A DNA stretch of 64,000 nt from an uncultured delta proteobacterium. GTDB lineage: Bacteria; Desulfobacterota; Desulfobacteria; Desulfobacterales; SG8-13. Position 1 is the stretch's first letter. Each line of letters starts with the position of its first letter. The stretch spans positions 62,001-126,000 of the forward strand of contig CAWKCK010000004.1 in assembly GCA_963848135.1 (NCBI GenBank), in the 5' to 3' direction. The notes under the pieces were generated by a model. It saw nothing but the letters and a program-made list of their open reading frames with translations. It searched no databases and was not told the DNA's origin. Made by a program: the position numbers and the translations under genes. Shown in pieces: positions 1 to 64,000 of this stretch.

Positions 1-96
1 TTTAAATTTAGAATCCAATTCAGTTAATACCCATCGGTAAATCCCCAAACTTTTTGGAGTGACTCCCAGAGCCCGCCAGTTACAGGAGTTACTTTT

Positions 97-233
97 CAGG
101 CTGTTAAGAACGTCATGAACGCCGGCAAAACAAGGCAAAATCCTACAAAAAAGCAAAGTTTATGTGCAATAAATGAGCATATTGACGAAGATTTTAACGC
201 CGTATTGTCGAGCGTAATAGTTTGTCAACTTTG
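97..233. repeat. ~137-bp dispersed MITE-like structured repeat, copy 1 (TIRs eroded)
   Basis: Colinear with 52780-52919 (shared blocks AACGTCATGA, CGCCGGCAA, ACAAGGCAAAATCC, TGCAATAAATG, GATTTTAACG). Confidence 0.8.
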
Positions 234-299
234 AACGGATTACAATCAATTCCTCCGGCTTTTCGGGGGGTGAAGGGGATACTCGAGCGAGGAAGAGAT

Positions 300-1358
300 A
301 TGAAGAGAGACCTGATAACACGGTTGGACGAGGATGGTATTGTCTGCGCTGAAGGCTACCTGTTCGAAATGGAACGTAGAGGCTATCTGACTGCCGGAGA
401 ATTCGTTCCCGAAGTTGCTCTGGAGCATCCCGAAGCTCTCAAAGCGTTGCACAAAGATTTTCAGCATGCCGGTTCGGACGTGATCCAGGCCTTCACCTAC
501 AATGCCCACCGGGAAAAGATGCGGATTATCGACAAAGAGTACTTGCTGGAGCCCTTAAACCGGGCGGCATTGAAAATTGCCAGAGAAGTTGCCGGTGAGG
601 TCGATGAAGGGCAGGAGCCAAGCCTGGTCGCTGGAAACATTTCCAACTCCAATATTTGGAACCCCGTAGATAAAAATAGCCATAATCAGGTCCGTGAAAT
701 GTTCGAAGAAATGGTCAACTGGTCGGCTGAGGAGGCGGTTGATTTCATTATCGGCGAAACATTCTACTTTGCGGAAGAGGCTTTCTGTGCTCTGGATATC
801 ATCAAAAAGACCGGCTTGCCGGCAGTAATCACTATTGCTCCGATGGGCGAGAATATCATGCGGGACAACTGGAAAATTGCCGATACGTGTAAGGAATTGG
901 AGCAGAGGGGCGCTGACGTGGTCGGGATGAACTGTTTTCGGGGTCCGGTAACCATGGTGCCTTACTTAAAAGATATCCGCGATGCGGTCAGATGCCATGT
1001 GGCGGCGCTGCCGGTTCCCTACCGGACGACGCCTGAGCAGCCGACCTTTTTCAACCTCGACGACAACAAGGGTTGCAGAGTTCATTCACCCCATAATAGA
1101 AATTTTCCAACCGCCCTTGATCCGCTCTACTGCAATCGATATGAAATCCGTGATTTTGCCGAGGAAGCCTGGAAGATGAGCATACGTTATATTGGTGTAT
1201 GTTGCGGTGCGGCTCCGATGCACATCCGTGAAGTTGCCGAGGCGATGGGTCGTAAACCCAAAGCGAGCCGGTACTCGGAAAACATGCAGAAACATTTCAT
1301 GTACGGCAGTGATTCGCGACTTCCCGAGCACATTACCGCGTATGGCAGAAAGGCTTAA
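300..1358 (+). CDS. Homocysteine S-methyltransferase, betaine-homocysteine methyltransferase-like
   Basis: GYLFEMERRGY, GSDVIQAFTY, Zn-ligand motifs GMNC and GVCCG; start moved to ATG 300 behind GAGG because the upstream ORF part overlaps the repeat. Confidence 0.85.
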   Translation: MKRDLITRLDEDGIVCAEGYLFEMERRGYLTAGEFVPEVALEHPEALKALHKDFQHAGSDVIQAFTYNAHREKMRIIDKEYLLEPLNRAALKIAREVAGEVDEGQEPSLVAGNISNSNIWNPVDKNSHNQVREMFEEMVNWSAEEAVDFIIGETFYFAEEAFCALDIIKKTGLPAVITIAPMGENIMRDNWKIADTCKELEQRGADVVGMNCFRGPVTMVPYLKDIRDAVRCHVAALPVPYRTTPEQPTFFNLDDNKGCRVHSPHNRNFPTALDPLYCNRYEIRDFAEEAWKMSIRYIGVCCGAAPMHIREVAEAMGRKPKASRYSENMQKHFMYGSDSRLPEHITAYGRKA

Positions 1359-1462
1359 CCGTTTGTTCGGAAGAGTAAATAAAAAATACTGTCAATATGT
1401 GACACTTTAATTCGTTGGTGGCGTAATTTGATGAGGTGATTTTGTGAAATGAACTGCCAATT

Positions 1463-1484
1463 ATTGTGAAAAGTATTTCACAAT
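1463..1484. promoter_or_regulatory. Perfect 9-bp-arm palindrome, putative transcription factor operator
   Basis: ATTGTGAAA-agta-TTTCACAAT in AT-rich DNA upstream of the 1758 gene. Confidence 0.5.
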
Positions 1485-1757
1485 TTAAACTCAATCATTT
1501 TTTGTAGATATGATTGATTCTGGAGGCAATCAAGAGTACAATACCAAAAACACGTTAGCTCGGCTCTGACGGCATATCCCTTAACTAACAATTATTACAC
1601 AGTATTTTATGAATCGTTCAATACATCGCCTCATAAAGATGCCGGCCTTGGCAACGTTTAATGGGGTCACAGGGGTGAGTTGGCACGAAAAAAGAATGAA
1701 ATAGTCTATTTGGGAACGGATCATGGCATTGAACCCAAGCTACCAAACCTTGAAAAA

Positions 1758-4271
1758 ATGATAAGAAAAACACGCAAATCATCTACCAATACATTCCCCC
1801 GAGCATGTTTTTTCGGCTTGGTGGTGTTGGTGTTCATCGCAGCGACAATATCAAGCCTTTGCGTTCCTATCCCCGCTCAGGCAGCTGATGACTTTACGAT
1901 TGTCGTGTTGCCAGACACCCAATACTATTCCTGGACGTATCCGGATATCTTTTTAAATCAAACCCAATGGATTGCCGGTAATCGGGGGCTCAAGAATATC
2001 GCTCATGTTGCTCATGTGGGAGACCTCGTCCAAAACGCCGGAGAACAAACCGAGTGGGAAAATGCCGACTTGGCGATGAGTGTGTTGGAGGATCCTTTCG
2101 CGACGAACCTTCCGGAGGGGATACCTTACGGCGTGTTGCCGGGCGATCATGACCAGCCGGCCATCCTGTATAACCAATTCTTCGGTATCGATCGATTCAT
2201 GGGAAGAAGCTATTACGGAGGTTCGTATTCCTCGACGAAAAATGACAACAATTTTACACTCTTCAGTGCTGGCGGTATGGATTTTATCGTCGTCAATATC
2301 GCTAAGGGAGCCGGGGGCGATGTTCTCAATTGGGCGAACGCGCTTTTGAAAAAATGGTCTGTCCGACGGGCTATCGTCGTTACACACATACTACTGCATG
2401 CAGGTGATCCGGCAGATTTTACTTCCTCAGGACTCGTCATATTCAACGCCTTGAAAAATAACCCCAATCTGTTTCTCATGCTGGGCGGTCACAATGGCAC
2501 AGAAGGCATGCGGACGGATGTCATCGGCGGCAACACCATATACTCGCTGCTCTCGAACTATCAGATTCTTCCCAATGGCGGAAACGGTTGGCTTCGATAT
2601 ATGACATTTTCTCCGTCGTTTAATGAGATTACTTTTACAACATATTCTACTCTGCTCGACTTGTATGGCGACGATCCCGTCATGGGGACAACGACGACGT
2701 CCCAGGAATTTGCCTTGTTTTACGATATGAGCGACAGGCCCTCAGCCCCCCCATCTGCGCCAACGGGATTAAATGCGTTAGCCAATTCGTTTTCACAGAT
2801 AGACGTGAGTTGGACGGATACATCCACCAATGAAGCCGGTTTTGAAATTGAGTGGTCATTTAACGGGGGTAGCACCTTTGATCTGCTGGCCGTTATTGCC
2901 CCGAAGACGTCCACCTATTCACATGCAAACCTGATGGAAGGTACGGAATATTGCTACCGGGTTCGCGCCATTAACGCAGCCGGCGCATCCGCGTATACAT
3001 CCGTTGATTGTGAAACGACCATGACCGGGCCGACGATCGTGACTTACAGGCAGGGTGTCGATGCATATTTTGATAACGTGGATACAAATATTTTGGGTTC
3101 CGAGTCCGGACAAGCCCATGGTAACGACTTGTTGGCTGGCTGGGATAGTGATTTCCCGGGGACCACCGGGCAGCCGAAGTTCGGATTGGTCCGTTTCGAC
3201 AACATATTCGGACAAGTCTCCGGACAGATACCGGCCGGAGCGACTATCCAGTCGGCCACCCTCCGCTATGTGGTGGCTGATGTTGGCGATGATGCCAACG
3301 TCAACGAAGTGACAGTGGATTGGGAGGAAACTGTGACTTTCAATGATTTTGGAACTACTGCGGGCGTTCAGACTGGTGATTACGGGACCTTTGTCGACAC
3401 GGCCACTGGATCAGCTACCGGTGCTTATGTTATCGATGTCACGACCAGCCTGGCGGCTTGGGTCGATAATCCTTCGGCGAACCGCGGTTGGATCTTCCGA
3501 CCGACGGGGACGAACGGTGTTGATTTCAAGACAAGTGAATCCTCCGCTATTGGAGACAGGCCCCTATTAACAGTGGCATATTTCCCGCCACCAACAGGCG
3601 TTCCGACCGCTCCTTCCGCCCCTATCGATCTGAGCGCAATTCCCGTTTCTTTTTCTCAGATTGACCTAACTTGGACCGACACCGCGGACAATGAGGCCGG
3701 TTTCAAGATCGAATGGTCCGACGACGGTGGTACATCCTTTGCGTTGCTTGCGACTACCCCCGTCAATTCTCAAAGCTATAGCCATGCGGGCCTGATGCCT
3801 GACTCTGAGTATTGTTATCGGGTACGGGCAATAAACGCGGCGGGTGAATCGGCAAATACTGTCGTTCAGTGTGCAACAACCGGGCGAGATACAAACCTTC
3901 CTACCGCCCCGACCAATATCAAGACCGATGCCATATCATATTCAGAAGTTGACATCAGTTGGATTGACACTGCGGACAATGAGTCCGGCTTTCAGATCGA
4001 ATGGTCCATTGACGGCGGTTTAACCTTTGCACCCCTTGTCACTGTGTCTGCCAATACTAAAAATTACATCCATTTAGGACTATCACCGGAAACAGAATAC
4101 TGTTACCGGGTTCGGGCGATTAACGTGGATGGCGAATCGGCATATACAGCGGTTCAATGCGCAACAACCTGGGCGAACAATGTGACGATTAGCCCAGGTT
4201 CGTCCGCTACACAAAACGGCGGTGGTGGTGGTGGCGGCGGCGGTTGTTTTATCCAGACATCATTGAACTGA
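1758..4271 (+). CDS. Secreted metallophosphoesterase with 3 FN3 repeats, a DNRLRE-like domain and a Gly-rich CFI C-terminus
   Basis: Signal peptide ending AQA; calcineurin-like motifs PDTQ, GDLV, GDHD, VTH, GGH; three repeats of W.D...NE.GF.IEWS...YCYRVRAIN; IPAGATIQSATL; ends GGGGGGGGCFIQTSLN. Start could be 1680 (TTG). Confidence 0.8.
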   Translation: MIRKTRKSSTNTFPRACFFGLVVLVFIAATISSLCVPIPAQAADDFTIVVLPDTQYYSWTYPDIFLNQTQWIAGNRGLKNIAHVAHVGDLVQNAGEQTEWENADLAMSVLEDPFATNLPEGIPYGVLPGDHDQPAILYNQFFGIDRFMGRSYYGGSYSSTKNDNNFTLFSAGGMDFIVVNIAKGAGGDVLNWANALLKKWSVRRAIVVTHILLHAGDPADFTSSGLVIFNALKNNPNLFLMLGGHNGTEGMRTDVIGGNTIYSLLSNYQILPNGGNGWLRYMTFSPSFNEITFTTYSTLLDLYGDDPVMGTTTTSQEFALFYDMSDRPSAPPSAPTGLNALANSFSQIDVSWTDTSTNEAGFEIEWSFNGGSTFDLLAVIAPKTSTYSHANLMEGTEYCYRVRAINAAGASAYTSVDCETTMTGPTIVTYRQGVDAYFDNVDTNILGSESGQAHGNDLLAGWDSDFPGTTGQPKFGLVRFDNIFGQVSGQIPAGATIQSATLRYVVADVGDDANVNEVTVDWEETVTFNDFGTTAGVQTGDYGTFVDTATGSATGAYVIDVTTSLAAWVDNPSANRGWIFRPTGTNGVDFKTSESSAIGDRPLLTVAYFPPPTGVPTAPSAPIDLSAIPVSFSQIDLTWTDTADNEAGFKIEWSDDGGTSFALLATTPVNSQSYSHAGLMPDSEYCYRVRAINAAGESANTVVQCATTGRDTNLPTAPTNIKTDAISYSEVDISWIDTADNESGFQIEWSIDGGLTFAPLVTVSANTKNYIHLGLSPETEYCYRVRAINVDGESAYTAVQCATTWANNVTISPGSSATQNGGGGGGGGGCFIQTSLN

Positions 4272-4274
4272 TTT

Positions 4275-4312
4275 GAGGGGAAGGGCATAGGCCCTTTCCC
4301 TCCCGATTTTTT
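4275..4312 (+). terminator. Intrinsic terminator
   Basis: GAGGGGAAGGGC-atag-GCCCTTTCCCTC followed by ccgaTTTTTT right after the stop codon. Confidence 0.65.
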
Positions 4313-4493
4313 GAACCCCTTACACTCTTTACCCGAACGACGAAGGCAATTTCCCTCCATTAGTTAGAATCATAAGTTCTGTTTACATTTGTTTAATTAA
4401 GAATTTCACGCCATAGCGTTAGGTTGCATATTGCGGCTTCTCCAAAGGTGCACAAAACTTTCTATGTTGTTTTGCCGTATGGGGCCTGGCGAT

Positions 4494-5684
4494 TCATCCG
4501 ATCTTCAGCACCAGTGCCCCGGCCGTGTCGCCTGCCGCACATCCGGAAAAGAGCATGTATCCACCGCCCTTCATGACCGTCTCCTCGATACCTTCGATAA
4601 TCAACCGAGCGGCTGTGGGCGCCTGGGGGTGTCCGAATATCAACGAGCTGCCGAAATTGTTGAAACCGTTGACATCGATGTTCATTTGAGCGGCCATGTA
4701 GATATCATTGGCAGCAAAAGGGTTATGGGTTTTAATGACGTTCGTGTCGGCTATACCGATACCGGCTTTGTCCAGCGCCATCTGGGCCGCCGGGACCACC
4801 GCCATGGCCATATGTGCCTTCTTGGTGCGGTGGTACCCATAAGAAATCACTTGTATTTCAGCGTTTTTATTGGTGCTCAGCTCGCGTGCTTTTTCACGCG
4901 TTGTCACCACCACTGCACAATTGCCGTCTGCCGGATGCGTCTGGGAGCCGAAGGTAATCGTACCGTTCGGCAGCACCGGACGCAGACCGGCCAAACCCTC
5001 GGCCGTCGTTTCCATGACGCCCTCGTCAGCCGCGACGGTCAGCGTCTTTTTGCGGGAAACTTTTACTTCGATCGGGAACATGTAGCGTTTCTGAAAGGCC
5101 CGATCATCCGCCAGGGCATCTTTGTATTGCTCGTAGCGACGCAGGGCCACGGCATCACACTGTTCCCGGGTGATGGTGGCTTCTTTGGCAACATTTTCGG
5201 CGGTTTGAACCATCGAGGTGCCACCCCACGGATCAAAGCCGAAGTGGTCCATAACCCAGTTCTCGGAGATCACTTGGCCACCGGGACCCGCCGGATTGGG
5301 CCAAATGGTATGGGGCCCGTTGGAGCAACGGTCTACGGCCAGGGTGTAACAATTTTCGTAAAGGCCGGTTTCGATGCCCACGGCGGCTTGAAAGATACCG
5401 GTGGTTGAAGTGGAACAGGCCTGGCTGATTAAAAGACCAGGTGTGGCGTCAGCACCGATCAGCGCCGAGGCCCAAGGGCCGCCATAAAACATCTTCGGTT
5501 GGCCGACAGTGACGCCCAGAATCAGGTAATCGAACATCTTGGCATCCCACTCTTGAGCCGCCAGCCAGCGCTGTGAGGTTTCAGCCCCCAGGGTAATGGC
5601 ATTCACATTGGCCAGCGTTCCTTGCCAGCGAGCAAACGGCGTACTGTAATAGCCGCCGTACGGAATATAGGCTTTGGTCAACAT
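4494..5684 (-). CDS. Thiolase family protein with atypical HNPF fingerprint
   Basis: ACSTS, THNPFA, FGHP, GCAAG; start at ATG 5684 behind GGAGG. Confidence 0.85.
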   Translation of the reverse strand: MLTKAYIPYGGYYSTPFARWQGTLANVNAITLGAETSQRWLAAQEWDAKMFDYLILGVTVGQPKMFYGGPWASALIGADATPGLLISQACSTSTTGIFQAAVGIETGLYENCYTLAVDRCSNGPHTIWPNPAGPGGQVISENWVMDHFGFDPWGGTSMVQTAENVAKEATITREQCDAVALRRYEQYKDALADDRAFQKRYMFPIEVKVSRKKTLTVAADEGVMETTAEGLAGLRPVLPNGTITFGSQTHPADGNCAVVVTTREKARELSTNKNAEIQVISYGYHRTKKAHMAMAVVPAAQMALDKAGIGIADTNVIKTHNPFAANDIYMAAQMNIDVNGFNNFGSSLIFGHPQAPTAARLIIEGIEETVMKGGGYMLFSGCAAGDTAGALVLKIG

Positions 5685-5785
5685 CAATAAAGTCCTCCAC
5701 AATAAAGGGTCATTGTTACACGATAGTGCGAATCAATACGCATCCTCGAATTGTCTATAGCACTATTCGGCTGATAATTATTCTT

Positions 5786-7366
5786 CTATTTTTTTTCTTT
5801 TTTTACGTTTTGGCCGAACTTTTCCCGGAGCTTTCGGTGAAGAATCTTGCCGGTCGGGGTCCGCGGCATTTCGTCCGACTCGATGAATACCACTTCCTTG
5901 GGCCGCTTGAATCCGGCCAGTTTGTCTTTGCAACAATCCCGAATAACATCGTCGTTGATATCTTCTTCACTAAAACCCGGCTTGGGCACGACAACGGCAA
6001 TAACCTTTTCGCCCCATTTTTCGTCTGGAAGACCGATACAGGCGCAGTCGAATACGCATTCGTGACTGCCGACAATCTCCTCAACCTCGCTGGGATAGAC
6101 ATGCTCGCCGCCGGTGATGATCATGTTGTCTTTGCGATCGACAATTTCGAAAAAACCGTCTTCATCACGCCGGGCCATGTCGCCGGCCGAAAACCATCCG
6201 TCGCGAAACGACGCTGCGGTATTTTCAGGTAGCTTGTAGTACTCTTTGAACAACATCGGACCGCGGGAGAATAGTTCGCCGACTTGGCCAACCCCGACTT
6301 CTTTGTCGTTTTCATCGAATAATTTGACGAAATCGGTTCCCAGGCTTTCGAAACCGATGGAACCCAATTTTGTCATCTGAAACTCCGGCTTGAGAACGGT
6401 GACGATACCGGCTTCTGTCGATCCGTAACCTTCGTACAGTTCCACACCGGGAAAGAATTCCATAATGGCCAGCTTCATTGCTTTGCGTACCGGTGCCGAA
6501 GAACAAAGAAGTTTGCGGATTGAGCTGACGTCGTATCTTCGTGCCTCTCCGGGGGCGTTCAGAATCAGGTTGTAGTGGGTTGGAATCAGGGAGATAAAAG
6601 TGATTTTTTCCTGCTCGACAATCTCCAAAATTTCTTCTGCCTTGAATGACTGTGCCGGGTGAATATATACCGAGGCACCGATGTAAGTGAAGGTGAAGGT
6701 GAAGAATGTGGAGTTGATGTGGCACAGCGGCATGACATTCAGGCAGATGTCGTGCTCGTTGAAACCAAAATCGACGGCGTTGATCAGGTAAAATGCCACA
6801 TGGGAGGCATGCGTCCGCACCACGCCTTTCGGTTTTCCGGTGGTACCGGACGTGTAAATAAGAATCCAAGTATCTTCAGGGTCAACCGCAGATAACGGTT
6901 CGCTGTCCGGCGCATTGGCGATAATCTCTTCATAAAGGTGGTAACCAGACTCTCCCTCACCGACAACGATGTAGTTCTGCGGGGGAATATTTTTAAGACC
7001 GGACCGTATCGGTGCCACTGTGCCGGTGAACTGGTCGTGCACCACGAGCGCTTTGGCATCGGAATTACCGAGGATGTATTCAACATCAGCGCTGACCAGG
7101 CGGAAATTAATCGGAACGATGACAAGGCCGGTTTTAGCCGTTGCCAGATACATTTCAATAATTTCGATACTGTTTTCCAGCAATACCGCTACTTTATCGC
7201 CCTTGGAAAGCCCCAGGGCAAGCAGGCTATGGGCCAGCTGGTTGACGCGCCGATTCGTTTCAGGATAGGTGAAGCGTCGTCGACGATCTTGCAGGCATAC
7301 CGTTTCGGGAAACTTCTTGGCGTTGACTTTCAGATTTTGCCCCAGATTCATCCAACAGGATGACAT
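5786..7366 (-). CDS. AMP-forming acyl/aryl-CoA ligase
   Basis: YTSGTTGKPKG, YGSTE, SAGD, DRKDNMIITGGE, PRTPTGK; start behind GGAGGTG. Confidence 0.9.
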   Translation of the reverse strand: MSSCWMNLGQNLKVNAKKFPETVCLQDRRRRFTYPETNRRVNQLAHSLLALGLSKGDKVAVLLENSIEIIEMYLATAKTGLVIVPINFRLVSADVEYILGNSDAKALVVHDQFTGTVAPIRSGLKNIPPQNYIVVGEGESGYHLYEEIIANAPDSEPLSAVDPEDTWILIYTSGTTGKPKGVVRTHASHVAFYLINAVDFGFNEHDICLNVMPLCHINSTFFTFTFTYIGASVYIHPAQSFKAEEILEIVEQEKITFISLIPTHYNLILNAPGEARRYDVSSIRKLLCSSAPVRKAMKLAIMEFFPGVELYEGYGSTEAGIVTVLKPEFQMTKLGSIGFESLGTDFVKLFDENDKEVGVGQVGELFSRGPMLFKEYYKLPENTAASFRDGWFSAGDMARRDEDGFFEIVDRKDNMIITGGEHVYPSEVEEIVGSHECVFDCACIGLPDEKWGEKVIAVVVPKPGFSEEDINDDVIRDCCKDKLAGFKRPKEVVFIESDEMPRTPTGKILHRKLREKFGQNVKKEKK

Positions 7367-7381
7367 TTCCACCTCCATTGA

Positions 7382-7453
7382 AAAGCTCAAAACTGAAGGC
7401 TGAAAGCGATAGGTTCCGTTGCCTCACACGTCTCCGCTTTGCGCTTTCAGGCT
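7382..7453. repeat. Inverted 7-bp periodic mini-array forming an intergenic stem-loop
   Basis: aaagctc-aaaactg-aaggctg-aaagcga ... cgctttg-cgctttc-aggct. Confidence 0.45.
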
Positions 7454-9530
7454 ACAATCGTATTCTTGCATCGACCACCACAGCGGCATTTTCAAAAGCC
7501 ATGACTGGGTTCAGGTCCATCTCTTGAATGGCCGGAAGGTCGGAAACCAGTTGAGAGAGGCGCAGGATAATTTCCGCCAAGCTGCCGCGGTCAACGCCTT
7601 TTTGAGCTCTATAACCTTTTAAAAACGCTGAGCCTTTTATCGACGTGAGCATTTCCTGGGCTTCGGCATCAGTCACGGGTGTCAGATTGAAAACGACGTC
7701 TTTGAGAACCTCGACATAGATTCCTCCCAAGCCGAACATAATCATATGCCCCAGATCGGCTTCCGCCTTGGCGCCCATGATCACCTCCAAGCCGCCGGGG
7801 AGATATTTTTGAACCAGGAATTGCAAACTATTGACGGCGAGTTTTTTCTGCATTTGCTCTACGGCCAACTGCACCGCCTGGCCGTCTGCGAGATTTACGG
7901 CGACGGCGCCCATATCGCTTTTGTGCACGATATTGGCGGCATCGGCTTTAACCACAACCGGGAAACCGATACTCTCGGCGGCTTTGACTGCCTCGGCAGG
8001 ATTGGCGGCCATTTTCCAGCCGGCCACAGGAATACCGTAAGCGTCCAGAATTCCATAGACGTCATCAGCCGACAGGTTTTTACGGCCAGCCTCTGCAGCC
8101 TTGGCTAAAATGTTTTCTCCCTTGTGCTTGTCTACATCTCCAAAGGTTTTCGCTTCGCCGATCTCACGGCTGCGGATTTTGTGATAGCGAACCAGGGCCG
8201 CCATGGCCCGTGCCGCCTCTCCTGGCAGACTGAAGCAGGGGACCCCGCCGTCTTGCAGAATCTTTACGACGTTGGCCCATTGGTGCCGGTCGGTCATCAA
8301 ATTGCATACGATCGGTTTTCGGCCTTGCCGGCTCACATCGACGATTTGCCGAGCGATACTCTCGTTGTCGACGAAGAAGGGCGTAACAAAGTTGACGAAC
8401 ACACAGTCGAAAGCATCGTCCGCCATCATGGCATCCATACACGCTCTATAATGGGCTGCGGTGCCGGTGGCCAGGACATCGATCGGATTTTTGACCGAGG
8501 CTTCCGGGTAGAGGGTTTCTTTAAGAAGCATTTCGGTTTTTTCTGATAGGGGTGGCAGTCGGCAGCCGGCGTCCACAAGAATGTCAGTCGCAATCACCGC
8601 CGGTCCTCCGGTGTTGGTAATGATGCCGACGCGATTTCCCTTCGGAATCGGCTGGGTCGCAAAAGCGGCCGCCGCCTGAATCAATTCGCCTTCATCCATA
8701 AACACCACCACGCCGGCCTTCTTGAAGATCAGGTCGGTGGCCAGATCCTCCTTTGCCAGTCCTCCGGTGTGGGATGCGGCGGCTTTGGCGCCTTCCCGAG
8801 TTCGTCCGGCCTTCATTGCCAGGATCGGCTTTGCGGCAGTGACCTTCCGCACCGTTTGCAGGAAGTTGGCCGGATCCCTCAGTCCTTCCACATAAGTAAC
8901 GATGACGCGCGTTCCCTCGTCCTGTCCCAGGTAGTCGATAATTTCGGGGATGGTGACGTCGCAGGCATTGCCGTTGGAGGCGTAGATTCGCGTGCCGACG
9001 CCCATGGCGGCAAAGCCCTGGTGGATGACTTCGGCGACCCCACCGCTGAGGGCGACGATAGAAATGAAGCCTGGTTCCGGCTTGGTGAAAGTGAAGTTGC
9101 AGTAGGCCCTGATATCGGGGTCAGAGTTAATGACTCCCTGGCAATTGGGGCCGAATATGCGGATACCGTATTGGGCCGCTCGGGCCAGAAAATCCTTTTC
9201 GATGGCTTCGCCCTCGGCACCGGTTTCCGAGAAACCGCCGGAATTGATGATAATATGTTTGACCCCTTTTTTTCCGCAGTCCTCAACGGCCTGTGGGACG
9301 AATTTCGCCGGTATGACCATGTGAACAACATCGATGTTATCCGGGCAATCCGTGATCGATTTGTAGGCCTTGATTCCTCTTATTTCATCCGCTTTGGGAT
9401 TGATAGGATAGATCGTGCCTTTGAATCCGAAATCGATCAGGTTTTTGATCACGCGATTGCCAATGGAGAGTTCCTTGCTCGAGGCGCCGATAACGGCGAC
9501 TTTTTTAGGCCTGAACAATGCGTCTAGCAT
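7452..9530 (-). CDS. Acetate/acyl-CoA ligase (ADP-forming), fused alpha-beta
   Basis: CoA-binding VAVIGAS, GPNCQG, phospho-His ASHTG, TNTGG, ATP-grasp HKSD and EMDLNP; no GNAT domain. Confidence 0.9.
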   Translation of the reverse strand: MLDALFRPKKVAVIGASSKELSIGNRVIKNLIDFGFKGTIYPINPKADEIRGIKAYKSITDCPDNIDVVHMVIPAKFVPQAVEDCGKKGVKHIIINSGGFSETGAEGEAIEKDFLARAAQYGIRIFGPNCQGVINSDPDIRAYCNFTFTKPEPGFISIVALSGGVAEVIHQGFAAMGVGTRIYASNGNACDVTIPEIIDYLGQDEGTRVIVTYVEGLRDPANFLQTVRKVTAAKPILAMKAGRTREGAKAAASHTGGLAKEDLATDLIFKKAGVVVFMDEGELIQAAAAFATQPIPKGNRVGIITNTGGPAVIATDILVDAGCRLPPLSEKTEMLLKETLYPEASVKNPIDVLATGTAAHYRACMDAMMADDAFDCVFVNFVTPFFVDNESIARQIVDVSRQGRKPIVCNLMTDRHQWANVVKILQDGGVPCFSLPGEAARAMAALVRYHKIRSREIGEAKTFGDVDKHKGENILAKAAEAGRKNLSADDVYGILDAYGIPVAGWKMAANPAEAVKAAESIGFPVVVKADAANIVHKSDMGAVAVNLADGQAVQLAVEQMQKKLAVNSLQFLVQKYLPGGLEVIMGAKAEADLGHMIMFGLGGIYVEVLKDVVFNLTPVTDAEAQEMLTSIKGSAFLKGYRAQKGVDRGSLAEIILRLSQLVSDLPAIQEMDLNPVMAFENAAVVVDARIRL

Positions 9531-9599
9531 TTTCTGCTCTCCTTGCGATGGGTGTTTTTGTTTTAGTCGACCTTATATTTTACACGTTAAAAATTCAGT

Positions 9600-10850
9600 T
9601 TATGTTTTTCTTTCTTCGAGTTGTTCAATAAAGGCTTCGACGTTGGTCTTGGTCTGCTCGTCGGACACCAGTCGCATGTCATTGAGATCGCCGTTGATAA
9701 TCAGGCTCGGGATTCCGGTGATCTTTTCCATTCTCTGGGGCATGCCATAGCGGCAGTTGGAATTGTTGGGGCACGTTTTGGCATCGTGGTAAATGATACC
9801 GTCCACCTTGAAGAAATCGAGCATGTTTTTAATGTATTTTTCCTTGGTCTCGTCGGCACGAACAATAAACAGCTCGGTGTACGCGCGGGCCATGCTCGTA
9901 AACGGATCGTCCGGATCGAAAGCACTGAAAATCCAGCTGTTGCAGTAGGTGGAGGCCAGAACACACGTTTGCAGTTCGGCGAACATTTTTGAGTGCGTAC
10001 TGAGGCGACCCCAAACCGGCATGCCTTCCCAATAGATTCGAAAACGTTCGCCCTCCACGGCAGCTTCACCGGCCGTGATGCGGTCTTTCAGTTCGGCCAG
10101 CAGCAGCTGATAGTAATCCACCGCCGCCGGGGTGCCCCGCAATACAACCGCCGGCCCCATGTGAATGGTCCCATCGTAAAATGTCAGGGGTGAGGGCAGG
10201 GAGGCCGCGGTGTCGAGGACTTCCTTCCAGAGATTGGAGCACTGCCGGGAAAGGGTTAGGACCCGTTTCAATTCTTCGGGATCGAATTTATTGCCTGATA
10301 TTTCCTCCAGAGGGGCGATGAGGGCCTCCATCTGCCGGGCAATCGATTGCACGTGCTTGTCTAAAACATCCCCGACGCCACGGTGGGTATGGATACCCAG
10401 CAAGGGTACATTGAATTCCCTTGCGTACCATGCGAACCAGTCTTGAACATCACGGCACTGGTTGGTGTTGTATACCAAAACGTCCGGTTTGGGGACTTCC
10501 TCGATTCCTGGATAGGCTTTGGCGAGGGGGGTAACGCCTTTCAGATAGGCGCCGACATCGGCTGTCAGATAGGAGCAGATATCTGGAGAATATCCCATAG
10601 CATTCGCCGTCGGAATCATATCCGTTGCCATCCGCGATGCGCCGAGCATTGCCCCATGGTTTTCTGGAAAGTGGACCAGGAATCCCATGGCGCGCAGGAT
10701 TTCGGCTGGTCCCACGCTCGTACACCAGGCGATCTTCCTTTTGCGGGTCTTTGCGGCGTCATTCAACTCGTAAAAGTATTCGGCCATAATACGCCCCATC
10801 TCTCTGGAGGCCTTGATTGGTTTGCGTAAGACTTTTTTTTCTTCAGCCAT
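9600..10850 (-). CDS. 2-hydroxyacyl-CoA dehydratase / class I benzoyl-CoA reductase family subunit (alpha-type, HgdA/FldB-like)
   Basis: AWCTS, FPENH, GYSPDICSY, NQC, AKTC cluster ligands, C-terminal TNVEAFIE. Confidence 0.85.
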   Translation of the reverse strand: MAEEKKVLRKPIKASREMGRIMAEYFYELNDAAKTRKRKIAWCTSVGPAEILRAMGFLVHFPENHGAMLGASRMATDMIPTANAMGYSPDICSYLTADVGAYLKGVTPLAKAYPGIEEVPKPDVLVYNTNQCRDVQDWFAWYAREFNVPLLGIHTHRGVGDVLDKHVQSIARQMEALIAPLEEISGNKFDPEELKRVLTLSRQCSNLWKEVLDTAASLPSPLTFYDGTIHMGPAVVLRGTPAAVDYYQLLLAELKDRITAGEAAVEGERFRIYWEGMPVWGRLSTHSKMFAELQTCVLASTYCNSWIFSAFDPDDPFTSMARAYTELFIVRADETKEKYIKNMLDFFKVDGIIYHDAKTCPNNSNCRYGMPQRMEKITGIPSLIINGDLNDMRLVSDEQTKTNVEAFIEQLEERKT

Positions 10851-10871
10851 ATCGTATTCCTTTCAATTGGC

Positions 10872-11160
10872 CCGTTGGGCCGGTTTTGCCCGTTTAGCCG
10901 GTTGGGTCAGTTGATTCTGTTTGGTCGTTTAGACAAGTGCCCCTCCATGACTTCATTAAAGACACGAATCAGTTTCCGATTCAGAAATATGCAGTTTTCC
11001 GTAAGTTCAAAGGAAATCGGCGGCATTTCGCGGCCTCATTATACGGTAAGTTGAACAGGCGATTCCTCAAGTCAGTCTCCCCGAATTTGTATTTCAACCT
11101 GACCCCCGTCTGTAACCACCCTCGGCGTAACGGACTCAACTGGCTCAACCGGCGCAACCG
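10872..11160. repeat. Inverted 9-bp tandem arrays (consensus CNGTTKNGY) enclosing a ~200-bp insert
   Basis: Left: ccgttgggc cggttttgc ccgtttagc cggttgggt cagttgatt ctgtttggt; right, inverted: gcgtaacgg actcaactg gctcaaccg gcgcaaccg. Confidence 0.7.
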
Positions 11161-11161
11161 A

Positions 11162-11950
11162 TTATTCCATTGCGTATAATGCCGCTCCGATCGCCCCGGT
11201 CAATTGCGGGTGGTCCGGTACCAGAATTTTTTGTCCCGCAATCTCAGCGGTCATCGTCACCAGGTAGGGGTTGTGTTCGACGACCCCCCCGGTCATGACG
11301 ATGTTTTCGGTCAAAGAATCCATTTCCAGCACTCTTTTAATCACGGAGTAGAAGACGCCTTTGACGATGTCGGTCACCCGTTTGCCATGTCGGATGTTTT
11401 CGAGAACTTCGGTGGCGGAAAAAACAGTACAAAAACTGCCGAGTTTGACCATGTTTTCTGACTGTTGCGCCAGTCCATCCATCTGTTCCAACGGTATGTC
11501 CAATCGCGTGGCCATTTCCTCCAAGAAGGCACCGGTACCGGCAGCGCATTTGCGGTTCATTTTGAAGCTGGTCCGGCGTCCCTGGGCATCGAGTTTTACA
11601 ACTTTATTGTCTTGTCCGCCGATATCGATGATCGTAATCGATTGGGGATAATAGAGATAGCATCCCTTCGCGTGACAGCCGATTTCGGTGCGGCTGTCAT
11701 CGGCATAGGCAACGTTTTTGCGGCCGTAACCGGTGGATACCGATTTCGCGACCGCTTCGCGAGTCGCGCCGGCCATATCGAGGGCAAGATTCAAACAGGT
11801 TTGGGCCGTGGCGGTGAAATCGATGCCGGATTTTTTTACAGCGAATCCGAGAAGGCTCTTTTCGGAATCGAGCACGGCGACTTTTGTACGCGAAGAACCG
11901 ACATCGGTGCCTACATAGAGTTTTTGTACGGTCATATCGACTGGCTGCAT
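11162..11950 (-). CDS. ATP-dependent acyl-CoA dehydratase activase (HgdC/FldI/BcrAD-type ASKHA ATPase)
   Basis: GTDVGSSRTK, STGYGR, IDIGGQD, MNRKCAAGTG, FCTVF, MTGGV. Confidence 0.92.
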   Translation of the reverse strand: MQPVDMTVQKLYVGTDVGSSRTKVAVLDSEKSLLGFAVKKSGIDFTATAQTCLNLALDMAGATREAVAKSVSTGYGRKNVAYADDSRTEIGCHAKGCYLYYPQSITIIDIGGQDNKVVKLDAQGRRTSFKMNRKCAAGTGAFLEEMATRLDIPLEQMDGLAQQSENMVKLGSFCTVFSATEVLENIRHGKRVTDIVKGVFYSVIKRVLEMDSLTENIVMTGGVVEHNPYLVTMTAEIAGQKILVPDHPQLTGAIGAALYAME

Positions 11951-12897
11951 CAGAATCCAGATTCGAGCCCTTTAACCAGCGCCCGCAGGGTGATGTTGAA
12001 TGGCGTTTCGATACCGGCCTGTGCCCCATAGGCGACAAACTTGCCGTTGATAAAATCGACTTCCGTTCGGCGATGGGCCTCGATGTCCATAAGCATCGAG
12101 GGTTTATGGTCGCCGGCCTTGCTCATATATTCGATGCCATGGGGATAGAAATTCCACCCCAGCTCTATTTCGTTGGCGCGTGCGACCTTGACGCATTCTT
12201 TTATGAGAGAGTCGACTATCTGAAATACAATCGGATCGGTCATGGCTTGAGCCATGGTCAACCCGGTTACGGCGCAGACGGGGTTCATACAGGCATTCAG
12301 GATCGCTTTGCGCCAGACCATCGAAATGATTTGGTCGGTATGCTCTGTGATCAAATCGCATCGGGTCAGCACCTTTGCGATGGCAGCCGCAGCCGGTCCC
12401 GATCCGGGAGCCAGTTCCTGGAGATAGTGCGGTGGATGGTGAAACGGCATTCGGACGTGCGCCGGGCCTGCGAGGCCGCAACCATAGTTGACCACCGCTC
12501 TCAGCACCGGTTCGTCACCCAGTGCTTCGGCAAAAACCAGTTCGGTATCGATACCGTTCTGCCAGCTGACAATATACTGGCCTGGCCGATGAAATCCCTC
12601 GATGGCCGATGCGATCAGAGCATTTGCGTTAGCCTTTACAGTAATGAAGATGACATCCGGCGGGTCGTTAGCGAGATCGTCGATATTGGTGGTCACTCGG
12701 GTAACGGGTTGTCGGAGAGTTTCGGCACCTTCTATGATGATCCCCGGATCGAGTGCCGGCTTGAGAAGGTCAGGGATGACATCGCACAGGGTGACCTCGT
12801 TTCCCTTGCTGGCCAGGAAGGCGGCCACGATGCAACCAACGGGTCCAGCCCCCACAACAGCGAACTTCTGCGGATGAAAATCGGCATGTTCAACCAT
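11950..12897 (-). CDS. Ketopantoate reductase (PanE/ApbA) family 2-oxoacid reductase
   Basis: GAGPVG, ITVKA, QNGI, WRKAILNACMNP, SMLMD, TEVDFING. Confidence 0.88.
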   Translation of the reverse strand: MVEHADFHPQKFAVVGAGPVGCIVAAFLASKGNEVTLCDVIPDLLKPALDPGIIIEGAETLRQPVTRVTTNIDDLANDPPDVIFITVKANANALIASAIEGFHRPGQYIVSWQNGIDTELVFAEALGDEPVLRAVVNYGCGLAGPAHVRMPFHHPPHYLQELAPGSGPAAAAIAKVLTRCDLITEHTDQIISMVWRKAILNACMNPVCAVTGLTMAQAMTDPIVFQIVDSLIKECVKVARANEIELGWNFYPHGIEYMSKAGDHKPSMLMDIEAHRRTEVDFINGKFVAYGAQAGIETPFNITLRALVKGLESGF

Positions 12898-12920
12898 GAG
12901 TCTCTCCCCCCTTTTTGTGT

Positions 12921-13065
12921 AGAAATGGTTTCAAAACCCCATCTAACACCCAACTGCGGTGTTGTGGGCCTCTTCAAAATACTTACATACGCCCATGTAT
13001 GCTGCATTTTTTCGTTGGCCCACGCCTTGTTCTTGAGCGTGATTTAAGGTTTTCAAACCACTTCT
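12921..13065. repeat. 145-bp MITE-like element with 18-bp TIRs, distant member of the 97/52780 family (opposite orientation)
   Basis: AGAAATGGTTTCAAAACC ... GGTTTTCAAACCACTTCT (16/18 inverted match); internal stems GTGGGCC/GGCCCAC and CATAC/GTATG. Confidence 0.75.
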
Positions 13066-13220
13066 CGGTGGCATTCAGGCGGTCATCCAGGGCAATGGCA
13101 TCGCTTCTGGAACGTCGAGTTCAACTGGAGAAGAATGCCTAAATCTAATTGTTAATCTAATTATCACCCTTCGACTCGTGTGCAATCCATGTGCGATTAG
13201 ACTCCAGCAGTGGAAGAGTT

Positions 13221-14528
13221 TCACCGCAATTGTTTGGGCCTCTCATCTATAACGCGCAGCGCTTTTCCTTCACTGCGAGCGATGGCTTTCGGCTCTACGA
13301 GTTCGATTTCGACACCGATGCCCATCATCCCCTTGATGTGCGCGGCAATTTTACCCTCGACTTCATGACGTTTCTCCTTCCCGCCCTGATAAACTTCCTT
13401 GCGGCCTTCCACCTGGACGACCAGCTGGTCCAGGTACCCTTTCTTGCGCACTATCAGTCGATATTGGGGTTCAACCTCTTCAATCTCGAGCAGCAGGGCC
13501 TCGACCTGAGAGGGGAAAACATTCACACCACTAATAATCAGCATGTCATCGGTTCGGCCGGATACTTTTTCCATTTTGACGAAGGTTCTTCCACAGACGC
13601 ATTTCTCGCGCCACAGGCGCGTAATATCCTTGGTCCGATAGCGGATCATCGGCATGGCACGGCGTTGCAGGGAAGTAAAAATGAGTTCGCCTTTTTCTCC
13701 CAGCGGCAGCGGTTCAAAGGTCTGAGGATCGACAACCTCGGCCAGGAAATGGTCTTCATTGATGTGCAAACCGTTTTGAGCCTCGCAGTCGAAGGCCACA
13801 CCGGGACCGCACAGTTCGGTCAGGCCATAGGCCTCATGGGCCTTCATGCCTGTCCGCTCTTCGATTTCCTGTCGCATCGGGATCGTCCAGGGTTCGGCCC
13901 CGAAAACGCCGACCCGTAGCGAAAGATTCCGAAAGTCGACTTTCATTTCAGCGGCCCGTTCGGCGATGGTTAGGGCATAGGAGGGGGTGCAGAAGAGAAC
14001 TGTCGAGCCGAAGTCTTTTATGATGGTGATTTGGCGTTCGGTCAAACCGGCACTGGTTGGGATGACCGTGCTGCCGAGGCGGGACGCCCCCTGATGAAAA
14101 CCCAAACCACCAGTGAACAAACCATGACCGTAAGCATTTTGAACGATATCTTCCTTTCTGATGCCGGCGGCCCAGAGATTTCTGGCCATGCACTCTATCC
14201 ATTGATCCAGGTCTTCGGCAGTGTAAGGCCCGGTGATCGGTTTGCCGGTGGTGCCCGATGATGCATGCACCCGCACAACCTCTTTGAGCGGGACGGCACA
14301 GAGTCCGAAAGGATAATTGTCCCGGAGGTCATTTTTCTGTGTCATCGGCAGTTTGGCGGCATCTTCCAGCCCCGTAATACTTTCAGCCGTGATACCCATT
14401 TCTTCGAATTTATTGCGGTAGAAGGGGACCCTTTCGGCGACCCAGGCAACGGTTTCCCTGAGTTTTGCCACCTGAAATTTCTGGAGTTTTTCCACCGGCA
14501 TGCATTCAAAATCATCGTTCCAGGGCAT
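13221..14528 (-). CDS. paaK: Phenylacetate-CoA ligase
   Basis: LRDNYPFG, HASSGTTGKP, GLFTGGLG, GAEPW, YGLTE, GRTDDMLIISGVNVFPSQ. Confidence 0.9.
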   Translation of the reverse strand: MPWNDDFECMPVEKLQKFQVAKLRETVAWVAERVPFYRNKFEEMGITAESITGLEDAAKLPMTQKNDLRDNYPFGLCAVPLKEVVRVHASSGTTGKPITGPYTAEDLDQWIECMARNLWAAGIRKEDIVQNAYGHGLFTGGLGFHQGASRLGSTVIPTSAGLTERQITIIKDFGSTVLFCTPSYALTIAERAAEMKVDFRNLSLRVGVFGAEPWTIPMRQEIEERTGMKAHEAYGLTELCGPGVAFDCEAQNGLHINEDHFLAEVVDPQTFEPLPLGEKGELIFTSLQRRAMPMIRYRTKDITRLWREKCVCGRTFVKMEKVSGRTDDMLIISGVNVFPSQVEALLLEIEEVEPQYRLIVRKKGYLDQLVVQVEGRKEVYQGGKEKRHEVEGKIAAHIKGMMGIGVEIELVEPKAIARSEGKALRVIDERPKQLR

Positions 14529-14673
14529 TACGCTCCTCCTTTTCTAACGGCTGTTGGGCTGTCTCCTCAACCACCAGGCAGCAGCACCAAGAGTGAATAG
14601 GGTTCTATAGCTCGATCAATGGTTGATCATAGTCGGAAAGGCCCTTTCCGCGGCACTCCGATCGGAAGCGTGA

Positions 14674-15270
14674 TCAGTTCACCGCGGCGGCCGTGCTGTA
14701 GCCGAAGTCGAAGGCCGCCAGGTTGGCTGATAGAAATGCCGGCTTTGTTTTGCGTTTCATGGCTTCCTTGACCTGTTCGGACGTGAGGGGTAGCACGCCG
14801 GTTTGAATCAGGGCGCCCAGGAGAACCATGTTGACTGACAGGGGATTTCCGGCATCCTGAGCCAGCTTGGCCGCGTTGAAAGCAATAAGTTTGGCCGTTT
14901 TAGATCGGATCAGGTTCTGCAGCTGTTTCAAGTCCGGATAGACGCCCTTTCCGATATTCACGGTAAACGGCATCAATGGTGCCAGGTTGGTAATCACTAC
15001 CGTGCCGGCGTTGCATTTGCAGAGGGCACGCAGGGTTTCCGCCGGTTCGAAACCCACTAATATGTCGGCCTCACCATCGGCGATGATGGTACTCCTGGCC
15101 TCTCCGAAGATAAGGGCGGATTCCACCACGCCGCCTCTCTGGGCCATACCGTGTATTTCGCTCATCTGCAATGGCATATCGGCCATCAGGGCGGCCTCTC
15201 CCAGCACACTTGAGGCCAGGAGATTCCCCTGACCGCCGACAGCGACAATGATCAGTCGTTTGGTATCCAT
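14674..15270 (-). CDS. iorB: Indolepyruvate:ferredoxin oxidoreductase beta subunit
   Basis: VGGQG, SEIHGMAQRGGVV; adjacent to iorA. Confidence 0.9.
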   Translation of the reverse strand: MDTKRLIIVAVGGQGNLLASSVLGEAALMADMPLQMSEIHGMAQRGGVVESALIFGEARSTIIADGEADILVGFEPAETLRALCKCNAGTVVITNLAPLMPFTVNIGKGVYPDLKQLQNLIRSKTAKLIAFNAAKLAQDAGNPLSVNMVLLGALIQTGVLPLTSEQVKEAMKRKTKPAFLSANLAAFDFGYSTAAAVN

Positions 15271-15313
15271 AAAGATCTTCCTTCGATAAAAAAATGTGAT
15301 TCGGTAACGAAGT

Positions 15314-17179
15314 CTATGCTGTGGCCTTTTTTTTCTTTAGAGGTAAAATGGCATTCTCCGGACAGATCTGTGCGCAGACAGCGCACCCGGTGCATAGATT
15401 CGGGTCGATTTTTATCCGTTCGTTCCAGACATAGAAAGCCGGGCAGGCAAGGTAGTCCATGCAATCCCGGTGATCTTTGCACTTGGCGGTCACCTCGAAA
15501 GGTTTTCGACGTGGAAGTTTGAGCCCCTGAGCATACAGGGCACATATTTCCTCTGAAATAATGACCGAAACGCCTTTGAATTCGATGGCCTCTCGGATCG
15601 CATCGATGCTTTTCTTGACCTTGTATGGTTTGATCGTCGTGACATGGGGAACTCCAACGGCTCGCACGACAGCCTCTATTGAGACCCTGCCGAATCCGTC
15701 CATGCCGATCTGTTGCATGTCCACGCCGGGGTGGGGTTGATGACCGGTCATGGCCGTGGTGCCGTTATCGAGGATGACAAGGGTGAAGTTGTGATTATTG
15801 AAAACGGCGTTGATGAGACCGGGAATGCCCGAATGAAAAAAGGTCGAGTCGCCGATAAATGCGATCACTTTTTTATCGGTCACCTTCGAAAACCCGCCGG
15901 AGGTACCTACCGAAGACCCCATGCAAATCAAAAAATCGGCCGAGGACAGCGGCGGCAGCAACCCGAGTGTGTAACAGCCGATGTCAGTGGGATAAATGGT
16001 TTCCATCCCCTCGGCGGCTTTACGGACCTCGTAGAACGTGGCGCGGTGAGAACACCCGGCGCAGAGGGTCGGCGGGCGCTGGGGGATTTCCGGTACATCG
16101 GAGAGGTCCGGTACCGCCTTGGCGTCATTTCTCACGCCGAAGAATGCGGCGATATTGGCTCTGACCTGGGCGGGATTGTATTCATAGAGACGCGAGAACA
16201 GATCGGGCGCCTTACCCTTGATACTCAACGTCAGTCGGGCTTCCTGGGCCAGGGCTTTGAGTGACTCCTCCAGATATGGTTCACCTTCTTCGACCACCAG
16301 AACTTTTTCGCATTGCCCTAAAAATCCTTTGATGAGAGCCGGGGGAAGGGGATGCGAAAAACCGATGCGAAGAACGCACACCTGCGCTTCTATCTGTAAT
16401 TCTTTTACTGCATCTTCGACATAATTGAAGCTGACGCCGTTGCAGACGATCCCCCATTTTCCGTTGCCTTCGACGATATTGTAAACGGAGGTCTCAGCCA
16501 TATCCCGGGCCGCATCGAAATTTTTAAGCAGCTTGACGTGCAGGTTGCGGGATACTGCCGGAACTGTCACCAGGTTCATGGGATCCTTCTTAAAGTCGCC
16601 TTTTGTGACCGGTTGCTTTATTTTGCCCAACGCGACGACACCACTGGAGTGGTTGATTCGGGTAGTGGTTCGGAACAGCACTGGCTCCTGCAGTTTTTCC
16701 GAGAGATCGAAGGCATAGGCCACCATCTCTTTGGCCTCCTGCACCGAAGAGGGCTCGAGCATGGGGAGGCCCGATAGCTTGGCATAGTACCGATTGTCCT
16801 GTTCGTTCTGGCTGGAAAACATGAAAGGGTCGTCGGCCGACAGGATTACCATGCCACCCTTCACGCCCACATAGGCCAGGGTCATCAGGGCATCGGCAGC
16901 GACGTTCACACCGACGTGTTTCATGACGCACATCGAGCGGACACCCGCGTTGGCCGCTGCCGCAGAGACTTCCATGGCCACTTTTTCGTTGGTACTGTAT
17001 TCGAAATACAAATCGCTTTCCTGCGACATTTGGAAAAAATTGAGCGAGAGTTCCGAAGAGGGTGTGCCGGGATATGTGCTGGCAAACGCGACCCCAGCTT
17101 CTATGGCACCCCGGGCGATAGCCTCGTTGCCCAGCAGAAGCATTTTTTCACCCGGTTTATCAGTGAGTAGTTTATGCAT
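15314..17179 (-). CDS. iorA: Indolepyruvate:ferredoxin oxidoreductase alpha subunit
   Basis: LLGNEAIARG, YPGTPSSE, SSQNEQD, LCAGCSHR, TPP motif GDSTFFHSG, C-terminal ferredoxin CTGCAVCAQICP. Confidence 0.93.
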   Translation of the reverse strand: MHKLLTDKPGEKMLLLGNEAIARGAIEAGVAFASTYPGTPSSELSLNFFQMSQESDLYFEYSTNEKVAMEVSAAAANAGVRSMCVMKHVGVNVAADALMTLAYVGVKGGMVILSADDPFMFSSQNEQDNRYYAKLSGLPMLEPSSVQEAKEMVAYAFDLSEKLQEPVLFRTTTRINHSSGVVALGKIKQPVTKGDFKKDPMNLVTVPAVSRNLHVKLLKNFDAARDMAETSVYNIVEGNGKWGIVCNGVSFNYVEDAVKELQIEAQVCVLRIGFSHPLPPALIKGFLGQCEKVLVVEEGEPYLEESLKALAQEARLTLSIKGKAPDLFSRLYEYNPAQVRANIAAFFGVRNDAKAVPDLSDVPEIPQRPPTLCAGCSHRATFYEVRKAAEGMETIYPTDIGCYTLGLLPPLSSADFLICMGSSVGTSGGFSKVTDKKVIAFIGDSTFFHSGIPGLINAVFNNHNFTLVILDNGTTAMTGHQPHPGVDMQQIGMDGFGRVSIEAVVRAVGVPHVTTIKPYKVKKSIDAIREAIEFKGVSVIISEEICALYAQGLKLPRRKPFEVTAKCKDHRDCMDYLACPAFYVWNERIKIDPNLCTGCAVCAQICPENAILPLKKKKATA

Positions 17180-17219
17180 AGCAGCTACCTTTTTATGGGT
17201 CAGTTTATGGGTCAATGGC

Positions 17220-18290
17220 TTAAGGAATCAATACCGGTCGCTCCTTGATCTGGTGGCTGTGAACCATTTCGAATACCGCATTGATTTCGGATAGAGGGAA
17301 TGTTTTGACAAAAGGCCCGATTTTGACTTTGCCCTCCAGGACCAGATCGAGAACCGGTTGGTAGTATTTCGGTTGGCAACCCCAGTTCCCGCGGGCTGTG
17401 GCGTGGAAGGCCATCAGATTCGACAACCGGATGTCCACGGTGTCCATTGTGAAACCGACCACTGCCAGAGAAGCACCGAACGTCAGAAGACCGAACGCCG
17501 TTTTTTGCCCGGCGGCAGTTCCTGAAGTCTCGAAAATTTTCCATTCGGTGCGGCGCCGGCCCTGATCCTTGACGAATCCAGAGACGGCTTTGCGCAGATC
17601 CTTGAAGGGGATCTCCTTTGCATTGAAGGTTTTGTCGACGTAAGGGGCAAGGGCCTCCAGTTTGTCGGCGTCGATGTCGATCGCTACAACGGCGGCGCCA
17701 AAACTCTTTGCGATTTGAGCACCAAAGCCGCCAACACCGCCAACGCCGATAAAAATGGCGGTGTCTTCGGCACTGAGTCCCGATTCCACCACGGCTTGGT
17801 AGGGGGTCGTAATCGCATCGGCAATGACGGACAATTCGGCCAGGGAGACACCGGAGCCGCCCGTCGGCGTGCCGTTCGCTTCCGTCGGTACCGCGCACAA
17901 CTGGGCCGCCGGAACAACGATGTGGGAAGCAAAACCACCCTGGATGTCGTTTCCCGGCATTTTTTGAACGGCGCAGATATTATCGAGGCCGCGTCGGCAG
18001 ACATCACACGTACCGCAAGGCATGACGGCCGGTACAATGACGGCTTTCCCTTTATAATTTTCGGTTCCTGGACCGCAGGCTTCGACAATCCCGCTGATTT
18101 CATGGCCCAATGTCAGCGGCAGCGGTGATTTGGTGCGCACCCCATCGTAGTAAAACCCCAGGTCGGTGTGACACACGCCGCAGCCGATTACGCGCAGTAG
18201 GACCTCGCCGTCGCCTGGCTGCGGCAAAGAGCTTTCGACGCACTCAAGCGGTTTTTGCAGGGCAACCATTTGCCAGGATGTCATCGCCAT
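17220..18290 (-). CDS. had: 6-hydroxycyclohex-1-ene-1-carbonyl-CoA dehydrogenase (Zn-dependent ADH family)
   Basis: CGVCHTDLGFYYDGVRT, GHEISG, KMPGND, RLSNLMAF, GNWGC; clustered with oah and dch. Confidence 0.88.
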   Translation of the reverse strand: MAMTSWQMVALQKPLECVESSLPQPGDGEVLLRVIGCGVCHTDLGFYYDGVRTKSPLPLTLGHEISGIVEACGPGTENYKGKAVIVPAVMPCGTCDVCRRGLDNICAVQKMPGNDIQGGFASHIVVPAAQLCAVPTEANGTPTGGSGVSLAELSVIADAITTPYQAVVESGLSAEDTAIFIGVGGVGGFGAQIAKSFGAAVVAIDIDADKLEALAPYVDKTFNAKEIPFKDLRKAVSGFVKDQGRRRTEWKIFETSGTAAGQKTAFGLLTFGASLAVVGFTMDTVDIRLSNLMAFHATARGNWGCQPKYYQPVLDLVLEGKVKIGPFVKTFPLSEINAVFEMVHSHQIKERPVLIP

Positions 18291-18374
18291 ATGTCATTCT
18301 CCTTGTTTTGATTTGCGTTTCTCGACTTCATGGGCTTCGATGATTTGATCGCGTGAAACCGTCTCAATCCGGAT

Positions 18375-20414
18375 TCAGGCGCCTTTGAACTCAGGGCGTC
18401 GGCGTCCTACCGATGACAGACCCTCGAGGGCGTCGGCCGTGGAAAAGATATCCTGCAATTGTTCCAGTTCGATCTCGACCGCTTCGGTCATCGGTTTGCC
18501 GACTTGCCGATCGATGATGGCATTGGCCGCTTTCAGCGCCAGCGGTGCCTTGAAACTGATGATTTTAGCCGTTTTAGCAGCCAGTGCGTCATCGACTCCT
18601 TCAGGCGGTTTTCCTGATAACAGACGCGTCACGTTCGCGGGAGATCCCAAAGTAGCCAGTGCTTCAAAGCGTGCGGGAATATCGCGCCGGAAATACTTGT
18701 CCGGTTTCCCTTGCGCGATAAAATCCTCGAGGGCCGCATCGATTTCGATTGGTGCGACAAGGCGGGTGATGATGCCAAGGGCATGGGCGTTTTCTGCGCT
18801 GATCGGCATACCGGTGAAGACGTAGTATTTGGCCAGCTCCGGTCCCACGTGACGGGCGAGTCGCAACATACCGCCCAGACCGGGGTAGATGCCGATACCG
18901 GTTTCAGGAAATCCCATCGAGCCGGCCGGGGTGGCGACGATCGCCTGGCAGGCCAAGGCCAATTCACTGCCGCCGCCAAGGGAGAGACCGTCCAGCAGAG
19001 CGATCGTCAGTTTGGGGCAATTTTCGATCTGCAGCAGAAGTTCGTGTCCTTTGCGGGTAAAGTCGACGATTTCGGGGATCTTGCCGGACTTGATCTTGTT
19101 GACGAAATAGCGGATGTCGGCGCCGGCCACAAAAGCCTTGCCGGCACCCTGGAGAACGATCGCTTTGACAACCGGATTCGACTCGGCTTCTGTAAACCTC
19201 GCCGTCAGTTGAGCCACCACCGCTTCGTTGAGTGAGTTCATGGCCTCAGGACGGTTGAGTGTAATGTTGGCAATGCCGTTCTTGATGGCCAGGTCGACGT
19301 AGCTGAAAGAAAAGGGTTCACCGGTGGTTTTTTGCCGCGAAAGGATTGCCGGCATTTTGAAATCCGGGTACTTGCGCACAACGGTATCGACCGCCGCGTA
19401 GGTGGCGTCGATGCCGATCTTGTTCATGATTTCGAAAGGGCCCATGATCCAGCGCAGCCCGATTTTAGCACCGCGATCGGTATCCTCGATCGAAGCCACA
19501 CCCTCATCGACCAAGGCGGCGGCCACACCGAGGCAAACGCCGTAGAATCGTTCGATTACCGGTTGAAGTTTCGATTCGTCGACATCACCGTCGAGATTCC
19601 AGTTCACCCCTTTTTCTTTTTGAGATTTCAGCAGTTCACAGGGGGCATAGAACGGGCCCAGTTCTTCGCCGAGGGTCGTCGCCGCGTGCACGGCGATCGG
19701 GATACCGGTCACGTTCATCAACATGAAAGGTCCCATGCCGATTTTGAAGGCCTTTTTGGCGGCCTCTTCGATGGTCGGAATATCAGCCAGATTTTCCTCG
19801 AGCATTCGGGCCGCTTCGTTCAGGAAAGGGACGAAAAAACGGTTGACCGCAAAGCCGGGTGCGTCTTTGACGACAATGGCGGTCTTGCCATGCAGTTTGG
19901 CGGCCAGGAGGGACTTTTCGAGGGTGATCTGGCTCGTTTTTTCGTAAGGGATGACTTCGAGCAGGCGATTTTTGGCCGGGTGGTAGAAGTAATGCAAGCC
20001 GATGAAGCGGTCGGGCCGGTTTGTTTGGTCGGCAAAGTCGCGAACGTAGAAACTTGAGGTGTTGGTTGCCAGGATCGTCTTTTCGTCACAAGCTTGGTCA
20101 AGCTTTCTGAATAGGTCGGATTTGACGTTTTTGTCTTCGAAAACGGCCTCAATGACCAGATCTGCATCCGCTACTGCAGCGTAATCGGTGGCTCCCGTCA
20201 CGCGAGAAAGAATATCGTCGACTTGTCCCGGCGTAAAAATTTTTCGCTCGACACCTTCCTTGAGCATCTTTTCAATCGTATCCATGCCGCGCTGGACAAA
20301 TTCGTCTTTCATGTCCACCATGACAACCTGAATGCCCTCTTGGGCGAACTTCTGAGCGATGCCGCTGCCCATATTACCGGCACCGATCACGCCGACTTTA
20401 TTGATCTGTGACAT
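18375..20414 (-). CDS. 3-hydroxyacyl-CoA dehydrogenase / enoyl-CoA hydratase fusion
   Basis: GAGNMGSG, EAVFE, TNTSS, PGFAVNR; C-terminal crotonase AFVAGADI, LGGGSELA, PETGIG. Confidence 0.9.
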   Translation of the reverse strand: MSQINKVGVIGAGNMGSGIAQKFAQEGIQVVMVDMKDEFVQRGMDTIEKMLKEGVERKIFTPGQVDDILSRVTGATDYAAVADADLVIEAVFEDKNVKSDLFRKLDQACDEKTILATNTSSFYVRDFADQTNRPDRFIGLHYFYHPAKNRLLEVIPYEKTSQITLEKSLLAAKLHGKTAIVVKDAPGFAVNRFFVPFLNEAARMLEENLADIPTIEEAAKKAFKIGMGPFMLMNVTGIPIAVHAATTLGEELGPFYAPCELLKSQKEKGVNWNLDGDVDESKLQPVIERFYGVCLGVAAALVDEGVASIEDTDRGAKIGLRWIMGPFEIMNKIGIDATYAAVDTVVRKYPDFKMPAILSRQKTTGEPFSFSYVDLAIKNGIANITLNRPEAMNSLNEAVVAQLTARFTEAESNPVVKAIVLQGAGKAFVAGADIRYFVNKIKSGKIPEIVDFTRKGHELLLQIENCPKLTIALLDGLSLGGGSELALACQAIVATPAGSMGFPETGIGIYPGLGGMLRLARHVGPELAKYYVFTGMPISAENAHALGIITRLVAPIEIDAALEDFIAQGKPDKYFRRDIPARFEALATLGSPANVTRLLSGKPPEGVDDALAAKTAKIISFKAPLALKAANAIIDRQVGKPMTEAVEIELEQLQDIFSTADALEGLSSVGRRRPEFKGA

Positions 20415-20520
20415 TTGGCCTCCTCTGTCGTTTTCAGCGATCCGTGTTCGTATAGCGGGTTACGATTGACTTGAAGACATCTCAAAAAGTCTTTTCACCC
20501 GATATCGGTGTTGAGTCCTT

Positions 20521-21291
20521 TTACTTGTTTCTCCACTCCGGGCGGCGTTTTTCTTCGAAGCTGCGAATGCCTTCCAGCGTATCCTCGGTTTTCATCAGCT
20601 CGTTGAGGAAAAGGTCGCTGACCCCTTCAAGCGCATCGGTAAAACTGAGCCCAAGATGCTTTTTCACCGCGCGTTTGTTAAGGCGGATGATCAACGGGCT
20701 GGAGGTTCGGATTTCACTGATGAGCTGATCGACGGTTTCGGTCAGTTTGTCGTCTGCGGCGACATAAGCCACGAACCCCATCTGTTGGGCCTCTTCGGCA
20801 CTATAGCGCTTTCCCGTGGTGCAGACCTCGATGGCTCTGGTAGGACCGACAAGTTGCGGGAGGCGCACCGCCGCATACGGCGGAAAGAAGCCGAGTTTGA
20901 TTTCCGGTTGACCGAAGGTGGCTGACTTTGCAGCGACGACGATATCACAGGCAATGGCCACTTCCATGCCACCACCCAGGCAGGCACCCTGTACTCCGGC
21001 GATGACGGGTACGTCGATGTTCTCGATGCTTTTGAAGATGCCGTTGAATGCGGCAATCATGTCAGGCGCCATTTCCGGTTTGTGGTCGGCGACTTCCACG
21101 CCGGCACACCAACTAGGCCCCTCGCCGAGGATCACAATGCATTTGAGGGTGGTGTCGGTCTGCAGCATGTCGAGTTCAGTGGTGAATTCTGCCATCATGT
21201 CGATGTTGAGAACGTTATGCTTGGGACGGTCGAAGGTGATGCGGGCGATGCCGTCAGATTTTTTAACCTTCAAATACTCATAAGTCGTCAT
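20521..21291 (-). CDS. dch: Enoyl-CoA hydratase, probably cyclohexa-1,5-diene-1-carbonyl-CoA hydratase
   Basis: RPKHNVL, WCAGVEVADH, CLGGGME, FGQPEIKLGFFPP, LFLNELMKTED; context. Confidence 0.75.
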   Translation of the reverse strand: MTTYEYLKVKKSDGIARITFDRPKHNVLNIDMMAEFTTELDMLQTDTTLKCIVILGEGPSWCAGVEVADHKPEMAPDMIAAFNGIFKSIENIDVPVIAGVQGACLGGGMEVAIACDIVVAAKSATFGQPEIKLGFFPPYAAVRLPQLVGPTRAIEVCTTGKRYSAEEAQQMGFVAYVAADDKLTETVDQLISEIRTSSPLIIRLNKRAVKKHLGLSFTDALEGVSDLFLNELMKTEDTLEGIRSFEEKRRPEWRNK

Positions 21292-21391
21292 TGCTAATCA
21301 TCCTTTTTTCTTAATTTGGACAACGGCGGGAGCAAATGGTGTGGCAGCCACAACGGGAACCTGCCGCCTCTACGCCTTGAACGCCTGGGGC

Positions 21392-21826
21392 CTATGCTTT
21401 TTTAAACACGTAATTCAACTGTCCGTTGGGCAAGGCGTTTGCGGTGGTGACCATTTCCATACCCACATTCAATTCACTTTCCTTTAAACCGGTGTCAATC
21501 CTTCCGAACACCTTAAAATCGCCGTAATCGAGCAGGGCAATACAGTAAGGCACATCGTCCTGGAATCCGACCGGAGCAAACTCCAGCCGGCTGTAAGTGA
21601 CCAGGCGGCCCTTACCGTTAATCTCGAACCATTCCATATTACCCGTCAGACACTGGTAGCAGTCGGCCCGCGGAGGGAAGAATACCAGACCGCAGTCCTT
21701 GCAGCGGGTTCCGGTCACCTTGCCTTCCTCCAAGTGGCCGATAAAGTCGTTTACCTTTGTAATACCGGTAAAGCTCACCGTTCCGAATTTATTGAAGCGG
21801 TCGTCCACCTCTTTCACTTTACTCAT
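21392..21826 (-). CDS. DUF35-type Zn-ribbon/OB-fold protein (thiolase partner)
   Basis: CKDCG..FFPPRADCYQC, GRLVTYS; overlaps the thiolase stop codon. Confidence 0.88.
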   Translation of the reverse strand: MSKVKEVDDRFNKFGTVSFTGITKVNDFIGHLEEGKVTGTRCKDCGLVFFPPRADCYQCLTGNMEWFEINGKGRLVTYSRLEFAPVGFQDDVPYCIALLDYGDFKVFGRIDTGLKESELNVGMEMVTTANALPNGQLNYVFKKA

Positions 21827-22995
21827 GACGCCCTCCCGAGAATGGTCACGTTGCCGTAGAGGCCAACGCCGCCGATGTTGTGAATCAGTCCAATGGCAGG
21901 ATCCTTGACTTGAATGTCACCGGCCTCGTCCCTGAGCTGCAGGACAATCGTTCGAATCTGAGAGCCACCGGTGGCGCCGATCGGATGCCCTTTTGACAAC
22001 AATCCGCCGTCGACATTGACCGGTATGCTACCTTCCTTGTAAGTTTCTTTACCGCGAATCAGATCCTTGCCTTCTCCGGGTTTTGCAAAACCCAGATTCT
22101 CATAAGCCATCATCTCGGCAATAGTGAAGCAGTCGTGGACCTCGGCCACATCGACCTGCTTGGGACCAATGCCAGCCATTTCGTAGGCCTGCTGAGCAGC
22201 CTCACGCGCTGCGGAAAGACCCGTAAAAAGGTCTCTACCGGCCAGGTTGACACTGGCCGTTGCCGCGCCGGTTCCAAGGATCCAGACTGGTTTTTTGCAG
22301 AATGTCTTGGCTTTTTCCTCGTTGGCCACGATGATGCATGAACTGCCGTCGGCATTGGCACAGCAATCCCCAACGCGCAGGGGGCTGGCAACCGGCCCAG
22401 ACATGCGGTTGTTCGGGTCGGACAGCATGCCGGTGGTTACCGGCTTGCGGTAAACCGCACGATCGTTCAGTTGACCATAAGTGGCGGCTTTCTCACGGAT
22501 CAGCGCCAAATCTTCCAGGGCCGTTCCAAAGGCGTCCATATGGGCCCGGGCATACATGGCATAATACGCCGGCATCATGGTACCGAAGGGGCTTTCCCAC
22601 TGAATGTCGGCGCCGCGGCCCATGCGTTCCTGGGATTCTGAAGAGGAGATTTCGGACATCTTTTGAAAACCGATCACGGCCACGACGCTGTGAAGGCCCG
22701 ATTTTACAAGGGAATAGGCCATTCGCAGCCCGGTGCTGCTCGACGAACACAGGCTTTCCACATAAAAAGTCGGCTGAGGGTTTAGGCCGAGGTACTCTGC
22801 CAGAACCCCGGCCGGTGACCGCTGTTTGTCGTATTCAGGCGCTGAGCAAACCACCGATGCATCGATGTCGGCGGCCGTAATACCGGCATCGTTGACGGCC
22901 TCCTTGAAGCCTTCGAATACCAACTCTCTAATAGAACCCGGATATTGCCGGACGAAGGTGCTTTGTCCGACACCGATAATGGCTGCTTTTTCCAT
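21823..22995 (-). CDS. SCP2-type thiolase
   Basis: LCSSS, EVHDCF, GGLLSKGHPIGATG, HNIGG. Confidence 0.88.
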   Translation of the reverse strand: MEKAAIIGVGQSTFVRQYPGSIRELVFEGFKEAVNDAGITAADIDASVVCSAPEYDKQRSPAGVLAEYLGLNPQPTFYVESLCSSSSTGLRMAYSLVKSGLHSVVAVIGFQKMSEISSSESQERMGRGADIQWESPFGTMMPAYYAMYARAHMDAFGTALEDLALIREKAATYGQLNDRAVYRKPVTTGMLSDPNNRMSGPVASPLRVGDCCANADGSSCIIVANEEKAKTFCKKPVWILGTGAATASVNLAGRDLFTGLSAAREAAQQAYEMAGIGPKQVDVAEVHDCFTIAEMMAYENLGFAKPGEGKDLIRGKETYKEGSIPVNVDGGLLSKGHPIGATGGSQIRTIVLQLRDEAGDIQVKDPAIGLIHNIGGVGLYGNVTILGRAS

Positions 22996-23033
22996 GATGT
23001 TGTCCGTCCTTTATTTAAAGATTCAGCAAGTCA

Positions 23034-23783
23034 TCAAATATACTGACCGCCGTCGACCTTGATGATTTCACCGGTGATATGCCGGGCCTTGTCGGATGCC
23101 AGGAAGGCGACGACATTGGCCAGATCCTCCGGAAGACCCACCCGTTTGAGAACGATTTCGGCCATGGCCATATCGATGATCTTGTCGCGGGCCTCCGAAT
23201 CCCTGAGCATGGCGGTTTCGATCAGCCCCGGTGCCACCGCATTGACGTTCACGCCGAATGCGCCCAGTTCCTTGGCCAGGGCTTTTGTCAATCCAATGAT
23301 GCCGGCCTTCGAGGCTGAATAGTTCATCTGGCCGAATTTACCGCGCAGACCGTTGATTGAAGTGATATTGATGACCTTGCCGTACTTTTGATCTTTGAAG
23401 ATCGGCGCCGAGTGGCGGATAAAGTTAAAGTATCCCTTTAGGTTGACTTCGAGGACCCGGTCCCATTGCTCTTCGGTCATTTTCCAGGACACGCCATCCC
23501 AGTTCATTCCGGCGTTGTTGACCAGAATCTGAAGGCTGCCGAAGGCGTCCATAGCGGCCTGAACCGTGGCGGCGGCTTCGGTAAAAGAAGAGATGTCGCA
23601 TTTGACAGGCAGGGCTTTGCGCCCCAACGCCTGAATGTCATCGGCATATTGGTGGGCGTCCTCTTCGTGGCTGCGGTAGGTCAGGCACACGTTGGCGCCC
23701 TCACGGGCGAGTTCAAGGGCAATCGCTGCTCCGATGCCTTGAGATCCGCCGGTTACGATTGCATTTTTTCCTTCAAGAAGCAT
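23034..23783 (-). CDS. Short-chain dehydrogenase/reductase (FabG-like, possibly BzdZ-like)
   Basis: TGGSQGIG, NNAG, YSASK, VAPG, VDGG. Confidence 0.9.
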   Translation of the reverse strand: MLLEGKNAIVTGGSQGIGAAIALELAREGANVCLTYRSHEEDAHQYADDIQALGRKALPVKCDISSFTEAAATVQAAMDAFGSLQILVNNAGMNWDGVSWKMTEEQWDRVLEVNLKGYFNFIRHSAPIFKDQKYGKVINITSINGLRGKFGQMNYSASKAGIIGLTKALAKELGAFGVNVNAVAPGLIETAMLRDSEARDKIIDMAMAEIVLKRVGLPEDLANVVAFLASDKARHITGEIIKVDGGQYI

Positions 23784-23798
23784 ATGGATCTCCTCTTT

Positions 23799-24932
23799 TC
23801 AGTCCTGCGGTTTGCCGAGTACAGCCGCCATGAATTCAACGTCAAAGGCGTCGCTGTTGGCCATCCGTCGTCTGTACTCGATGAAATCGATGGTGTCTTT
23901 TCCGGTGATCTTCTTGGTGTTGAACGCATTGAAGCCCAGGTAGGCTTCGGTGTTCATGTTGGCCGCCAACCAGTGGCGATTGATCACCTTGGCCTGATCC
24001 CAGAAAAATTTCTTTTTAAGCCGGATGCCCTCAACACTCTTGATGAGGCAGCCGGGGAACAAGTTGGTATATGTCCAAAGGATTTTGTCGACCTCGGCAT
24101 CCAGCCGATCGAAATCGGTCTGAGCGGTTTTGACGATCTCGCGCGCTTTTTTGGCCTCATCACCGGATTTGAATTCTCCGTAAACGATTTCACCGTCATC
24201 GACGTAACTCCCGGTGATAACCGCCGGGTTGCGGAGCCATCCGCTATCCTGTTTGATGACCGGTACGCATTTTGAGATCAGCCCAAGCCGCTGCATTTTG
24301 TAGGCGCTCCACATTTCGCAGGAGACGCAGTTCCACATGGCCAGTTCCATGGGGAGCATCCAGGGCAGAAAATCAGAGCTACCGCCGTCTGGTGCCGACC
24401 CATGACGCGGGCCGGCCTGCCCGAAGATGGCCAGATCGCTCGATATGGTGGTATCGCATGCCATGCCAATCTCCTGGCCCCCGGCGACGCGCATGCCGTT
24501 GACGCGACAAATGGTCGGTTTTTTACAGGAGAGGATGCTGTCGACCATTGCATTGAACAAATCCATGTAGACGCCATACTCGTTGGGTCTTCCGGCATAA
24601 TACTCGGCATATTCTTTGGTATTACCGCCGGTGCAAAACGCCTTGTCGCCCATACCGGTGAAGACGGCGGCGACGACAGAATTGTCGGCCGAGGCCCGCT
24701 GAAAACCGGCGATGACGCCTTTGACCATCTCGGTCGTATAAGAATTGTATTGTCGGGGATTGTTGAGGGTGATCCAGGCGGAATGCATGCCGTCGATGGG
24801 ATGGCCCTTTGGGTCTCGAATCGGCTTTTTTTCAAATATGACTCCTGGCGCTTGATCGGTAAAATGTTCATCGCCCCAGAGGTAGTGGTTTTTGATACCG
24901 GACTCTCTTGGTAACCATTTTAGATCGGCCAT
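23799..24932 (-). CDS. oah: 6-oxocyclohex-1-ene-1-carbonyl-CoA hydrolase (BamA/Oah)
   Basis: NNPRQYNSYTT, FCTGGNTKEYAEYY, RVAGGQEIGMACD, FGQAGPRHGS, WLAANMNTEA. Confidence 0.95.
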   Translation of the reverse strand: MADLKWLPRESGIKNHYLWGDEHFTDQAPGVIFEKKPIRDPKGHPIDGMHSAWITLNNPRQYNSYTTEMVKGVIAGFQRASADNSVVAAVFTGMGDKAFCTGGNTKEYAEYYAGRPNEYGVYMDLFNAMVDSILSCKKPTICRVNGMRVAGGQEIGMACDTTISSDLAIFGQAGPRHGSAPDGGSSDFLPWMLPMELAMWNCVSCEMWSAYKMQRLGLISKCVPVIKQDSGWLRNPAVITGSYVDDGEIVYGEFKSGDEAKKAREIVKTAQTDFDRLDAEVDKILWTYTNLFPGCLIKSVEGIRLKKKFFWDQAKVINRHWLAANMNTEAYLGFNAFNTKKITGKDTIDFIEYRRRMANSDAFDVEFMAAVLGKPQD

Positions 24933-25352
24933 AGCGCATCTCCTTAATTTCTAAATGACGTTCAATTCTTGATATATTGTTATATTATAGCTATATATTA
25001 GCTACATTTGGGTGAAGTCAAGAAAAAAATAGCCCGAATCGGCCCTTTGAGGCGCTTTTGAAAACCCGCGGGTGGCCAAAGGAACGAGCAGCGATAACAA
25101 TCCGGAATCGCGGCGGTTTACCGCCGTTAATTTTCCTGCCTGATGTAACTGGGGCGATCCGTAGCGGCCTTGACAATTGACCAACGGTCCTGTTAGGGGG
25201 CAAACGGTACCGACGGGAAACCCGGCAGGTTTAAGGCTATCCTGCGATTTTAGGCGTCGTACACGACCGCTTGTGAGACGTCAATGGTTTGCGGGTTATC
25301 CGGCGGTGTTCAATGGCGCCAGATAAACTCATATCCTTGAGGAGGAGAAGCC

Positions 25353-25907
25353 TTGCGTTACCCCAAAGAAATCGTGCTCAAAGACAAAACCGAAGCCACC
25401 ATTCGTCCCCTCGAAAAAGAAGACGGGGTGAGGTTGAGTGGATTTTACGCTCAGATTCCGGAAAAAGATCGGTGGTACATGCGTCACGATGTCGGCAATC
25501 CTGACGTTGTACGCAAAATGATCGCCGCAATCGGAAAGGGAAACGTACTTTCGACGATTGCGACAGTAGACGAAAAAATTGTGGCCCATTCCAGCTTACT
25601 GATGCGCGGATTCGGATCTACGTGCCATGTGGGAAGGCTCCGCATTGCCGTGTTGCCGGTTCTGAGGCACAAGCGATTGGGAACCTGGATGCTGCTGGAT
25701 CTCATCCAACTGGGAATGGATAATGGACTGGATGATATTCGGGCGGATTTTGTCGTAGGGGTGGAGGACGCGGCGATCGAATCGGCGCGCAAACTCGATT
25801 TTTTCAAAGTTGCGGTACTACCGGAATATGTGAAAAGTCCGCGGGGGACGCGGTACGATTTGCAGGTCATGATCAAACGGTTGCACCGGAACTGGAGCGA
25901 TTTTTAA
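25353..25907 (+). CDS. GNAT family N-acetyltransferase
   Basis: TTG start behind GAGGAG; IRPL..ED, acetyl-CoA motif LRHKRLGT. Confidence 0.8.
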   Translation: MRYPKEIVLKDKTEATIRPLEKEDGVRLSGFYAQIPEKDRWYMRHDVGNPDVVRKMIAAIGKGNVLSTIATVDEKIVAHSSLLMRGFGSTCHVGRLRIAVLPVLRHKRLGTWMLLDLIQLGMDNGLDDIRADFVVGVEDAAIESARKLDFFKVAVLPEYVKSPRGTRYDLQVMIKRLHRNWSDF

Positions 25908-25989
25908 ATTTTAATTCCCAACTATTTGTCGGTGCGCAAAGACCATAGCGCTATCACTTTAGCAGCGGCGGTTTTCCAAAAATAGAACA

Positions 25990-26634
25990 ATGAAATCAAA
26001 GGACATTTTTCGACCAAATGAAAGTCAACGCGCCCTGTACCTCGGGGATGCGGCGATCCGGTCTTTCTGCACACCCGATGAAATCCGTCAGTATGATTTC
26101 AGATCTCGATTTGGTTCCCATGCCCATTACCGCTCACTCTATACCCGCCGGCTCAGCCTCGAGAACAACGCTGCCCAGACCGATGCCAACGTTACTCTGG
26201 CTCTTTTGGATAACCGTCATATCATCGGGTTTGGCGTTCTGGCCTACCCGGAAGCGGATGAACGCTGGGCCCAGCTCGAACCCCAAGTCATGATGGAAGT
26301 CAAGGCCATTGAGGTCAGTTCCGCTTGGCGGTCGAAAGGTTTAGGGAAAAAGATTCTTGGATTATTGATCGATCATCCCCTTATTGAAGATAAAATTGTC
26401 TATATGGTGGGGTATTCATGGACGTGGGACCTTGACGGTACCAGGAAAACAGCCCAGCAGTACCGGAGCATGCTAATCCGCCTATTCGACTCGTTCGGTT
26501 TTATAGAGTATCAGACCAATGAGTCGAACATTTGTCTCAAACCGGAGAATGTCTTTATGGGGCGTGTGGGCAAGAAAGTATCGCCGGATGTGCAAAACGC
26601 TTTCAAATGGCTTCGGTTCGGGATTCGTCCCTGA
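25990..26634 (+). CDS. AcuA-like GNAT protein lysine acetyltransferase
   Basis: AIEVSSAWRSKGLG, IED.I, YSWTWDL.GT, YR, N..M.RVG, matching the AcuA pattern as I recall it. Confidence 0.75.
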   Translation: MKSKDIFRPNESQRALYLGDAAIRSFCTPDEIRQYDFRSRFGSHAHYRSLYTRRLSLENNAAQTDANVTLALLDNRHIIGFGVLAYPEADERWAQLEPQVMMEVKAIEVSSAWRSKGLGKKILGLLIDHPLIEDKIVYMVGYSWTWDLDGTRKTAQQYRSMLIRLFDSFGFIEYQTNESNICLKPENVFMGRVGKKVSPDVQNAFKWLRFGIRP

Positions 26635-27601
26635 TCGGCTCGCTGACAATTTCATTTATTAGGGTTGCCAGTTTTTTCGAGTCGTGTCGCACGATTCCAG
26701 CCGTGCTTTCCAGTAGATCGCGTGCGTAAACCACTCTGTCCTTCCACCAGCCGTCCAGGTCGTCTATCCCGACAAACTCGGCCTTCTGCTTACGGTAACG
26801 CTTCTGCAGTTCGGTGCTCGGTTTGCATTTGTTGTAGATGATTCCGTCGAGTTTCCGCTCAATGGAATCTTCCAGGGTTTTCACGAAGTCGCGCCCGGCA
26901 AACTGGTGGGTTTCACCGAATTTGGTCATAATGTTGAGCACGTAAAGTACGCGCGCTTTGGTTTTTAGCAGGCCTTCCTTTACGCCCGGTACAATCAGGC
27001 TCGCCATGATACTGGTGAAAAGATCCCCGGGTCCGATAATTATTGTATTGGCATTACGTATGGCCTCTAACACCGGTGGATAAACAGTGATGGCGTCGCT
27101 GTGATGCGGGACGAGAAAAACGTCACGGATTTTTTCACGCTGGGTGCCGCGGGGCATGTCGATGGCGGTTTCACCGTAAATTCGCGTGCCATCGGTCAGC
27201 TCCGCTACCAGTGTGGCCTTGTCAATGGTGACCGGAAGGATGCGGCCGCGGACTTCCAAAATTTCCGCCAGCGCCTGAATTCCGGAGGGAAAGCTGCCGG
27301 TGTAACGCGACAGCATTGTCATGAGCATGTTGCCGGCGTTGTGTCCTCGTAAACGACGATCACCGGTGAAGCGCTTCAGGAATATCGTGCGGGCAATTTC
27401 ACGATGGGGGGAGAGGGCCAGGATACATTTAAGGACATCGCCTGGTGGCAGGATTCCCAGCTCGTCCCGCAAGCGGCCGGTGCTGCCGCCGCTGTCGACC
27501 ATGGAGACAACCGCCGTGATGTCCACCGATTCGAGTTCCCGCAAACCGGCAAGCAGGGCGTACTGACCGCTACCGCCGCCTATTGTCAGGATTTTGTACA
27601 T
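26603..27601 (-). CDS. YvcK/GlmR (UPF0052, CofD-like) family protein
   Basis: IGGGSG, VDSGGSTGRLR, PPGD, GHNAGN, GPGDLFTS, VRHD. Confidence 0.88.
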   Translation of the reverse strand: MYKILTIGGGSGQYALLAGLRELESVDITAVVSMVDSGGSTGRLRDELGILPPGDVLKCILALSPHREIARTIFLKRFTGDRRLRGHNAGNMLMTMLSRYTGSFPSGIQALAEILEVRGRILPVTIDKATLVAELTDGTRIYGETAIDMPRGTQREKIRDVFLVPHHSDAITVYPPVLEAIRNANTIIIGPGDLFTSIMASLIVPGVKEGLLKTKARVLYVLNIMTKFGETHQFAGRDFVKTLEDSIERKLDGIIYNKCKPSTELQKRYRKQKAEFVGIDDLDGWWKDRVVYARDLLESTAGIVRHDSKKLATLINEIVSEPIRDESRTEAI

Positions 27602-27675
27602 TAGACTATCCGCGATGATTCATAAATCGTTATCCCAAAGCTGGGGGCCGTCCATGGGAAGTCGGTCGAGGCGGA

Positions 27676-28026
27676 TTAGTCTACCGCCAGTTCTTTCTTA
27701 AGCCAGTTTTTCAGTTCGCCTTCAAGGGCATAGACCCCTTTCAACTCGCAGACCGGCCGCTGGTATTGATTCGGAACTTCAAACTTTGCCAGTTCCACGG
27801 CTTCATCGGAATTGCGGCGGATGAGATAGATGTAATAGGGCTTTGACCAGCAGTTGACAACAAAATAATGTGAGAAGTCATTCTTGGAGCGGATCACGTA
27901 GCCGTCTCCGCGGGCCCAGTTGTTACCCCACTCCAGGTATAGACGAATCGCTTCTTCAGGGGTCATGTCCCAATTGATGATGTCGACCAGATCTCTGTCC
28001 TGCTTGAGTTCCTCGAGGGTCAGCAT
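27676..28026 (-). CDS. DVU0772 family protein
   Basis: INWDMTPEEAIRLYLEWGNNW and YFVVNCW signature, recalled from sulfate reducers. Confidence 0.7.
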   Translation of the reverse strand: MLTLEELKQDRDLVDIINWDMTPEEAIRLYLEWGNNWARGDGYVIRSKNDFSHYFVVNCWSKPYYIYLIRRNSDEAVELAKFEVPNQYQRPVCELKGVYALEGELKNWLKKELAVD

Positions 28027-28330
28027 GGAAAGTCTCCTGTGTTAAGGCTTGATTGTTGCCGATCAAGCGGCGAAAAACCGGATGTTGGCTGATGTTCTGC
28101 CGCTGCGAAGTAAAATTTTACGTTAACATGCGTCGTTCCGATTAAAAAGTCAAGAATCGACCGTGCTCTGAATCAAGGCGATAACCGATGCCGGTCATCT
28201 ATATAATCGTTACCGTAGTTTACTTCCCCAAAATATACTGATGGTTGAAAAATAGGTTGATCGAATTAGAAGAATGTTGTAACAGAAGAATAGTAGACAT
28301 ATAAACAATTATCAACACAAGGGACCACAG

Positions 28331-29095
28331 ATGAGAAAAATTGCAGTGGCAATGGCCAAGGGCGGCGTCGGTAAGACCACAACCGCCGTAAATCTGGCCT
28401 TCGGTTTAGCGCGCCAGGGCTTCAAAGTTCTCCTGGTTGACGCTGATACCCAGGGGCAGGCCGCGAAGTTTCTGGGAGTCAATCCCACTTTGGGACTTTA
28501 TGAATTCGTTACGGGTCGTGATGAGAGCGGGCAGACCATTTCGAAAAAAGATACCCTTTATCCCTGCCGTAACAACCTCTGGCTGCTCGGCGGCGGCATT
28601 AAACTGGTGGAGTTGAAACACTGGCTTGGAGAACAACCACGATCGGTAAGGCAGATTATTCTCGCTAATGCAATGGTACCCAAAGACGGAACCCTTGACT
28701 ACCTCATCTTCGATTGCTCTCCGGGGTGGGATGTTCTGAGCGTCAATATATTAATGTCCGTTTCAGAAGTCCTATGCCCAGTGGCATTACAGGGCCCAGC
28801 CATGGAGGGTCTGAAAACCTTTTTCGGCTATCTGATGTCTGCTCAACGATTGAACCTGGAACTGCAGTTGAAGTATGTTCTGCCAACCATGTTCGATCAG
28901 CGGACCCGTCACAGCTTCGATATTCTACGGCAACTCAAGCGATTGTTTCACAAACAGATCTGTCATCCGATCCGTTATAATGTTCGACTTCCGGAATCGG
29001 CGATGAAAGGCAAGTCGATTTTCGAATACCGTAGCAGCGCCGGTAGTGCTGCAGATTACGACAAACTGTTACTAAGGGTGCAAAACGATGGCTAA
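28331..29095 (+). CDS. ParA/MinD family ATPase without N-terminal HTH
   Basis: Deviant Walker A KGGVGKTT, DADTQG, IFDCSP, PTMFDQRT. Confidence 0.9.
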   Translation: MRKIAVAMAKGGVGKTTTAVNLAFGLARQGFKVLLVDADTQGQAAKFLGVNPTLGLYEFVTGRDESGQTISKKDTLYPCRNNLWLLGGGIKLVELKHWLGEQPRSVRQIILANAMVPKDGTLDYLIFDCSPGWDVLSVNILMSVSEVLCPVALQGPAMEGLKTFFGYLMSAQRLNLELQLKYVLPTMFDQRTRHSFDILRQLKRLFHKQICHPIRYNVRLPESAMKGKSIFEYRSSAGSAADYDKLLLRVQNDG

Positions 29096-29405
29096 AAGGA
29101 CGAAGAAATCCCCCGATTTTTTTGAGGACAATCCCTTCGATCCTGTCAGCGCTGCAACCGGAACCGCTCCAAAGGCACGCTCGGGTTCGGCCGGAAAGGA
29201 TTCCAAGCCGCCAAAACGCAAAGTGGGATTCTACCTGTCGGCAAACGTATTGGAGCGGTTTAATCGCAGTTTTTACGAATTGAAGCTGCAGGGACAGTCG
29301 ATTGAAAACAAATCCGCTTTGCTCGAAGTCGTTCTCGATTTTGCCTTGGACGATATCGATCGTGCTGAAGAGAGCTGTATTCTCAGAAGCATTGAAAAGA
29401 GATAA
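29088..29405 (+). CDS. Small ParA partner with disordered N-terminus and RHH-like C-terminus
   Basis: Overlaps the parA stop; KRKVGFYLS-helix-NKSALLEVVL pattern. Confidence 0.6.
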   Translation: MAKRTKKSPDFFEDNPFDPVSAATGTAPKARSGSAGKDSKPPKRKVGFYLSANVLERFNRSFYELKLQGQSIENKSALLEVVLDFALDDIDRAEESCILRSIEKR

Positions 29406-29645
29406 TCGCCCGTATGAACTCTGCCGGAGAGCTCATTTCAAAGCAAGAGTACTATTGAGACCTTCGGCGAAATTTTCAAGATATATGCCGGCGATAAATC
29501 CCTTGACTAATTGGTACATCCGCCCTAAAAGCGGGAGACGTTGTGAAAAACAAGGTGATTTCAGCCCATTGGCCTTTTGACATCTGGATGGCGACGTGTT
29601 CCGAAGTCGTTAATTGTGATTCTGAACAAGAATAAGGAGGATGAT

Positions 29646-31022
29646 ATGGAGATCAAAAAGGTTCTGCTATCGGAAGACGAGATGCCGAGGCAGTGGTACA
29701 ATATCCTGGCGGATATCAAAATGAACCCGCCTCTGGGACCGGACGGCAACCCGATAAGCCCCGATCAACTGGCCCCGGTATTTCCGATGAACCTGATTGA
29801 GCAGGAGGTCAGTGACCAGCGTTGGATCGACATCCCTGAAGAGGTTCAAAGTATTTATCGCATCTGGCGGCCGTCACCCCTTGTCCGTGCACTCACTTTG
29901 GAAAAGGCCCTTGGAACACCGGCCCGTATATATTTCAAATATGAAGGCGTAAGTCCTCCCGGCAGTCACAAACCAAACACGGCCGTGCCGCAGGCTTACT
30001 ACAACAAAGTCGCCGGCATCAAACGCCTGACCACCGAAACCGGAGCTGGCCAGTGGGGCAGTGCCTTGGCATTCGCCTGCGCGCAATTCGGCTTGGGCTG
30101 CAAGGTTTTCATGGTCCGGGTCAGTTTTGATCAAAAACCATACCGCAAATCGATGATGACCGCCTGGGGTGCGGAATGTGTTGCCAGTCCCAGCACCGCC
30201 ACCAAAGCCGGTCGCGATTGGCTCGAGTGTGATCCTGATACGCCGGGAAGCCTTGGGATCGCCATCAGTGAGGCGGTCGAGGCCGCTGTCAGCGATACAT
30301 CCGGCGAGACGCGGTACTCATTAGGAAGCGTTTTAAATCACGTAATGCTGCACCAGACCGTAATCGGCCTGGAGGCCAAGAAGCAGTTCGAAAAGATCGG
30401 CGAATATCCAGATATCATCATCGGCTGTGCCGGCGGCGGCAGCAATTTTGCCGGTATCGCCTATCCTTTTGTGTATGATAAATTCAACGGCAAAGATATC
30501 GCCATCTACCCGGTCGAACCGGCCGCTTGTCCGACACTGACCCGGGCGCCCTTTGCCTACGATCATGGCGACACCGCCGGCTACACGCCGCTTCTACCCA
30601 TGCACAGTCTCGGTCACACCTTCGTGCCGGCCCCGATTCATGCCGGCGGTCTGCGTTATCACGGAATGGCGCCGACGGTGAGCCAACTGGTGGATGAAGG
30701 CATTCTCGAACCTAAGGCCGTCGAGCAACTGGCAGCCTTCGAAGCCGGTGTTCTTCTGGCCCGTACTGAGGGGATCATTCCCGCACCGGAGACCAACCAC
30801 GCGTTGGCTTGCGTGGTCGATGAAGCCAAAAAGGCCAAAGAGGAAGGCAAAGAGAAAGTCATCCTATTCAACTGGAGCGGTCACGGCCTGATCGACCTGG
30901 GCTCCTACGATAAATACTTTTCCGGGGAGCTGCAGGACTTGTCGCTCAGTCAGGAAGAGCAGGACAGATATACCAGTATTCTGGCCGAGTATCCGAAGCC
31001 TCAGCATATCAAAAGCCGATAG
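29646..31022 (+). CDS. trpB2: TrpB2-type tryptophan synthase beta-like PLP enzyme
   Basis: [55 protein letters not shown]. Confidence 0.92.
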
Positions 31023-31043
31023 ATTTATGACACAGCCGGACCG

Positions 31044-31316
31044 ATGATGAGCAAAGCAACAAAACAACTCGTGCGACGGTGCCCCCGACTCGGGGGCCCG
31101 GTCGATTTTTTCTATTGTAAAACCTGTGAGCCACAACGGCATCCCTGCCGGAAAATAATCGATTGCTGGTGGGAAACCTTCGACGTCCAGCGCTATCTCC
31201 AGGACCACCTGGCGCCAGAAATTTTGCAACAGCTCACTCGCCAGGAAACGGAGCCGAAGATCAGCCAACTTGTAAAGATCATGGACCGGACTCAAAAACG
31301 TTTGGCCAAGCCCTGA
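31044..31316 (+). CDS. Small Cys-rich hypothetical protein
   Basis: RCPRLG, YCKTC, PC, DCWW; co-directional after trpB2. Confidence 0.65.
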   Translation: MMSKATKQLVRRCPRLGGPVDFFYCKTCEPQRHPCRKIIDCWWETFDVQRYLQDHLAPEILQQLTRQETEPKISQLVKIMDRTQKRLAKP

Positions 31317-31381
31317 CACGAAAAAAAAATCATCGGTAATCACTTCATCCGGACCTCGGACCCTCACGTCATGCGTGAAGC

Positions 31382-32092
31382 ATGAAGCCACCGCCTGAAA
31401 AATACCTCAGACCGACGGCCATTCTGGACTGCGACCACCCGGCGGTCATCCATTTTGCGGACCGTATCGCGGGAAAAGCCGAAAATGATCCGGTCAAGAC
31501 CGCTGTGCGGCTCTATTATGCGGTCCGGGACGGTATCCGCTACGATCCTTACGTCCCTTTTCATCGACCCTCCCACTACCGTGCCAGTAATATATTAAAA
31601 TGGCGCCGGGGCTACTGCGTCGGCAAAGCCGCGCTGCTCTGTGCCGCTGCCCGGGCGCGAAGAATCCCCTGCCGTCTTGGATTCGCAACGGTTTGCAACC
31701 ACCTGGCATCCGAAAAGCTGATCGCCTACATCGGTTCGGATCGTTTCGTCTACCATGGCTATGTGGAATTCTGGCTGAACCGCTGCTGGGTGAAAGCCAC
31801 CCCGGCCTTCAATGCCGAACTCTGTGATTTGCACCGCGTGGACCCGCTCGATTTCGATGGGCATTCGCATGCCATCTATCAGTCCTATAATCGTGATAAC
31901 AAACGCTATATCGAATATCTGGCCGATCACGGAACATACGCCGATGTGCCTGTTGCGGCGATAGTGAGTGCCTGGAAGGTGGCATACGGCGTCCGCAAGG
32001 TACAGGGGTGGATCGATAGGAACCGGTCTCGGGAGGGCGGTCCACGGTTTTCAGTCCGTGATTTTTACCGGGAACCGCCTATGAAATCTTGA
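31382..32092 (+). CDS. Transglutaminase-like family protein
   Basis: YYAVRDGIRY, GYCVGKA (Cys), YHGYVEFW (His). Confidence 0.82.
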   Translation: MKPPPEKYLRPTAILDCDHPAVIHFADRIAGKAENDPVKTAVRLYYAVRDGIRYDPYVPFHRPSHYRASNILKWRRGYCVGKAALLCAAARARRIPCRLGFATVCNHLASEKLIAYIGSDRFVYHGYVEFWLNRCWVKATPAFNAELCDLHRVDPLDFDGHSHAIYQSYNRDNKRYIEYLADHGTYADVPVAAIVSAWKVAYGVRKVQGWIDRNRSREGGPRFSVRDFYREPPMKS

Positions 32093-32262
32093 CGGGTTTG
32101 GGGCGGGTTGGTGCCGTTAAGGGACAATTGAGGACTTCGGCAAAGATGCATATGCTAAACCGAACCGTTCAAAAATCGTATTTAACACTAAGAAATATTT
32201 AATTATTATAATAAAACCGGTCAGGTGCGACGACGGCAGGATGGAACCATTGATCCGCTGGA

Positions 32263-32748
32263 TCAAATCGATTTTGAGGGATCCGTTCCTGAAATTTCCG
32301 CCTCGCGCATGCAGCGGGGACAGAGGCCTTCGAACTCCAGGCGATGGCCAATGATGGTATAGACGGTTGTCCCGTAGAGTTCATCCTCGATTTCCCGCAA
32401 CGGGGCGATCGGGGCGTTATCCACCCGTCCGCATTGCAGGCAGCGGACGTGGTAATGTTTTTTTGGATCCCAGTCAAAGCGTTTGATATCCCCCCCGAGT
32501 TCAAGTTTCTGAATTTCCCCCAACTCCGACAGAATTTCCAGGTTGCGGTAGACCGTTCCGAGACTGATTCGTGGCAGCCGCTTGCGAACCATTTCATAGA
32601 CTTCGTCGGCACTCGGGTGTACTTTGGCTCGTCGAATTTCCTCGAGGATCACTTCACGTTGACGCGTCATTCGATAGGTAATGGTTTTGGGAGCGGTGTT
32701 GGTGGTGGATTTTCCTCCCGGGCTGGCCGGTTTATTTTTAGCTGCCAT
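32263..32748 (-). CDS. Fur family transcriptional repressor (Fur/PerR-like)
   Basis: TRQR..IL, HPSADEVY, SLGTVYRNL, HYHVRCLQCG, GLCPRC; exact start uncertain. Confidence 0.9.
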   Translation of the reverse strand: MAAKNKPASPGGKSTTNTAPKTITYRMTRQREVILEEIRRAKVHPSADEVYEMVRKRLPRISLGTVYRNLEILSELGEIQKLELGGDIKRFDWDPKKHYHVRCLQCGRVDNAPIAPLREIEDELYGTTVYTIIGHRLEFEGLCPRCMREAEISGTDPSKSI

Positions 32749-33154
32749 AGTCATTTACCGGTATCGGTGATCGTATAAGGCTTCGTCAATATGAGTGGTT
32801 ACTGATAACAATAACCGTCGATCTCGTCAAGAAAGCCATCGGTAAACACCACGAAAAATACAAAAAAATGGCCGGCGGTCGAGAAATGTCCAATTTCGGT
32901 TCGATTCGATATAAAGGCATCCATCTTTTTGGTTGAAATTAAAGATTTCTTTCAACGTCCTGTTGTTCGGTGAAATTTAGGCATTTCTGGATGGTTTTCT
33001 TGACTTGATCGGGCGAGGGCAGGTGAAAACAGATTGACAAGATGATTAATTTTATAATAGAATATCAGCTATTTATAAATTCGGTGACCGACCATGGCCA
33101 GTGTCGCGATATCGAATTATTATCACTACTTGACTCACTTGAAGGGACCTGATC

Positions 33155-34096
33155 TTGATAAACGGCGTTGAGAACGACAATACCCAGAGAATTCAGTTCG
33201 AGAAACCGGATCTTGTTGAAATGACAAAGACTTACACGGTTGTAGACTTGCATTTTCACAGCCGCTACTCCGACGGTTCAAATTCAGTCGCAGAAATCAT
33301 CCGCTATGCCCGAGATTTGAATATCGGTGTTGCCATCACCGACCATAACGCTATCGAAGGGGCAGTCAGACTCGATACCTGCAAAGATGTACTGAGCATT
33401 CCGGGCATTGAAGTCACTTCCGTAGAAGGGGCTCACATTCTAGTGTATTTTTATGAGATCGAGAGTCTGAAGCGCTTCTACTACGAAGATATAAAGTCCT
33501 TCATGGGCAGTGACATCATGAGTTCAACATCCCTCAAGATGGAAGAGATCATTGCGCGGGCCAGAAAATATCACACGGTCATCATCTTTCCCCATCCTAA
33601 TTGTGCTGTATACACCGGGATTTGCAATCCTTATTTTTCCCAGGAGCGACAGCAAAAATTATTTCACTTGGCTGATGGGGTGGAAGTGATCAATTCCGGC
33701 AACCTGAAAAAGCAAAATCTCAAATGCGCCCTGTTGGGATTCAATCTCAACAAAGCCATTACTGGTGGCAGCGACGGGCACCTGCTTAAGCACATGGGAA
33801 AAGTGGTTTCCTACGCTGACTGCCATCCCAATCGTCAGGCATTTCTCGATGCAGTCAAACAGAAAAAAAATAAAGTGATCGGCAAGGAAGTAAATATTCT
33901 CCGGAAGATGACCGCCAACGGTTACAAGCTCCGATCGAATTTTCGCAATGGGACCGATTTATTCAGTAAAAATTGTCATTTCGGATATACTCTCGTCCAT
34001 ACCCAATCCCAAAAACTGCAGGAAAACCTGCGCCGCAGCCTCAACGGTAAATTTCGGCAGCGCTTGAAGGCAAAGATGTATCGATACGATTTTTAA
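33155..34096 (+). CDS. PHP domain metal-dependent phosphoesterase
   Basis: DLHFHSRYSDG, ITDHN, GIEV, PHP, GGSDGH. Confidence 0.85.
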   Translation: MINGVENDNTQRIQFEKPDLVEMTKTYTVVDLHFHSRYSDGSNSVAEIIRYARDLNIGVAITDHNAIEGAVRLDTCKDVLSIPGIEVTSVEGAHILVYFYEIESLKRFYYEDIKSFMGSDIMSSTSLKMEEIIARARKYHTVIIFPHPNCAVYTGICNPYFSQERQQKLFHLADGVEVINSGNLKKQNLKCALLGFNLNKAITGGSDGHLLKHMGKVVSYADCHPNRQAFLDAVKQKKNKVIGKEVNILRKMTANGYKLRSNFRNGTDLFSKNCHFGYTLVHTQSQKLQENLRRSLNGKFRQRLKAKMYRYDF

Positions 34097-34389
34097 TCTC
34101 TTCCACTTCCACCCCACCCAATCTTTTGACGAATAAATGAACGGCTGGAGAAATGTCAAACCGTCCAGCCGTCCGGCTTTCATTTAAAAAGCACAGGAAA
34201 ATTTTGTATTGACCTGCTTCGTCGGATTCGTGTAGTTACAAAATATAACGTGTGTGATCAGCAATGACGCGGTTTTTGGTTCGTTCGTGCGGACATTCTC
34301 CTGTCAGCTGAGTGTCCGGGGAGCGGTAATGGACTGTCAAAATTGCCGCTGAAAAGAGATTCAACTCAATTTATTAAGGAGGAGAGCAG

Positions 34390-35409
34390 ATGAAGGGATT
34401 CAAACTGATCGTGGTGATTGCAATAGTTGGGGTTCTTCTATCCGGGAGTGTCGTCTTTGCCGGCACCCTTGCGGATGTCAAAGCCAAGGGGTTTATTGCG
34501 GTGGGCGTCAATGAAGGCTTGTTCGGCTTTTCGAAACCCGATGAAAAGGGCGTTTGGCGCGGGCTGGATGTCGATACCGCCCGGGCGATTTCGGTGGCGG
34601 TTTTCGGTGATCCGAACAAGATCAAGTTCATCCCCCTTACGGCCAAAACAAGGTTCACGGCGCTGCAGTCCGGGGAAATCGACGTACTTACCCGCAACGC
34701 GACCCAGACGCTTAGCCGCGAATCCTCCCTGGGTTTAAACTTCGCGCATGTGAATTATTACGACGGTCAGGGCTTCCTCGTGCCGAAGAAACTCGGTGTT
34801 AAAGACGCCAAGGAACTGGATGGTGCGACGGTTTGTGTTTTACCTGGAACCACGACGGAGCTCAATGTTGCCGATTTTTTCAGGGCCAACAAAATGACGA
34901 TGAAGCCGGTCGTCATCGAAAGCACGCCGGAGTTGGCCAAGGCTTTTTTCGCTGGTCGTTGTGACACTTTGACATCCGATGCGTCCCAGTTGGCCAGCAC
35001 CCGCTCGGTAGCTCCCAACCCGGATGACTATGTCCTTTTGCCCACAATCATTTCCCGAGAACCATTGGCTCCGGCCGTTCGCCATGGTGACGACCAGTGG
35101 CTCGACATTGTTAATTTTGCGACAATGGCGATGATCGAAGCCGAATTTCTGGGTGTTAGCTCCAAAAATGTGGACGAAATGATGAAGAGCGACAACCCGC
35201 AGATTCAACGCTTTCTCGGCGCGAATCCGGGAAACGGCGAGGCCCTGGGATTGGACGAGAAGTGGGCCTATAATATCGTCAAGATGGTCGGAAACTACGG
35301 CGAGGTTTTCGAGCGCAATGTCGGCATCAACACCCCCCTCAAGCTCGAACGCGGGTTGAACGCGTTGTGGACGAACGGTGGTCTGATGTACACCCCACCG
35401 TTCAAATAA
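34390..35409 (+). CDS. aapJ: General L-amino acid ABC transporter substrate-binding protein (AapJ/BztA)
   Basis: Signal peptide; RFTALQSGEIDVL, YYDGQGF, GTTTE, EPLAPAVRHGD, VGNYGE. Confidence 0.9.
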   Translation: MKGFKLIVVIAIVGVLLSGSVVFAGTLADVKAKGFIAVGVNEGLFGFSKPDEKGVWRGLDVDTARAISVAVFGDPNKIKFIPLTAKTRFTALQSGEIDVLTRNATQTLSRESSLGLNFAHVNYYDGQGFLVPKKLGVKDAKELDGATVCVLPGTTTELNVADFFRANKMTMKPVVIESTPELAKAFFAGRCDTLTSDASQLASTRSVAPNPDDYVLLPTIISREPLAPAVRHGDDQWLDIVNFATMAMIEAEFLGVSSKNVDEMMKSDNPQIQRFLGANPGNGEALGLDEKWAYNIVKMVGNYGEVFERNVGINTPLKLERGLNALWTNGGLMYTPPFK

Positions 35410-35445
35410 TCGATTGAACCGTTCATTAATGAAAAGTGCTCTAAA

Positions 35446-35491
35446 CAAGCCGTTAGGCCGCCGATTTCCCATTCGCCGGCTTAACGGCTTG
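35446..35491 (+). terminator. Intercistronic stem-loop after the substrate-binding gene
   Basis: CAAGCCGTTAGGCCG ... CGGCTTAACGGCTTG. Confidence 0.55.
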
Positions 35492-35655
35492 GGTCATTTA
35501 TTGTGCTTGCGTTTATCCACCAAGGGTGAAATATCCTTTCTGCAGAAACGCGATAGCGCCAGCCGTACCCTGCCCAATGCTTCCGGTTGGGAATTGAGTC
35601 CAGGACGCCTTTGCAAGGTGCTGAAACCCTAAACGAGTTTGATTCCAACAGCCTG

Positions 35656-36852
35656 ATGTCGCCAACAAAAGATCACCGCAGCAGCAACGTGACCCCATCC
35701 AAAACCACCTTCTGGTACGACCCCAAGTTTCGCGCGGTCTTGTATCAGATCGGTGTCCTGGTGACGGTCGGTCTGCTGGGGTATTATTTGATAACAAACA
35801 CCGTGACGAACCTGGAAAAACAGTCCATCGCCACGGGATTCGGCTTTCTGGAGAAACAGTCGTCGTTTGAAATCGGGGAATCCCTCATTCCCTATTCAGC
35901 GGCCGACACCTATTTTCGGGCGCTGCTGGTTGGTGCACTCAACACACTTCTGGTGGCTTTGATCGGAATCATTCTCACCATCATCCTCGGCACATTCCTC
36001 GGTATCGCGCGGCTTTCGACAAACTGGCTGGTATCAAAACTCGCCTCAATTTACATCGAGGTTTTTCAGGATATCCCCATTCTGCTGCAGCTGTTCTTCT
36101 GGTATGCTTTATTCTATGAAATTCTGCCGCAGCCGCGGCAAGCCCTTAAACTTTTCAATGGTGTCTTTCTGTGCAACCGGGGCTTGATTTTCGGTATACC
36201 CGAGGCGGATCCGGCCTATAGATACATGGCGGTCGCATTTCTGATCGGATGTAGCCTTATTTATTTATTGCGGCGCTGGGCCCGCAAACGTCAGGATGAA
36301 ACCGGCCAGGCATTTCCCGTCATTCGGGTCTCCCTCGGGATAATGATCGGCCTGCCGCTGATCACATGGTGGCTCGCCGGTGCACCGACGGCGATGGATG
36401 TGCCGGTATTAAAGGGGTTCAATTACCAAGGCGGCATCACCGTCAGCCCCGAATTCACGGCTTTATTGCTGGGACTCGTCCTATACACAGCCGCCTTTGT
36501 GGCCGAAGTTGTGCGCGCCGGCATTCAATCCGTCAGCAAGGGACAGACAGAGGCCGCGGTGTCGATCGGCCTGAGACCCGGACAAGTGTTGAACCTGGTG
36601 ATCTTGCCCCAGGCACTGCGGGTCATTATCCCGCCCCTGACCAGTCAGATGCTCAATCTGACAAAGAACAGCTCCCTGGCCGTCGCTATCGGCTATCCCG
36701 ATTTCGTGTCCGTTTCGGGTACCACCATCAACCAGACCGGCCAGGCCATCGAGGGGGTTGCGATGATAATGATGATATATCTTATTTTCAGCTTGACGAC
36801 CTCGGCCTTCATGAACTGGTACAACAAGAAAATGAAACTTGTCGAGCGCTAG
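35656..36852 (+). CDS. aapQ: Amino acid ABC transporter permease (AapQ)
   Basis: Multiple TM segments, AEVVRAGI..V.KGQ.EAA loop, KNSSLA; start uncertain. Confidence 0.88.
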   Translation: MSPTKDHRSSNVTPSKTTFWYDPKFRAVLYQIGVLVTVGLLGYYLITNTVTNLEKQSIATGFGFLEKQSSFEIGESLIPYSAADTYFRALLVGALNTLLVALIGIILTIILGTFLGIARLSTNWLVSKLASIYIEVFQDIPILLQLFFWYALFYEILPQPRQALKLFNGVFLCNRGLIFGIPEADPAYRYMAVAFLIGCSLIYLLRRWARKRQDETGQAFPVIRVSLGIMIGLPLITWWLAGAPTAMDVPVLKGFNYQGGITVSPEFTALLLGLVLYTAAFVAEVVRAGIQSVSKGQTEAAVSIGLRPGQVLNLVILPQALRVIIPPLTSQMLNLTKNSSLAVAIGYPDFVSVSGTTINQTGQAIEGVAMIMMIYLIFSLTTSAFMNWYNKKMKLVER

Positions 36853-36865
36853 GCGGAATCCAGTA

Positions 36866-37963
36866 ATGGCAGACACGCGCCAGGACATACATCCGGTTGA
36901 AGAAGTCAAACCGCCGCGGACGCAGGTCGGAATCATCGGCTGGTTGCGGACAAACCTATTCAGCACCTGGTACAATTCACTGCTGACGGTGGTCATCCTT
37001 TACGTCCTCTGGCTAACGATTCCGCCCTTTATCCGCTGGGCTTTCATCGACAGCCTGTGGATGTCGACGGGCAAAGAGTGCCAGGCCGCCGATGGGGCCT
37101 GCTGGTCGGTCATACCGGCCAATATCCGCTTTATCATGTTCGGTTTTTATCCTTACGACATTCAATGGCGGCCGGCGACCGCGGTCGTCATGCTGGTGAG
37201 CCTGCTCATCTTCAGCCAGTATCGCTGCAACTGGAAGAAGTCCTTGCTCTATATCTGGATCGCCGGCCTGGTCTGCATGGGCGTGCTCATGCGCGGCGGG
37301 GTCCTGGGCTTGGCCGCGGTGGAGAGCACAAAGTGGGGCGGGCTGCCGCTGACCCTTTTGCTCTCGGTATTCGGCCTGACGGCTGCTTATCCCCTCGGTA
37401 TCCTCCTGGCTTTAGGGCGCCAGTCGAAGCTGCCGGCCATCAAAAGCCTCTGCGTCGCTTATATCGAGCTGATTCGGGGCGTTCCTCTGATCAGCCTCCT
37501 GTTCATGTCGTCGGTCGTCTTTCCCTTGTTTTTACCGGAAGGCGTTACGGTAAACAATATTCTACGGGCCCAGGTCGCCATCATTTTGTTCACCGCCGCC
37601 TATATCGCCGAGGTGGTGCGCGGTGGTTTACAGGGCATGTCCGCTGGACAGTATGAAGCCGCAGAATCTTTGGGGTTGAATTACTACCAAACCATGCGTT
37701 TAATCATATTGCCCCAGGCGCTCAAGATCGTCATTCCGCCCTCGGTAAGTATCCTTATTTCAGCTTTCAAAGATACCTCACTGGTGGTGATTATCGCTCT
37801 CTACGATCTGCTGAAAACCACCCAATCCATTCTTGGTGATCCCCGTTGGATGGGATTTTCAGCGGAGGCGTATATTTTTATCGCTATCATCTATTTCGTG
37901 TGCTGCTTCTACATGTCCAACTTCAGTCGCAAGCTGGAACGCGATCTCGACACGGGGCTGTAG
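36866..37963 (+). CDS. aapM: Amino acid ABC transporter permease (AapM)
   Basis: W.R.NLF, WGGL.LT, RGVPLI, GQYEAA, FKDTSL. Confidence 0.88.
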   Translation: MADTRQDIHPVEEVKPPRTQVGIIGWLRTNLFSTWYNSLLTVVILYVLWLTIPPFIRWAFIDSLWMSTGKECQAADGACWSVIPANIRFIMFGFYPYDIQWRPATAVVMLVSLLIFSQYRCNWKKSLLYIWIAGLVCMGVLMRGGVLGLAAVESTKWGGLPLTLLLSVFGLTAAYPLGILLALGRQSKLPAIKSLCVAYIELIRGVPLISLLFMSSVVFPLFLPEGVTVNNILRAQVAIILFTAAYIAEVVRGGLQGMSAGQYEAAESLGLNYYQTMRLIILPQALKIVIPPSVSILISAFKDTSLVVIIALYDLLKTTQSILGDPRWMGFSAEAYIFIAIIYFVCCFYMSNFSRKLERDLDTGL

Positions 37964-37996
37964 GCGACACAGGAACCAGTATATTACACACTCGGG

Positions 37997-38785
37997 ATGT
38001 TTAAAGTCATGAATGAGACAAAACCGGCCCAGAACGATCGTCTTCACGCCAATGACACCATCATCGAAATCATTGGAATGCACAAGTGGTTCGACGAATT
38101 CCACGTGCTCAAGGATATCAACCTTAAAGTCGCCCGCAAGGAGCGCATTGTTATCTGCGGGCCGTCCGGATCGGGGAAATCGACCCTGATCCGTTGCATC
38201 AATCGCTTGGAGGAGCACCAGAAGGGTCAGATAATCGTCGACGGAACCGAATTGACCAACAACATAAAAAATATTGAAAAGATCCGCGCCGAAGTCGGAA
38301 TGGTTTTCCAGCACTTCAACCTGTTTCCTCACCTGACGATTGTTGAAAACCTGGCGCTGGGGCCGATCTGGGTGCGCAAAGTCCCGCGTAAAGAAGCCGA
38401 GGAAGCGGCAATGCACTACCTCGAAAAGGTTCAAATTGCCGAACAGGCTCAAAAATATCCGGGTCAGCTTTCCGGTGGACAGCAACAACGGGTTGCGATT
38501 GCCCGCAGCCTCTGCATGGCCCCGAAGGTGATGCTGTTCGATGAGCCCACCTCCGCCCTCGATCCTGAAATGATCAAGGAGGTTCTGGATGTTATGATCG
38601 ACCTGGCCCAGGAGGGGATGACGATGATTGTGGTTACCCACGAAATGGGTTTTGCAAAGAGTGTTGCCCACCGTGTTCTGTTCATGGACTACGGGCAGAT
38701 CGTAGAAGCCAACACGCCCGATGAATTTTTCGACAATCCGCAACACGAGCGCACGAAACTCTTTCTCAGTCAAATTCTACATTAA
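37997..38785 (+). CDS. aapP: Amino acid ABC transporter ATP-binding protein (AapP/GlnQ)
   Basis: [26 protein letters not shown]. Confidence 0.92.
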
Positions 38786-40131
38786 TGAAACCGATAGTCG
38801 CCATTGTAGGGCGTCCCAATGTGGGCAAATCGACCCTTTTTAACCGTGTGACCCGGTCCAGGGACGCTCTGGTCGATAACGCCCCCGGCGTGACCCGTGA
38901 TCGCCATTTTGGCACTGCCCGTTGGGATGAAATCGAATTTAGTCTGGTAGACACTGGTGGGATGGCCGGTGCGGACGAATTTTCCCTGCGCATTGCATCC
39001 CAGGTTCACCTTGCCATCGAAGAGGCCGATGCCATCATCTTTATGATGGACAGCAGGGAAGGGCTTTCGCCCTTCGATCATGAGATTGCTTCACTTCTGA
39101 GACCTGTCGACAAACCGGTTTTCTATGCGGTTAACAAAATTGACGGCCCTGAGCAAGAAGATCGGCTTTTTGATTTTTACAGCCTCGGGACTGACAAGCT
39201 CTACCCCTTGTCAGCCGAGCATCGTTATGGACTGAACGATCTTTTCGACGATCTGGTGAAAACGCTGCCCATATTTCAGCCGCCAACAGATACGGATGAC
39301 GACCTGGAAACCATCCGGCTTGCGGTCATTGGTCGTCCGAATGTGGGCAAATCTTCGCTTATCAATAATATTCTTGGAGAAGAGCGCCTGTTGGTCAGTG
39401 ACATTCCGGGCACCACTAGAGACGCCGTGGACACTTTATGTCGATTCGATGATAAACTTTACCTCCTGATCGATACTGCCGGTATTCGGCGAAAGGGTAA
39501 AGTGTCCCAGAAAATCGAAAAGTTTTCGGTCATAAAAGCGCTTCGCAGCCTGGAACGCTGCGATGTGGCCCTGGTGATAATCGATGCCCATGAAGGCATA
39601 ACCGACCAGGATATAACGATAGCCGGCTACGCCCATGATCGTGGGTGTGGGTGTGTTTTCCTCCTGAACAAATGGGATTTGATTAAAAAGGATCGCAACA
39701 CCCATCGGCAGTACACCCAGGCCTTAGAGGATAAGGCCAAATTTCTGAGCTTTGCTCCCGTATTGACCGTTTCTGCATTGACGGGGCAGAGAGTTTCCAA
39801 GATTTATGGAATGGTGGAGGCTGTATATCGACAATACTGTACACGGGTCGGCACCGGCAGGCTGAACAAAGTCTTCGAGGAGGCTGTCGATCACAATTCC
39901 CCTTCTTTGCATCGCGGGCGACGAATCAAATTTTTCTACGCCACGCAGATTTCGATTAAACCCCCGACGTTCGTCTGTTTCGTCAATTACCCGGATGCCG
40001 TGCATTTCTCTTACCATCGGTATCTGGTGAACTGCCTGCGCAGGGAACTCGGGCTCGACAATACCCCGATACGGCTGTATTTTCGTATACGAAAGCGGCG
40101 GAAGTCGATCAGCCGGAAACCAAAACATTGA
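38785..40131 (+). CDS. der: Ribosome biogenesis GTPase Der (EngA)
   Basis: Two GRPNVGKS P-loops, DTGG/DTAG, NKID/NKWD, C-terminal KH-like PPTF. Confidence 0.97.
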   Translation: MKPIVAIVGRPNVGKSTLFNRVTRSRDALVDNAPGVTRDRHFGTARWDEIEFSLVDTGGMAGADEFSLRIASQVHLAIEEADAIIFMMDSREGLSPFDHEIASLLRPVDKPVFYAVNKIDGPEQEDRLFDFYSLGTDKLYPLSAEHRYGLNDLFDDLVKTLPIFQPPTDTDDDLETIRLAVIGRPNVGKSSLINNILGEERLLVSDIPGTTRDAVDTLCRFDDKLYLLIDTAGIRRKGKVSQKIEKFSVIKALRSLERCDVALVIIDAHEGITDQDITIAGYAHDRGCGCVFLLNKWDLIKKDRNTHRQYTQALEDKAKFLSFAPVLTVSALTGQRVSKIYGMVEAVYRQYCTRVGTGRLNKVFEEAVDHNSPSLHRGRRIKFFYATQISIKPPTFVCFVNYPDAVHFSYHRYLVNCLRRELGLDNTPIRLYFRIRKRRKSISRKPKH

Positions 40132-40153
40132 AGTCTTAAAGAGCTTCAACTTC

Positions 40154-41500
40154 ATGACCGATCTTTTTGAGTACCACGCCCGCAAGAATTTCAATCCGAC
40201 CCGCCCGCTTGCCGAACGTATGCGCCCGCGCAATTTGTCCGAATTCGTCGGGCAGAATCATCTTGTCGGTGAAGGTGCGGTCATCCGCCGTGCCATCGAG
40301 CAAGACCTTATCTTCTCTATGATCCTGTGGGGGCCTCCCGGATGCGGTAAAACGACCCTGGCCCGCATGGTCGCCAGTGAGACGAAATCCCATTTTACCC
40401 AGTTCTCCGCTGTGCTTTCAGGCGTCAAAGAAATTCGTTCGGTAATCGACGACGCCCGAAAACAGCTCTCCTTGCACCGCAAGAAAACCATTCTTTTCGT
40501 GGATGAGATTCACCGTTTCAACAAAGCCCAGCAGGATGCATTTTTGCACCAGGTTGAAAGCGGTTTGATTACCCTCATCGGCGCGACTACCGAGAACCCT
40601 TCCTTCGAAGTGATTGCCCCTTTGCTGTCGCGTTGCCGGGTGCTTACTCTGAAACTTTTGACGGGCGATGAGATCGGCGCCATTCTGAAGCGGGCGTTGG
40701 AGGATGAAGATAGGGGAATTGGCAATCGCGGGATTGAGTTGGTTCCGGAGGCGTTGACCTATCTGATGGACATTGCGGACGGGGATGCACGGGCGGCGTT
40801 GAATGGACTCGATATCGCCGCGGCGCTCATGACCGGAGACGGCCAGACGACCGGTCCGATTACCTTGTCGGATGTCGAGCGGGCGGTGCAGAAGAAAGCC
40901 CTGATGTACGATAAGGGGGGGGAAGAACATTATAATATTATTTCCGCTCTTCACAAAAGTTTGCGCGGCAGCGATCCTGACGCGGCATTGTATTGGCTCA
41001 CACGGATGCTCGAGGCAGGGGAAGACCCCCTTTATATTGCCCGTCGTATGGTTCGTTTCGCTTCCGAAGATGTGGGGAACGCGGATCCGCAAGCCCTTGG
41101 CATCGCCCTCGATGCCATGGAAGCCTTTAAATTTATCGGACGGCCGGAGGGGGATCTGGCTTTGGCGCAGGCGGCAGTCTATCTAGCGACTGCCCCCAAA
41201 AGCAACAGCCTGTATGCCGCTCACAAAGCGGTGGTATCCGATATCCGTGCTACCGGCTCGCAGCCAGTGCCGCTCCATATTCGCAACGCGCCGACGCGGC
41301 TGATGAAAGATCTCGGTTATTCGAAGGGATACAAATACGCTCACGATTACCCGGAAGCCCATGTGTCACAGACCTACTTGCCGGACACGCTTAAGGGGCG
41401 TCGATATTACCGTCCCACCGGCAGAGGATATGAAAAAATTATTGCGGAGCGCCTCGATCGATGGCATCGATCGATAAATCCGGGTGATCGCAAGAAATAA
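40154..41500 (+). CDS. rarA: Replication-associated recombination protein A (RarA/MgsA)
   Basis: PLAERMRP, GPPGCGKT, DEIHRFNKAQQD, SALHKSLRGSD, ASEDVG. Confidence 0.95.
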   Translation: MTDLFEYHARKNFNPTRPLAERMRPRNLSEFVGQNHLVGEGAVIRRAIEQDLIFSMILWGPPGCGKTTLARMVASETKSHFTQFSAVLSGVKEIRSVIDDARKQLSLHRKKTILFVDEIHRFNKAQQDAFLHQVESGLITLIGATTENPSFEVIAPLLSRCRVLTLKLLTGDEIGAILKRALEDEDRGIGNRGIELVPEALTYLMDIADGDARAALNGLDIAAALMTGDGQTTGPITLSDVERAVQKKALMYDKGGEEHYNIISALHKSLRGSDPDAALYWLTRMLEAGEDPLYIARRMVRFASEDVGNADPQALGIALDAMEAFKFIGRPEGDLALAQAAVYLATAPKSNSLYAAHKAVVSDIRATGSQPVPLHIRNAPTRLMKDLGYSKGYKYAHDYPEAHVSQTYLPDTLKGRRYYRPTGRGYEKIIAERLDRWHRSINPGDRKK

Positions 41501-41564
41501 ACCCTTAAACATGATCAATCCCTGTCGCTTGGCCACAGGGCACAATCATGGATTTGGATGAACA

Positions 41565-42353
41565 CTAACAACCGTGTGAAGTGATAGCGAACCGCTCCTG
41601 ACGGACATTATCGGCGGGAGTGTGCGGCGAATCCGGCCCAAACGAACGCTCCTCGAATGTGACATCTCCCGAATCGGTGATCAAAAGGACAGAAGAAGAT
41701 CTGGTGCCATAGGTGGGACTGGTGATGAACAGCGGCGACAGAAGTCGTTCCCAATCGCGTCCGACGCCTGTGTCAGGGAGTTGATCATCCGGTGCAAGTG
41801 CACGGTCCGACAATACGCCGAACAGATCATCGATACTCCAAGCGTCTTCTCGGGTCAGTATTTTTTTCAGGTGGTATTTGCCCCTGACGAGCTTGGGCCA
41901 AGCGGTATTAAGCAAGTGATTGCTCAGACCGTAGAGCCCGGGGCGGAGCGCGGCCATCCCGTCACCCCGGTTGGAGTAATACCGGAGCGTTTCTTGGTCG
42001 CCAACCAGCAGATTGAATCCGTTATACCCTTGGCCGGTCTTATGCACCGTTTCGAGATAGCTTTGAGGCGCTTCGGTGCCTTTAAGGTAACGGCTGATCA
42101 ACAGACCGCGGGAGGGCGCCTGAGGGTTTTGATTGGCAGGGTCCCGATAGTTGGTCAAGGCCGCAATGCGTCCGCAGCGCGACACACCGAGCCAGGTGCC
42201 GCTCCCTTTCATATCTCGTCCCGCGTATACATTTGGGGCTTCTTGCCAGGCGGCCAGCGGTAGGGTCGGGCGGTCGTAGAACTCATCCCGGTTGGCGATG
42301 AGAATCAAGCGGTAACCGGGATGCTCTTTATACGAAAAAAGAATCAGACACAT
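41565..42353 (-). CDS. NRDE/TANGO2 family protein
   Basis: MCLI start, ANRDEFY, SRG.L, GLSNH, YGTRSS. Confidence 0.92.
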   Translation of the reverse strand: MCLILFSYKEHPGYRLILIANRDEFYDRPTLPLAAWQEAPNVYAGRDMKGSGTWLGVSRCGRIAALTNYRDPANQNPQAPSRGLLISRYLKGTEAPQSYLETVHKTGQGYNGFNLLVGDQETLRYYSNRGDGMAALRPGLYGLSNHLLNTAWPKLVRGKYHLKKILTREDAWSIDDLFGVLSDRALAPDDQLPDTGVGRDWERLLSPLFITSPTYGTRSSSVLLITDSGDVTFEERSFGPDSPHTPADNVRQERFAITSHGC

Positions 42354-42468
42354 GGTATCACCATTGACCGTCACCCGTTGGTGTGATAGTGGCAATCGGG
42401 TTCCTTCGCATTTAATTTGATAAAATAATCAACATTTTAATTAAAATCAACGCTAGGAGGATAGTGCG

Positions 42469-43755
42469 ATGAGAGAGGCTGTAATTGTCAGCGGGGCGAG
42501 AACGGCGATCGGTAATTTCGGCGGTGGTCTGCAGTCGGTGCCGGTGGTCGACCTGGGTGCGCTCGTAATAAAAAATGTACTTCAAAAAATCGGTTTGAGA
42601 CCGGTTGCGAGCTCGCAAATGGCGGCGAACGCTCCGGATAAATTGGAGGGCGGTGCCTTAACGGCGCTCGAAGCCAAATACCATGATTGGCAAGACGCGG
42701 CAGTTCCTGTAACCGTCGATGAAGTCGTCATGGGAAATGTGCTCCAGACAGGCCAAGGACAAAACCCCGCCCGGCAGGCGATGATCCGCGCCGGCCTGCC
42801 TAAAGAGACGCCGGCCTATTCGATTAACAAAGTCTGCGGTTCCGGCCTCAAGTCGATTGCCTTGGGTGCGGGGGCCATCATGACCGGGCAGGCCGATGTC
42901 GTTGTTGCCGGTGGTCAGGAAAATATGAGCCAGGTACCGATGTCTCTTCCTAAAGGTCGTTGGGGGTATCGTATGGAACTGAGTGGCGTCGGTCAAATTC
43001 ACGACCTGATGGTTTTTGACGGGCTTTATGAGATCTTTTACGGGTATCACATGGGAGTGACGGCTGAAAACATTGCCGATCTTTATCGTATTGAACGCCG
43101 GGAGCAAGACGAATTGAGCGTGCTGAGCCATACCCGAGCACGCAGGGCGATAACGGAAGGATTGTTCGAGGAGGAAATTGTGCCTGTCGTTATCAAGTCG
43201 CGCAAAGGCGAGTCCATATTCGAGGTCGATGAGAGACCGATGGACACTGATATTGAGAAAATGGCCAAACTACGGCCGGTGTTCAAAACAGATGGATCCG
43301 TCACCGCCGGGAACGCCTCTGGTATCAATGATGCGGCAGCCGCCGTATTGATGATGAGCGCTGAAAAAGCCGAGGAATTGGGTCTCGAACCGTTCCTGCG
43401 AATCAAAGGGGTTGCAGCGGGCGGTCTCGACCCGGCCTTTATGGGATTGGGACCGGTGCCGGCCATCCGCAAAGTGCTGAAATCCACTGGTATGGTATTG
43501 AGCGACATTGACATGATCGAGCTGAACGAAGCCTTTGCCGCCCAGGCCATCGGGTGCATGCGTGATCTGGGAATCGAAATTGACCGCCCGAATGAACTGG
43601 GAAGCGGTATTTCGCTCGGGCATCCCATTGGCTGTACCGGCACTCGTCAGGTCGTGACCGCGATGCACCACATGAAACGCAACGGGTACGGCACGGGTTT
43701 GATCAGCATGTGTATCGGCGGCGGTATGGGCATGGCGATGATCGTTGAGCGTTAA
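42469..43755 (+). CDS. Acetyl-CoA C-acyltransferase (classical thiolase) with an N-terminal insertion
   Basis: NKVCGSG, ELNEAFA, GHPIG, MCIGGG; SD AGGAGG. Confidence 0.93.
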   Translation: MREAVIVSGARTAIGNFGGGLQSVPVVDLGALVIKNVLQKIGLRPVASSQMAANAPDKLEGGALTALEAKYHDWQDAAVPVTVDEVVMGNVLQTGQGQNPARQAMIRAGLPKETPAYSINKVCGSGLKSIALGAGAIMTGQADVVVAGGQENMSQVPMSLPKGRWGYRMELSGVGQIHDLMVFDGLYEIFYGYHMGVTAENIADLYRIERREQDELSVLSHTRARRAITEGLFEEEIVPVVIKSRKGESIFEVDERPMDTDIEKMAKLRPVFKTDGSVTAGNASGINDAAAAVLMMSAEKAEELGLEPFLRIKGVAAGGLDPAFMGLGPVPAIRKVLKSTGMVLSDIDMIELNEAFAAQAIGCMRDLGIEIDRPNELGSGISLGHPIGCTGTRQVVTAMHHMKRNGYGTGLISMCIGGGMGMAMIVER

Positions 43756-43767
43756 CTATTTGAGCCC

Positions 43768-44031
43768 TCGGGGAGTTTTCACCATCCGGTAGCGGAGGGA
43801 ATAATCAGCGACTTCAGCGCGCAAACTCATGCATAAGGCAACCTAAGGAAAGAACAGATTTCATAATGATATAAAACTGTTGAAATCAGTTCACTTATTG
43901 TGACCCGAATCTGATAACCGGAGTTCCCGCTGTTCTTTCCCAAAGTTGCCTAATGCATTCGGACAGTGCGCGATTTCGCTGCTGATCACTCCCTCCGCTC
44001 TGGTTCAGCATTTGCGGGAAAAACTCCCCGA
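43768..44031. repeat. ~264-bp imperfect foldback (long inverted repeat) element
   Basis: TCGGGGAGTTTT/AAAACTCCCCGA, GCGGAGGGA/TCCCTCCGC, CGCGCA/TGCGCG, ATGCATAAGGCAAC/GTTGCCTAATGCAT, GGAAAGAACAG/CTGTTCTTTCC. Confidence 0.8.
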
Positions 44032-44037
44032 CCCCTG

Positions 44038-44158
44038 AACTATTTGAACAGTCGCGGACTTTCCGTAACACCCGGATAGGAAGGGGTATTCAGCGACTTT
44101 AGCGCGCAAACTCGCGTATAAAGCAGTATAAAGAAAGAACGGAATTCCATTGAAATAT
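44038..44158. repeat. Diverged tandem copy of the foldback left arm
   Basis: AACTATTTGA at both 43754 and 44038; TCAGCGACTTyAGCGCGCAAACTC and GAAAGAAC shared. Confidence 0.75.
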
Positions 44159-44289
44159 TTAGCGTTCATTCAGACCATTTTTCTCTTTACACACCCATGG
44201 CTTACTGGTATAAGTCACGAAAAAAATGGTCAATTCGGTAACAACGCGATGGAAGAACCGTTACCGTTCGGAGAGGGGGTCAGAGGAGC

Positions 44290-44445
44290 ATGAGCATACC
44301 CAGGAAGTTGGGCATATTGATTTTCTTCGGAGTACCGGCCATTATCGGTGGTGGGATCGTCTATGCCATATTTCATGATCTCACAGCCATATTTATTTAC
44401 CAAGCCATTCTTCTGCTCGGAGCCGGAGCGTTTGTCGCCAGATAG
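44290..44445 (+). CDS. 51-aa small membrane protein (not in ORF track)
   Basis: SD AGAGGAG then MSIPRKLGILIFFGVPAIIGGGIVYAIFHDLTAIFIYQAILLLGAGAFVAR*, two hydrophobic segments. Confidence 0.6.
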   Translation: MSIPRKLGILIFFGVPAIIGGGIVYAIFHDLTAIFIYQAILLLGAGAFVAR

Positions 44446-44703
44446 ACGCCTGCGTCACTCATCTTTCAGCTCATCGCACACGATAAAGCACAGGCCACGG
44501 CTGCCCCTGAATTTTCGGAACCTTTGGGGCGACGTGGATTTTTTATGCTCGGATGGCTGCTGTGGCCGTTTCGAAAACGTATTGGCTGCAACTGTTACCG
44601 GGGCATTCCGTCTGCTCTGCCAGCGCCTGAACAAAAACTGCCGCCGGTAATGGCATCACGGGATGCCTGCTTCATTTAAATTGACATAAAATCAAGGTGG
44701 GAA

Positions 44704-47127
44704 ATGATACCAACTGAAAATTCGCCTATGGTTAGCATAGAAAGTGAGATGCGAAAATCGTATCTCGACTATGCCATGAGTGTCATTATCGGCCGAGCGC
44801 TGCCTGACATTCGCGATGGCCTGAAACCAGTGCATCGACGCGTGCTTTTCGCCATGCGGGAACTCAGGAACGACTGGAACAAACCTTACAAGAAGTCGGC
44901 GCGTATCGTCGGTGATGTCATCGGTAAATACCATCCGCATGGCGACACGGCGGTATATGACACCATCGTTCGTATGGCTCAGGACTTTTCGCTCCGCTAT
45001 CCGATGGTGGACGGTCAGGGCAATTTCGGATCCATTGACGGTGACCCGGCGGCTGCCATGCGGTACACCGAGATCCGGATGACGCGCTTGGCGCATGAAA
45101 TGCTGGCGGATCTTGATAAAGAAACTGTCGATTTCGTTCCAAACTACGATGAGTCCATGACCGAGCCTTCAGTCATGCCGGCCAAGATACCGTCTCTTCT
45201 CATCAATGGTTCGTCGGGAATCGCCGTGGGTATGGCCACGAATATTCCCCCCCATAATTTAAACGAAGTTTGCGAGGCGGTAAAAGCCCTGGTGGATAAC
45301 CCGCAGCTTGAATGGCACGATTTGATAAAATATATACCGGGTCCTGATTTTCCCACCGGCGGCATCATTTACGGTACGACCGGAATCGAAGAGGCCTACA
45401 GTACCGGCCGAGGCATCATTCGGATGCGGGGGAGGGTGATGGTCGAAATAGACCAGCGAACCCAGGCCGAAACGGTTGTTATCACTGAGCTTCCTTTCCA
45501 GGTCAACAAAGCCCGGCTCATCGAGAAAATTGCCGATCTTGTAAAAAATAAACAGATCGAAGGGTTGCGTTTTGTCAGAGACGAATCGGACCGCGATGGA
45601 ATGCGCATCGCCATGGGTTTGAAAAAAGACCAGATTGCCGGGGTGATCATCAATCAGCTCTATAAACATACCCGCCTCGAGAGCAGTTTCGGCGTTATTT
45701 TCCTTTCCGTTGTTCAAGGGCGTCCGGAGTTGTTGCCCCTGAAAGAGATCCTCGAGCACTTTATTTATCATCGTAAAGAGATCATCGTTCGGCGGACACG
45801 TTACGACTTGCGAAAAGCGGAGGAGCGTGCTCATATCCTCGAAGGCTTGAAGATCGCGCTTGACAACCTGGACGACGTCGTGGCGTTGATAAGAAGCTCT
45901 CGATCACCGGACGAAGCCCGCAGTCGGCTCATGGAGAATTACGCTCTCACAATCATTCAGGCCAAGGCCATTCTGGACATGCGGCTGCAGCGGTTGACAG
46001 GGCTCGAGCGGGAAAAGATCATCGAAGAGTATCAAAACGTGCTCAAAGATATTGCCGGTTTCAAGGAGATTCTGGGAAGTAATCAGTTGGTCCTGAACAT
46101 CGTCAAGGAAGAAATCTCGGAAATCCAGGCCGAATTCGCCGATGAACGCCGTTCGGAGATTGTTCATGACACGAAGGAGATCAACATAGAAGATATGATT
46201 GTCGAAGAGGATATGGTGGTCACCATTTCCCACGAAGGATATATTAAGCGCAACCCGATCACCTTATACCAGAATCAGCGCCGCGGTGGTAAGGGCAAGA
46301 CCGCCATGGGTACCAAAGAAAAGGATTTTGTACAACATCTATTCGTGGCCTCCACGCACCATACATTTATGTTTTTTACAAACCAGGGCCGGGTCTACTG
46401 GCGTAAGGTGTATGAAATTCCCCAGGCCGGGAGAACGAGTCGCGGTAAGGCCGTCGTTAATTTGTTGAATCTGGCGCCCGAAGAAAAGATGACCACGGTA
46501 CTGGCAGTCCCGGCTTTCGAGCCGGGGGCCTATATACTGATGGCGACCCGCAATGGCCTTGTTAAAAAGACGGATTTGATGGCTTTCAGCAGGCCCAGAG
46601 TCGGCGGCATCATTGCTATCAATCTGCGTTCCGGCGATGAACTGATCGAAGCCAGGCTGACCGATGGAACCTACAATGTGTTTCTTGGTTCAGCCACGGG
46701 TAAATCGATTCGATTCCATGAATCAAATGTCAGGCCCTCGGGTCGCGTATCCCAGGGGGTACGGGGTATGAATCTTGCCAAAGGCCATCGAATTGTCGGT
46801 ATGGAGGTGCTGAGCCACGGGCAGACACTTTTTACAGTCACCGAAAACGGATTTGGCAAGCGAACCTCCATCGATGAGTACCCCCTTCACAAGCGCGGTG
46901 GCAAAGGTGTGATCACAATAAAAACCAGCGAGCGCAACGGGCAGGTCGTCGCGATCTTACTGGTCGATGAAGAAGACGATGTCATGCTTATGACCAATGG
47001 GGGAAAACTTATCCGTATCCCGGTAAAAGGGGTATCGGTTATCAGCCGCAACACTCAGGGCGTCACGCTGATCGATACCGATGATGATGAGAAAGTTGTC
47101 GATGCGGCGCGTCTCCAAGAGGACTAA
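44704..47127 (+). CDS. gyrA: DNA gyrase subunit A
   Basis: [23 protein letters not shown], GyrA-box QRRGGKG. Confidence 0.98.
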
Positions 47128-47181
47128 ATTGCAGTGTGGCGATTGGGTCAGGAGCGGACCGGCGACGTTCATTTGGAGTGA

Positions 47182-48225
47182 ATGACGATGAATACGACTG
47201 AAAAAACTCTTGAAAAGATGAAAATCGGGGTGGTGGGCGCCGGGAGCTGGGGTACGGCGCTGGCCAACCTGCTGGCCCTGAAAGGTTATTCCATCGATTT
47301 ATGGGTATTCGAAGACGATGTCATTGCCCAAATAAGAGAACACCGGGAAAATAAGATTTTTCTGCCAGGCATATCACTGGCGCGGAACATTGAACCCCAC
47401 GCTGATATCAAAGCGGTCGCTGCCGAAAAGGATCTTTTGCTCGTTGTCGTTCCATCGCACGTCATGCGCGAGACAACGGCGCACATCCGGGATAATATCG
47501 GCGGGAATACGATCGTTGTTACAGCTTCGAAGGGGATTGAAAACCAAACGCATTTAACGATGACAGGGGTGTTGCGTCAAACCTTGCCAGAAATTCCCGA
47601 AAACCAACTGGCCGTTCTATCAGGTCCCAGTTTTGCGCGTGAGGTGGCGCAGAATTTTCCCACAGCCGTGACTGTCGCGGCAACGGATCTCGAAGTGGCC
47701 GGTTTCGTCCAAAAGGTATTCGCCACGCCGCACTTCCGCGTTTACACCAACGATGATGTATTGGGCGTGGAACTGGGGGGTGCGGTGAAAAACGTCATTG
47801 CTATCGCGGCCGGTGTTGTCGACGGGTTGGGACTGGGATTGAACACCCGGGCGGCCCTCATCACCCGTGGGCAGACTGAAATACGGCGGCTGGGTGTCGC
47901 TCTGGGCGCAAAGCCGCGCACTTTTACCGGGCTTGCGGGAATCGGTGACCTGATCCTGACGTGCACCGGAACACTCAGTCGAAATCATACCCTGGGGCAA
48001 AAAATAGGGCAGGGTATGAAACTCAAAGATATCCTGGCCGATATGCGCATGGTTGCCGAAGGGGTGAAAACGGCCCGATCGGTCTACAATCTGTCACAGA
48101 AAATCAACGTTGAAATGCCCATCTGTGAGGAAATGTATCACATACTGTACGAAGACATCGCACCTGAGGATGCCCTTCAACGACTCATGACCCGGGAGTT
48201 GAAGTATGAGTTGGATGAAGAATGA
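47182..48225 (+). CDS. gpsA: NAD(P)H-dependent glycerol-3-phosphate dehydrogenase
   Basis: GAGSWGTALA, SKGIE, LSGPSFA, KNVIAIA, GDLILTC, SRN. Confidence 0.95.
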   Translation: MTMNTTEKTLEKMKIGVVGAGSWGTALANLLALKGYSIDLWVFEDDVIAQIREHRENKIFLPGISLARNIEPHADIKAVAAEKDLLLVVVPSHVMRETTAHIRDNIGGNTIVVTASKGIENQTHLTMTGVLRQTLPEIPENQLAVLSGPSFAREVAQNFPTAVTVAATDLEVAGFVQKVFATPHFRVYTNDDVLGVELGGAVKNVIAIAAGVVDGLGLGLNTRAALITRGQTEIRRLGVALGAKPRTFTGLAGIGDLILTCTGTLSRNHTLGQKIGQGMKLKDILADMRMVAEGVKTARSVYNLSQKINVEMPICEEMYHILYEDIAPEDALQRLMTRELKYELDEE

Positions 48226-48361
48226 CGGCTGCCTTAACTGTCAAATAAATCCTAAAGTGAGCGTTTCACATTTTAAATGCGCAATAGCATCATATCTCGC
48301 GCTGAGCATGACCTCCATGGCGTAAGTATTTCTGGCACCTGCTAAATCCAGGGAGCACCCA

Positions 48362-49084
48362 TTGACTGGCAACCGCAAGCACAAAGGCGCTGGACATCGG
48401 CAGAGGCTGAGGGATAAATTCCTATCTTCGGGCCTGAAAGGATTTCACGATTACGAGGTGATCGAATTGCTTTTGACCTTGGGAACCCCGCGGAAGGACT
48501 GCAAGGATGCGGCCAAAGCGGCCATGAAGTATTTCCGGAGTTTCCAGGGAGTGATCGAGGCATCAGCCGAAGAACTTTGCCGGATTGACGGTGTCGGACC
48601 CAGAAACCTGATCGGAATCAAGCTGGTTAAGGCCGTTGCCGACCGCTACATGGCCAGAAAGCTCGAAAACCAAAACCCGCTCAACAACTCCCGCGACCTC
48701 TTCGATTTCCTGTACCACAGTATGCGCGACAAACAGCGAGAGCATTTCAGGGTTATCTATCTGGATGCCAAGAACCGAGTGATCACCACGGAAACGCTTT
48801 TCAAAGGAACCCTGACGGCCAGCTCGGTCTATCCCCGTGAAGTCGTGCGCTCCGCTCTCAAGCATCAAGCGGCAGCCCTGATCTTTGCACACAACCATCC
48901 TTCCGGGGATCCGCAACCGTCGCCCGATGATATTGCCGTTACCCGGCAACTGGTTTTTGCCTGTCGGATAATGGCCATCACAGTGCACGAGCATCTGGTG
49001 ATCGGCAACAACCGCTACTTCAGTTTTGCGGATCAGGGCTATGTGGCGCGCTTTAACAGCGATTTTGACCGGCAAACCCACTGA
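48362..49084 (+). CDS. radC: RadC family JAB domain protein
   Basis: GHRQRL, HhH IDGVG, VYPREV, HNHPSGDP.PS.DD. Confidence 0.92.
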   Translation: MTGNRKHKGAGHRQRLRDKFLSSGLKGFHDYEVIELLLTLGTPRKDCKDAAKAAMKYFRSFQGVIEASAEELCRIDGVGPRNLIGIKLVKAVADRYMARKLENQNPLNNSRDLFDFLYHSMRDKQREHFRVIYLDAKNRVITTETLFKGTLTASSVYPREVVRSALKHQAAALIFAHNHPSGDPQPSPDDIAVTRQLVFACRIMAITVHEHLVIGNNRYFSFADQGYVARFNSDFDRQTH

Positions 49085-49279
49085 AACATGATTTCCTTTT
49101 TACTTGCCATGACACCGGGCATGGATTAACTTTTAATTCCGCAGATTACCTGTTCCGCCATGATAGGTGACTTTATGCGACACCTGCGCTCGATACCGTT
49201 GCCGATCCGATAACCATCCAAGATGGGGACGTGGATAAACGCCATGTTTGTGCAATAGCTGCCCAAGGTTAATGAAATT

Positions 49280-49594
49280 ATGTGGAATCCCGATCCTAAG
49301 CACCGAAAGCCAGAATACCCCTATTGTTTCGGCAAATTGAACACGGTCTTTCCGTTGGGTGACGACGGTCTACGGCATACACCCGAATCCTGCATGGTTT
49401 GCCGTTACAAAACCGAGTGCCTGCGGGAAGCGCTGAAAAAAACCGATGGAATCAAGGTGCGCGAGGAAAAATTGGATCGCGCATATACCGCCGGAATGGT
49501 CGGTTTTCTGGAAAGATGGTCCCGGAAAAAAGAGTTGTACCGGCAGAAACAGCAGAGGGAAAAGTCCGCTGACGAGGAAAAGGGGGAATCATGA
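49280..49594 (+). CDS. Hypothetical 4-Cys protein coupled to pgk
   Basis: CFG, CMVC, ECL; ATGA overlap with pgk. Confidence 0.65.
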
Positions 49595-50775
49595 AGACGA
49601 TAAAAGACATAGATATCAAGAACAAGCGGGTGCTTATGCGGGTCGATTTCAATGTTCCTTTGGATGACCGCCAAACCATAACAGATGACTCGCGCATCCG
49701 GGCCGCTTTACCGACAATCATTTACGCCTGCGAACAAGGCGCCAGGTTGATTATTGCCAGTCATTTAGGACGACCAAAGGGGAAGCCAGCACCGGAGTTC
49801 AGCCTGGCTCCAGTAGCGGCTCGCCTGGGCGAACTTCTCGATACGGAGGTGGAATTGGCCCCCGATTGCATCGGCGCTGCGGCGCAAGCGGTCGTCGACC
49901 GAATCAGACCTGGCGGGGTCGCTCTTCTGGAAAACTTACGGTTCCATGCGGCAGAGCAGGAAAATGATGCCAATTTCGCCAAATCCCTGGCGGTGCTGTG
50001 TGATGTTTACATCAACGATGCGTTTGCGGTTTGCCATCGCGCCAATGCATCTGTCGTTGCCGTAACCGAATTTGCGCCTGTTTCCGGTGCCGGGCTTCTA
50101 CTTGAAAAGGAGATGTCCTATTTTAAGAAAGCCCTGGCTGATCCCCGCCGTCCCCTTGCAGCTGTCGTCGGGGGCGCGAAAGTGTCAAGCAAACTTGCTG
50201 CGCTTCACAACATGTTGCAGCATGTCGACACGGTCATCGTTGGTGGTGCCATGGCAAACACCTTTCTGAAAAGTCTGGGAATAACCGTCGGCCGATCAAA
50301 GGTGGAAGGCGACCTGGTGGCTGCCGCCGGAGATGTTCTCACGACGGCCAAAGAAAAGGGCATCCGTTTTTACCTGCCGGTCGACCTTGTGGTGGCACCT
50401 GAATTGACGGCCCAAACGCCGACCAAAATCGTTACAATCCATGAAATTCCCACTGAATGGATGGCGCTCGATATCGGCCCGGCGACCGCATTGCTTTACC
50501 GCGAGGCGCTGCAGGATGCACGTACCATTATCTGGAACGGTCCGATGGGCGTGTTCGAAATTGATGCCTTCAGCCGTGGAACCACTGCCATGGCCGGAAA
50601 CATTGCAGCGGCCCATGCGCTTACGATCGTGGGCGGTGGTGACACGGACGCTGCTGTTCACATGGCCGGGGTGACGGATAGAATCTCCTTCATATCGACC
50701 GGAGGGGGCGCATTCCTCATGCTTCTGGAAGGAAAAACACTGCCCGCCATCGCGGCATTGAACGCTGCGGCATAA
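49591..50775 (+). CDS. pgk: Phosphoglycerate kinase
   Basis: RVDFNVP, SHLGRP, LENLRF, GGAKV, WNGPMG, STGGGA. Confidence 0.97.
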
Positions 50776-50787
50776 CAAAAACCTCAT

Positions 50788-51556
50788 ATGTCGATTCAAG
50801 AATCACAAAAAGAGGATACCCCTTTAGATAACGGCAGCGCCGACCGCAAACACTTCAGCCGGAACCACTGGTTACTGATGGCTGTCCTCGTCTGCGGCGT
50901 CCTGATTTTGGCTATCGTTTTCCGTGAATCGCTGACGCAACACTTTAGAACACTATATAACCTTGTGACGGATCGGGACAAGGTTTCGGCCTTGATTTCT
51001 GCCAGCGGTATTTATGCCCCGCTCGTATTTATCTCCCTGCAGGTATTACAGGTTATCTTTGCGCCGGTTCCCGGAGAGGCCACCGGTTTTATCGGCGGCT
51101 ACATTTTCGGTGCCGGTAAGGGGTTCCTTTTCTCGACGATCGGGCTTATCCATTGGCTCCCTCATCAACTTAATAATCGGGCGATTCCTTGGGAAACGGT
51201 TCATTCGACGGCATGTACCTGTCAAATACCTGGTGCGTTTCGACACTTTTCTCAGGCACCAAGGCGTCATTGTCATTTTTATATTTTTCGTCCTGCCGGG
51301 GTTTCCAAAAGACTATCTCTGTCTTTTTTTGGGGTTGAGTAATCTGCCGATCAAATTACTCTTGTTGCTGGCGACTATCGGAAGACTCCCCGGAACTCTG
51401 ATGCTCAGTCTTCAGGGCGCCTTTCTGTTTGAAAAGAATTACGGATTGCTGGCCGTTATGGCCGGAGCTTCCCTGATCATTGTACTCCTGGCCTACCGTT
51501 ATCGAGATGGTCTGTATCGCTGGATTGAAAAATTCAATCAAAACGATCCCGGATAG
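50788..51556 (+). pseudogene. TVP38/TMEM64 (VTT, DedA-like) membrane protein with one frameshift near 51147
   Basis: ORF 50788 (QVIFAPVPGE..GFIGGY) continues in another frame as SIGSLINL..GRFLG..LPGFPKDYLC; may be a sequencing error. Confidence 0.75.
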
Positions 51557-51701
51557 GGGTGGTGAGGCCGATCATGGCGAAAAAGACCCAAAAAATTCTT
51601 TGGGTTGTATAAAGTATATGTTATAATTATAGCTACTTTTGTTGCATAGTATTCATCGGGTGGCATGGTTACTAAATGCAGGTTGATGATGGGGGAAAAC
51701 G

Positions 51702-52769
51702 GTGACATTCTGGCGCGTAAGAGAAGAATTGAGCAAAGCGGATCGTTTGAGGCGATCCTATTACGAACTGTTGCGGGACGAACTCGATCATTTCCTCCTG
51801 AAGCATGCCCTGATTGATTCCTATTTCAACTTTATTCAGAACGGAGCTGAGTATCCTTTTGTCGAAAAACGCGAACTCAAGCCCAGAGCCAGAATTCCGG
51901 ACGTCGAATACGAGAACCACAACGCGTTTCTGTTAATATTCATCGAAGACACCCTGCCGGAAGTACATAAGAAATACATCCGCTTTTTTGATGTCAATCG
52001 GACCACCAAGACCAACCTGCTCCAGTCAAAGAAACTACCGCTTATCGATGGAATTGACATAAAGCATAAAAATCTTGAGTCGGTCCATTTTTATAACTTT
52101 CTGAAAATATTGCTACCCGTCGATTACGCTCTCCTGATCCAGAGAAATCCGGCAACCAAGTCAAAAAACCGCTACAGCCTGACCCACTATCATGTCCGAA
52201 TCGACTGGCCGATTGCCGATGCTGCGGAAGACATGGCACGTCATCTGAGATATATATCCAAAGATATTTATGAAAAGGGAGACAAGTACGCCGAAGATAT
52301 CCAGAAAAAATATTTTGAATACTACTGTTTGCCGGTAATGGCCGGCGGCAGGCGAACAGCCGCTATCGTGGCCGCCCAATATCTGAAACGGATTCCCTGT
52401 ATTTCGACTGTGTACGCCGGCAGCAGTGAAAGTCGGTCATTGATTCGTATTTCCGAGAGGGGGGTGTCCAAAGCCATCTTGATGAAATTCAGCGAGAAGG
52501 AAATCCAACAGATTGCGCAGGAAAACAATCTTACCATGCGGGCCTTAAAAAAGAATTACGTGGTGGTTAACAACGGGAAGGGTAAGGACTGCGTGTGCAT
52601 ATTTCAGGCGACTTACGACTATACCATTCACTCCCGCCCGCCGGAAGAGGGCAAGCTGAGGGATATGAAATTCGACTTGGCGTGGCAGACGGTCGGCGGG
52701 CAGCATATCCTGCCGCTTCCGGGGGTGTGGAAATACCCACCGCTACCGATCAATGTGATATATTCCTGA
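51702..52769 (+). CDS. Hypothetical protein, 355 aa, no recognised domain
   Basis: Long ORF with GTG start behind GGGGG and a natural-looking composition. Confidence 0.8.
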   Translation: MTFWRVREELSKADRLRRSYYELLRDELDHFLLKHALIDSYFNFIQNGAEYPFVEKRELKPRARIPDVEYENHNAFLLIFIEDTLPEVHKKYIRFFDVNRTTKTNLLQSKKLPLIDGIDIKHKNLESVHFYNFLKILLPVDYALLIQRNPATKSKNRYSLTHYHVRIDWPIADAAEDMARHLRYISKDIYEKGDKYAEDIQKKYFEYYCLPVMAGGRRTAAIVAAQYLKRIPCISTVYAGSSESRSLIRISERGVSKAILMKFSEKEIQQIAQENNLTMRALKKNYVVVNNGKGKDCVCIFQATYDYTIHSRPPEEGKLRDMKFDLAWQTVGGQHILPLPGVWKYPPLPINVIYS

Positions 52770-52779
52770 ATCAGTCTAT

Positions 52780-52919
52780 CAGGGTGTCGAAAAACGTCAT
52801 GAGCGCCGGCAAGACAAGGCAAAATCCGACCAAAAAGCGGAGTTAATTTGCAATAAATGGGTATTTTGAGAAGGATTTTAACGTCGTATCGTCAAGCGCA
52901 ATCGTTTTTCGACAGCCTG
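52780..52919. repeat. 140-bp MITE-like structured repeat, copy 2, with 17-bp TIRs
   Basis: CAGGGTGTCGAAAAACG ... CGTTTTTCGACAGCCTG (16/17 inverted match); lies between convergent genes; homologous to 97-233. Confidence 0.85.
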
Positions 52920-52922
52920 CTG

Positions 52923-53405
52923 CTAAACCAAGTCCTTCATCATGGCGGTTTCATCGCAATCGGGAAATTTTACGCAGGTAATGCAATCCGACCAGATCTT
53001 TAATGGCAGTTCCGATCTCTCAATTTTACGAAAGCCGAATTTTAGAAAGAACCCCGGTTCATACGTGAGCGTGAACAATTGGCGTGTTTTAAAATTCTCT
53101 GCTTCGGCAACAACGGCCGTCGTAAGAGCGCGGCCGATGCCTCTTCCGCAGCAGTCCGGGTTAACGGCCAGGGACCTGATCTCTGCCAGGTCTTCCCAGC
53201 AGAATTGCAGTGCGCAGCATCCCACCACCCGTTTTTTTCCATGATCCACGTAAACAAAAAAGTCTCTGACGTGATCGTAGAGTTGACTTAGAGGGCGAGC
53301 CAGCAGCGTGCCCTGGTTGCCGTGGTACTGCAACAGCTTGTGGATGGCTTTGACATCCTGAATTGTTGCTTTACGGATCATCTTCGATACACACTTTTCC
53401 TTCAT
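52923..53405 (-). CDS. Short-type amino-acid N-acetyltransferase (ArgA-like GNAT)
   Basis: IRKA...DV..I, WEDLAEIRSLAV, GRGIG, LP.KIWSDC..C.KF..CDE. Confidence 0.82.
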   Translation of the reverse strand: MKEKCVSKMIRKATIQDVKAIHKLLQYHGNQGTLLARPLSQLYDHVRDFFVYVDHGKKRVVGCCALQFCWEDLAEIRSLAVNPDCCGRGIGRALTTAVVAEAENFKTRQLFTLTYEPGFFLKFGFRKIERSELPLKIWSDCITCVKFPDCDETAMMKDLV

Positions 53406-53730
53406 GCAAGATTCAGATTTTAGTCCGTGTTTTCGGGTTTATACCGATTTTAAAAATTCCGACCTACCGGAGCGTGAGATAAGCGATTGTAGGAATGAAC
53501 GGCCGGATAGCGGAACGTGTGTTTCTACAACCGCCATAAATTCACCCCAGTTTGCTATCATATCTGCTCTTATTTTGGCAACCATTTCAGATGCTGTTTC
53601 CTTGTACCCGGCTTTCTCCGCATCGATATGGTAATTCGTATTACCTTAAAGGCTCCTGTCGTGTAATTCCTGCCGGCTTTAATTTGCGATTCGAGGGGTA
53701 TTACAACATGCCGTTTGGAATGAAGGATGA

Positions 53731-53770
53731 AATAAAAAAAATATAAAAAAATATAAAAAACAATAAGTTA
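53731..53770 (+). promoter_or_regulatory. Phased A-tracts with an IHF-like site
   Basis: Three A-tracts at ~10-bp period, then AAACAATAAGTTA (one mismatch to WATCAANNNNTTR). Confidence 0.5.
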
Positions 53771-53843
53771 TATTGATAGAAGGCGGCAGTCGACATACAA
53801 TTTGGCTCGATTTGAACGGCCAAATCCGCCGCCGCTTTTCCCA

Positions 53844-53859
53844 TGGCACCGTACTTGCT
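53844..53859 (+). promoter_or_regulatory. Sigma-54 (-24/-12) promoter
   Basis: TGGCACCGTACTTGCT (GG-N10-GC), ~40 bp before SD AGAGGAG and ATG 53897. Confidence 0.7.
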
Positions 53860-53896
53860 CTATTGCACCGGGAATAATCACCCCAACAGAGGAGCA

Positions 53897-55795
53897 ATGG
53901 CGATGTCATCTCTTAAATTTAATGTTCAATCGCCCAAATTCTTCAGGGTTGCCATAACTTTTTCGCTGCTTGTTTTGTCATCTATCCTCGTCGGACATGT
54001 CCATGCCGAAGAAGTGACACTGGCATGGGATGGAAACACGGAAGCCGGAAACGAAATTAGCGGCTATCGTGTGTATTTTGGTACTGATGGATCGACATTC
54101 CCGAATCAGGGTTGCGATGTGATCGGCACAACCTGCGCCGTATCGGGCTTGACACCCGGCCAAACGTACCATTTTGTTGCCACGTCATACAATAACAACG
54201 GAGAGAGTGATCATTCCGACCCGCCAATAAGTTATACGGTACCTGCGGGTACGTCTAGCTACACGATCTTTGCTTCTGCCAGTGCCAACGGAAGTATTTC
54301 TCCGTCCGGCGCGATTACTGTCAGCGGCGGCGGTAGCCAGAGCTTCTCGATTCAACCGAACGGCGGCCATCATGTTGATGATGTCATTGTTGACGGTAAA
54401 TCTATTGGGGCCGTTTCCTCGCACTCTTTCAACATTGTCTCCAGCAATCATACGATCGAGGCCCGTTTTGCTGCCGATGAAAACTCGTATGAAATTTCGG
54501 CTTCAGCGGGCAACGGCGGAAGTATTTCACCGGCAGGCACGGTGCCCGTAGACCATGGCGGCAGCCAGGCATTCACCATCACCGCAGGCAGTGGTTATCA
54601 GATCGCCGATGTCAGGGTTGATGGTGTTTCCGTGGGAACCGCTTCAACGTACACGTTCAATAATGTTTTTTCCGATTACGCAATTTCGGTTTTCTTTGAG
54701 CCTGTATCGAATTCGCCGCTAACACCCAATCAGACACCGGACCCGCCGGCACTCATGTTACCGGACAACGGTGTCGACGAAATCGCATTGACTCCTCTGC
54801 TTGAAATTTCAGGTTTTTCGGACCCGGACTCCGGTGATATTCACGGTGCCACCCGGTGGCAAATTGCGGCTGACAGCGGCTTTAATCACCTCATTCTCGA
54901 TATTGTCTGCGATATGGAAACGATCAACAGCTACTTGCTCAGTCTCAAAGTTCCCCAAGGCACCTTTACGGGAAAGCAAACGTATTACTGGCGGGCCATG
55001 GTAAAAGATGCCCGTGCCAGCAATGCCAAATGGTCCGATTGGTCGGTATCGTACAGTTTTACCACTGCTGCTGAGGAGTATGCCGACATCAACGCCAACG
55101 GCGTGCCGGATGAATTCGAGCCACTAACCTCTGACCTTGACGACGACGGCCAGAATGACAACGATCAGCCCCTGATGCGGGTCCTGAAAATGAATACCGG
55201 TGCGTCGCTGCTCGGGCTCAAGGCTTTGGAAGGTGTCAGTGGGATTAACCGTTTCACGCAGATCGATCCTGCCAGCATATTCGACTTGCCCCGTCCGGTC
55301 TTGCCCTACGGGCTGATGAGTTTGAATGTGCTTCTGGATCAAATCGGCGGAACGGCAAGGTTCGAACTCTTTTTGCCTGAATCTTCTGATGCATCGGCCC
55401 GTTGGTTTAAGTATGACCCGATAAACGGATGGTATGAGTTTCCGGTACAGAACATGTCGGGGAAATTCATTCTGGAAATCGTTGACGGTGGCTTCGGTGA
55501 TGCCGATGGTGTGGCCAACGGTATTATCGTTGATCCCATCGGTATTTCGGATTCAGCAGCTGTAACCGAAGTTGCCGATATTGACACGGGGGCATCAGAG
55601 AGCACGATGGAAGAGTTGTTGAATTCTTGTTTCATCGTGTCAACCCGCAACCGTTCAACCGTGTCCTCGGATTCATGTGGGATTTACGTTCAGCGACTCG
55701 GCGTGTGGTCTATACTGTATGGCTTTTTGATTCTTGGTTTGGCCGGTGTTTTAATTCGAAAAGCCGATCGAAGGGCGGCGCGCGGCAGGCAGTAA
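53897..55795 (+). CDS. Surface protein: FN3, two InlB-B-like repeats, choice-of-anchor-U-like domain, CFI motif plus TM tail
   Basis: Signal peptide ending VHA; VTLAWD..GYRVYFG; 2x Y.I.ASA..nGSISP.G; DGGFGDADGVANGIIVDP; SCFI, hydrophobic helix, RKADRR. Confidence 0.8.
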   Translation: MAMSSLKFNVQSPKFFRVAITFSLLVLSSILVGHVHAEEVTLAWDGNTEAGNEISGYRVYFGTDGSTFPNQGCDVIGTTCAVSGLTPGQTYHFVATSYNNNGESDHSDPPISYTVPAGTSSYTIFASASANGSISPSGAITVSGGGSQSFSIQPNGGHHVDDVIVDGKSIGAVSSHSFNIVSSNHTIEARFAADENSYEISASAGNGGSISPAGTVPVDHGGSQAFTITAGSGYQIADVRVDGVSVGTASTYTFNNVFSDYAISVFFEPVSNSPLTPNQTPDPPALMLPDNGVDEIALTPLLEISGFSDPDSGDIHGATRWQIAADSGFNHLILDIVCDMETINSYLLSLKVPQGTFTGKQTYYWRAMVKDARASNAKWSDWSVSYSFTTAAEEYADINANGVPDEFEPLTSDLDDDGQNDNDQPLMRVLKMNTGASLLGLKALEGVSGINRFTQIDPASIFDLPRPVLPYGLMSLNVLLDQIGGTARFELFLPESSDASARWFKYDPINGWYEFPVQNMSGKFILEIVDGGFGDADGVANGIIVDPIGISDSAAVTEVADIDTGASESTMEELLNSCFIVSTRNRSTVSSDSCGIYVQRLGVWSILYGFLILGLAGVLIRKADRRAARGRQ

Positions 55796-55939
55796 GTTCC
55801 CGGAATTGTGAGTTATACTGCTGTTTAAATATAGATTCCGAAATACGTTAGGGTGGCATAAGTGGTAGGAAATGCGTTCGATTAACGGGACGTTTCTCGG
55901 ACAACCACCCTATCTCCAAAAGCGGCAATGCGTATTGAG

Positions 55940-57901
55940 CTAAGGCGCACGCACCGGTTCCGTTCCTTTTTTGAACATGGCCGTCACGGCACCCGGCCCT
56001 TCGGCCGCCATCGTTCGGCCACTGACCGGATCAAAGCTTACCCGGACGACATTATCGGGAATATCGAAATAATCAACCGCTTGATCTGCCAGGACCTCTT
56101 TCATATACCCCAGCCATATGGGGAGTGCTGCCCGGGCGCCGGTTTCACGGTCGCCGAGTGACCCGCCCCGATCCTTACCCACCCATACACCGGCGGCAAT
56201 CGATGGTGAAAATCCGATAAAAAGAGCATCCCTGTATTCATCTGTCGTGCCGGTTTTTCCGGCCAGGGGATGCTTCAGGGCAGCCGCCTGTTTTCCGGTT
56301 CCTTCCTGGATGACACCGACTAACATATCGGCCGTTATGGCCGCAGCGGTACGCGACATAACCACCCTTTTTTGGGGTTTGGCACGATAGATCATCCGGC
56401 CTTTTGAATCCTGAATTTCGATGATCCCCCAGGGGTTGACCCATTCGCCATGATTGGCAAAGACGGCGTAGGTCGCCGTTAGTTGCAACAAACCGATACC
56501 GGAAGATCCGAGCGCCAGGGTAAGATTGGCAGCCAAGGGACTGGAGATTCCGAGTGTTTGGGCAAAATTGACGACCGCAGAAGGACCGAGTTTTTCAACC
56601 AGGCGCACAGCCGGTATGTTCTTCGAGTGTGTCAGGGCATGTCTGAGTGTGATTTCTCCATCGTAGGAGTGCGAGAAGTTTTCCGGCTGCCAATCCTGAT
56701 CCGCGTTTGCGCCCCTGAAGGCGACCGGTGCGTCAAGGATCAGGTGGCTCTGCGAAAAACCCTGTTCGATGGCCAGGGCATATACGAGAGGCTTAAAGGC
56801 TGAGCCTGGCTGCCTCCGCGCGTCGACAGCGCGATTGAAGGGGCTGGCGACAAAATCTCTTCCTCCCACCATGGCCAGTATACTTCCGTCATCGATACGA
56901 AGAGACAAGAGGGAACCCTGAAGATCACTGCTATCGATACCCTTATCCACCATTCGATTTTCGACGGCGGTGATACCGTCGGCAAACGCTGTTTCGGCTG
57001 CCAATTGATCCCGAAACGAAAGCGTTGTGAATACTGTCAGCCCTTCCTTGTAAAGTTGTCCCGGTCCGACGATTTCCTCGAGTTGCTTGCGGACATACTC
57101 CACGAAGTAGGGTGCCTTTAACGAATCTGTCGATTTGACGGACGTCGTCAAGGGCTCGTGCACGGTTGCGGCATAGTCACCAGAGGAGATAAACCCGGTA
57201 TCAACCATCTGTTTCAGAACGATATTACGGCGTTTTACAGCCAGACTGGGGTTGACCAGGGGCGTGTAGCGAGAAGGAGATTTTGGCATACCGGCAATCA
57301 GGGCGCATTCGGCCAGGGTCAGTTCATTTAACGATTTGCCGAAAAATATCTCGGCCGCCGAATCGACACCGTAGGCACCACTGCCGAAATAGACCTGGTT
57401 GAGATAAAAGGTCAGAATCTCGTCCTTGGTGTAGCGTCGTTCCAATTGAAATGCCAGAATGGCTTCCTTGACTTTGCGGACCAATGTTTTTCGCGGTGTC
57501 AAAAAAAGGGTTTTGGCCAGCTGCTGCGTGATCGTACTGGCCCCTTCTACGAATTTTCCGGCCAAGATGTCCTTAACAATGGCGCGGGTGATGGCTTTCA
57601 GATTGACGCCGCTGTGGCTGTAGAATTGGCGGTCTTCGGTGGAGATAAGAGCGTTTTTAATATGCACGGGGATGGCATCGAGCGGCACCGGGTTTCGTTT
57701 CTCTCGATAAAGTTCCGCCAGGATTTCCTTGTCGGAGGAGTAGAGTCGCGTGACGGCAGACGGCTGGAAGGATTCCAGCGACCGTATCTGCGGCAGGTCC
57801 CGGGTGAACCCGAATATCATTCCAACCGCCACACCGCAAAGTATTCCGCCCAATACGGTCAGGATGATCCATACCTTGATTTTATTGAATCGGAAAGTCA
57901 C
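55940..57901 (-). CDS. Class A penicillin-binding protein (PBP1A family)
   Basis: N-terminal TM; EDRQFYSH, GASTITQQLAK, RKVKE; SAFK, SKN, KTG. Confidence 0.93.
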   Translation of the reverse strand: MTFRFNKIKVWIILTVLGGILCGVAVGMIFGFTRDLPQIRSLESFQPSAVTRLYSSDKEILAELYREKRNPVPLDAIPVHIKNALISTEDRQFYSHSGVNLKAITRAIVKDILAGKFVEGASTITQQLAKTLFLTPRKTLVRKVKEAILAFQLERRYTKDEILTFYLNQVYFGSGAYGVDSAAEIFFGKSLNELTLAECALIAGMPKSPSRYTPLVNPSLAVKRRNIVLKQMVDTGFISSGDYAATVHEPLTTSVKSTDSLKAPYFVEYVRKQLEEIVGPGQLYKEGLTVFTTLSFRDQLAAETAFADGITAVENRMVDKGIDSSDLQGSLLSLRIDDGSILAMVGGRDFVASPFNRAVDARRQPGSAFKPLVYALAIEQGFSQSHLILDAPVAFRGANADQDWQPENFSHSYDGEITLRHALTHSKNIPAVRLVEKLGPSAVVNFAQTLGISSPLAANLTLALGSSGIGLLQLTATYAVFANHGEWVNPWGIIEIQDSKGRMIYRAKPQKRVVMSRTAAAITADMLVGVIQEGTGKQAAALKHPLAGKTGTTDEYRDALFIGFSPSIAAGVWVGKDRGGSLGDRETGARAALPIWLGYMKEVLADQAVDYFDIPDNVVRVSFDPVSGRTMAAEGPGAVTAMFKKGTEPVRAP

Positions 57902-58174
57902 GGTCGTCTGAGAGAGGGAGTAATAGCCGCAATATAAGAAATATTGTTAAACTCTATTGAAAATAATTTATAAAATATCCGGGGTACTCATCGGATAATA
58001 ATCATCGGGCATTCGCCCGATTGTGTCGGAAGTCATCGAATGCATCGTATCGGAGATGCCGACGTTTTGCAACCGGCGTCCGGAATCGGTGGAAGAAAAG
58101 TCTTAAGCAGATCGTTTAGGACGACCTAAAAGACCGTTTGTAAAATAGTGAGCTGTGCTGCGGATTTACCGGAA

Positions 58175-59794
58175 TCAAGCCAGGGATGGCTTGAGCACGC
58201 GGTTCAGCGCCTGGCCAAGTTCATTGAGACTGTAAGGTTTCACTACCACATCGCAGAAACCGTACTTGACGAAGTTGTTCATTACCGGGCTGTTGGAATA
58301 GCCGCTGGACACGATGGTTTTTACGTGCGGGTCGATTTCGAGCAATTGTTGAACGGCTTCCTCTCCTCCCATGCCGCCGCGGACCGTTAGATCGAGAATG
58401 ACAGCATCAAAAGGGGACTCGGATGTCATGGCTTTCCGGTAGCGTTCCACAGCTTCGCTGCCGCTGAAGGCAAATTCGGCCTCATAGCCGAGCCGGGCCA
58501 ATATACGTCCGGCCATCTTGGTGATCATCTCCTCGTCATCCATAACGAGAATCCGGCCGCACCCAGACACCAGCGTAGCAGCACTGCATCGGCTGCTTTG
58601 CTCAGGGGCGCAGACAATGTTGGGGTTCTCGGATGCGCGCAAGTAGATGTGGACCACGGTTCCTTCACCGACGGCCGACTCGATTTCCATGATCCCGTCA
58701 TGTTTTTGGATGATGGAATAGCAAATGGACAACCCCAAACCGGTGCCCTTTTGATGACCCCGCTCTTTGGTTGAAAAATACGGGTCATAGATTTTTTCCA
58801 GGTGTTCTGGGGGAATACCGGTTCCTCGATCTCGGATGGAAATCTTGACCCAGGGGTCGGTGGCATTTCCATTTTCTCCGTCAATATTTTGAATGTTTTG
58901 GGCTGTAACAGTGATTATTCCACCTCTTGGCATGGCCTCACGTGCATTCATCACCAGATTGTGTAAGGCCTGGCTGACCTGGGTCTTGTCGATGTCGACC
59001 AGCGCGATACAGTCAGGGATGTCAAACCGGCATTTGATGTTTGACCCGCTCAGGGAAAATTCAGTCACGATACGCAGAAGTGCCGCCATATCGGCGGTTT
59101 CCTTGATGGGTGAACCTCCTTTTGAAAATGTGATTAATTTCTGGGTCAAGGACTTGGCCACCATCGAGGCTTCCTGGGCTTCGTTCAACAGCCTGTATAT
59201 GACGTCTTCAGAGTCGATGTAGGATTGAATCAGCGAAATGTTGCCAATGATGACGGTCAATAAATTGTTGTAATCATGAGCGATACCTCCGGATAAAGCC
59301 GCTATGGATTCCAGGTGACGGGCCTTTTGCAATTCGTCTTCTGTCTTGAGCCTGCCCGTTTGATCGGTCACGAGAAAAATTGCTGCCGGCCGGCCTTGGC
59401 GGGTGATACGAGCGGCATTTATCGAAACCGGTAACTTTTGACCGTTTGGGTGACTCAGTTCTGCCGGCCAGTTTTCAACTGATTGACCCGGATCGGATTG
59501 TAGGTTTTCTGCGAGACGGCCAATATCCTCTGACATCATGTCACTGATTGCCGAGATTGACCGCCCAACCATCCCATCTATTGTGTCGTCGCACATAACA
59601 GCCAGACGCTGATTTACCTCCACGATGGTTGTATTTTGAACGATCAACACTCCATCGCGGCAAAGATCGATGAATTGCCTCAGTTCGACCGGTGATTCAA
59701 GTGGTGAATGGCCGATTGCCCCGATTGAAGACACCTTTTGCTTCTCTCCAGCGGGTTGTTCTTGATCTGCCGTGGTGATGATTTCGTGACCCAT
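58175..59794 (-). CDS. Hybrid sensor histidine kinase (PAS-HisKA-HATPase-REC)
   Basis: GGIAHDYNNLL, NLVMNA, DRGTGI, GTGLGL, MDDEE, ILDLT, KPY; start uncertain. Confidence 0.92.
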   Translation of the reverse strand: MGHEIITTADQEQPAGEKQKVSSIGAIGHSPLESPVELRQFIDLCRDGVLIVQNTTIVEVNQRLAVMCDDTIDGMVGRSISAISDMMSEDIGRLAENLQSDPGQSVENWPAELSHPNGQKLPVSINAARITRQGRPAAIFLVTDQTGRLKTEDELQKARHLESIAALSGGIAHDYNNLLTVIIGNISLIQSYIDSEDVIYRLLNEAQEASMVAKSLTQKLITFSKGGSPIKETADMAALLRIVTEFSLSGSNIKCRFDIPDCIALVDIDKTQVSQALHNLVMNAREAMPRGGIITVTAQNIQNIDGENGNATDPWVKISIRDRGTGIPPEHLEKIYDPYFSTKERGHQKGTGLGLSICYSIIQKHDGIMEIESAVGEGTVVHIYLRASENPNIVCAPEQSSRCSAATLVSGCGRILVMDDEEMITKMAGRILARLGYEAEFAFSGSEAVERYRKAMTSESPFDAVILDLTVRGGMGGEEAVQQLLEIDPHVKTIVSSGYSNSPVMNNFVKYGFCDVVVKPYSLNELGQALNRVLKPSLA

Positions 59795-60236
59795 AAAAAA
59801 TATCCCTAATCGCATTTTTCAAGTTTGCCCCAACCGGTCACCGGTGCGGGCATGAAGCGTATCTTCATGCCAACAATGCAGAAATCGTACCAACTGTCAT
59901 GATCTGTTTGAGCCGGCAGTAATGATTTGGTCGCTTACCAATCTGAGCGATCGGCCATTTGGTCGTTCTGCCCATTGGTTGCGCGAAGGCGGGGCCTGTG
60001 TCTTTTCTGTTTGGAAAAATATGCCAACCGACAATGTCGCTTTTCTTTTGCAACTGTTCGTATCTTCAGCGTTGCAGTTCTGTGTATTAAGCGACGATAA
60101 CCAATTGATTATTGTCAAAATGTTGACACCGAATCTCCACGTATCGATCCAAAAGCCCGTCTTGGTGGGATTCTAAGGCTTGCAAACCCGTGAATACAGG
60201 CTGGTTACGGGTTGAAGGTGTTTGAACGTGTGGGTG

Positions 60237-60252
60237 TGGCACATTTAATGCA
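60237..60252 (+). promoter_or_regulatory. Putative sigma-54 promoter
   Basis: TGGCACATTTAATGCA (GG-N10-GC) upstream of the 60376 gene. Confidence 0.5.
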
Positions 60253-60375
60253 ATATCAGCGGCTGAGCCCTATATTCATTATACTTATTTGATAGGCTAA
60301 AAAAGGGCGCCCTAAATCGAATCAGGCCGAAACATCAGCGGCCAAATAGAATAGGGTGCCGGCAGGAGACTGAAA

Positions 60376-61770
60376 ATGTTTATGGATCCAAAATCAGGCG
60401 ACTATCTGGCCTGGTTTTTCTGCACAAGAGAGCAGACGCGTGGCCAAATGGCGCATTTCTCGCGCCAGGGATGTCGGCATGAACATCATTTACGCTCGAG
60501 CCATGAGGATGCAGCGGTACCTCCTGAGGACTTCGAAACAGTTTCGCAGTATCCTATTACTGATCCGTTGGAACACAGGAGAGATATTGTCGATCTTATT
60601 AAAAGGGCCAGAGCCCGAACTGATCGAACCCTTGCCCTCATGCGACGAGACAAGGGACAAGATGCAAACGAGACTGACGCGGAGCGTAATCCGCTTGAAA
60701 CCTTCATTGGTGGATTTGCCCACCATTTTAATAACATATTCATGGCGATTCAGTGCAATGTATCGTTGATTATGTCCGCCCGGGGCGGCGAACACCGCCA
60801 TCAGCGACGGTTAAAGCGAATTGAAAAGCTCGTTTCGAGCGAATCCATGCTGACCAATGATCTGCTCGGGATCGTGATTGAGAAGGGCTGCCACATAGAC
60901 CAGAAACTACAGGCCCATCTGTTGGACGAGATTGTCGCCATCGCCGACACGCTGATCATGCGCCAGGCGTTCTGCAGTTTGGACGACACCCTTTCAGCGA
61001 ACCCGGAGTTGCCGCGGGTGGCGCTGAAACGGCTATCTTCAGGCCTGGCCGGTATTCTGCACCGGTTGATCAATGAAATATACGAACACACAGCCTTTAT
61101 GATCGCAGACAACAGTGCCGATGTGGTGGAAAACGTCCGGCTGCATAAGATGATGGAAGCCGTTGCGCGCGGGCGCAAATTACTGCGAGACCTTACTGGA
61201 AGTGCCATTGGCGGCAAGGCTTCCGGCGAGCGGGTTGACTTAAAGACCATGACCGAAATCCTAATGGGCACATGTTTCCAGGGGCGTGACAACATTCGGT
61301 GCCATTTGGATATCAAATCCGATATGTGCGCTGTCCAGGTGGGTCGATTCCAGGTGGGAGTCATTCTGCAGAAGCTGTATGACAATGCGGTGGCGGCGAT
61401 GCCGCAAGGTGGGGAGATTTTCCTGACAATCGAAAATCACCAGTCAATGTCTAAAACCGGTCATGACCACTATGTCAGGCTGACAATCAGAGATACAGGG
61501 GTGGGCATGGCGCCGGATGTCGTCGCAAGAATCTTCGACCCATTTTTTACCGGAACATCTCCACGCAAAGGCAATGGCCTGGGGCTCACTGCTGTGGATG
61601 GTCTGTTGCAATCCGCCGGCGGCAGCATCAGCGTGGAATCCAAACCAGGGAAAGGGACGGTTTTTACGATAGATTTACCTGTTGCGGGAGTTGATCCTGT
61701 GAACTGGAGGTCAAGATACAGCAATCAGACTGCAGAAATGAGACGTTCAGCAGAAAACCAATTGCGCTAA
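60376..61770 (+). CDS. Atypical cytoplasmic histidine kinase with an apparently duplicated DHp region
   Basis: GGFAHHFNN, second degenerate SSGLAGILHRL, DNAVAAM, DTGVGM, FDPFFTG, GNGLGL; SD AGGAG. Confidence 0.8.
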   Translation: MFMDPKSGDYLAWFFCTREQTRGQMAHFSRQGCRHEHHLRSSHEDAAVPPEDFETVSQYPITDPLEHRRDIVDLIKRARARTDRTLALMRRDKGQDANETDAERNPLETFIGGFAHHFNNIFMAIQCNVSLIMSARGGEHRHQRRLKRIEKLVSSESMLTNDLLGIVIEKGCHIDQKLQAHLLDEIVAIADTLIMRQAFCSLDDTLSANPELPRVALKRLSSGLAGILHRLINEIYEHTAFMIADNSADVVENVRLHKMMEAVARGRKLLRDLTGSAIGGKASGERVDLKTMTEILMGTCFQGRDNIRCHLDIKSDMCAVQVGRFQVGVILQKLYDNAVAAMPQGGEIFLTIENHQSMSKTGHDHYVRLTIRDTGVGMAPDVVARIFDPFFTGTSPRKGNGLGLTAVDGLLQSAGGSISVESKPGKGTVFTIDLPVAGVDPVNWRSRYSNQTAEMRRSAENQLR

Positions 61771-61810
61771 ATTCAGCTCCGGATGCCATCAACGCTGCAA
61801 AAAGTATGGA

Positions 61811-63000
61811 TCAATAAACCCTTGAAAACCCGTTGAATTGATCGAAATCCGGGTTCATTTTCAGGCCGAATTCGTCCTTACCATTAAATCGAAACTCAAT
61901 GTGTGAGGGGTCGATCGTTCCATCGGCCGTCGCGTTCTGTTGAATCTTAAAATAGACCGTGGCGGTCATTTCTTCTGCATCATAGTAACATTGACCGGTA
62001 AAGGGGGAACGTGAACCTCGGTATCCGGTACAGGAAGACCGAAATTATAAGCGGTTCCGGGGCCAATACCTGAGGACCGGCCAATCTGCCAGTTCATAAT
62101 ATTTTCCACCTCGGAACTCTCCATCTCTTTGTCGAATTGAAATTTCATGGTGAAGGTTTTCGAAGCTTCCGCGGTCTGCAGATAGGTATCAAGAGAAGAG
62201 ACAGGGGTCTTGATCGGCATCCAGTAGTTGAAAGAGCTTGTGGCATAGGCAAACATCATTTTCGGCGGATCGACCTCGTATATGTAGCTGCTGAGCGTGT
62301 CGGCCAGCTCCGGTGCCTCAGCCACAGATCTTTCACAATTTCCATGGCCTCTTCGATTTGGCCTGAGTCCGGCATAGGCATAACCCATCTCAGCATAGGC
62401 ATCATAGAACCTGTCATCAATGCGATGGCGGCTTTGAATTGTGTGATGGCTTCCTCGTAGCGGCCTTGTTTGCTGTAATTGAGACCCAACCCAAAGCGAC
62501 CGTTAGGTTTGAGGGGCTCCATTCGCATCACTTTATTGAACTGAATGTCAGCATCCGTATAGCGTCCCAGTATTCATATATGCCTGCCCCAGGGCGAAAG
62601 TGTTTCCTGAACTGGGGTTCAGATTGACAGCCTTCTCGTATTCTTGGTGGCATGCCTCTGAAAAGTTGTTCTGAAAAATAGAGATTACCGAGTTTAATAT
62701 GGATGTCGTCGCGGTAGGGATTGAGTCGTAACGCTGTTTTATAGGCTTTCATGGCATTCTTGGTGTCATCAAGTGCAAGATAAGCATCGGCCATGTAATG
62801 GCGGCATCAATGGAGTTAGGAAGTTTGGGGGCCAACCCGATGGCGCGTTGGAATTCTTTTATAGCTCCTTTGAAGTCCTTGCGCATGTAAAGATCGATGC
62901 CCCGGGTTAGGGCGGTGTTGCTCAAGCTTTCCAACTGCGCCGGTTGTTGTAAGGTGGACGAGAAGATGTCCGTGTTAATCGCGCTGTTGCCAAGGAGCAT
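61811..63000 (-). pseudogene. TPR protein (~395 aa) broken by at least six single-base frameshifts
   Basis: Successive frames join into TPR helices (KGAIKEFQRAI, AMKAYKTAL, QEYEKAV, EEAITQFKAAI) and a C-terminal domain ending FDQFNGFSRVY*. Confidence 0.75.
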
Positions 63001-63012
63001 GATATAATTCGA

Positions 63013-63399
63013 CTACTCGCCATCTACGGGAGAACCTCTCAAACCTGCGGCGAGATTCTCGTTGATTTTAATGACGATATTGAGTTTATCCGACGAAGGA
63101 GACGCCATGGTTTCGAAAATTCGGCGGTCGATAAACGCGCTCAATCGCAGAATATCGCTTCGCAGCCTTTTCGGAAGCGGATGGTCGTCGTTTGCCAACT
63201 CTGCTTGGAAAATGCTCCAGATGCGTTGGTTGTACTTGAGAGCTTCCTCAAGTCTTCGTTGGTGATCATCGATCTCCCAATTATTCTGGCACTCTCTTAG
63301 CTTCCGGGCCGCTTTTGTGAGAACCACCGCTTCAATTCCCCGTCCCGGTATGGTCATGTTGTTGACGGATTCATAGCTGCTCAAGGGGTCACTGTACAT
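63013..63399 (-). CDS. flaF: Flagellar biosynthesis regulator FlaF
   Basis: R.IEA.VL.KAA..L, EALKYNQRIWSIFQ, NDDHPLP..LR, IKINEN.AAGL; follows flbT. Confidence 0.85.
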   Translation of the reverse strand: MYSDPLSSYESVNNMTIPGRGIEAVVLTKAARKLRECQNNWEIDDHQRRLEEALKYNQRIWSIFQAELANDDHPLPKRLRSDILRLSAFIDRRIFETMASPSSDKLNIVIKINENLAAGLRGSPVDGE

Positions 63400-63781
63400 A
63401 ACCGGTTGTCTCCTTTTCATAAGCGATAAGTTCGGCGGCCAGTTTAAGCGCCTGGTAATATTTTCCGTTCAAAATATTTTCGTTGATTTGATCAATTAAA
63501 CCCGTGAGTCTGGGCACTGCCTTGAGAAGGGGCCGGACCAGCTTCCAGTAGCTCTCGTGGTGGGTCGGCAGGTTTTCGGTGTCGATGTACATGAGTTGGA
63601 TAACAAAATAGATTCGGGAGCAAGGCGTGTCAGCATCTTTTTCGCTGAGAATGTCTTTTTCTCTCAGAACCGGGGCATTGTTTTCGACAAGCAGGTCCGA
63701 TGTTTGGCGGCCGACATTTTTAACGACTGCACCGCCAATTAGAATTCGTTCGCCAGGTTTTAAAGATATTTTCAGCGCCAT
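63389..63781 (-). CDS. flbT: Flagellar biosynthesis repressor FlbT
   Basis: MALKISLKPGERILIGGAV, LREKDIL, TPCSRIYFVIQLMY, YYQALK. Confidence 0.9.
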   Translation of the reverse strand: MALKISLKPGERILIGGAVVKNVGRQTSDLLVENNAPVLREKDILSEKDADTPCSRIYFVIQLMYIDTENLPTHHESYWKLVRPLLKAVPRLTGLIDQINENILNGKYYQALKLAAELIAYEKETTGYVQ

Positions 63782-63862
63782 TGGATATTTGCAGGATTCA
63801 AATTTGTTCCTGTGTATTGTCAAGAAGTTTTGAAACTGTTCAGATCGGATTGAATTGGGTGT

Positions 63863-63889
63863 CTGGAGGGAGATTAATTCTCCCTCCAG
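63863..63889 (-). terminator. Stem-loop downstream of flagellin
   Basis: CTGGAGGGAGA-ttaat-TCTCCCTCCAG. Confidence 0.6.
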
Positions 63890-63928
63890 GTATTAGGTGT
63901 AGCGAAGTACAATATTGTTCTAATTAGC

Positions 63929-64000
63929 TTAGAACAGTCTCAGAACCGACTGAGCTGCCTGGGAAGCCAAGCTCAGGGAAGTGGTACCCAAAGCTTGACG
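63929..64000 (-). CDS. Flagellin, C-terminal 23 aa (gene runs off the window)
   Basis: Minus strand reads RQALGTTSLSLASQAAQSVLRLF*, a flagellin C-terminal D0 pattern, directly upstream of flbT-flaF. Confidence 0.8.
   Translation of the reverse strand, partial: RQALGTTSLSLASQAAQSVLRLF

Follow-up and report, generated by a model that had tools for sequence, protein, structure and literature searches.

A conserved module encoding a putative one-subunit radical dehydratase adjoins anaerobic benzoyl-CoA ring-opening genes

The ring pathway of anaerobic benzoyl-CoA degradation yields glutaryl-CoA and glutaconyl-CoA. Indolepyruvate/arylpyruvate:ferredoxin oxidoreductases (IOR) are reversible as an enzyme class, and the pairing of IOR with an ADP-forming synthetase is the scheme of archaeal peptide fermentation. 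A described case is that of Desulfococcus multivorans and D. toluolica. According to PMC5109826, PadB and PadEFGHI are missing from both organisms, which nonetheless grow on phenylacetate, and D. multivorans also grows on phenyllactate. Formation of a CoA ligase, a dehydrogenase, a hydratase and a thiolase in D. multivorans is specific to growth with phenylacetate and phenylpyruvate. To judge from the chemistry, such beta-oxidation enzymes would be of use only on a C3 side chain. The IorA3B3 of D. multivorans is specific to phenylpyruvate, where it is most abundant, and is found at a lower level with phenylacetate, which the authors read as gratuitous induction. The same text cites the role of IOR in the archaeal peptide-fermentation scheme (PMC5109826).

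The window analyzed here, a stretch of 64,000 nucleotides from an uncultured Desulfobacterota bacterium, contains 16 open reading frames running from 24932 to 4494, all on the minus strand. The first-pass annotation had described 16 co-directional genes, which was confirmed; families were assigned by Pfam and NCBIfam profile matches, scored against curated cut-offs. These genes, and one nearby gene that is possibly associated with them, are:

23799..24932, minus: oah, 6-oxocyclohex-1-ene-1-carbonyl-CoA hydrolase, 377 aa (TIGR03200, 558 bits, cut-off 464)
23034..23783, minus: SDR, 249 aa, adh_short/FabG-like, probably 3-hydroxypimeloyl-CoA dehydrogenase
21823..22995, minus: SCP-x/BbsB-type thiolase, 390 aa (Thiolase_C_1; NF004720, 400 bits)
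21392..21826, minus: DUF35/ChsH2 zinc-ribbon and OB protein, 144 aa, thiolase partner (PF12172, PF01796)
20521..21291, minus: enoyl-CoA hydratase, 256 aa, most likely dienoyl-CoA hydratase, dch (ECH_1; TIGR03189, 153 bits, cut-off 292)
18375..20414, minus: 3-hydroxyacyl-CoA dehydrogenase/enoyl-CoA hydratase (HAD/ECH) fusion, 679 aa (3HCDH_N, 3HCDH, ECH_1)
17220..18290, minus: had, 6-hydroxycyclohex-1-ene-1-carbonyl-CoA dehydrogenase, 356 aa (TIGR03201, 469 bits, cut-off 339)
15314..17215, minus: iorA, IOR alpha subunit, 633 aa (TIGR03336, 763 bits, cut-off 651)
14674..15270, minus: iorB, 198 aa (NF005323, 203 bits; TIGR03334, 191 bits; both just under cut-offs)
13221..14528, minus: PaaK-like phenylacetate-CoA ligase, 435 aa (TIGR02155, 548 bits, below the cut-off of 646; best of three matches in the genome)
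11950..12897, minus: PanE/ApbA-family 2-oxoacid reductase, 315 aa, proposed (R)-aryllactate dehydrogenase (PF02558, PF08546; TIGR00745, 189 bits, cut-off 141)
11162..11950, minus: HgdC/HadI-type ATP-dependent activase, 262 aa (TIGR00241, 203 bits, cut-off 125)
9600..10850, minus: single alpha-type HGD-D protein, 416 aa, proposed aryllactyl-CoA dehydratase (PF06050, 230 bits)
7452..9530, minus: ADP-forming acyl-CoA synthetase, fused alpha-beta, 692 aa (CoA_binding, Succ_CoA_lig, ATP-grasp_5)
5786..7390, minus: AMP-forming acyl-CoA ligase, 534 aa (AMP-binding)
4494..5702, minus: divergent thiolase, 402 aa, with 3-oxo-3-phenylpropionyl-CoA as its putative substrate (Thiolase_N/C; TIGR01930, 187 bits, cut-off 241)
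29577..31022, plus: TrpB-like PLP enzyme, 481 aa (NF009057, 713 bits)

Intergenic gaps across the 16 genes range from -4 to 323 nt. Two are large, between paaK and panE (323 nt) and between the activase and HGD-D genes (311 nt). The had and iorA genes are separated by 4 nt, panE and the activase gene overlap by 1 nt, and the thiolase and DUF35 genes overlap by 4 nt. Some of the original labels required adjustment. The putative dch falls below the TIGR03189 cut-off, but no other gene of the genome scores higher on TIGR03189; "ACD" holds as an ADP-forming acyl-CoA synthetase and not as an acyl-CoA dehydrogenase; and the putative radical dehydratase is represented by one gene and not by an alpha/beta pair. 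It seems somewhat likely that the cluster forms one catabolic unit of two parts, a ring-opening half and a side-chain feeder.

The first part (24932-17220) would cover that half of the anaerobic benzoyl-CoA pathway in which the ring is opened, comprising the dch-like hydratase, Had and Oah, and then the SDR and thiolase/DUF35 proteins for the C7 dicarboxyl-CoA. In this genome oah is the sole TIGR03200 match above the cut-off, and a Thermoplasmatales genome likewise places the SDR-thiolase-OB unit next to oah. Contig C5, outside the cluster, encodes the tungsten-type benzoyl-CoA reductase BamB-I. Because a true BamB (1232 bits to 4z3w_A) is present elsewhere in the genome, the HGD-D enzyme is not needed as a ring reductase.

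A synteny survey, which the first-pass annotation had called for, found the gene set syntenic in relatives. The order HAD/ECH-had-iorAB-paaK-panE-activase-HGD-D-ACD-ligase-thiolase is kept in L004, L010 and L012 at 78-94% identity, and L079 keeps the cluster order from thiolase/DUF35 onward at 64-82% identity. The gene order is not a chance arrangement. Across Desulfobacterota, Chloroflexota, Thermoplasmatota archaea and further groups, the module of PanE-like reductase, activase, HGD-D, ADP-forming synthetase and AMP ligase is conserved with 65-80% identity. Among the 41 loci with at least 6 kb of flank on both sides, its partners include the activase (39 loci), PanE-like reductase (35), ADP-forming synthetase (28) and AMP ligase (22); a thiolase follows the ligase in 15. 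The iorA and paaK genes are found in 7 and 8 of these loci, respectively, and iorAB/paaK accompany the module in only 7-9.

The module also tracks oah. In a 251-genome sample of the phylum, in which related genomes are not independent, oah was present in 40 of 46 module carriers versus 28 of 205 non-carriers; outside the phylum, 20 of the 24 carrier genomes possessed oah. Six of the 46 carriers are without oah; four of these have no ligase copy of at least 60% identity and no PanE orthologue, and their activase/HGD-D pair lies among unrelated genes. The Chloroflexota locus L077 reads oah-had-...-HAD/ECH-HGD-D-synthetase-ligase-PanE-activase-CBS-thiolase-aminotransferase. In the Hyphomicrobiales locus L015, class-I BCR-like genes are followed by activase-HGD-D-synthetase-PanE-aminotransferase-PanE and then by Mo-hydroxylase accessory and flavoprotein genes, and in Thermoplasmatales a class-I BCR-like set and oah are found no more than about 30 kb from the module.

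No PF06050 gene other than that of HGD-D occurs in the whole genome (completeness 98.65%). Among PDB chains, the HGD-D protein matches the HadB alpha subunit (3o3m_A, 186 bits), with weaker matches to MbdO and BzdO and no matching beta-subunit chain at E<=0.001. Foldseek TM-scores are 0.84 for HadB alpha (3o3m), 0.74 for MbdO and BzdO, 0.66 for DCCP and 0.60 for beta subunits. By these comparisons it is an alpha-type protein without a beta subunit, a predicted dehydratase with one of the usual two subunits. The FldBC-type enzyme of the first-pass annotation was not borne out: a single alpha-like subunit was found, and the cluster encodes no FldA-type CoA-transferase. Three of the six invariant cysteines (C92, C132 and C360) align with cysteines of HadB. 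Because C43, C204 and C303 are invariant yet are not cysteines in HadB, the cofactor may differ from that of HadB; C43 is a cysteine in the reductase subunit MbdO. A homodimer model scored 0.60 (best of three controls, 0.00), with runs agreeing in at least 88% of contacts and partner pLDDT of at least 91; the pass mark of the method is attained by 20 of 30 proteins whose structures are pairs of one chain and by 1 of 23 solved as single chains. The model supports binding without demonstrating it, and the pass may reflect likeness because related dimers have already been solved. The activase passes the dehydratase-activase model TIGR00241, and across 66 orthologues its C135 and C174 are conserved at 95% or more. 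A literature search found no assay of any module enzyme or HGD-D clade member.

Given the families of the genes, the lone subunit, the conservation and the oah linkage observed here, a route from arylpyruvate via (R)-aryllactate, aryllactyl-CoA, cinnamoyl-CoA and beta-oxidation to benzoyl-CoA is reasonably supported by context and would be slightly favored. The second part of the cluster (12897-4494, plus the HAD/ECH fusion) would be the side-chain feeder. The PanE-family reductase would convert phenylpyruvate, from phenylalanine or from external phenyllactate or phenylpyruvate, to (R)-phenyllactate, and the ADP-forming synthetase and/or the AMP ligase would make phenyllactyl-CoA, replacing the clostridial CoA-transferase. 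The ATP-driven activase would inject one electron into HGD-D, probably a homodimeric, alpha-type-only [4Fe-4S] enzyme, which would remove water via a ketyl radical to form cinnamoyl-CoA. A hydratase, a dehydrogenase and a thiolase would then yield benzoyl-CoA and acetyl-CoA. Finally, iorAB and PaaK would tie the phenylacetate/phenylacetyl-CoA pool to phenylpyruvate, in whichever direction IOR runs. The substrates, stereochemistry, choice of side-chain beta-oxidation enzymes and IOR direction in this scheme are predicted. Such a route had been proposed earlier, and its sequence of intermediates fits a conserved unit beside or co-occurring with benzoyl-CoA genes in several phyla, although the type of dehydratase does not.

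In the PDB, the PanE-like reductase matches best to 2ew2 (100 bits) and 3wfi (87 bits), the ADP-forming synthetase to 8wzu, a 4-hydroxybutyrate-CoA ligase [ADP-forming] (443 bits), and the AMP ligase to FadD5 (281 bits), followed by feruloyl-CoA synthetase (264 bits). AMP ligases at Chloroflexota and Thermoplasmatota loci share 64-75% identity with the one here, and in Chloroflexota the HAD/ECH fusion lies directly upstream of the HGD-D gene. Against the aryllactate route, the fusion and thiolase might just as well act on crotonyl-CoA formed by the ring pathway; moreover, the clostridial CoA-transferase saves ATP, whereas the proposed ligase activation would spend it. The six carriers without oah, the small share of loci with iorAB/paaK and the below-cut-off scores of PaaK and dch also count against the scheme.

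It is unlikely that HGD-D and the activase instead form a minimal ATP-driven reductase of the BCR or double-cubane kind, acting on an aromatic or conjugated CoA ester such as a hydroxylated benzoyl-CoA. BCR subunits and DCCP do belong to the same family, and the six invariant cysteines (with C43 common to MbdO), the tight co-occurrence with oah and the single PF06050 gene in 7 of 24 carrier MAGs are consistent with this function. However, HGD-D is nearest to a dehydratase alpha subunit in sequence and fold, its single activase is of the dehydratase type, a 2-oxoacid reductase is a near-constant partner, and known ring reductases occur in the genomes examined closely (Bam here, class-I-like sets in G001 and L015). 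Less probable still is a non-aromatic 2-hydroxy acid as substrate, for example 2-hydroxyglutarate, as a link between the glutaconyl-CoA of the ring pathway and 2-oxoglutarate, or 2-hydroxyisocaproate. The best family match is the alpha subunit of 2-hydroxyisocaproyl-CoA dehydratase, glutaryl-CoA and glutaconyl-CoA arise in the ring pathway, and hydroxy-acid ligases are the closest matches of the ADP-forming synthetase, but the neighbors (IOR, PaaK-like ligase, AOR, aminotransferases and 4-hydroxybenzoyl-CoA-reductase-like genes) are specific to aromatic compounds and a thiolase following glutaconyl-CoA hydration would make little chemical sense.

The role of iorAB and PaaK bears on two further possibilities. 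Tentatively, phenylacetate could be activated by PaaK and carboxylated by IOR in reverse, with reduced ferredoxin, to phenylpyruvate, which would enter the phenyllactate/cinnamoyl-CoA route and replace Pad alpha-oxidation. This proposal, the full route of the first-pass annotation, extends the aryllactate explanation and does not exclude it. It is consistent with the had-iorA spacing and the had-iorAB-paaK-panE order kept in close relatives, L079, L034 and L073, and with iorA being the only such gene in the genome. The growth of D. multivorans and D. toluolica on phenylacetate without PadB and PadEFGHI, and the dehydrogenase, hydratase, thiolase and IorA3B3 formed with phenylacetate, also agree with it (PMC5109826). 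The claimed absence of Pad stood for a PadI-type phenylglyoxylate dehydrogenase, whose best match in the genome was 103 bits against a cut-off of 700. The argument is weakened, however, because contig C1 carries an IclR gene, a PaaK-like gene, two pairs of molybdopterin enzyme and Fe-S genes, a TRAP gene and another PaaK-like gene, a cluster that could be a Pad-like alternative. The rarity of iorA and paaK at full-flank loci, the expense of two activations, and the Ior peak on phenylpyruvate with its gratuitous-induction reading (PMC5109826) also count against reverse carboxylation. A somewhat more doubtful alternative is that the two halves are merely neighbors. IOR, PaaK, the ADP-forming synthetase and a nearby AOR would form the classical oxidative branch from arylpyruvate via arylacetyl-CoA to arylacetate and ATP, with AOR oxidizing aldehydes, or an unknown or Pad-like route would operate, with IOR perhaps converting phenylglyoxylate to benzoyl-CoA; the HGD-D module would serve only external aryl-lactates. 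The IOR and ADP-forming synthetase pairing, the C1 cluster and the phenylpyruvate specificity of Ior in D. multivorans (PMC5109826) favor this view, as does an AOR and ferredoxin pair 5 kb beyond the window. This AOR shares 61% identity with an AOR beside PanE/activase in an Anaerolineae genome, 40-41% with such AORs in Thermoplasmatota, and 26-32% with the other AOR-family paralogues of its own genome, BamB included. In contrast, mere adjacency would leave the beta-oxidation enzymes formed with phenylacetate (PMC5109826) without a role and the tracking of oah across phyla with different ring reductases unexplained, and it fits poorly with the missing PadI-type enzyme. As claimed, trpB2 and the genes of an amino-acid ABC transporter occur nearby, and the TrpB-like enzyme is 48% identical to a PALP gene product adjoining an AOR gene in the Thermoplasmatales locus L061.

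In conclusion, one long cluster in a bacterium of the sulfate-reducer type joins anaerobic breakdown of the benzene ring to a widely conserved enzyme set, which probably turns phenylalanine-derived acids into benzoyl-CoA via a putative one-subunit radical dehydratase. New relative to the first-pass annotation are the sole HGD-D gene of the genome, its alpha-type nature without a beta subunit, and a conserved module that tracks oah. Known 2-hydroxyacyl-CoA dehydratase systems are defined by an alpha/beta heterodimer and have a CoA-transferase; both are missing here, and a single alpha-type protein and CoA-activating ligases would take their place.

The gene cluster itself is confirmed. ORF listing with Pfam and NCBIfam assignment gives 16 open reading frames on the minus strand, from window position 24932 to 4494, with spacings of -4 to 323 nt. 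The had and iorA genes lie 4 nt apart, iorB begins 43 nt downstream of iorA, and panE and the activase gene overlap by one base. The families named in the first-pass annotation are borne out by the domain models, except that the hydratase called 'dch' scores below its model cut-off (153 vs 292 bits), while still being the top match genome-wide. The gene called 'ACD' is present, and its Pfam domains identify it as an ADP-forming synthetase. No CoA-transferase domain was found by Pfam in any of the 16 proteins; two ligases are there instead.

Genes of the cluster (window 24932 to 4494) and their family assignments
oah, minus strand: TIGR03200, 558 bits, passing the cut-off of 464
SDR, minus strand: adh_short, FabG-like
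SCP-x-type thiolase, minus strand: Thiolase_C_1
DUF35/ChsH2 protein, minus strand: PF12172 and PF01796
'dch', enoyl-CoA hydratase of 256 aa, minus strand: ECH_1
HAD/ECH, fusion of 679 aa, minus strand: 3-hydroxyacyl-CoA dehydrogenase and hydratase
had, minus strand: TIGR03201, 469 bits, passing the cut-off of 339
iorA, minus strand: TIGR03336, 763 bits, passing the cut-off of 651
iorB, minus strand: 191-203 bits, slightly below the cut-offs
PaaK-like ligase, minus strand: 548 bits, below the cut-off of 646
PanE/ApbA-family reductase, minus strand: PF02558 and PF08546 (ApbA N- and C-terminal); TIGR00745, 189 bits, cut-off 141
Acyl-CoA dehydratase activase, minus strand: TIGR00241, 203 bits, cut-off 125
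HGD-D protein, single gene, minus strand: PF06050, 230 bits
ADP-forming acyl-CoA synthetase, 692 aa, minus strand: CoA_binding, Succ_CoA_lig and ATP-grasp_5
AMP ligase, 534 aa, minus strand: AMP-binding
Thiolase, 402 aa, minus strand: Thiolase_N/C

Regulatory scans of this region returned chance levels. Between 4200 and 25400, scanned in two parts, predicted promoters numbered 10 against 8.0+-3.2 and 5 against 6.6+-2.2 in shuffled sequence, and terminators 15 against about 14, so no excess was seen for either; Rfam gave nothing in 4000-26000 at E<=0.1. One-mismatch sigma-54-like sites in intergenic gaps at 13181-13196 and 21331-21346, both on the minus strand, are leads only, as the motif occurs about as often as chance predicts (33 matches vs 31.1 expected). 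Two long gaps, 12898-13220 (323 nt) and 10851-11161 (311 nt), interrupt an otherwise compact cluster, and close relatives retain them in part. A repeat in the gap between the activase and HGD-D genes, suggested by these relatives, was rejected, the stretch being single-copy in the source genome.

The dehydratase had been proposed to be of the two-subunit FldBC type, and this claim fails. The HGD-D gene is the sole PF06050 match in the source genome (6.03 Mb, 98.65% complete), of which the window occupies G000:C4:62001-126000, and the PF06050 search of that genome revealed neither a beta subunit nor a class I benzoyl-CoA reductase. No PDB beta chain was matched at E<=0.001, and among the related loci surveyed (the best 80 of 555 stretches) BLAST detected a second HGD-D gene in 1 of 80. 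The top solved relative is HadB, the alpha subunit of 2-hydroxyisocaproyl-CoA dehydratase (3o3m_A; 186 bits, 30% identity), followed more weakly by MbdO (115 bits) and BzdO (80 bits), and the score against NF052455, 233 bits, is below the cut-off of 750. The AlphaFold2 model (mean pLDDT 78.9) ranks its relatives in the same way, with Foldseek TM values of 0.84 for the HadB alpha chain, 0.74 for MbdO and BzdO, 0.66 for DCCP and 0.60 for beta subunits.

An alignment of 25 HGD-D orthologues from at least eight groups has a mean column identity of 79% and six invariant cysteines. Specifically, C92, C132 and C360 line up with cysteines of HadB and are candidate [4Fe-4S] cluster ligands. The position of C43 is occupied by Cys in MbdO and Thr in HadB, while C204 and C303 are specific to this clade. 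A homodimer prediction scored 0.60, the best of three controls 0.00; the runs share at least 88% of contacts, with a partner pLDDT of at least 91. Of 30 proteins solved as same-chain pairs, 20 attain the mark for this score, as does 1 of 23 with a single-chain structure, although a pass may here reflect likeness because related dimers have already been solved. The two-copy model speaks for binding without demonstrating it. The predicted symmetric interface (residues 85-91, 129-141, 154-176, 332-334 and 356-372) would enclose the conserved cysteines. HgdC, the activator of a related system, has two cluster-binding cysteines per monomer, and two in the activase, C135 and C174, are retained by at least 95% of 66 orthologues. 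PF01869 matches in the genome comprise the small activase gene and one other activase-family gene, a 1472-aa reading frame that contains two BcrAD/BadFG ATPase domains, at G000:C18:165404-166831 of the source genome.

Relatives of the HGD-D protein number in the thousands, the best 120 being 75-93% identical. The cultured species Desulfonema magnum is among the carriers, with a copy at 80% identity. Among one-genome-per-species contigs, 555 stretches encode such relatives, and the best 80 loci (67-94% identity) were surveyed. Judged from record titles, these 80 of 555 belong to Desulfobacterales and other Thermodesulfobacteriota, Anaerolineae/Chloroflexota, Thermoplasmatota and other archaea, Aminicenantes, Bacteroidota, Fibrobacterota, Gemmatimonadota, a Sterolibacterium and a Hyphomicrobiales MAG. 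Partner genes were counted by BLAST of all ORFs in the 80 loci against the 16 window proteins, and again in the 41 loci with at least 6 kb on both sides.

Loci in which each cluster gene accompanies HGD-D (all 80 loci; 41 full-flank loci)
Activase: 68/80; 39/41
PanE-like reductase: 59/80; 35/41
ADP-forming synthetase: 54/80; 28/41
AMP ligase (at least 60% identity): 41/80; 22/41
Thiolase: 25/80; 15/41
iorA: 15/80; 7/41
iorB: 18/80; 9/41
paaK: 18/80; 8/41
had: 13/80; 8/41
HAD/ECH: 14/80; 7/41
oah: 5/80; 2/41

From these counts, the core of the module consists of the activase, the PanE-like reductase, HGD-D and the synthetase, with the ligase as a frequent addition. Synteny of the proposed gene set is kept for the core, and for iorA and paaK in a minority of loci (7 and 8 of the 41 with full flanks); IOR and PaaK occur with the module mainly in closer relatives of the window. 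A sub-group of four loci (L042, L046, L040 and L041) has just the activase and HGD-D (76-78% identical), surrounded by unrelated genes such as those for cytochrome c biogenesis and Tat.

Distant relatives place the module beside genes of aromatic ring degradation. The Chloroflexota locus L077 encodes an FlpD-like protein, a thioesterase, oah, had, HAD/ECH, HGD-D, the synthetase, the ligase, PanE (by BLAST), the activase, a CBS protein, a thiolase and a class I/II aminotransferase. The Hyphomicrobiales locus L015 contains two HGD-D and two ATPase genes resembling a class I benzoyl-CoA reductase, followed by activase, HGD-D, synthetase, PanE-like, aminotransferase, a further PanE-like, MobA, XdhC and molybdenum-hydroxylase flavoprotein genes, the last of which we infer to be 4-hydroxybenzoyl-CoA-reductase-like. 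In the Thermoplasmatales genome G001, the activase, HGD-D, synthetase, ligase and PanE-like genes are joined by a pyridine-nucleotide oxidoreductase, a ferredoxin, an AOR and a TrpB-like gene, and the next 30 kb hold a class-I-like reductase set, a ligase, an SDR, a thiolase, an OB protein, an amidohydrolase and oah. This Thermoplasmatales genome (loci L098, G001:C1:1229001-1249000, and L061) carries an apparently complete island, in which two HGD-D and two ATPase genes of class-I-like type are joined by genes for a ligase, an SDR, a thiolase with its OB protein and an amidohydrolase, and by oah; the island adjoins the single-subunit module.

The association with oah extends beyond direct linkage. 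At E<=1e-60, a match turned up in 20 of the 24 carriers from other phyla and in 0 of 14 control genomes; the other four carriers have assemblies of 0.9-1.9 Mb. Within the phylum, 251 evenly sampled genomes of at least 85% completeness were scored, with an HGD-D orthologue defined by at least 53% identity. HGD-D was present in 46 and oah in 68 (40 genomes have both, 6 HGD-D alone, 28 oah alone and 177 neither), a co-occurrence with an odds ratio of 42 in a sample whose related genomes do not count as independent. The six carriers without oah (G054, G092, G125, G057, G127 and G260) have no ligase of at least 60% identity (best 49-50%), and one of the six has a close PanE orthologue. They count against a strict link between the module and oah; L042 exemplifies loci of this kind, its activase/HGD-D pair having unrelated neighbours.

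Two roles in the pathway may be weighed against this distribution. The presence of oah in archaeal carriers without BamB prompted the idea that HGD-D is a minimal benzoyl-CoA reductase. However, class-I-like sets accompany the module in those archaea, and a complete BamBCDEFGHI-like set is encoded on contig C5 of the source genome (BamB, 1232 bits to 4z3w_A), beside genes with Hdr-, FlpD- and Nuo-like domains, so the ring reductase is accounted for. The idea was downgraded: since the module is found with Bam-type reductases in the source genome and with class-I-like reductases in G001 and L015, a ring-reductase role is unlikely. Its presence in only 40 of the 68 genomes with oah is more in keeping with a feeder than with a core step. 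Overall, the best reading, and on balance a probable one, is that the module supplies the benzoyl-CoA pathway through an aryl-lactate side-chain route, from arylpyruvate via aryllactyl-CoA and cinnamoyl-CoA to benzoyl-CoA.

In this aryl-lactate route, the PanE-family enzyme would reduce phenylpyruvate to (R)-phenyllactate. Its third-best PDB match is 3wfi, which we take to be a D-mandelate dehydrogenase. That the PanE family holds such dehydrogenases besides ketopantoate reductases is indicated by a title in the reference list of PMC4580590 (Wada et al., 2008). Phenyllactate would then be activated to its CoA ester by the ADP-forming synthetase, which among solved structures is closest to 4-hydroxybutyrate- and 3-hydroxypropionate-CoA ligases, and/or by the AMP ligase, and an ATP-primed radical dehydration would yield cinnamoyl-CoA. 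Hydration, oxidation and thiolysis could convert this product to benzoyl-CoA, and each of the hydratase, dehydrogenase and thiolase genes of the cluster may serve either the side chain or the C7 or C4 ring intermediates.

The first-pass interpretation, in which phenylacetate or phenylpyruvate reaches benzoyl-CoA through phenyllactyl-CoA and cinnamoyl-CoA, is thus partly supported. Its entry from phenylacetate by reversal of IOR is a hypothesis that we consider doubtful. Both oah and IOR are single-copy in the genome. It had also supposed a bypass of Pad. This stands insofar as a PadI-type phenylglyoxylate dehydrogenase is absent from the genome (best 103 bits vs a cut-off of 700). As for PadB, none of the 11 molybdopterin-family matches scanned, out of 15, bears that name, but those scans brought up no model for PadB. 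The bypass argument is weakened, however, by a region of contig C1 (G000:C1:27001-47000, L099) that encodes an IclR regulator, a PaaK-like ligase, molybdopterin enzymes of 793 and 749 aa, each with an Fe-S protein, a TRAP system (DctPQM) and a second PaaK-like ligase, and that may be a Pad-like system or another one for oxidising arylacetates.

Genes for an AOR-family enzyme and a ferredoxin lie just beyond the window edge, along with those for an IclR regulator, a Liv-type ABC transporter, an AMP ligase and an acyl-CoA dehydrogenase. Specifically, a tungsten-type AOR (646 aa), a ferredoxin, the IclR gene and a second ferredoxin occupy G000:C4:56524-60767 (L001:14524-18767), about 1-5.5 kb ahead of window position 1. 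The identity of this AOR is 61% to one from Anaerolineae adjoining PanE, activase and thiolase genes, 40-41% to the AORs that accompany the module in Thermoplasmatota and 26-32% to the other AOR-family paralogues of the genome, BamB included. Its assignment as BamB was rejected (323 bits to the AOR 1aor vs 219 bits to BamB), and the region C4:22001-42000, with glycerol and sugar genes, was rejected as related. Large fibronectin-type-III repeat proteins are encoded at window 1680-4271 and 53843-55795, both on the plus strand, and the first divides the aromatic cluster from the AOR region. A TrpB-like PLP enzyme at 29577-31022 (plus strand; NF009057, 713 bits) is 48% identical to a PALP gene adjoining the AOR gene in L061. 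Elsewhere, the genome carries a NarG-type respiratory nitrate reductase alpha subunit (G000:C17:762251-767398, L085; TIGR01580, 1871 bits), despite being otherwise sulfate-reducer-like, with a QrcB match. ArrA-like arsenate reductase genes with the same Pfam scores and offsets lie on two short contigs (G000:C13:13588-17937 and C14:13676-18025; L093 and L094), possibly a duplicated or doubly assembled region.

Some of these ideas have precedents in the literature. In passages of PMC5109826, Desulfococcus multivorans and D. toluolica are described as lacking PadB and PadEFGHI; D. multivorans forms a TRAP system, CoA ligase, dehydrogenase, hydratase and thiolase on phenylacetate and phenylpyruvate, its IorA3B3 is specific for phenylpyruvate with lower values for phenylacetate, and three of its genes are assigned to turning phenyllactate into phenylpyruvate. 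For a benzene degrader, a passage of PMC13416013 floats a route from phenylpyruvate through cinnamoyl-CoA to benzoyl-CoA via a phenyllactyl-CoA dehydratase and mentions a 'singular' FldB-like gene. A search of the open-access full-text literature found no paper testing a phenyllactyl-CoA to benzoyl-CoA route or a single-subunit dehydratase.

The D. multivorans paper calls the Pad-less conversion of phenylalanine and phenylacetate to benzoyl-CoA unresolved (PMC5109826), and the module is a concrete candidate for it. If true, an IOR/aryl-lactyl-CoA route would supply the steps missing from the studies of D. multivorans and D. toluolica. The module is also widespread, occurring in 46 of the 251 sampled phylum genomes and in at least seven other groups, archaea included. 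More speculatively, and with the odds in our view against it, a homodimeric, alpha-only ketyl-radical dehydratase might define an unrecognised cross-domain route from Phe/Tyr carbon via aryl-lactyl-CoA and beta-oxidation to aroyl-CoA in sulfate reducers, Chloroflexota, Thermoplasmatota archaea and others, joined in Pad-less Desulfobacteraceae by entry of phenylacetate through ferredoxin-driven IOR carboxylation. Such an enzyme, if real, would be the first 2-hydroxyacyl-CoA dehydratase relative working without a beta subunit, which bears on the evolution of the radical enzyme family and of the class I ring reductases. Additionally, many metagenome annotations label the HGD-D gene 'BcrC/BadD/HgdB', which may inflate counts of class I benzoyl-CoA reductases.

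Among known systems, FldABC with the initiator FldI and the dehydrogenase FldH forms the phenyllactate dehydratase system of Clostridium sporogenes. Compared by description, it shares the proposed chemistry, from phenylpyruvate through (R)-phenyllactate and phenyllactyl-CoA to cinnamoyl-CoA, and the pairing of an HGD-D-family [4Fe-4S] enzyme with an ATP-dependent activator. It differs in having both FldB and FldC where one alpha-type subunit is found here, the CoA-transferase FldA in place of the ADP-forming synthetase and AMP ligase, and a reductase of the D-2-hydroxyacid dehydrogenase rather than the PanE family. Moreover, the Fld product is reduced to phenylpropionate, whereas oxidation to benzoyl-CoA is proposed here. 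A passage of PMC13416013 cites Dickert et al., 2002 for the Fld system. HadBC/HadI (3o3m/3o3n), the top match in both sequence and fold (186 bits, 30%, TM 0.84 for the alpha chain), has the three aligned cysteines in common, but it includes the beta subunit HadC, of which the source genome has no counterpart, and HGD-D has three additional invariant cysteines. With the 2-hydroxyacyl-CoA dehydratases as a group (HgdAB, HadBC, FldBC and LcdAB), the module shares the alpha-like HGD-D fold and, in 39 of 41 loci, an activase of the HgdC/HadI/FldI family, while the alpha/beta heterodimer and the supply by a CoA-transferase are both missing from this cluster.

The Pad system of denitrifiers (PadJ, PadBCD and PadEFGHI), as outlined in sections of PMC5109826, performs the same task of converting phenylacetate or phenylalanine to benzoyl-CoA, and a PaaK/PadJ-like ligase is present here. 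Pad proceeds by alpha-oxidation and decarboxylation, whereas the proposed route would use a C3 side chain and beta-oxidation. As described in the same source, the 'catabolic hotspot' of D. multivorans, a member of the same bacterial group, places Ior, CoA ligase, dehydrogenase, hydratase, thiolase and 'phenyllactate' genes between bam and ring-opening genes. D. multivorans is missing Pad genes, as the source genome is for PadI, and grows on phenyllactate; its authors have the phenyllactate genes lead to phenylpyruvate and leave the steps to benzoyl-CoA open (PMC5109826). Finally, the class I benzoyl-CoA reductases (BzdNOPQ and MbdONPQ; 8s02 and 9g87) and DCCP (6eno) have the HGD-D fold and an activase-like ATPase in common with the module, but their fold matches are weaker (TM 0.74 and 0.66), and the class I reductases combine two different HGD-D subunits with two ATPase subunits, as in L098 and L015, whereas the cluster has one HGD-D.
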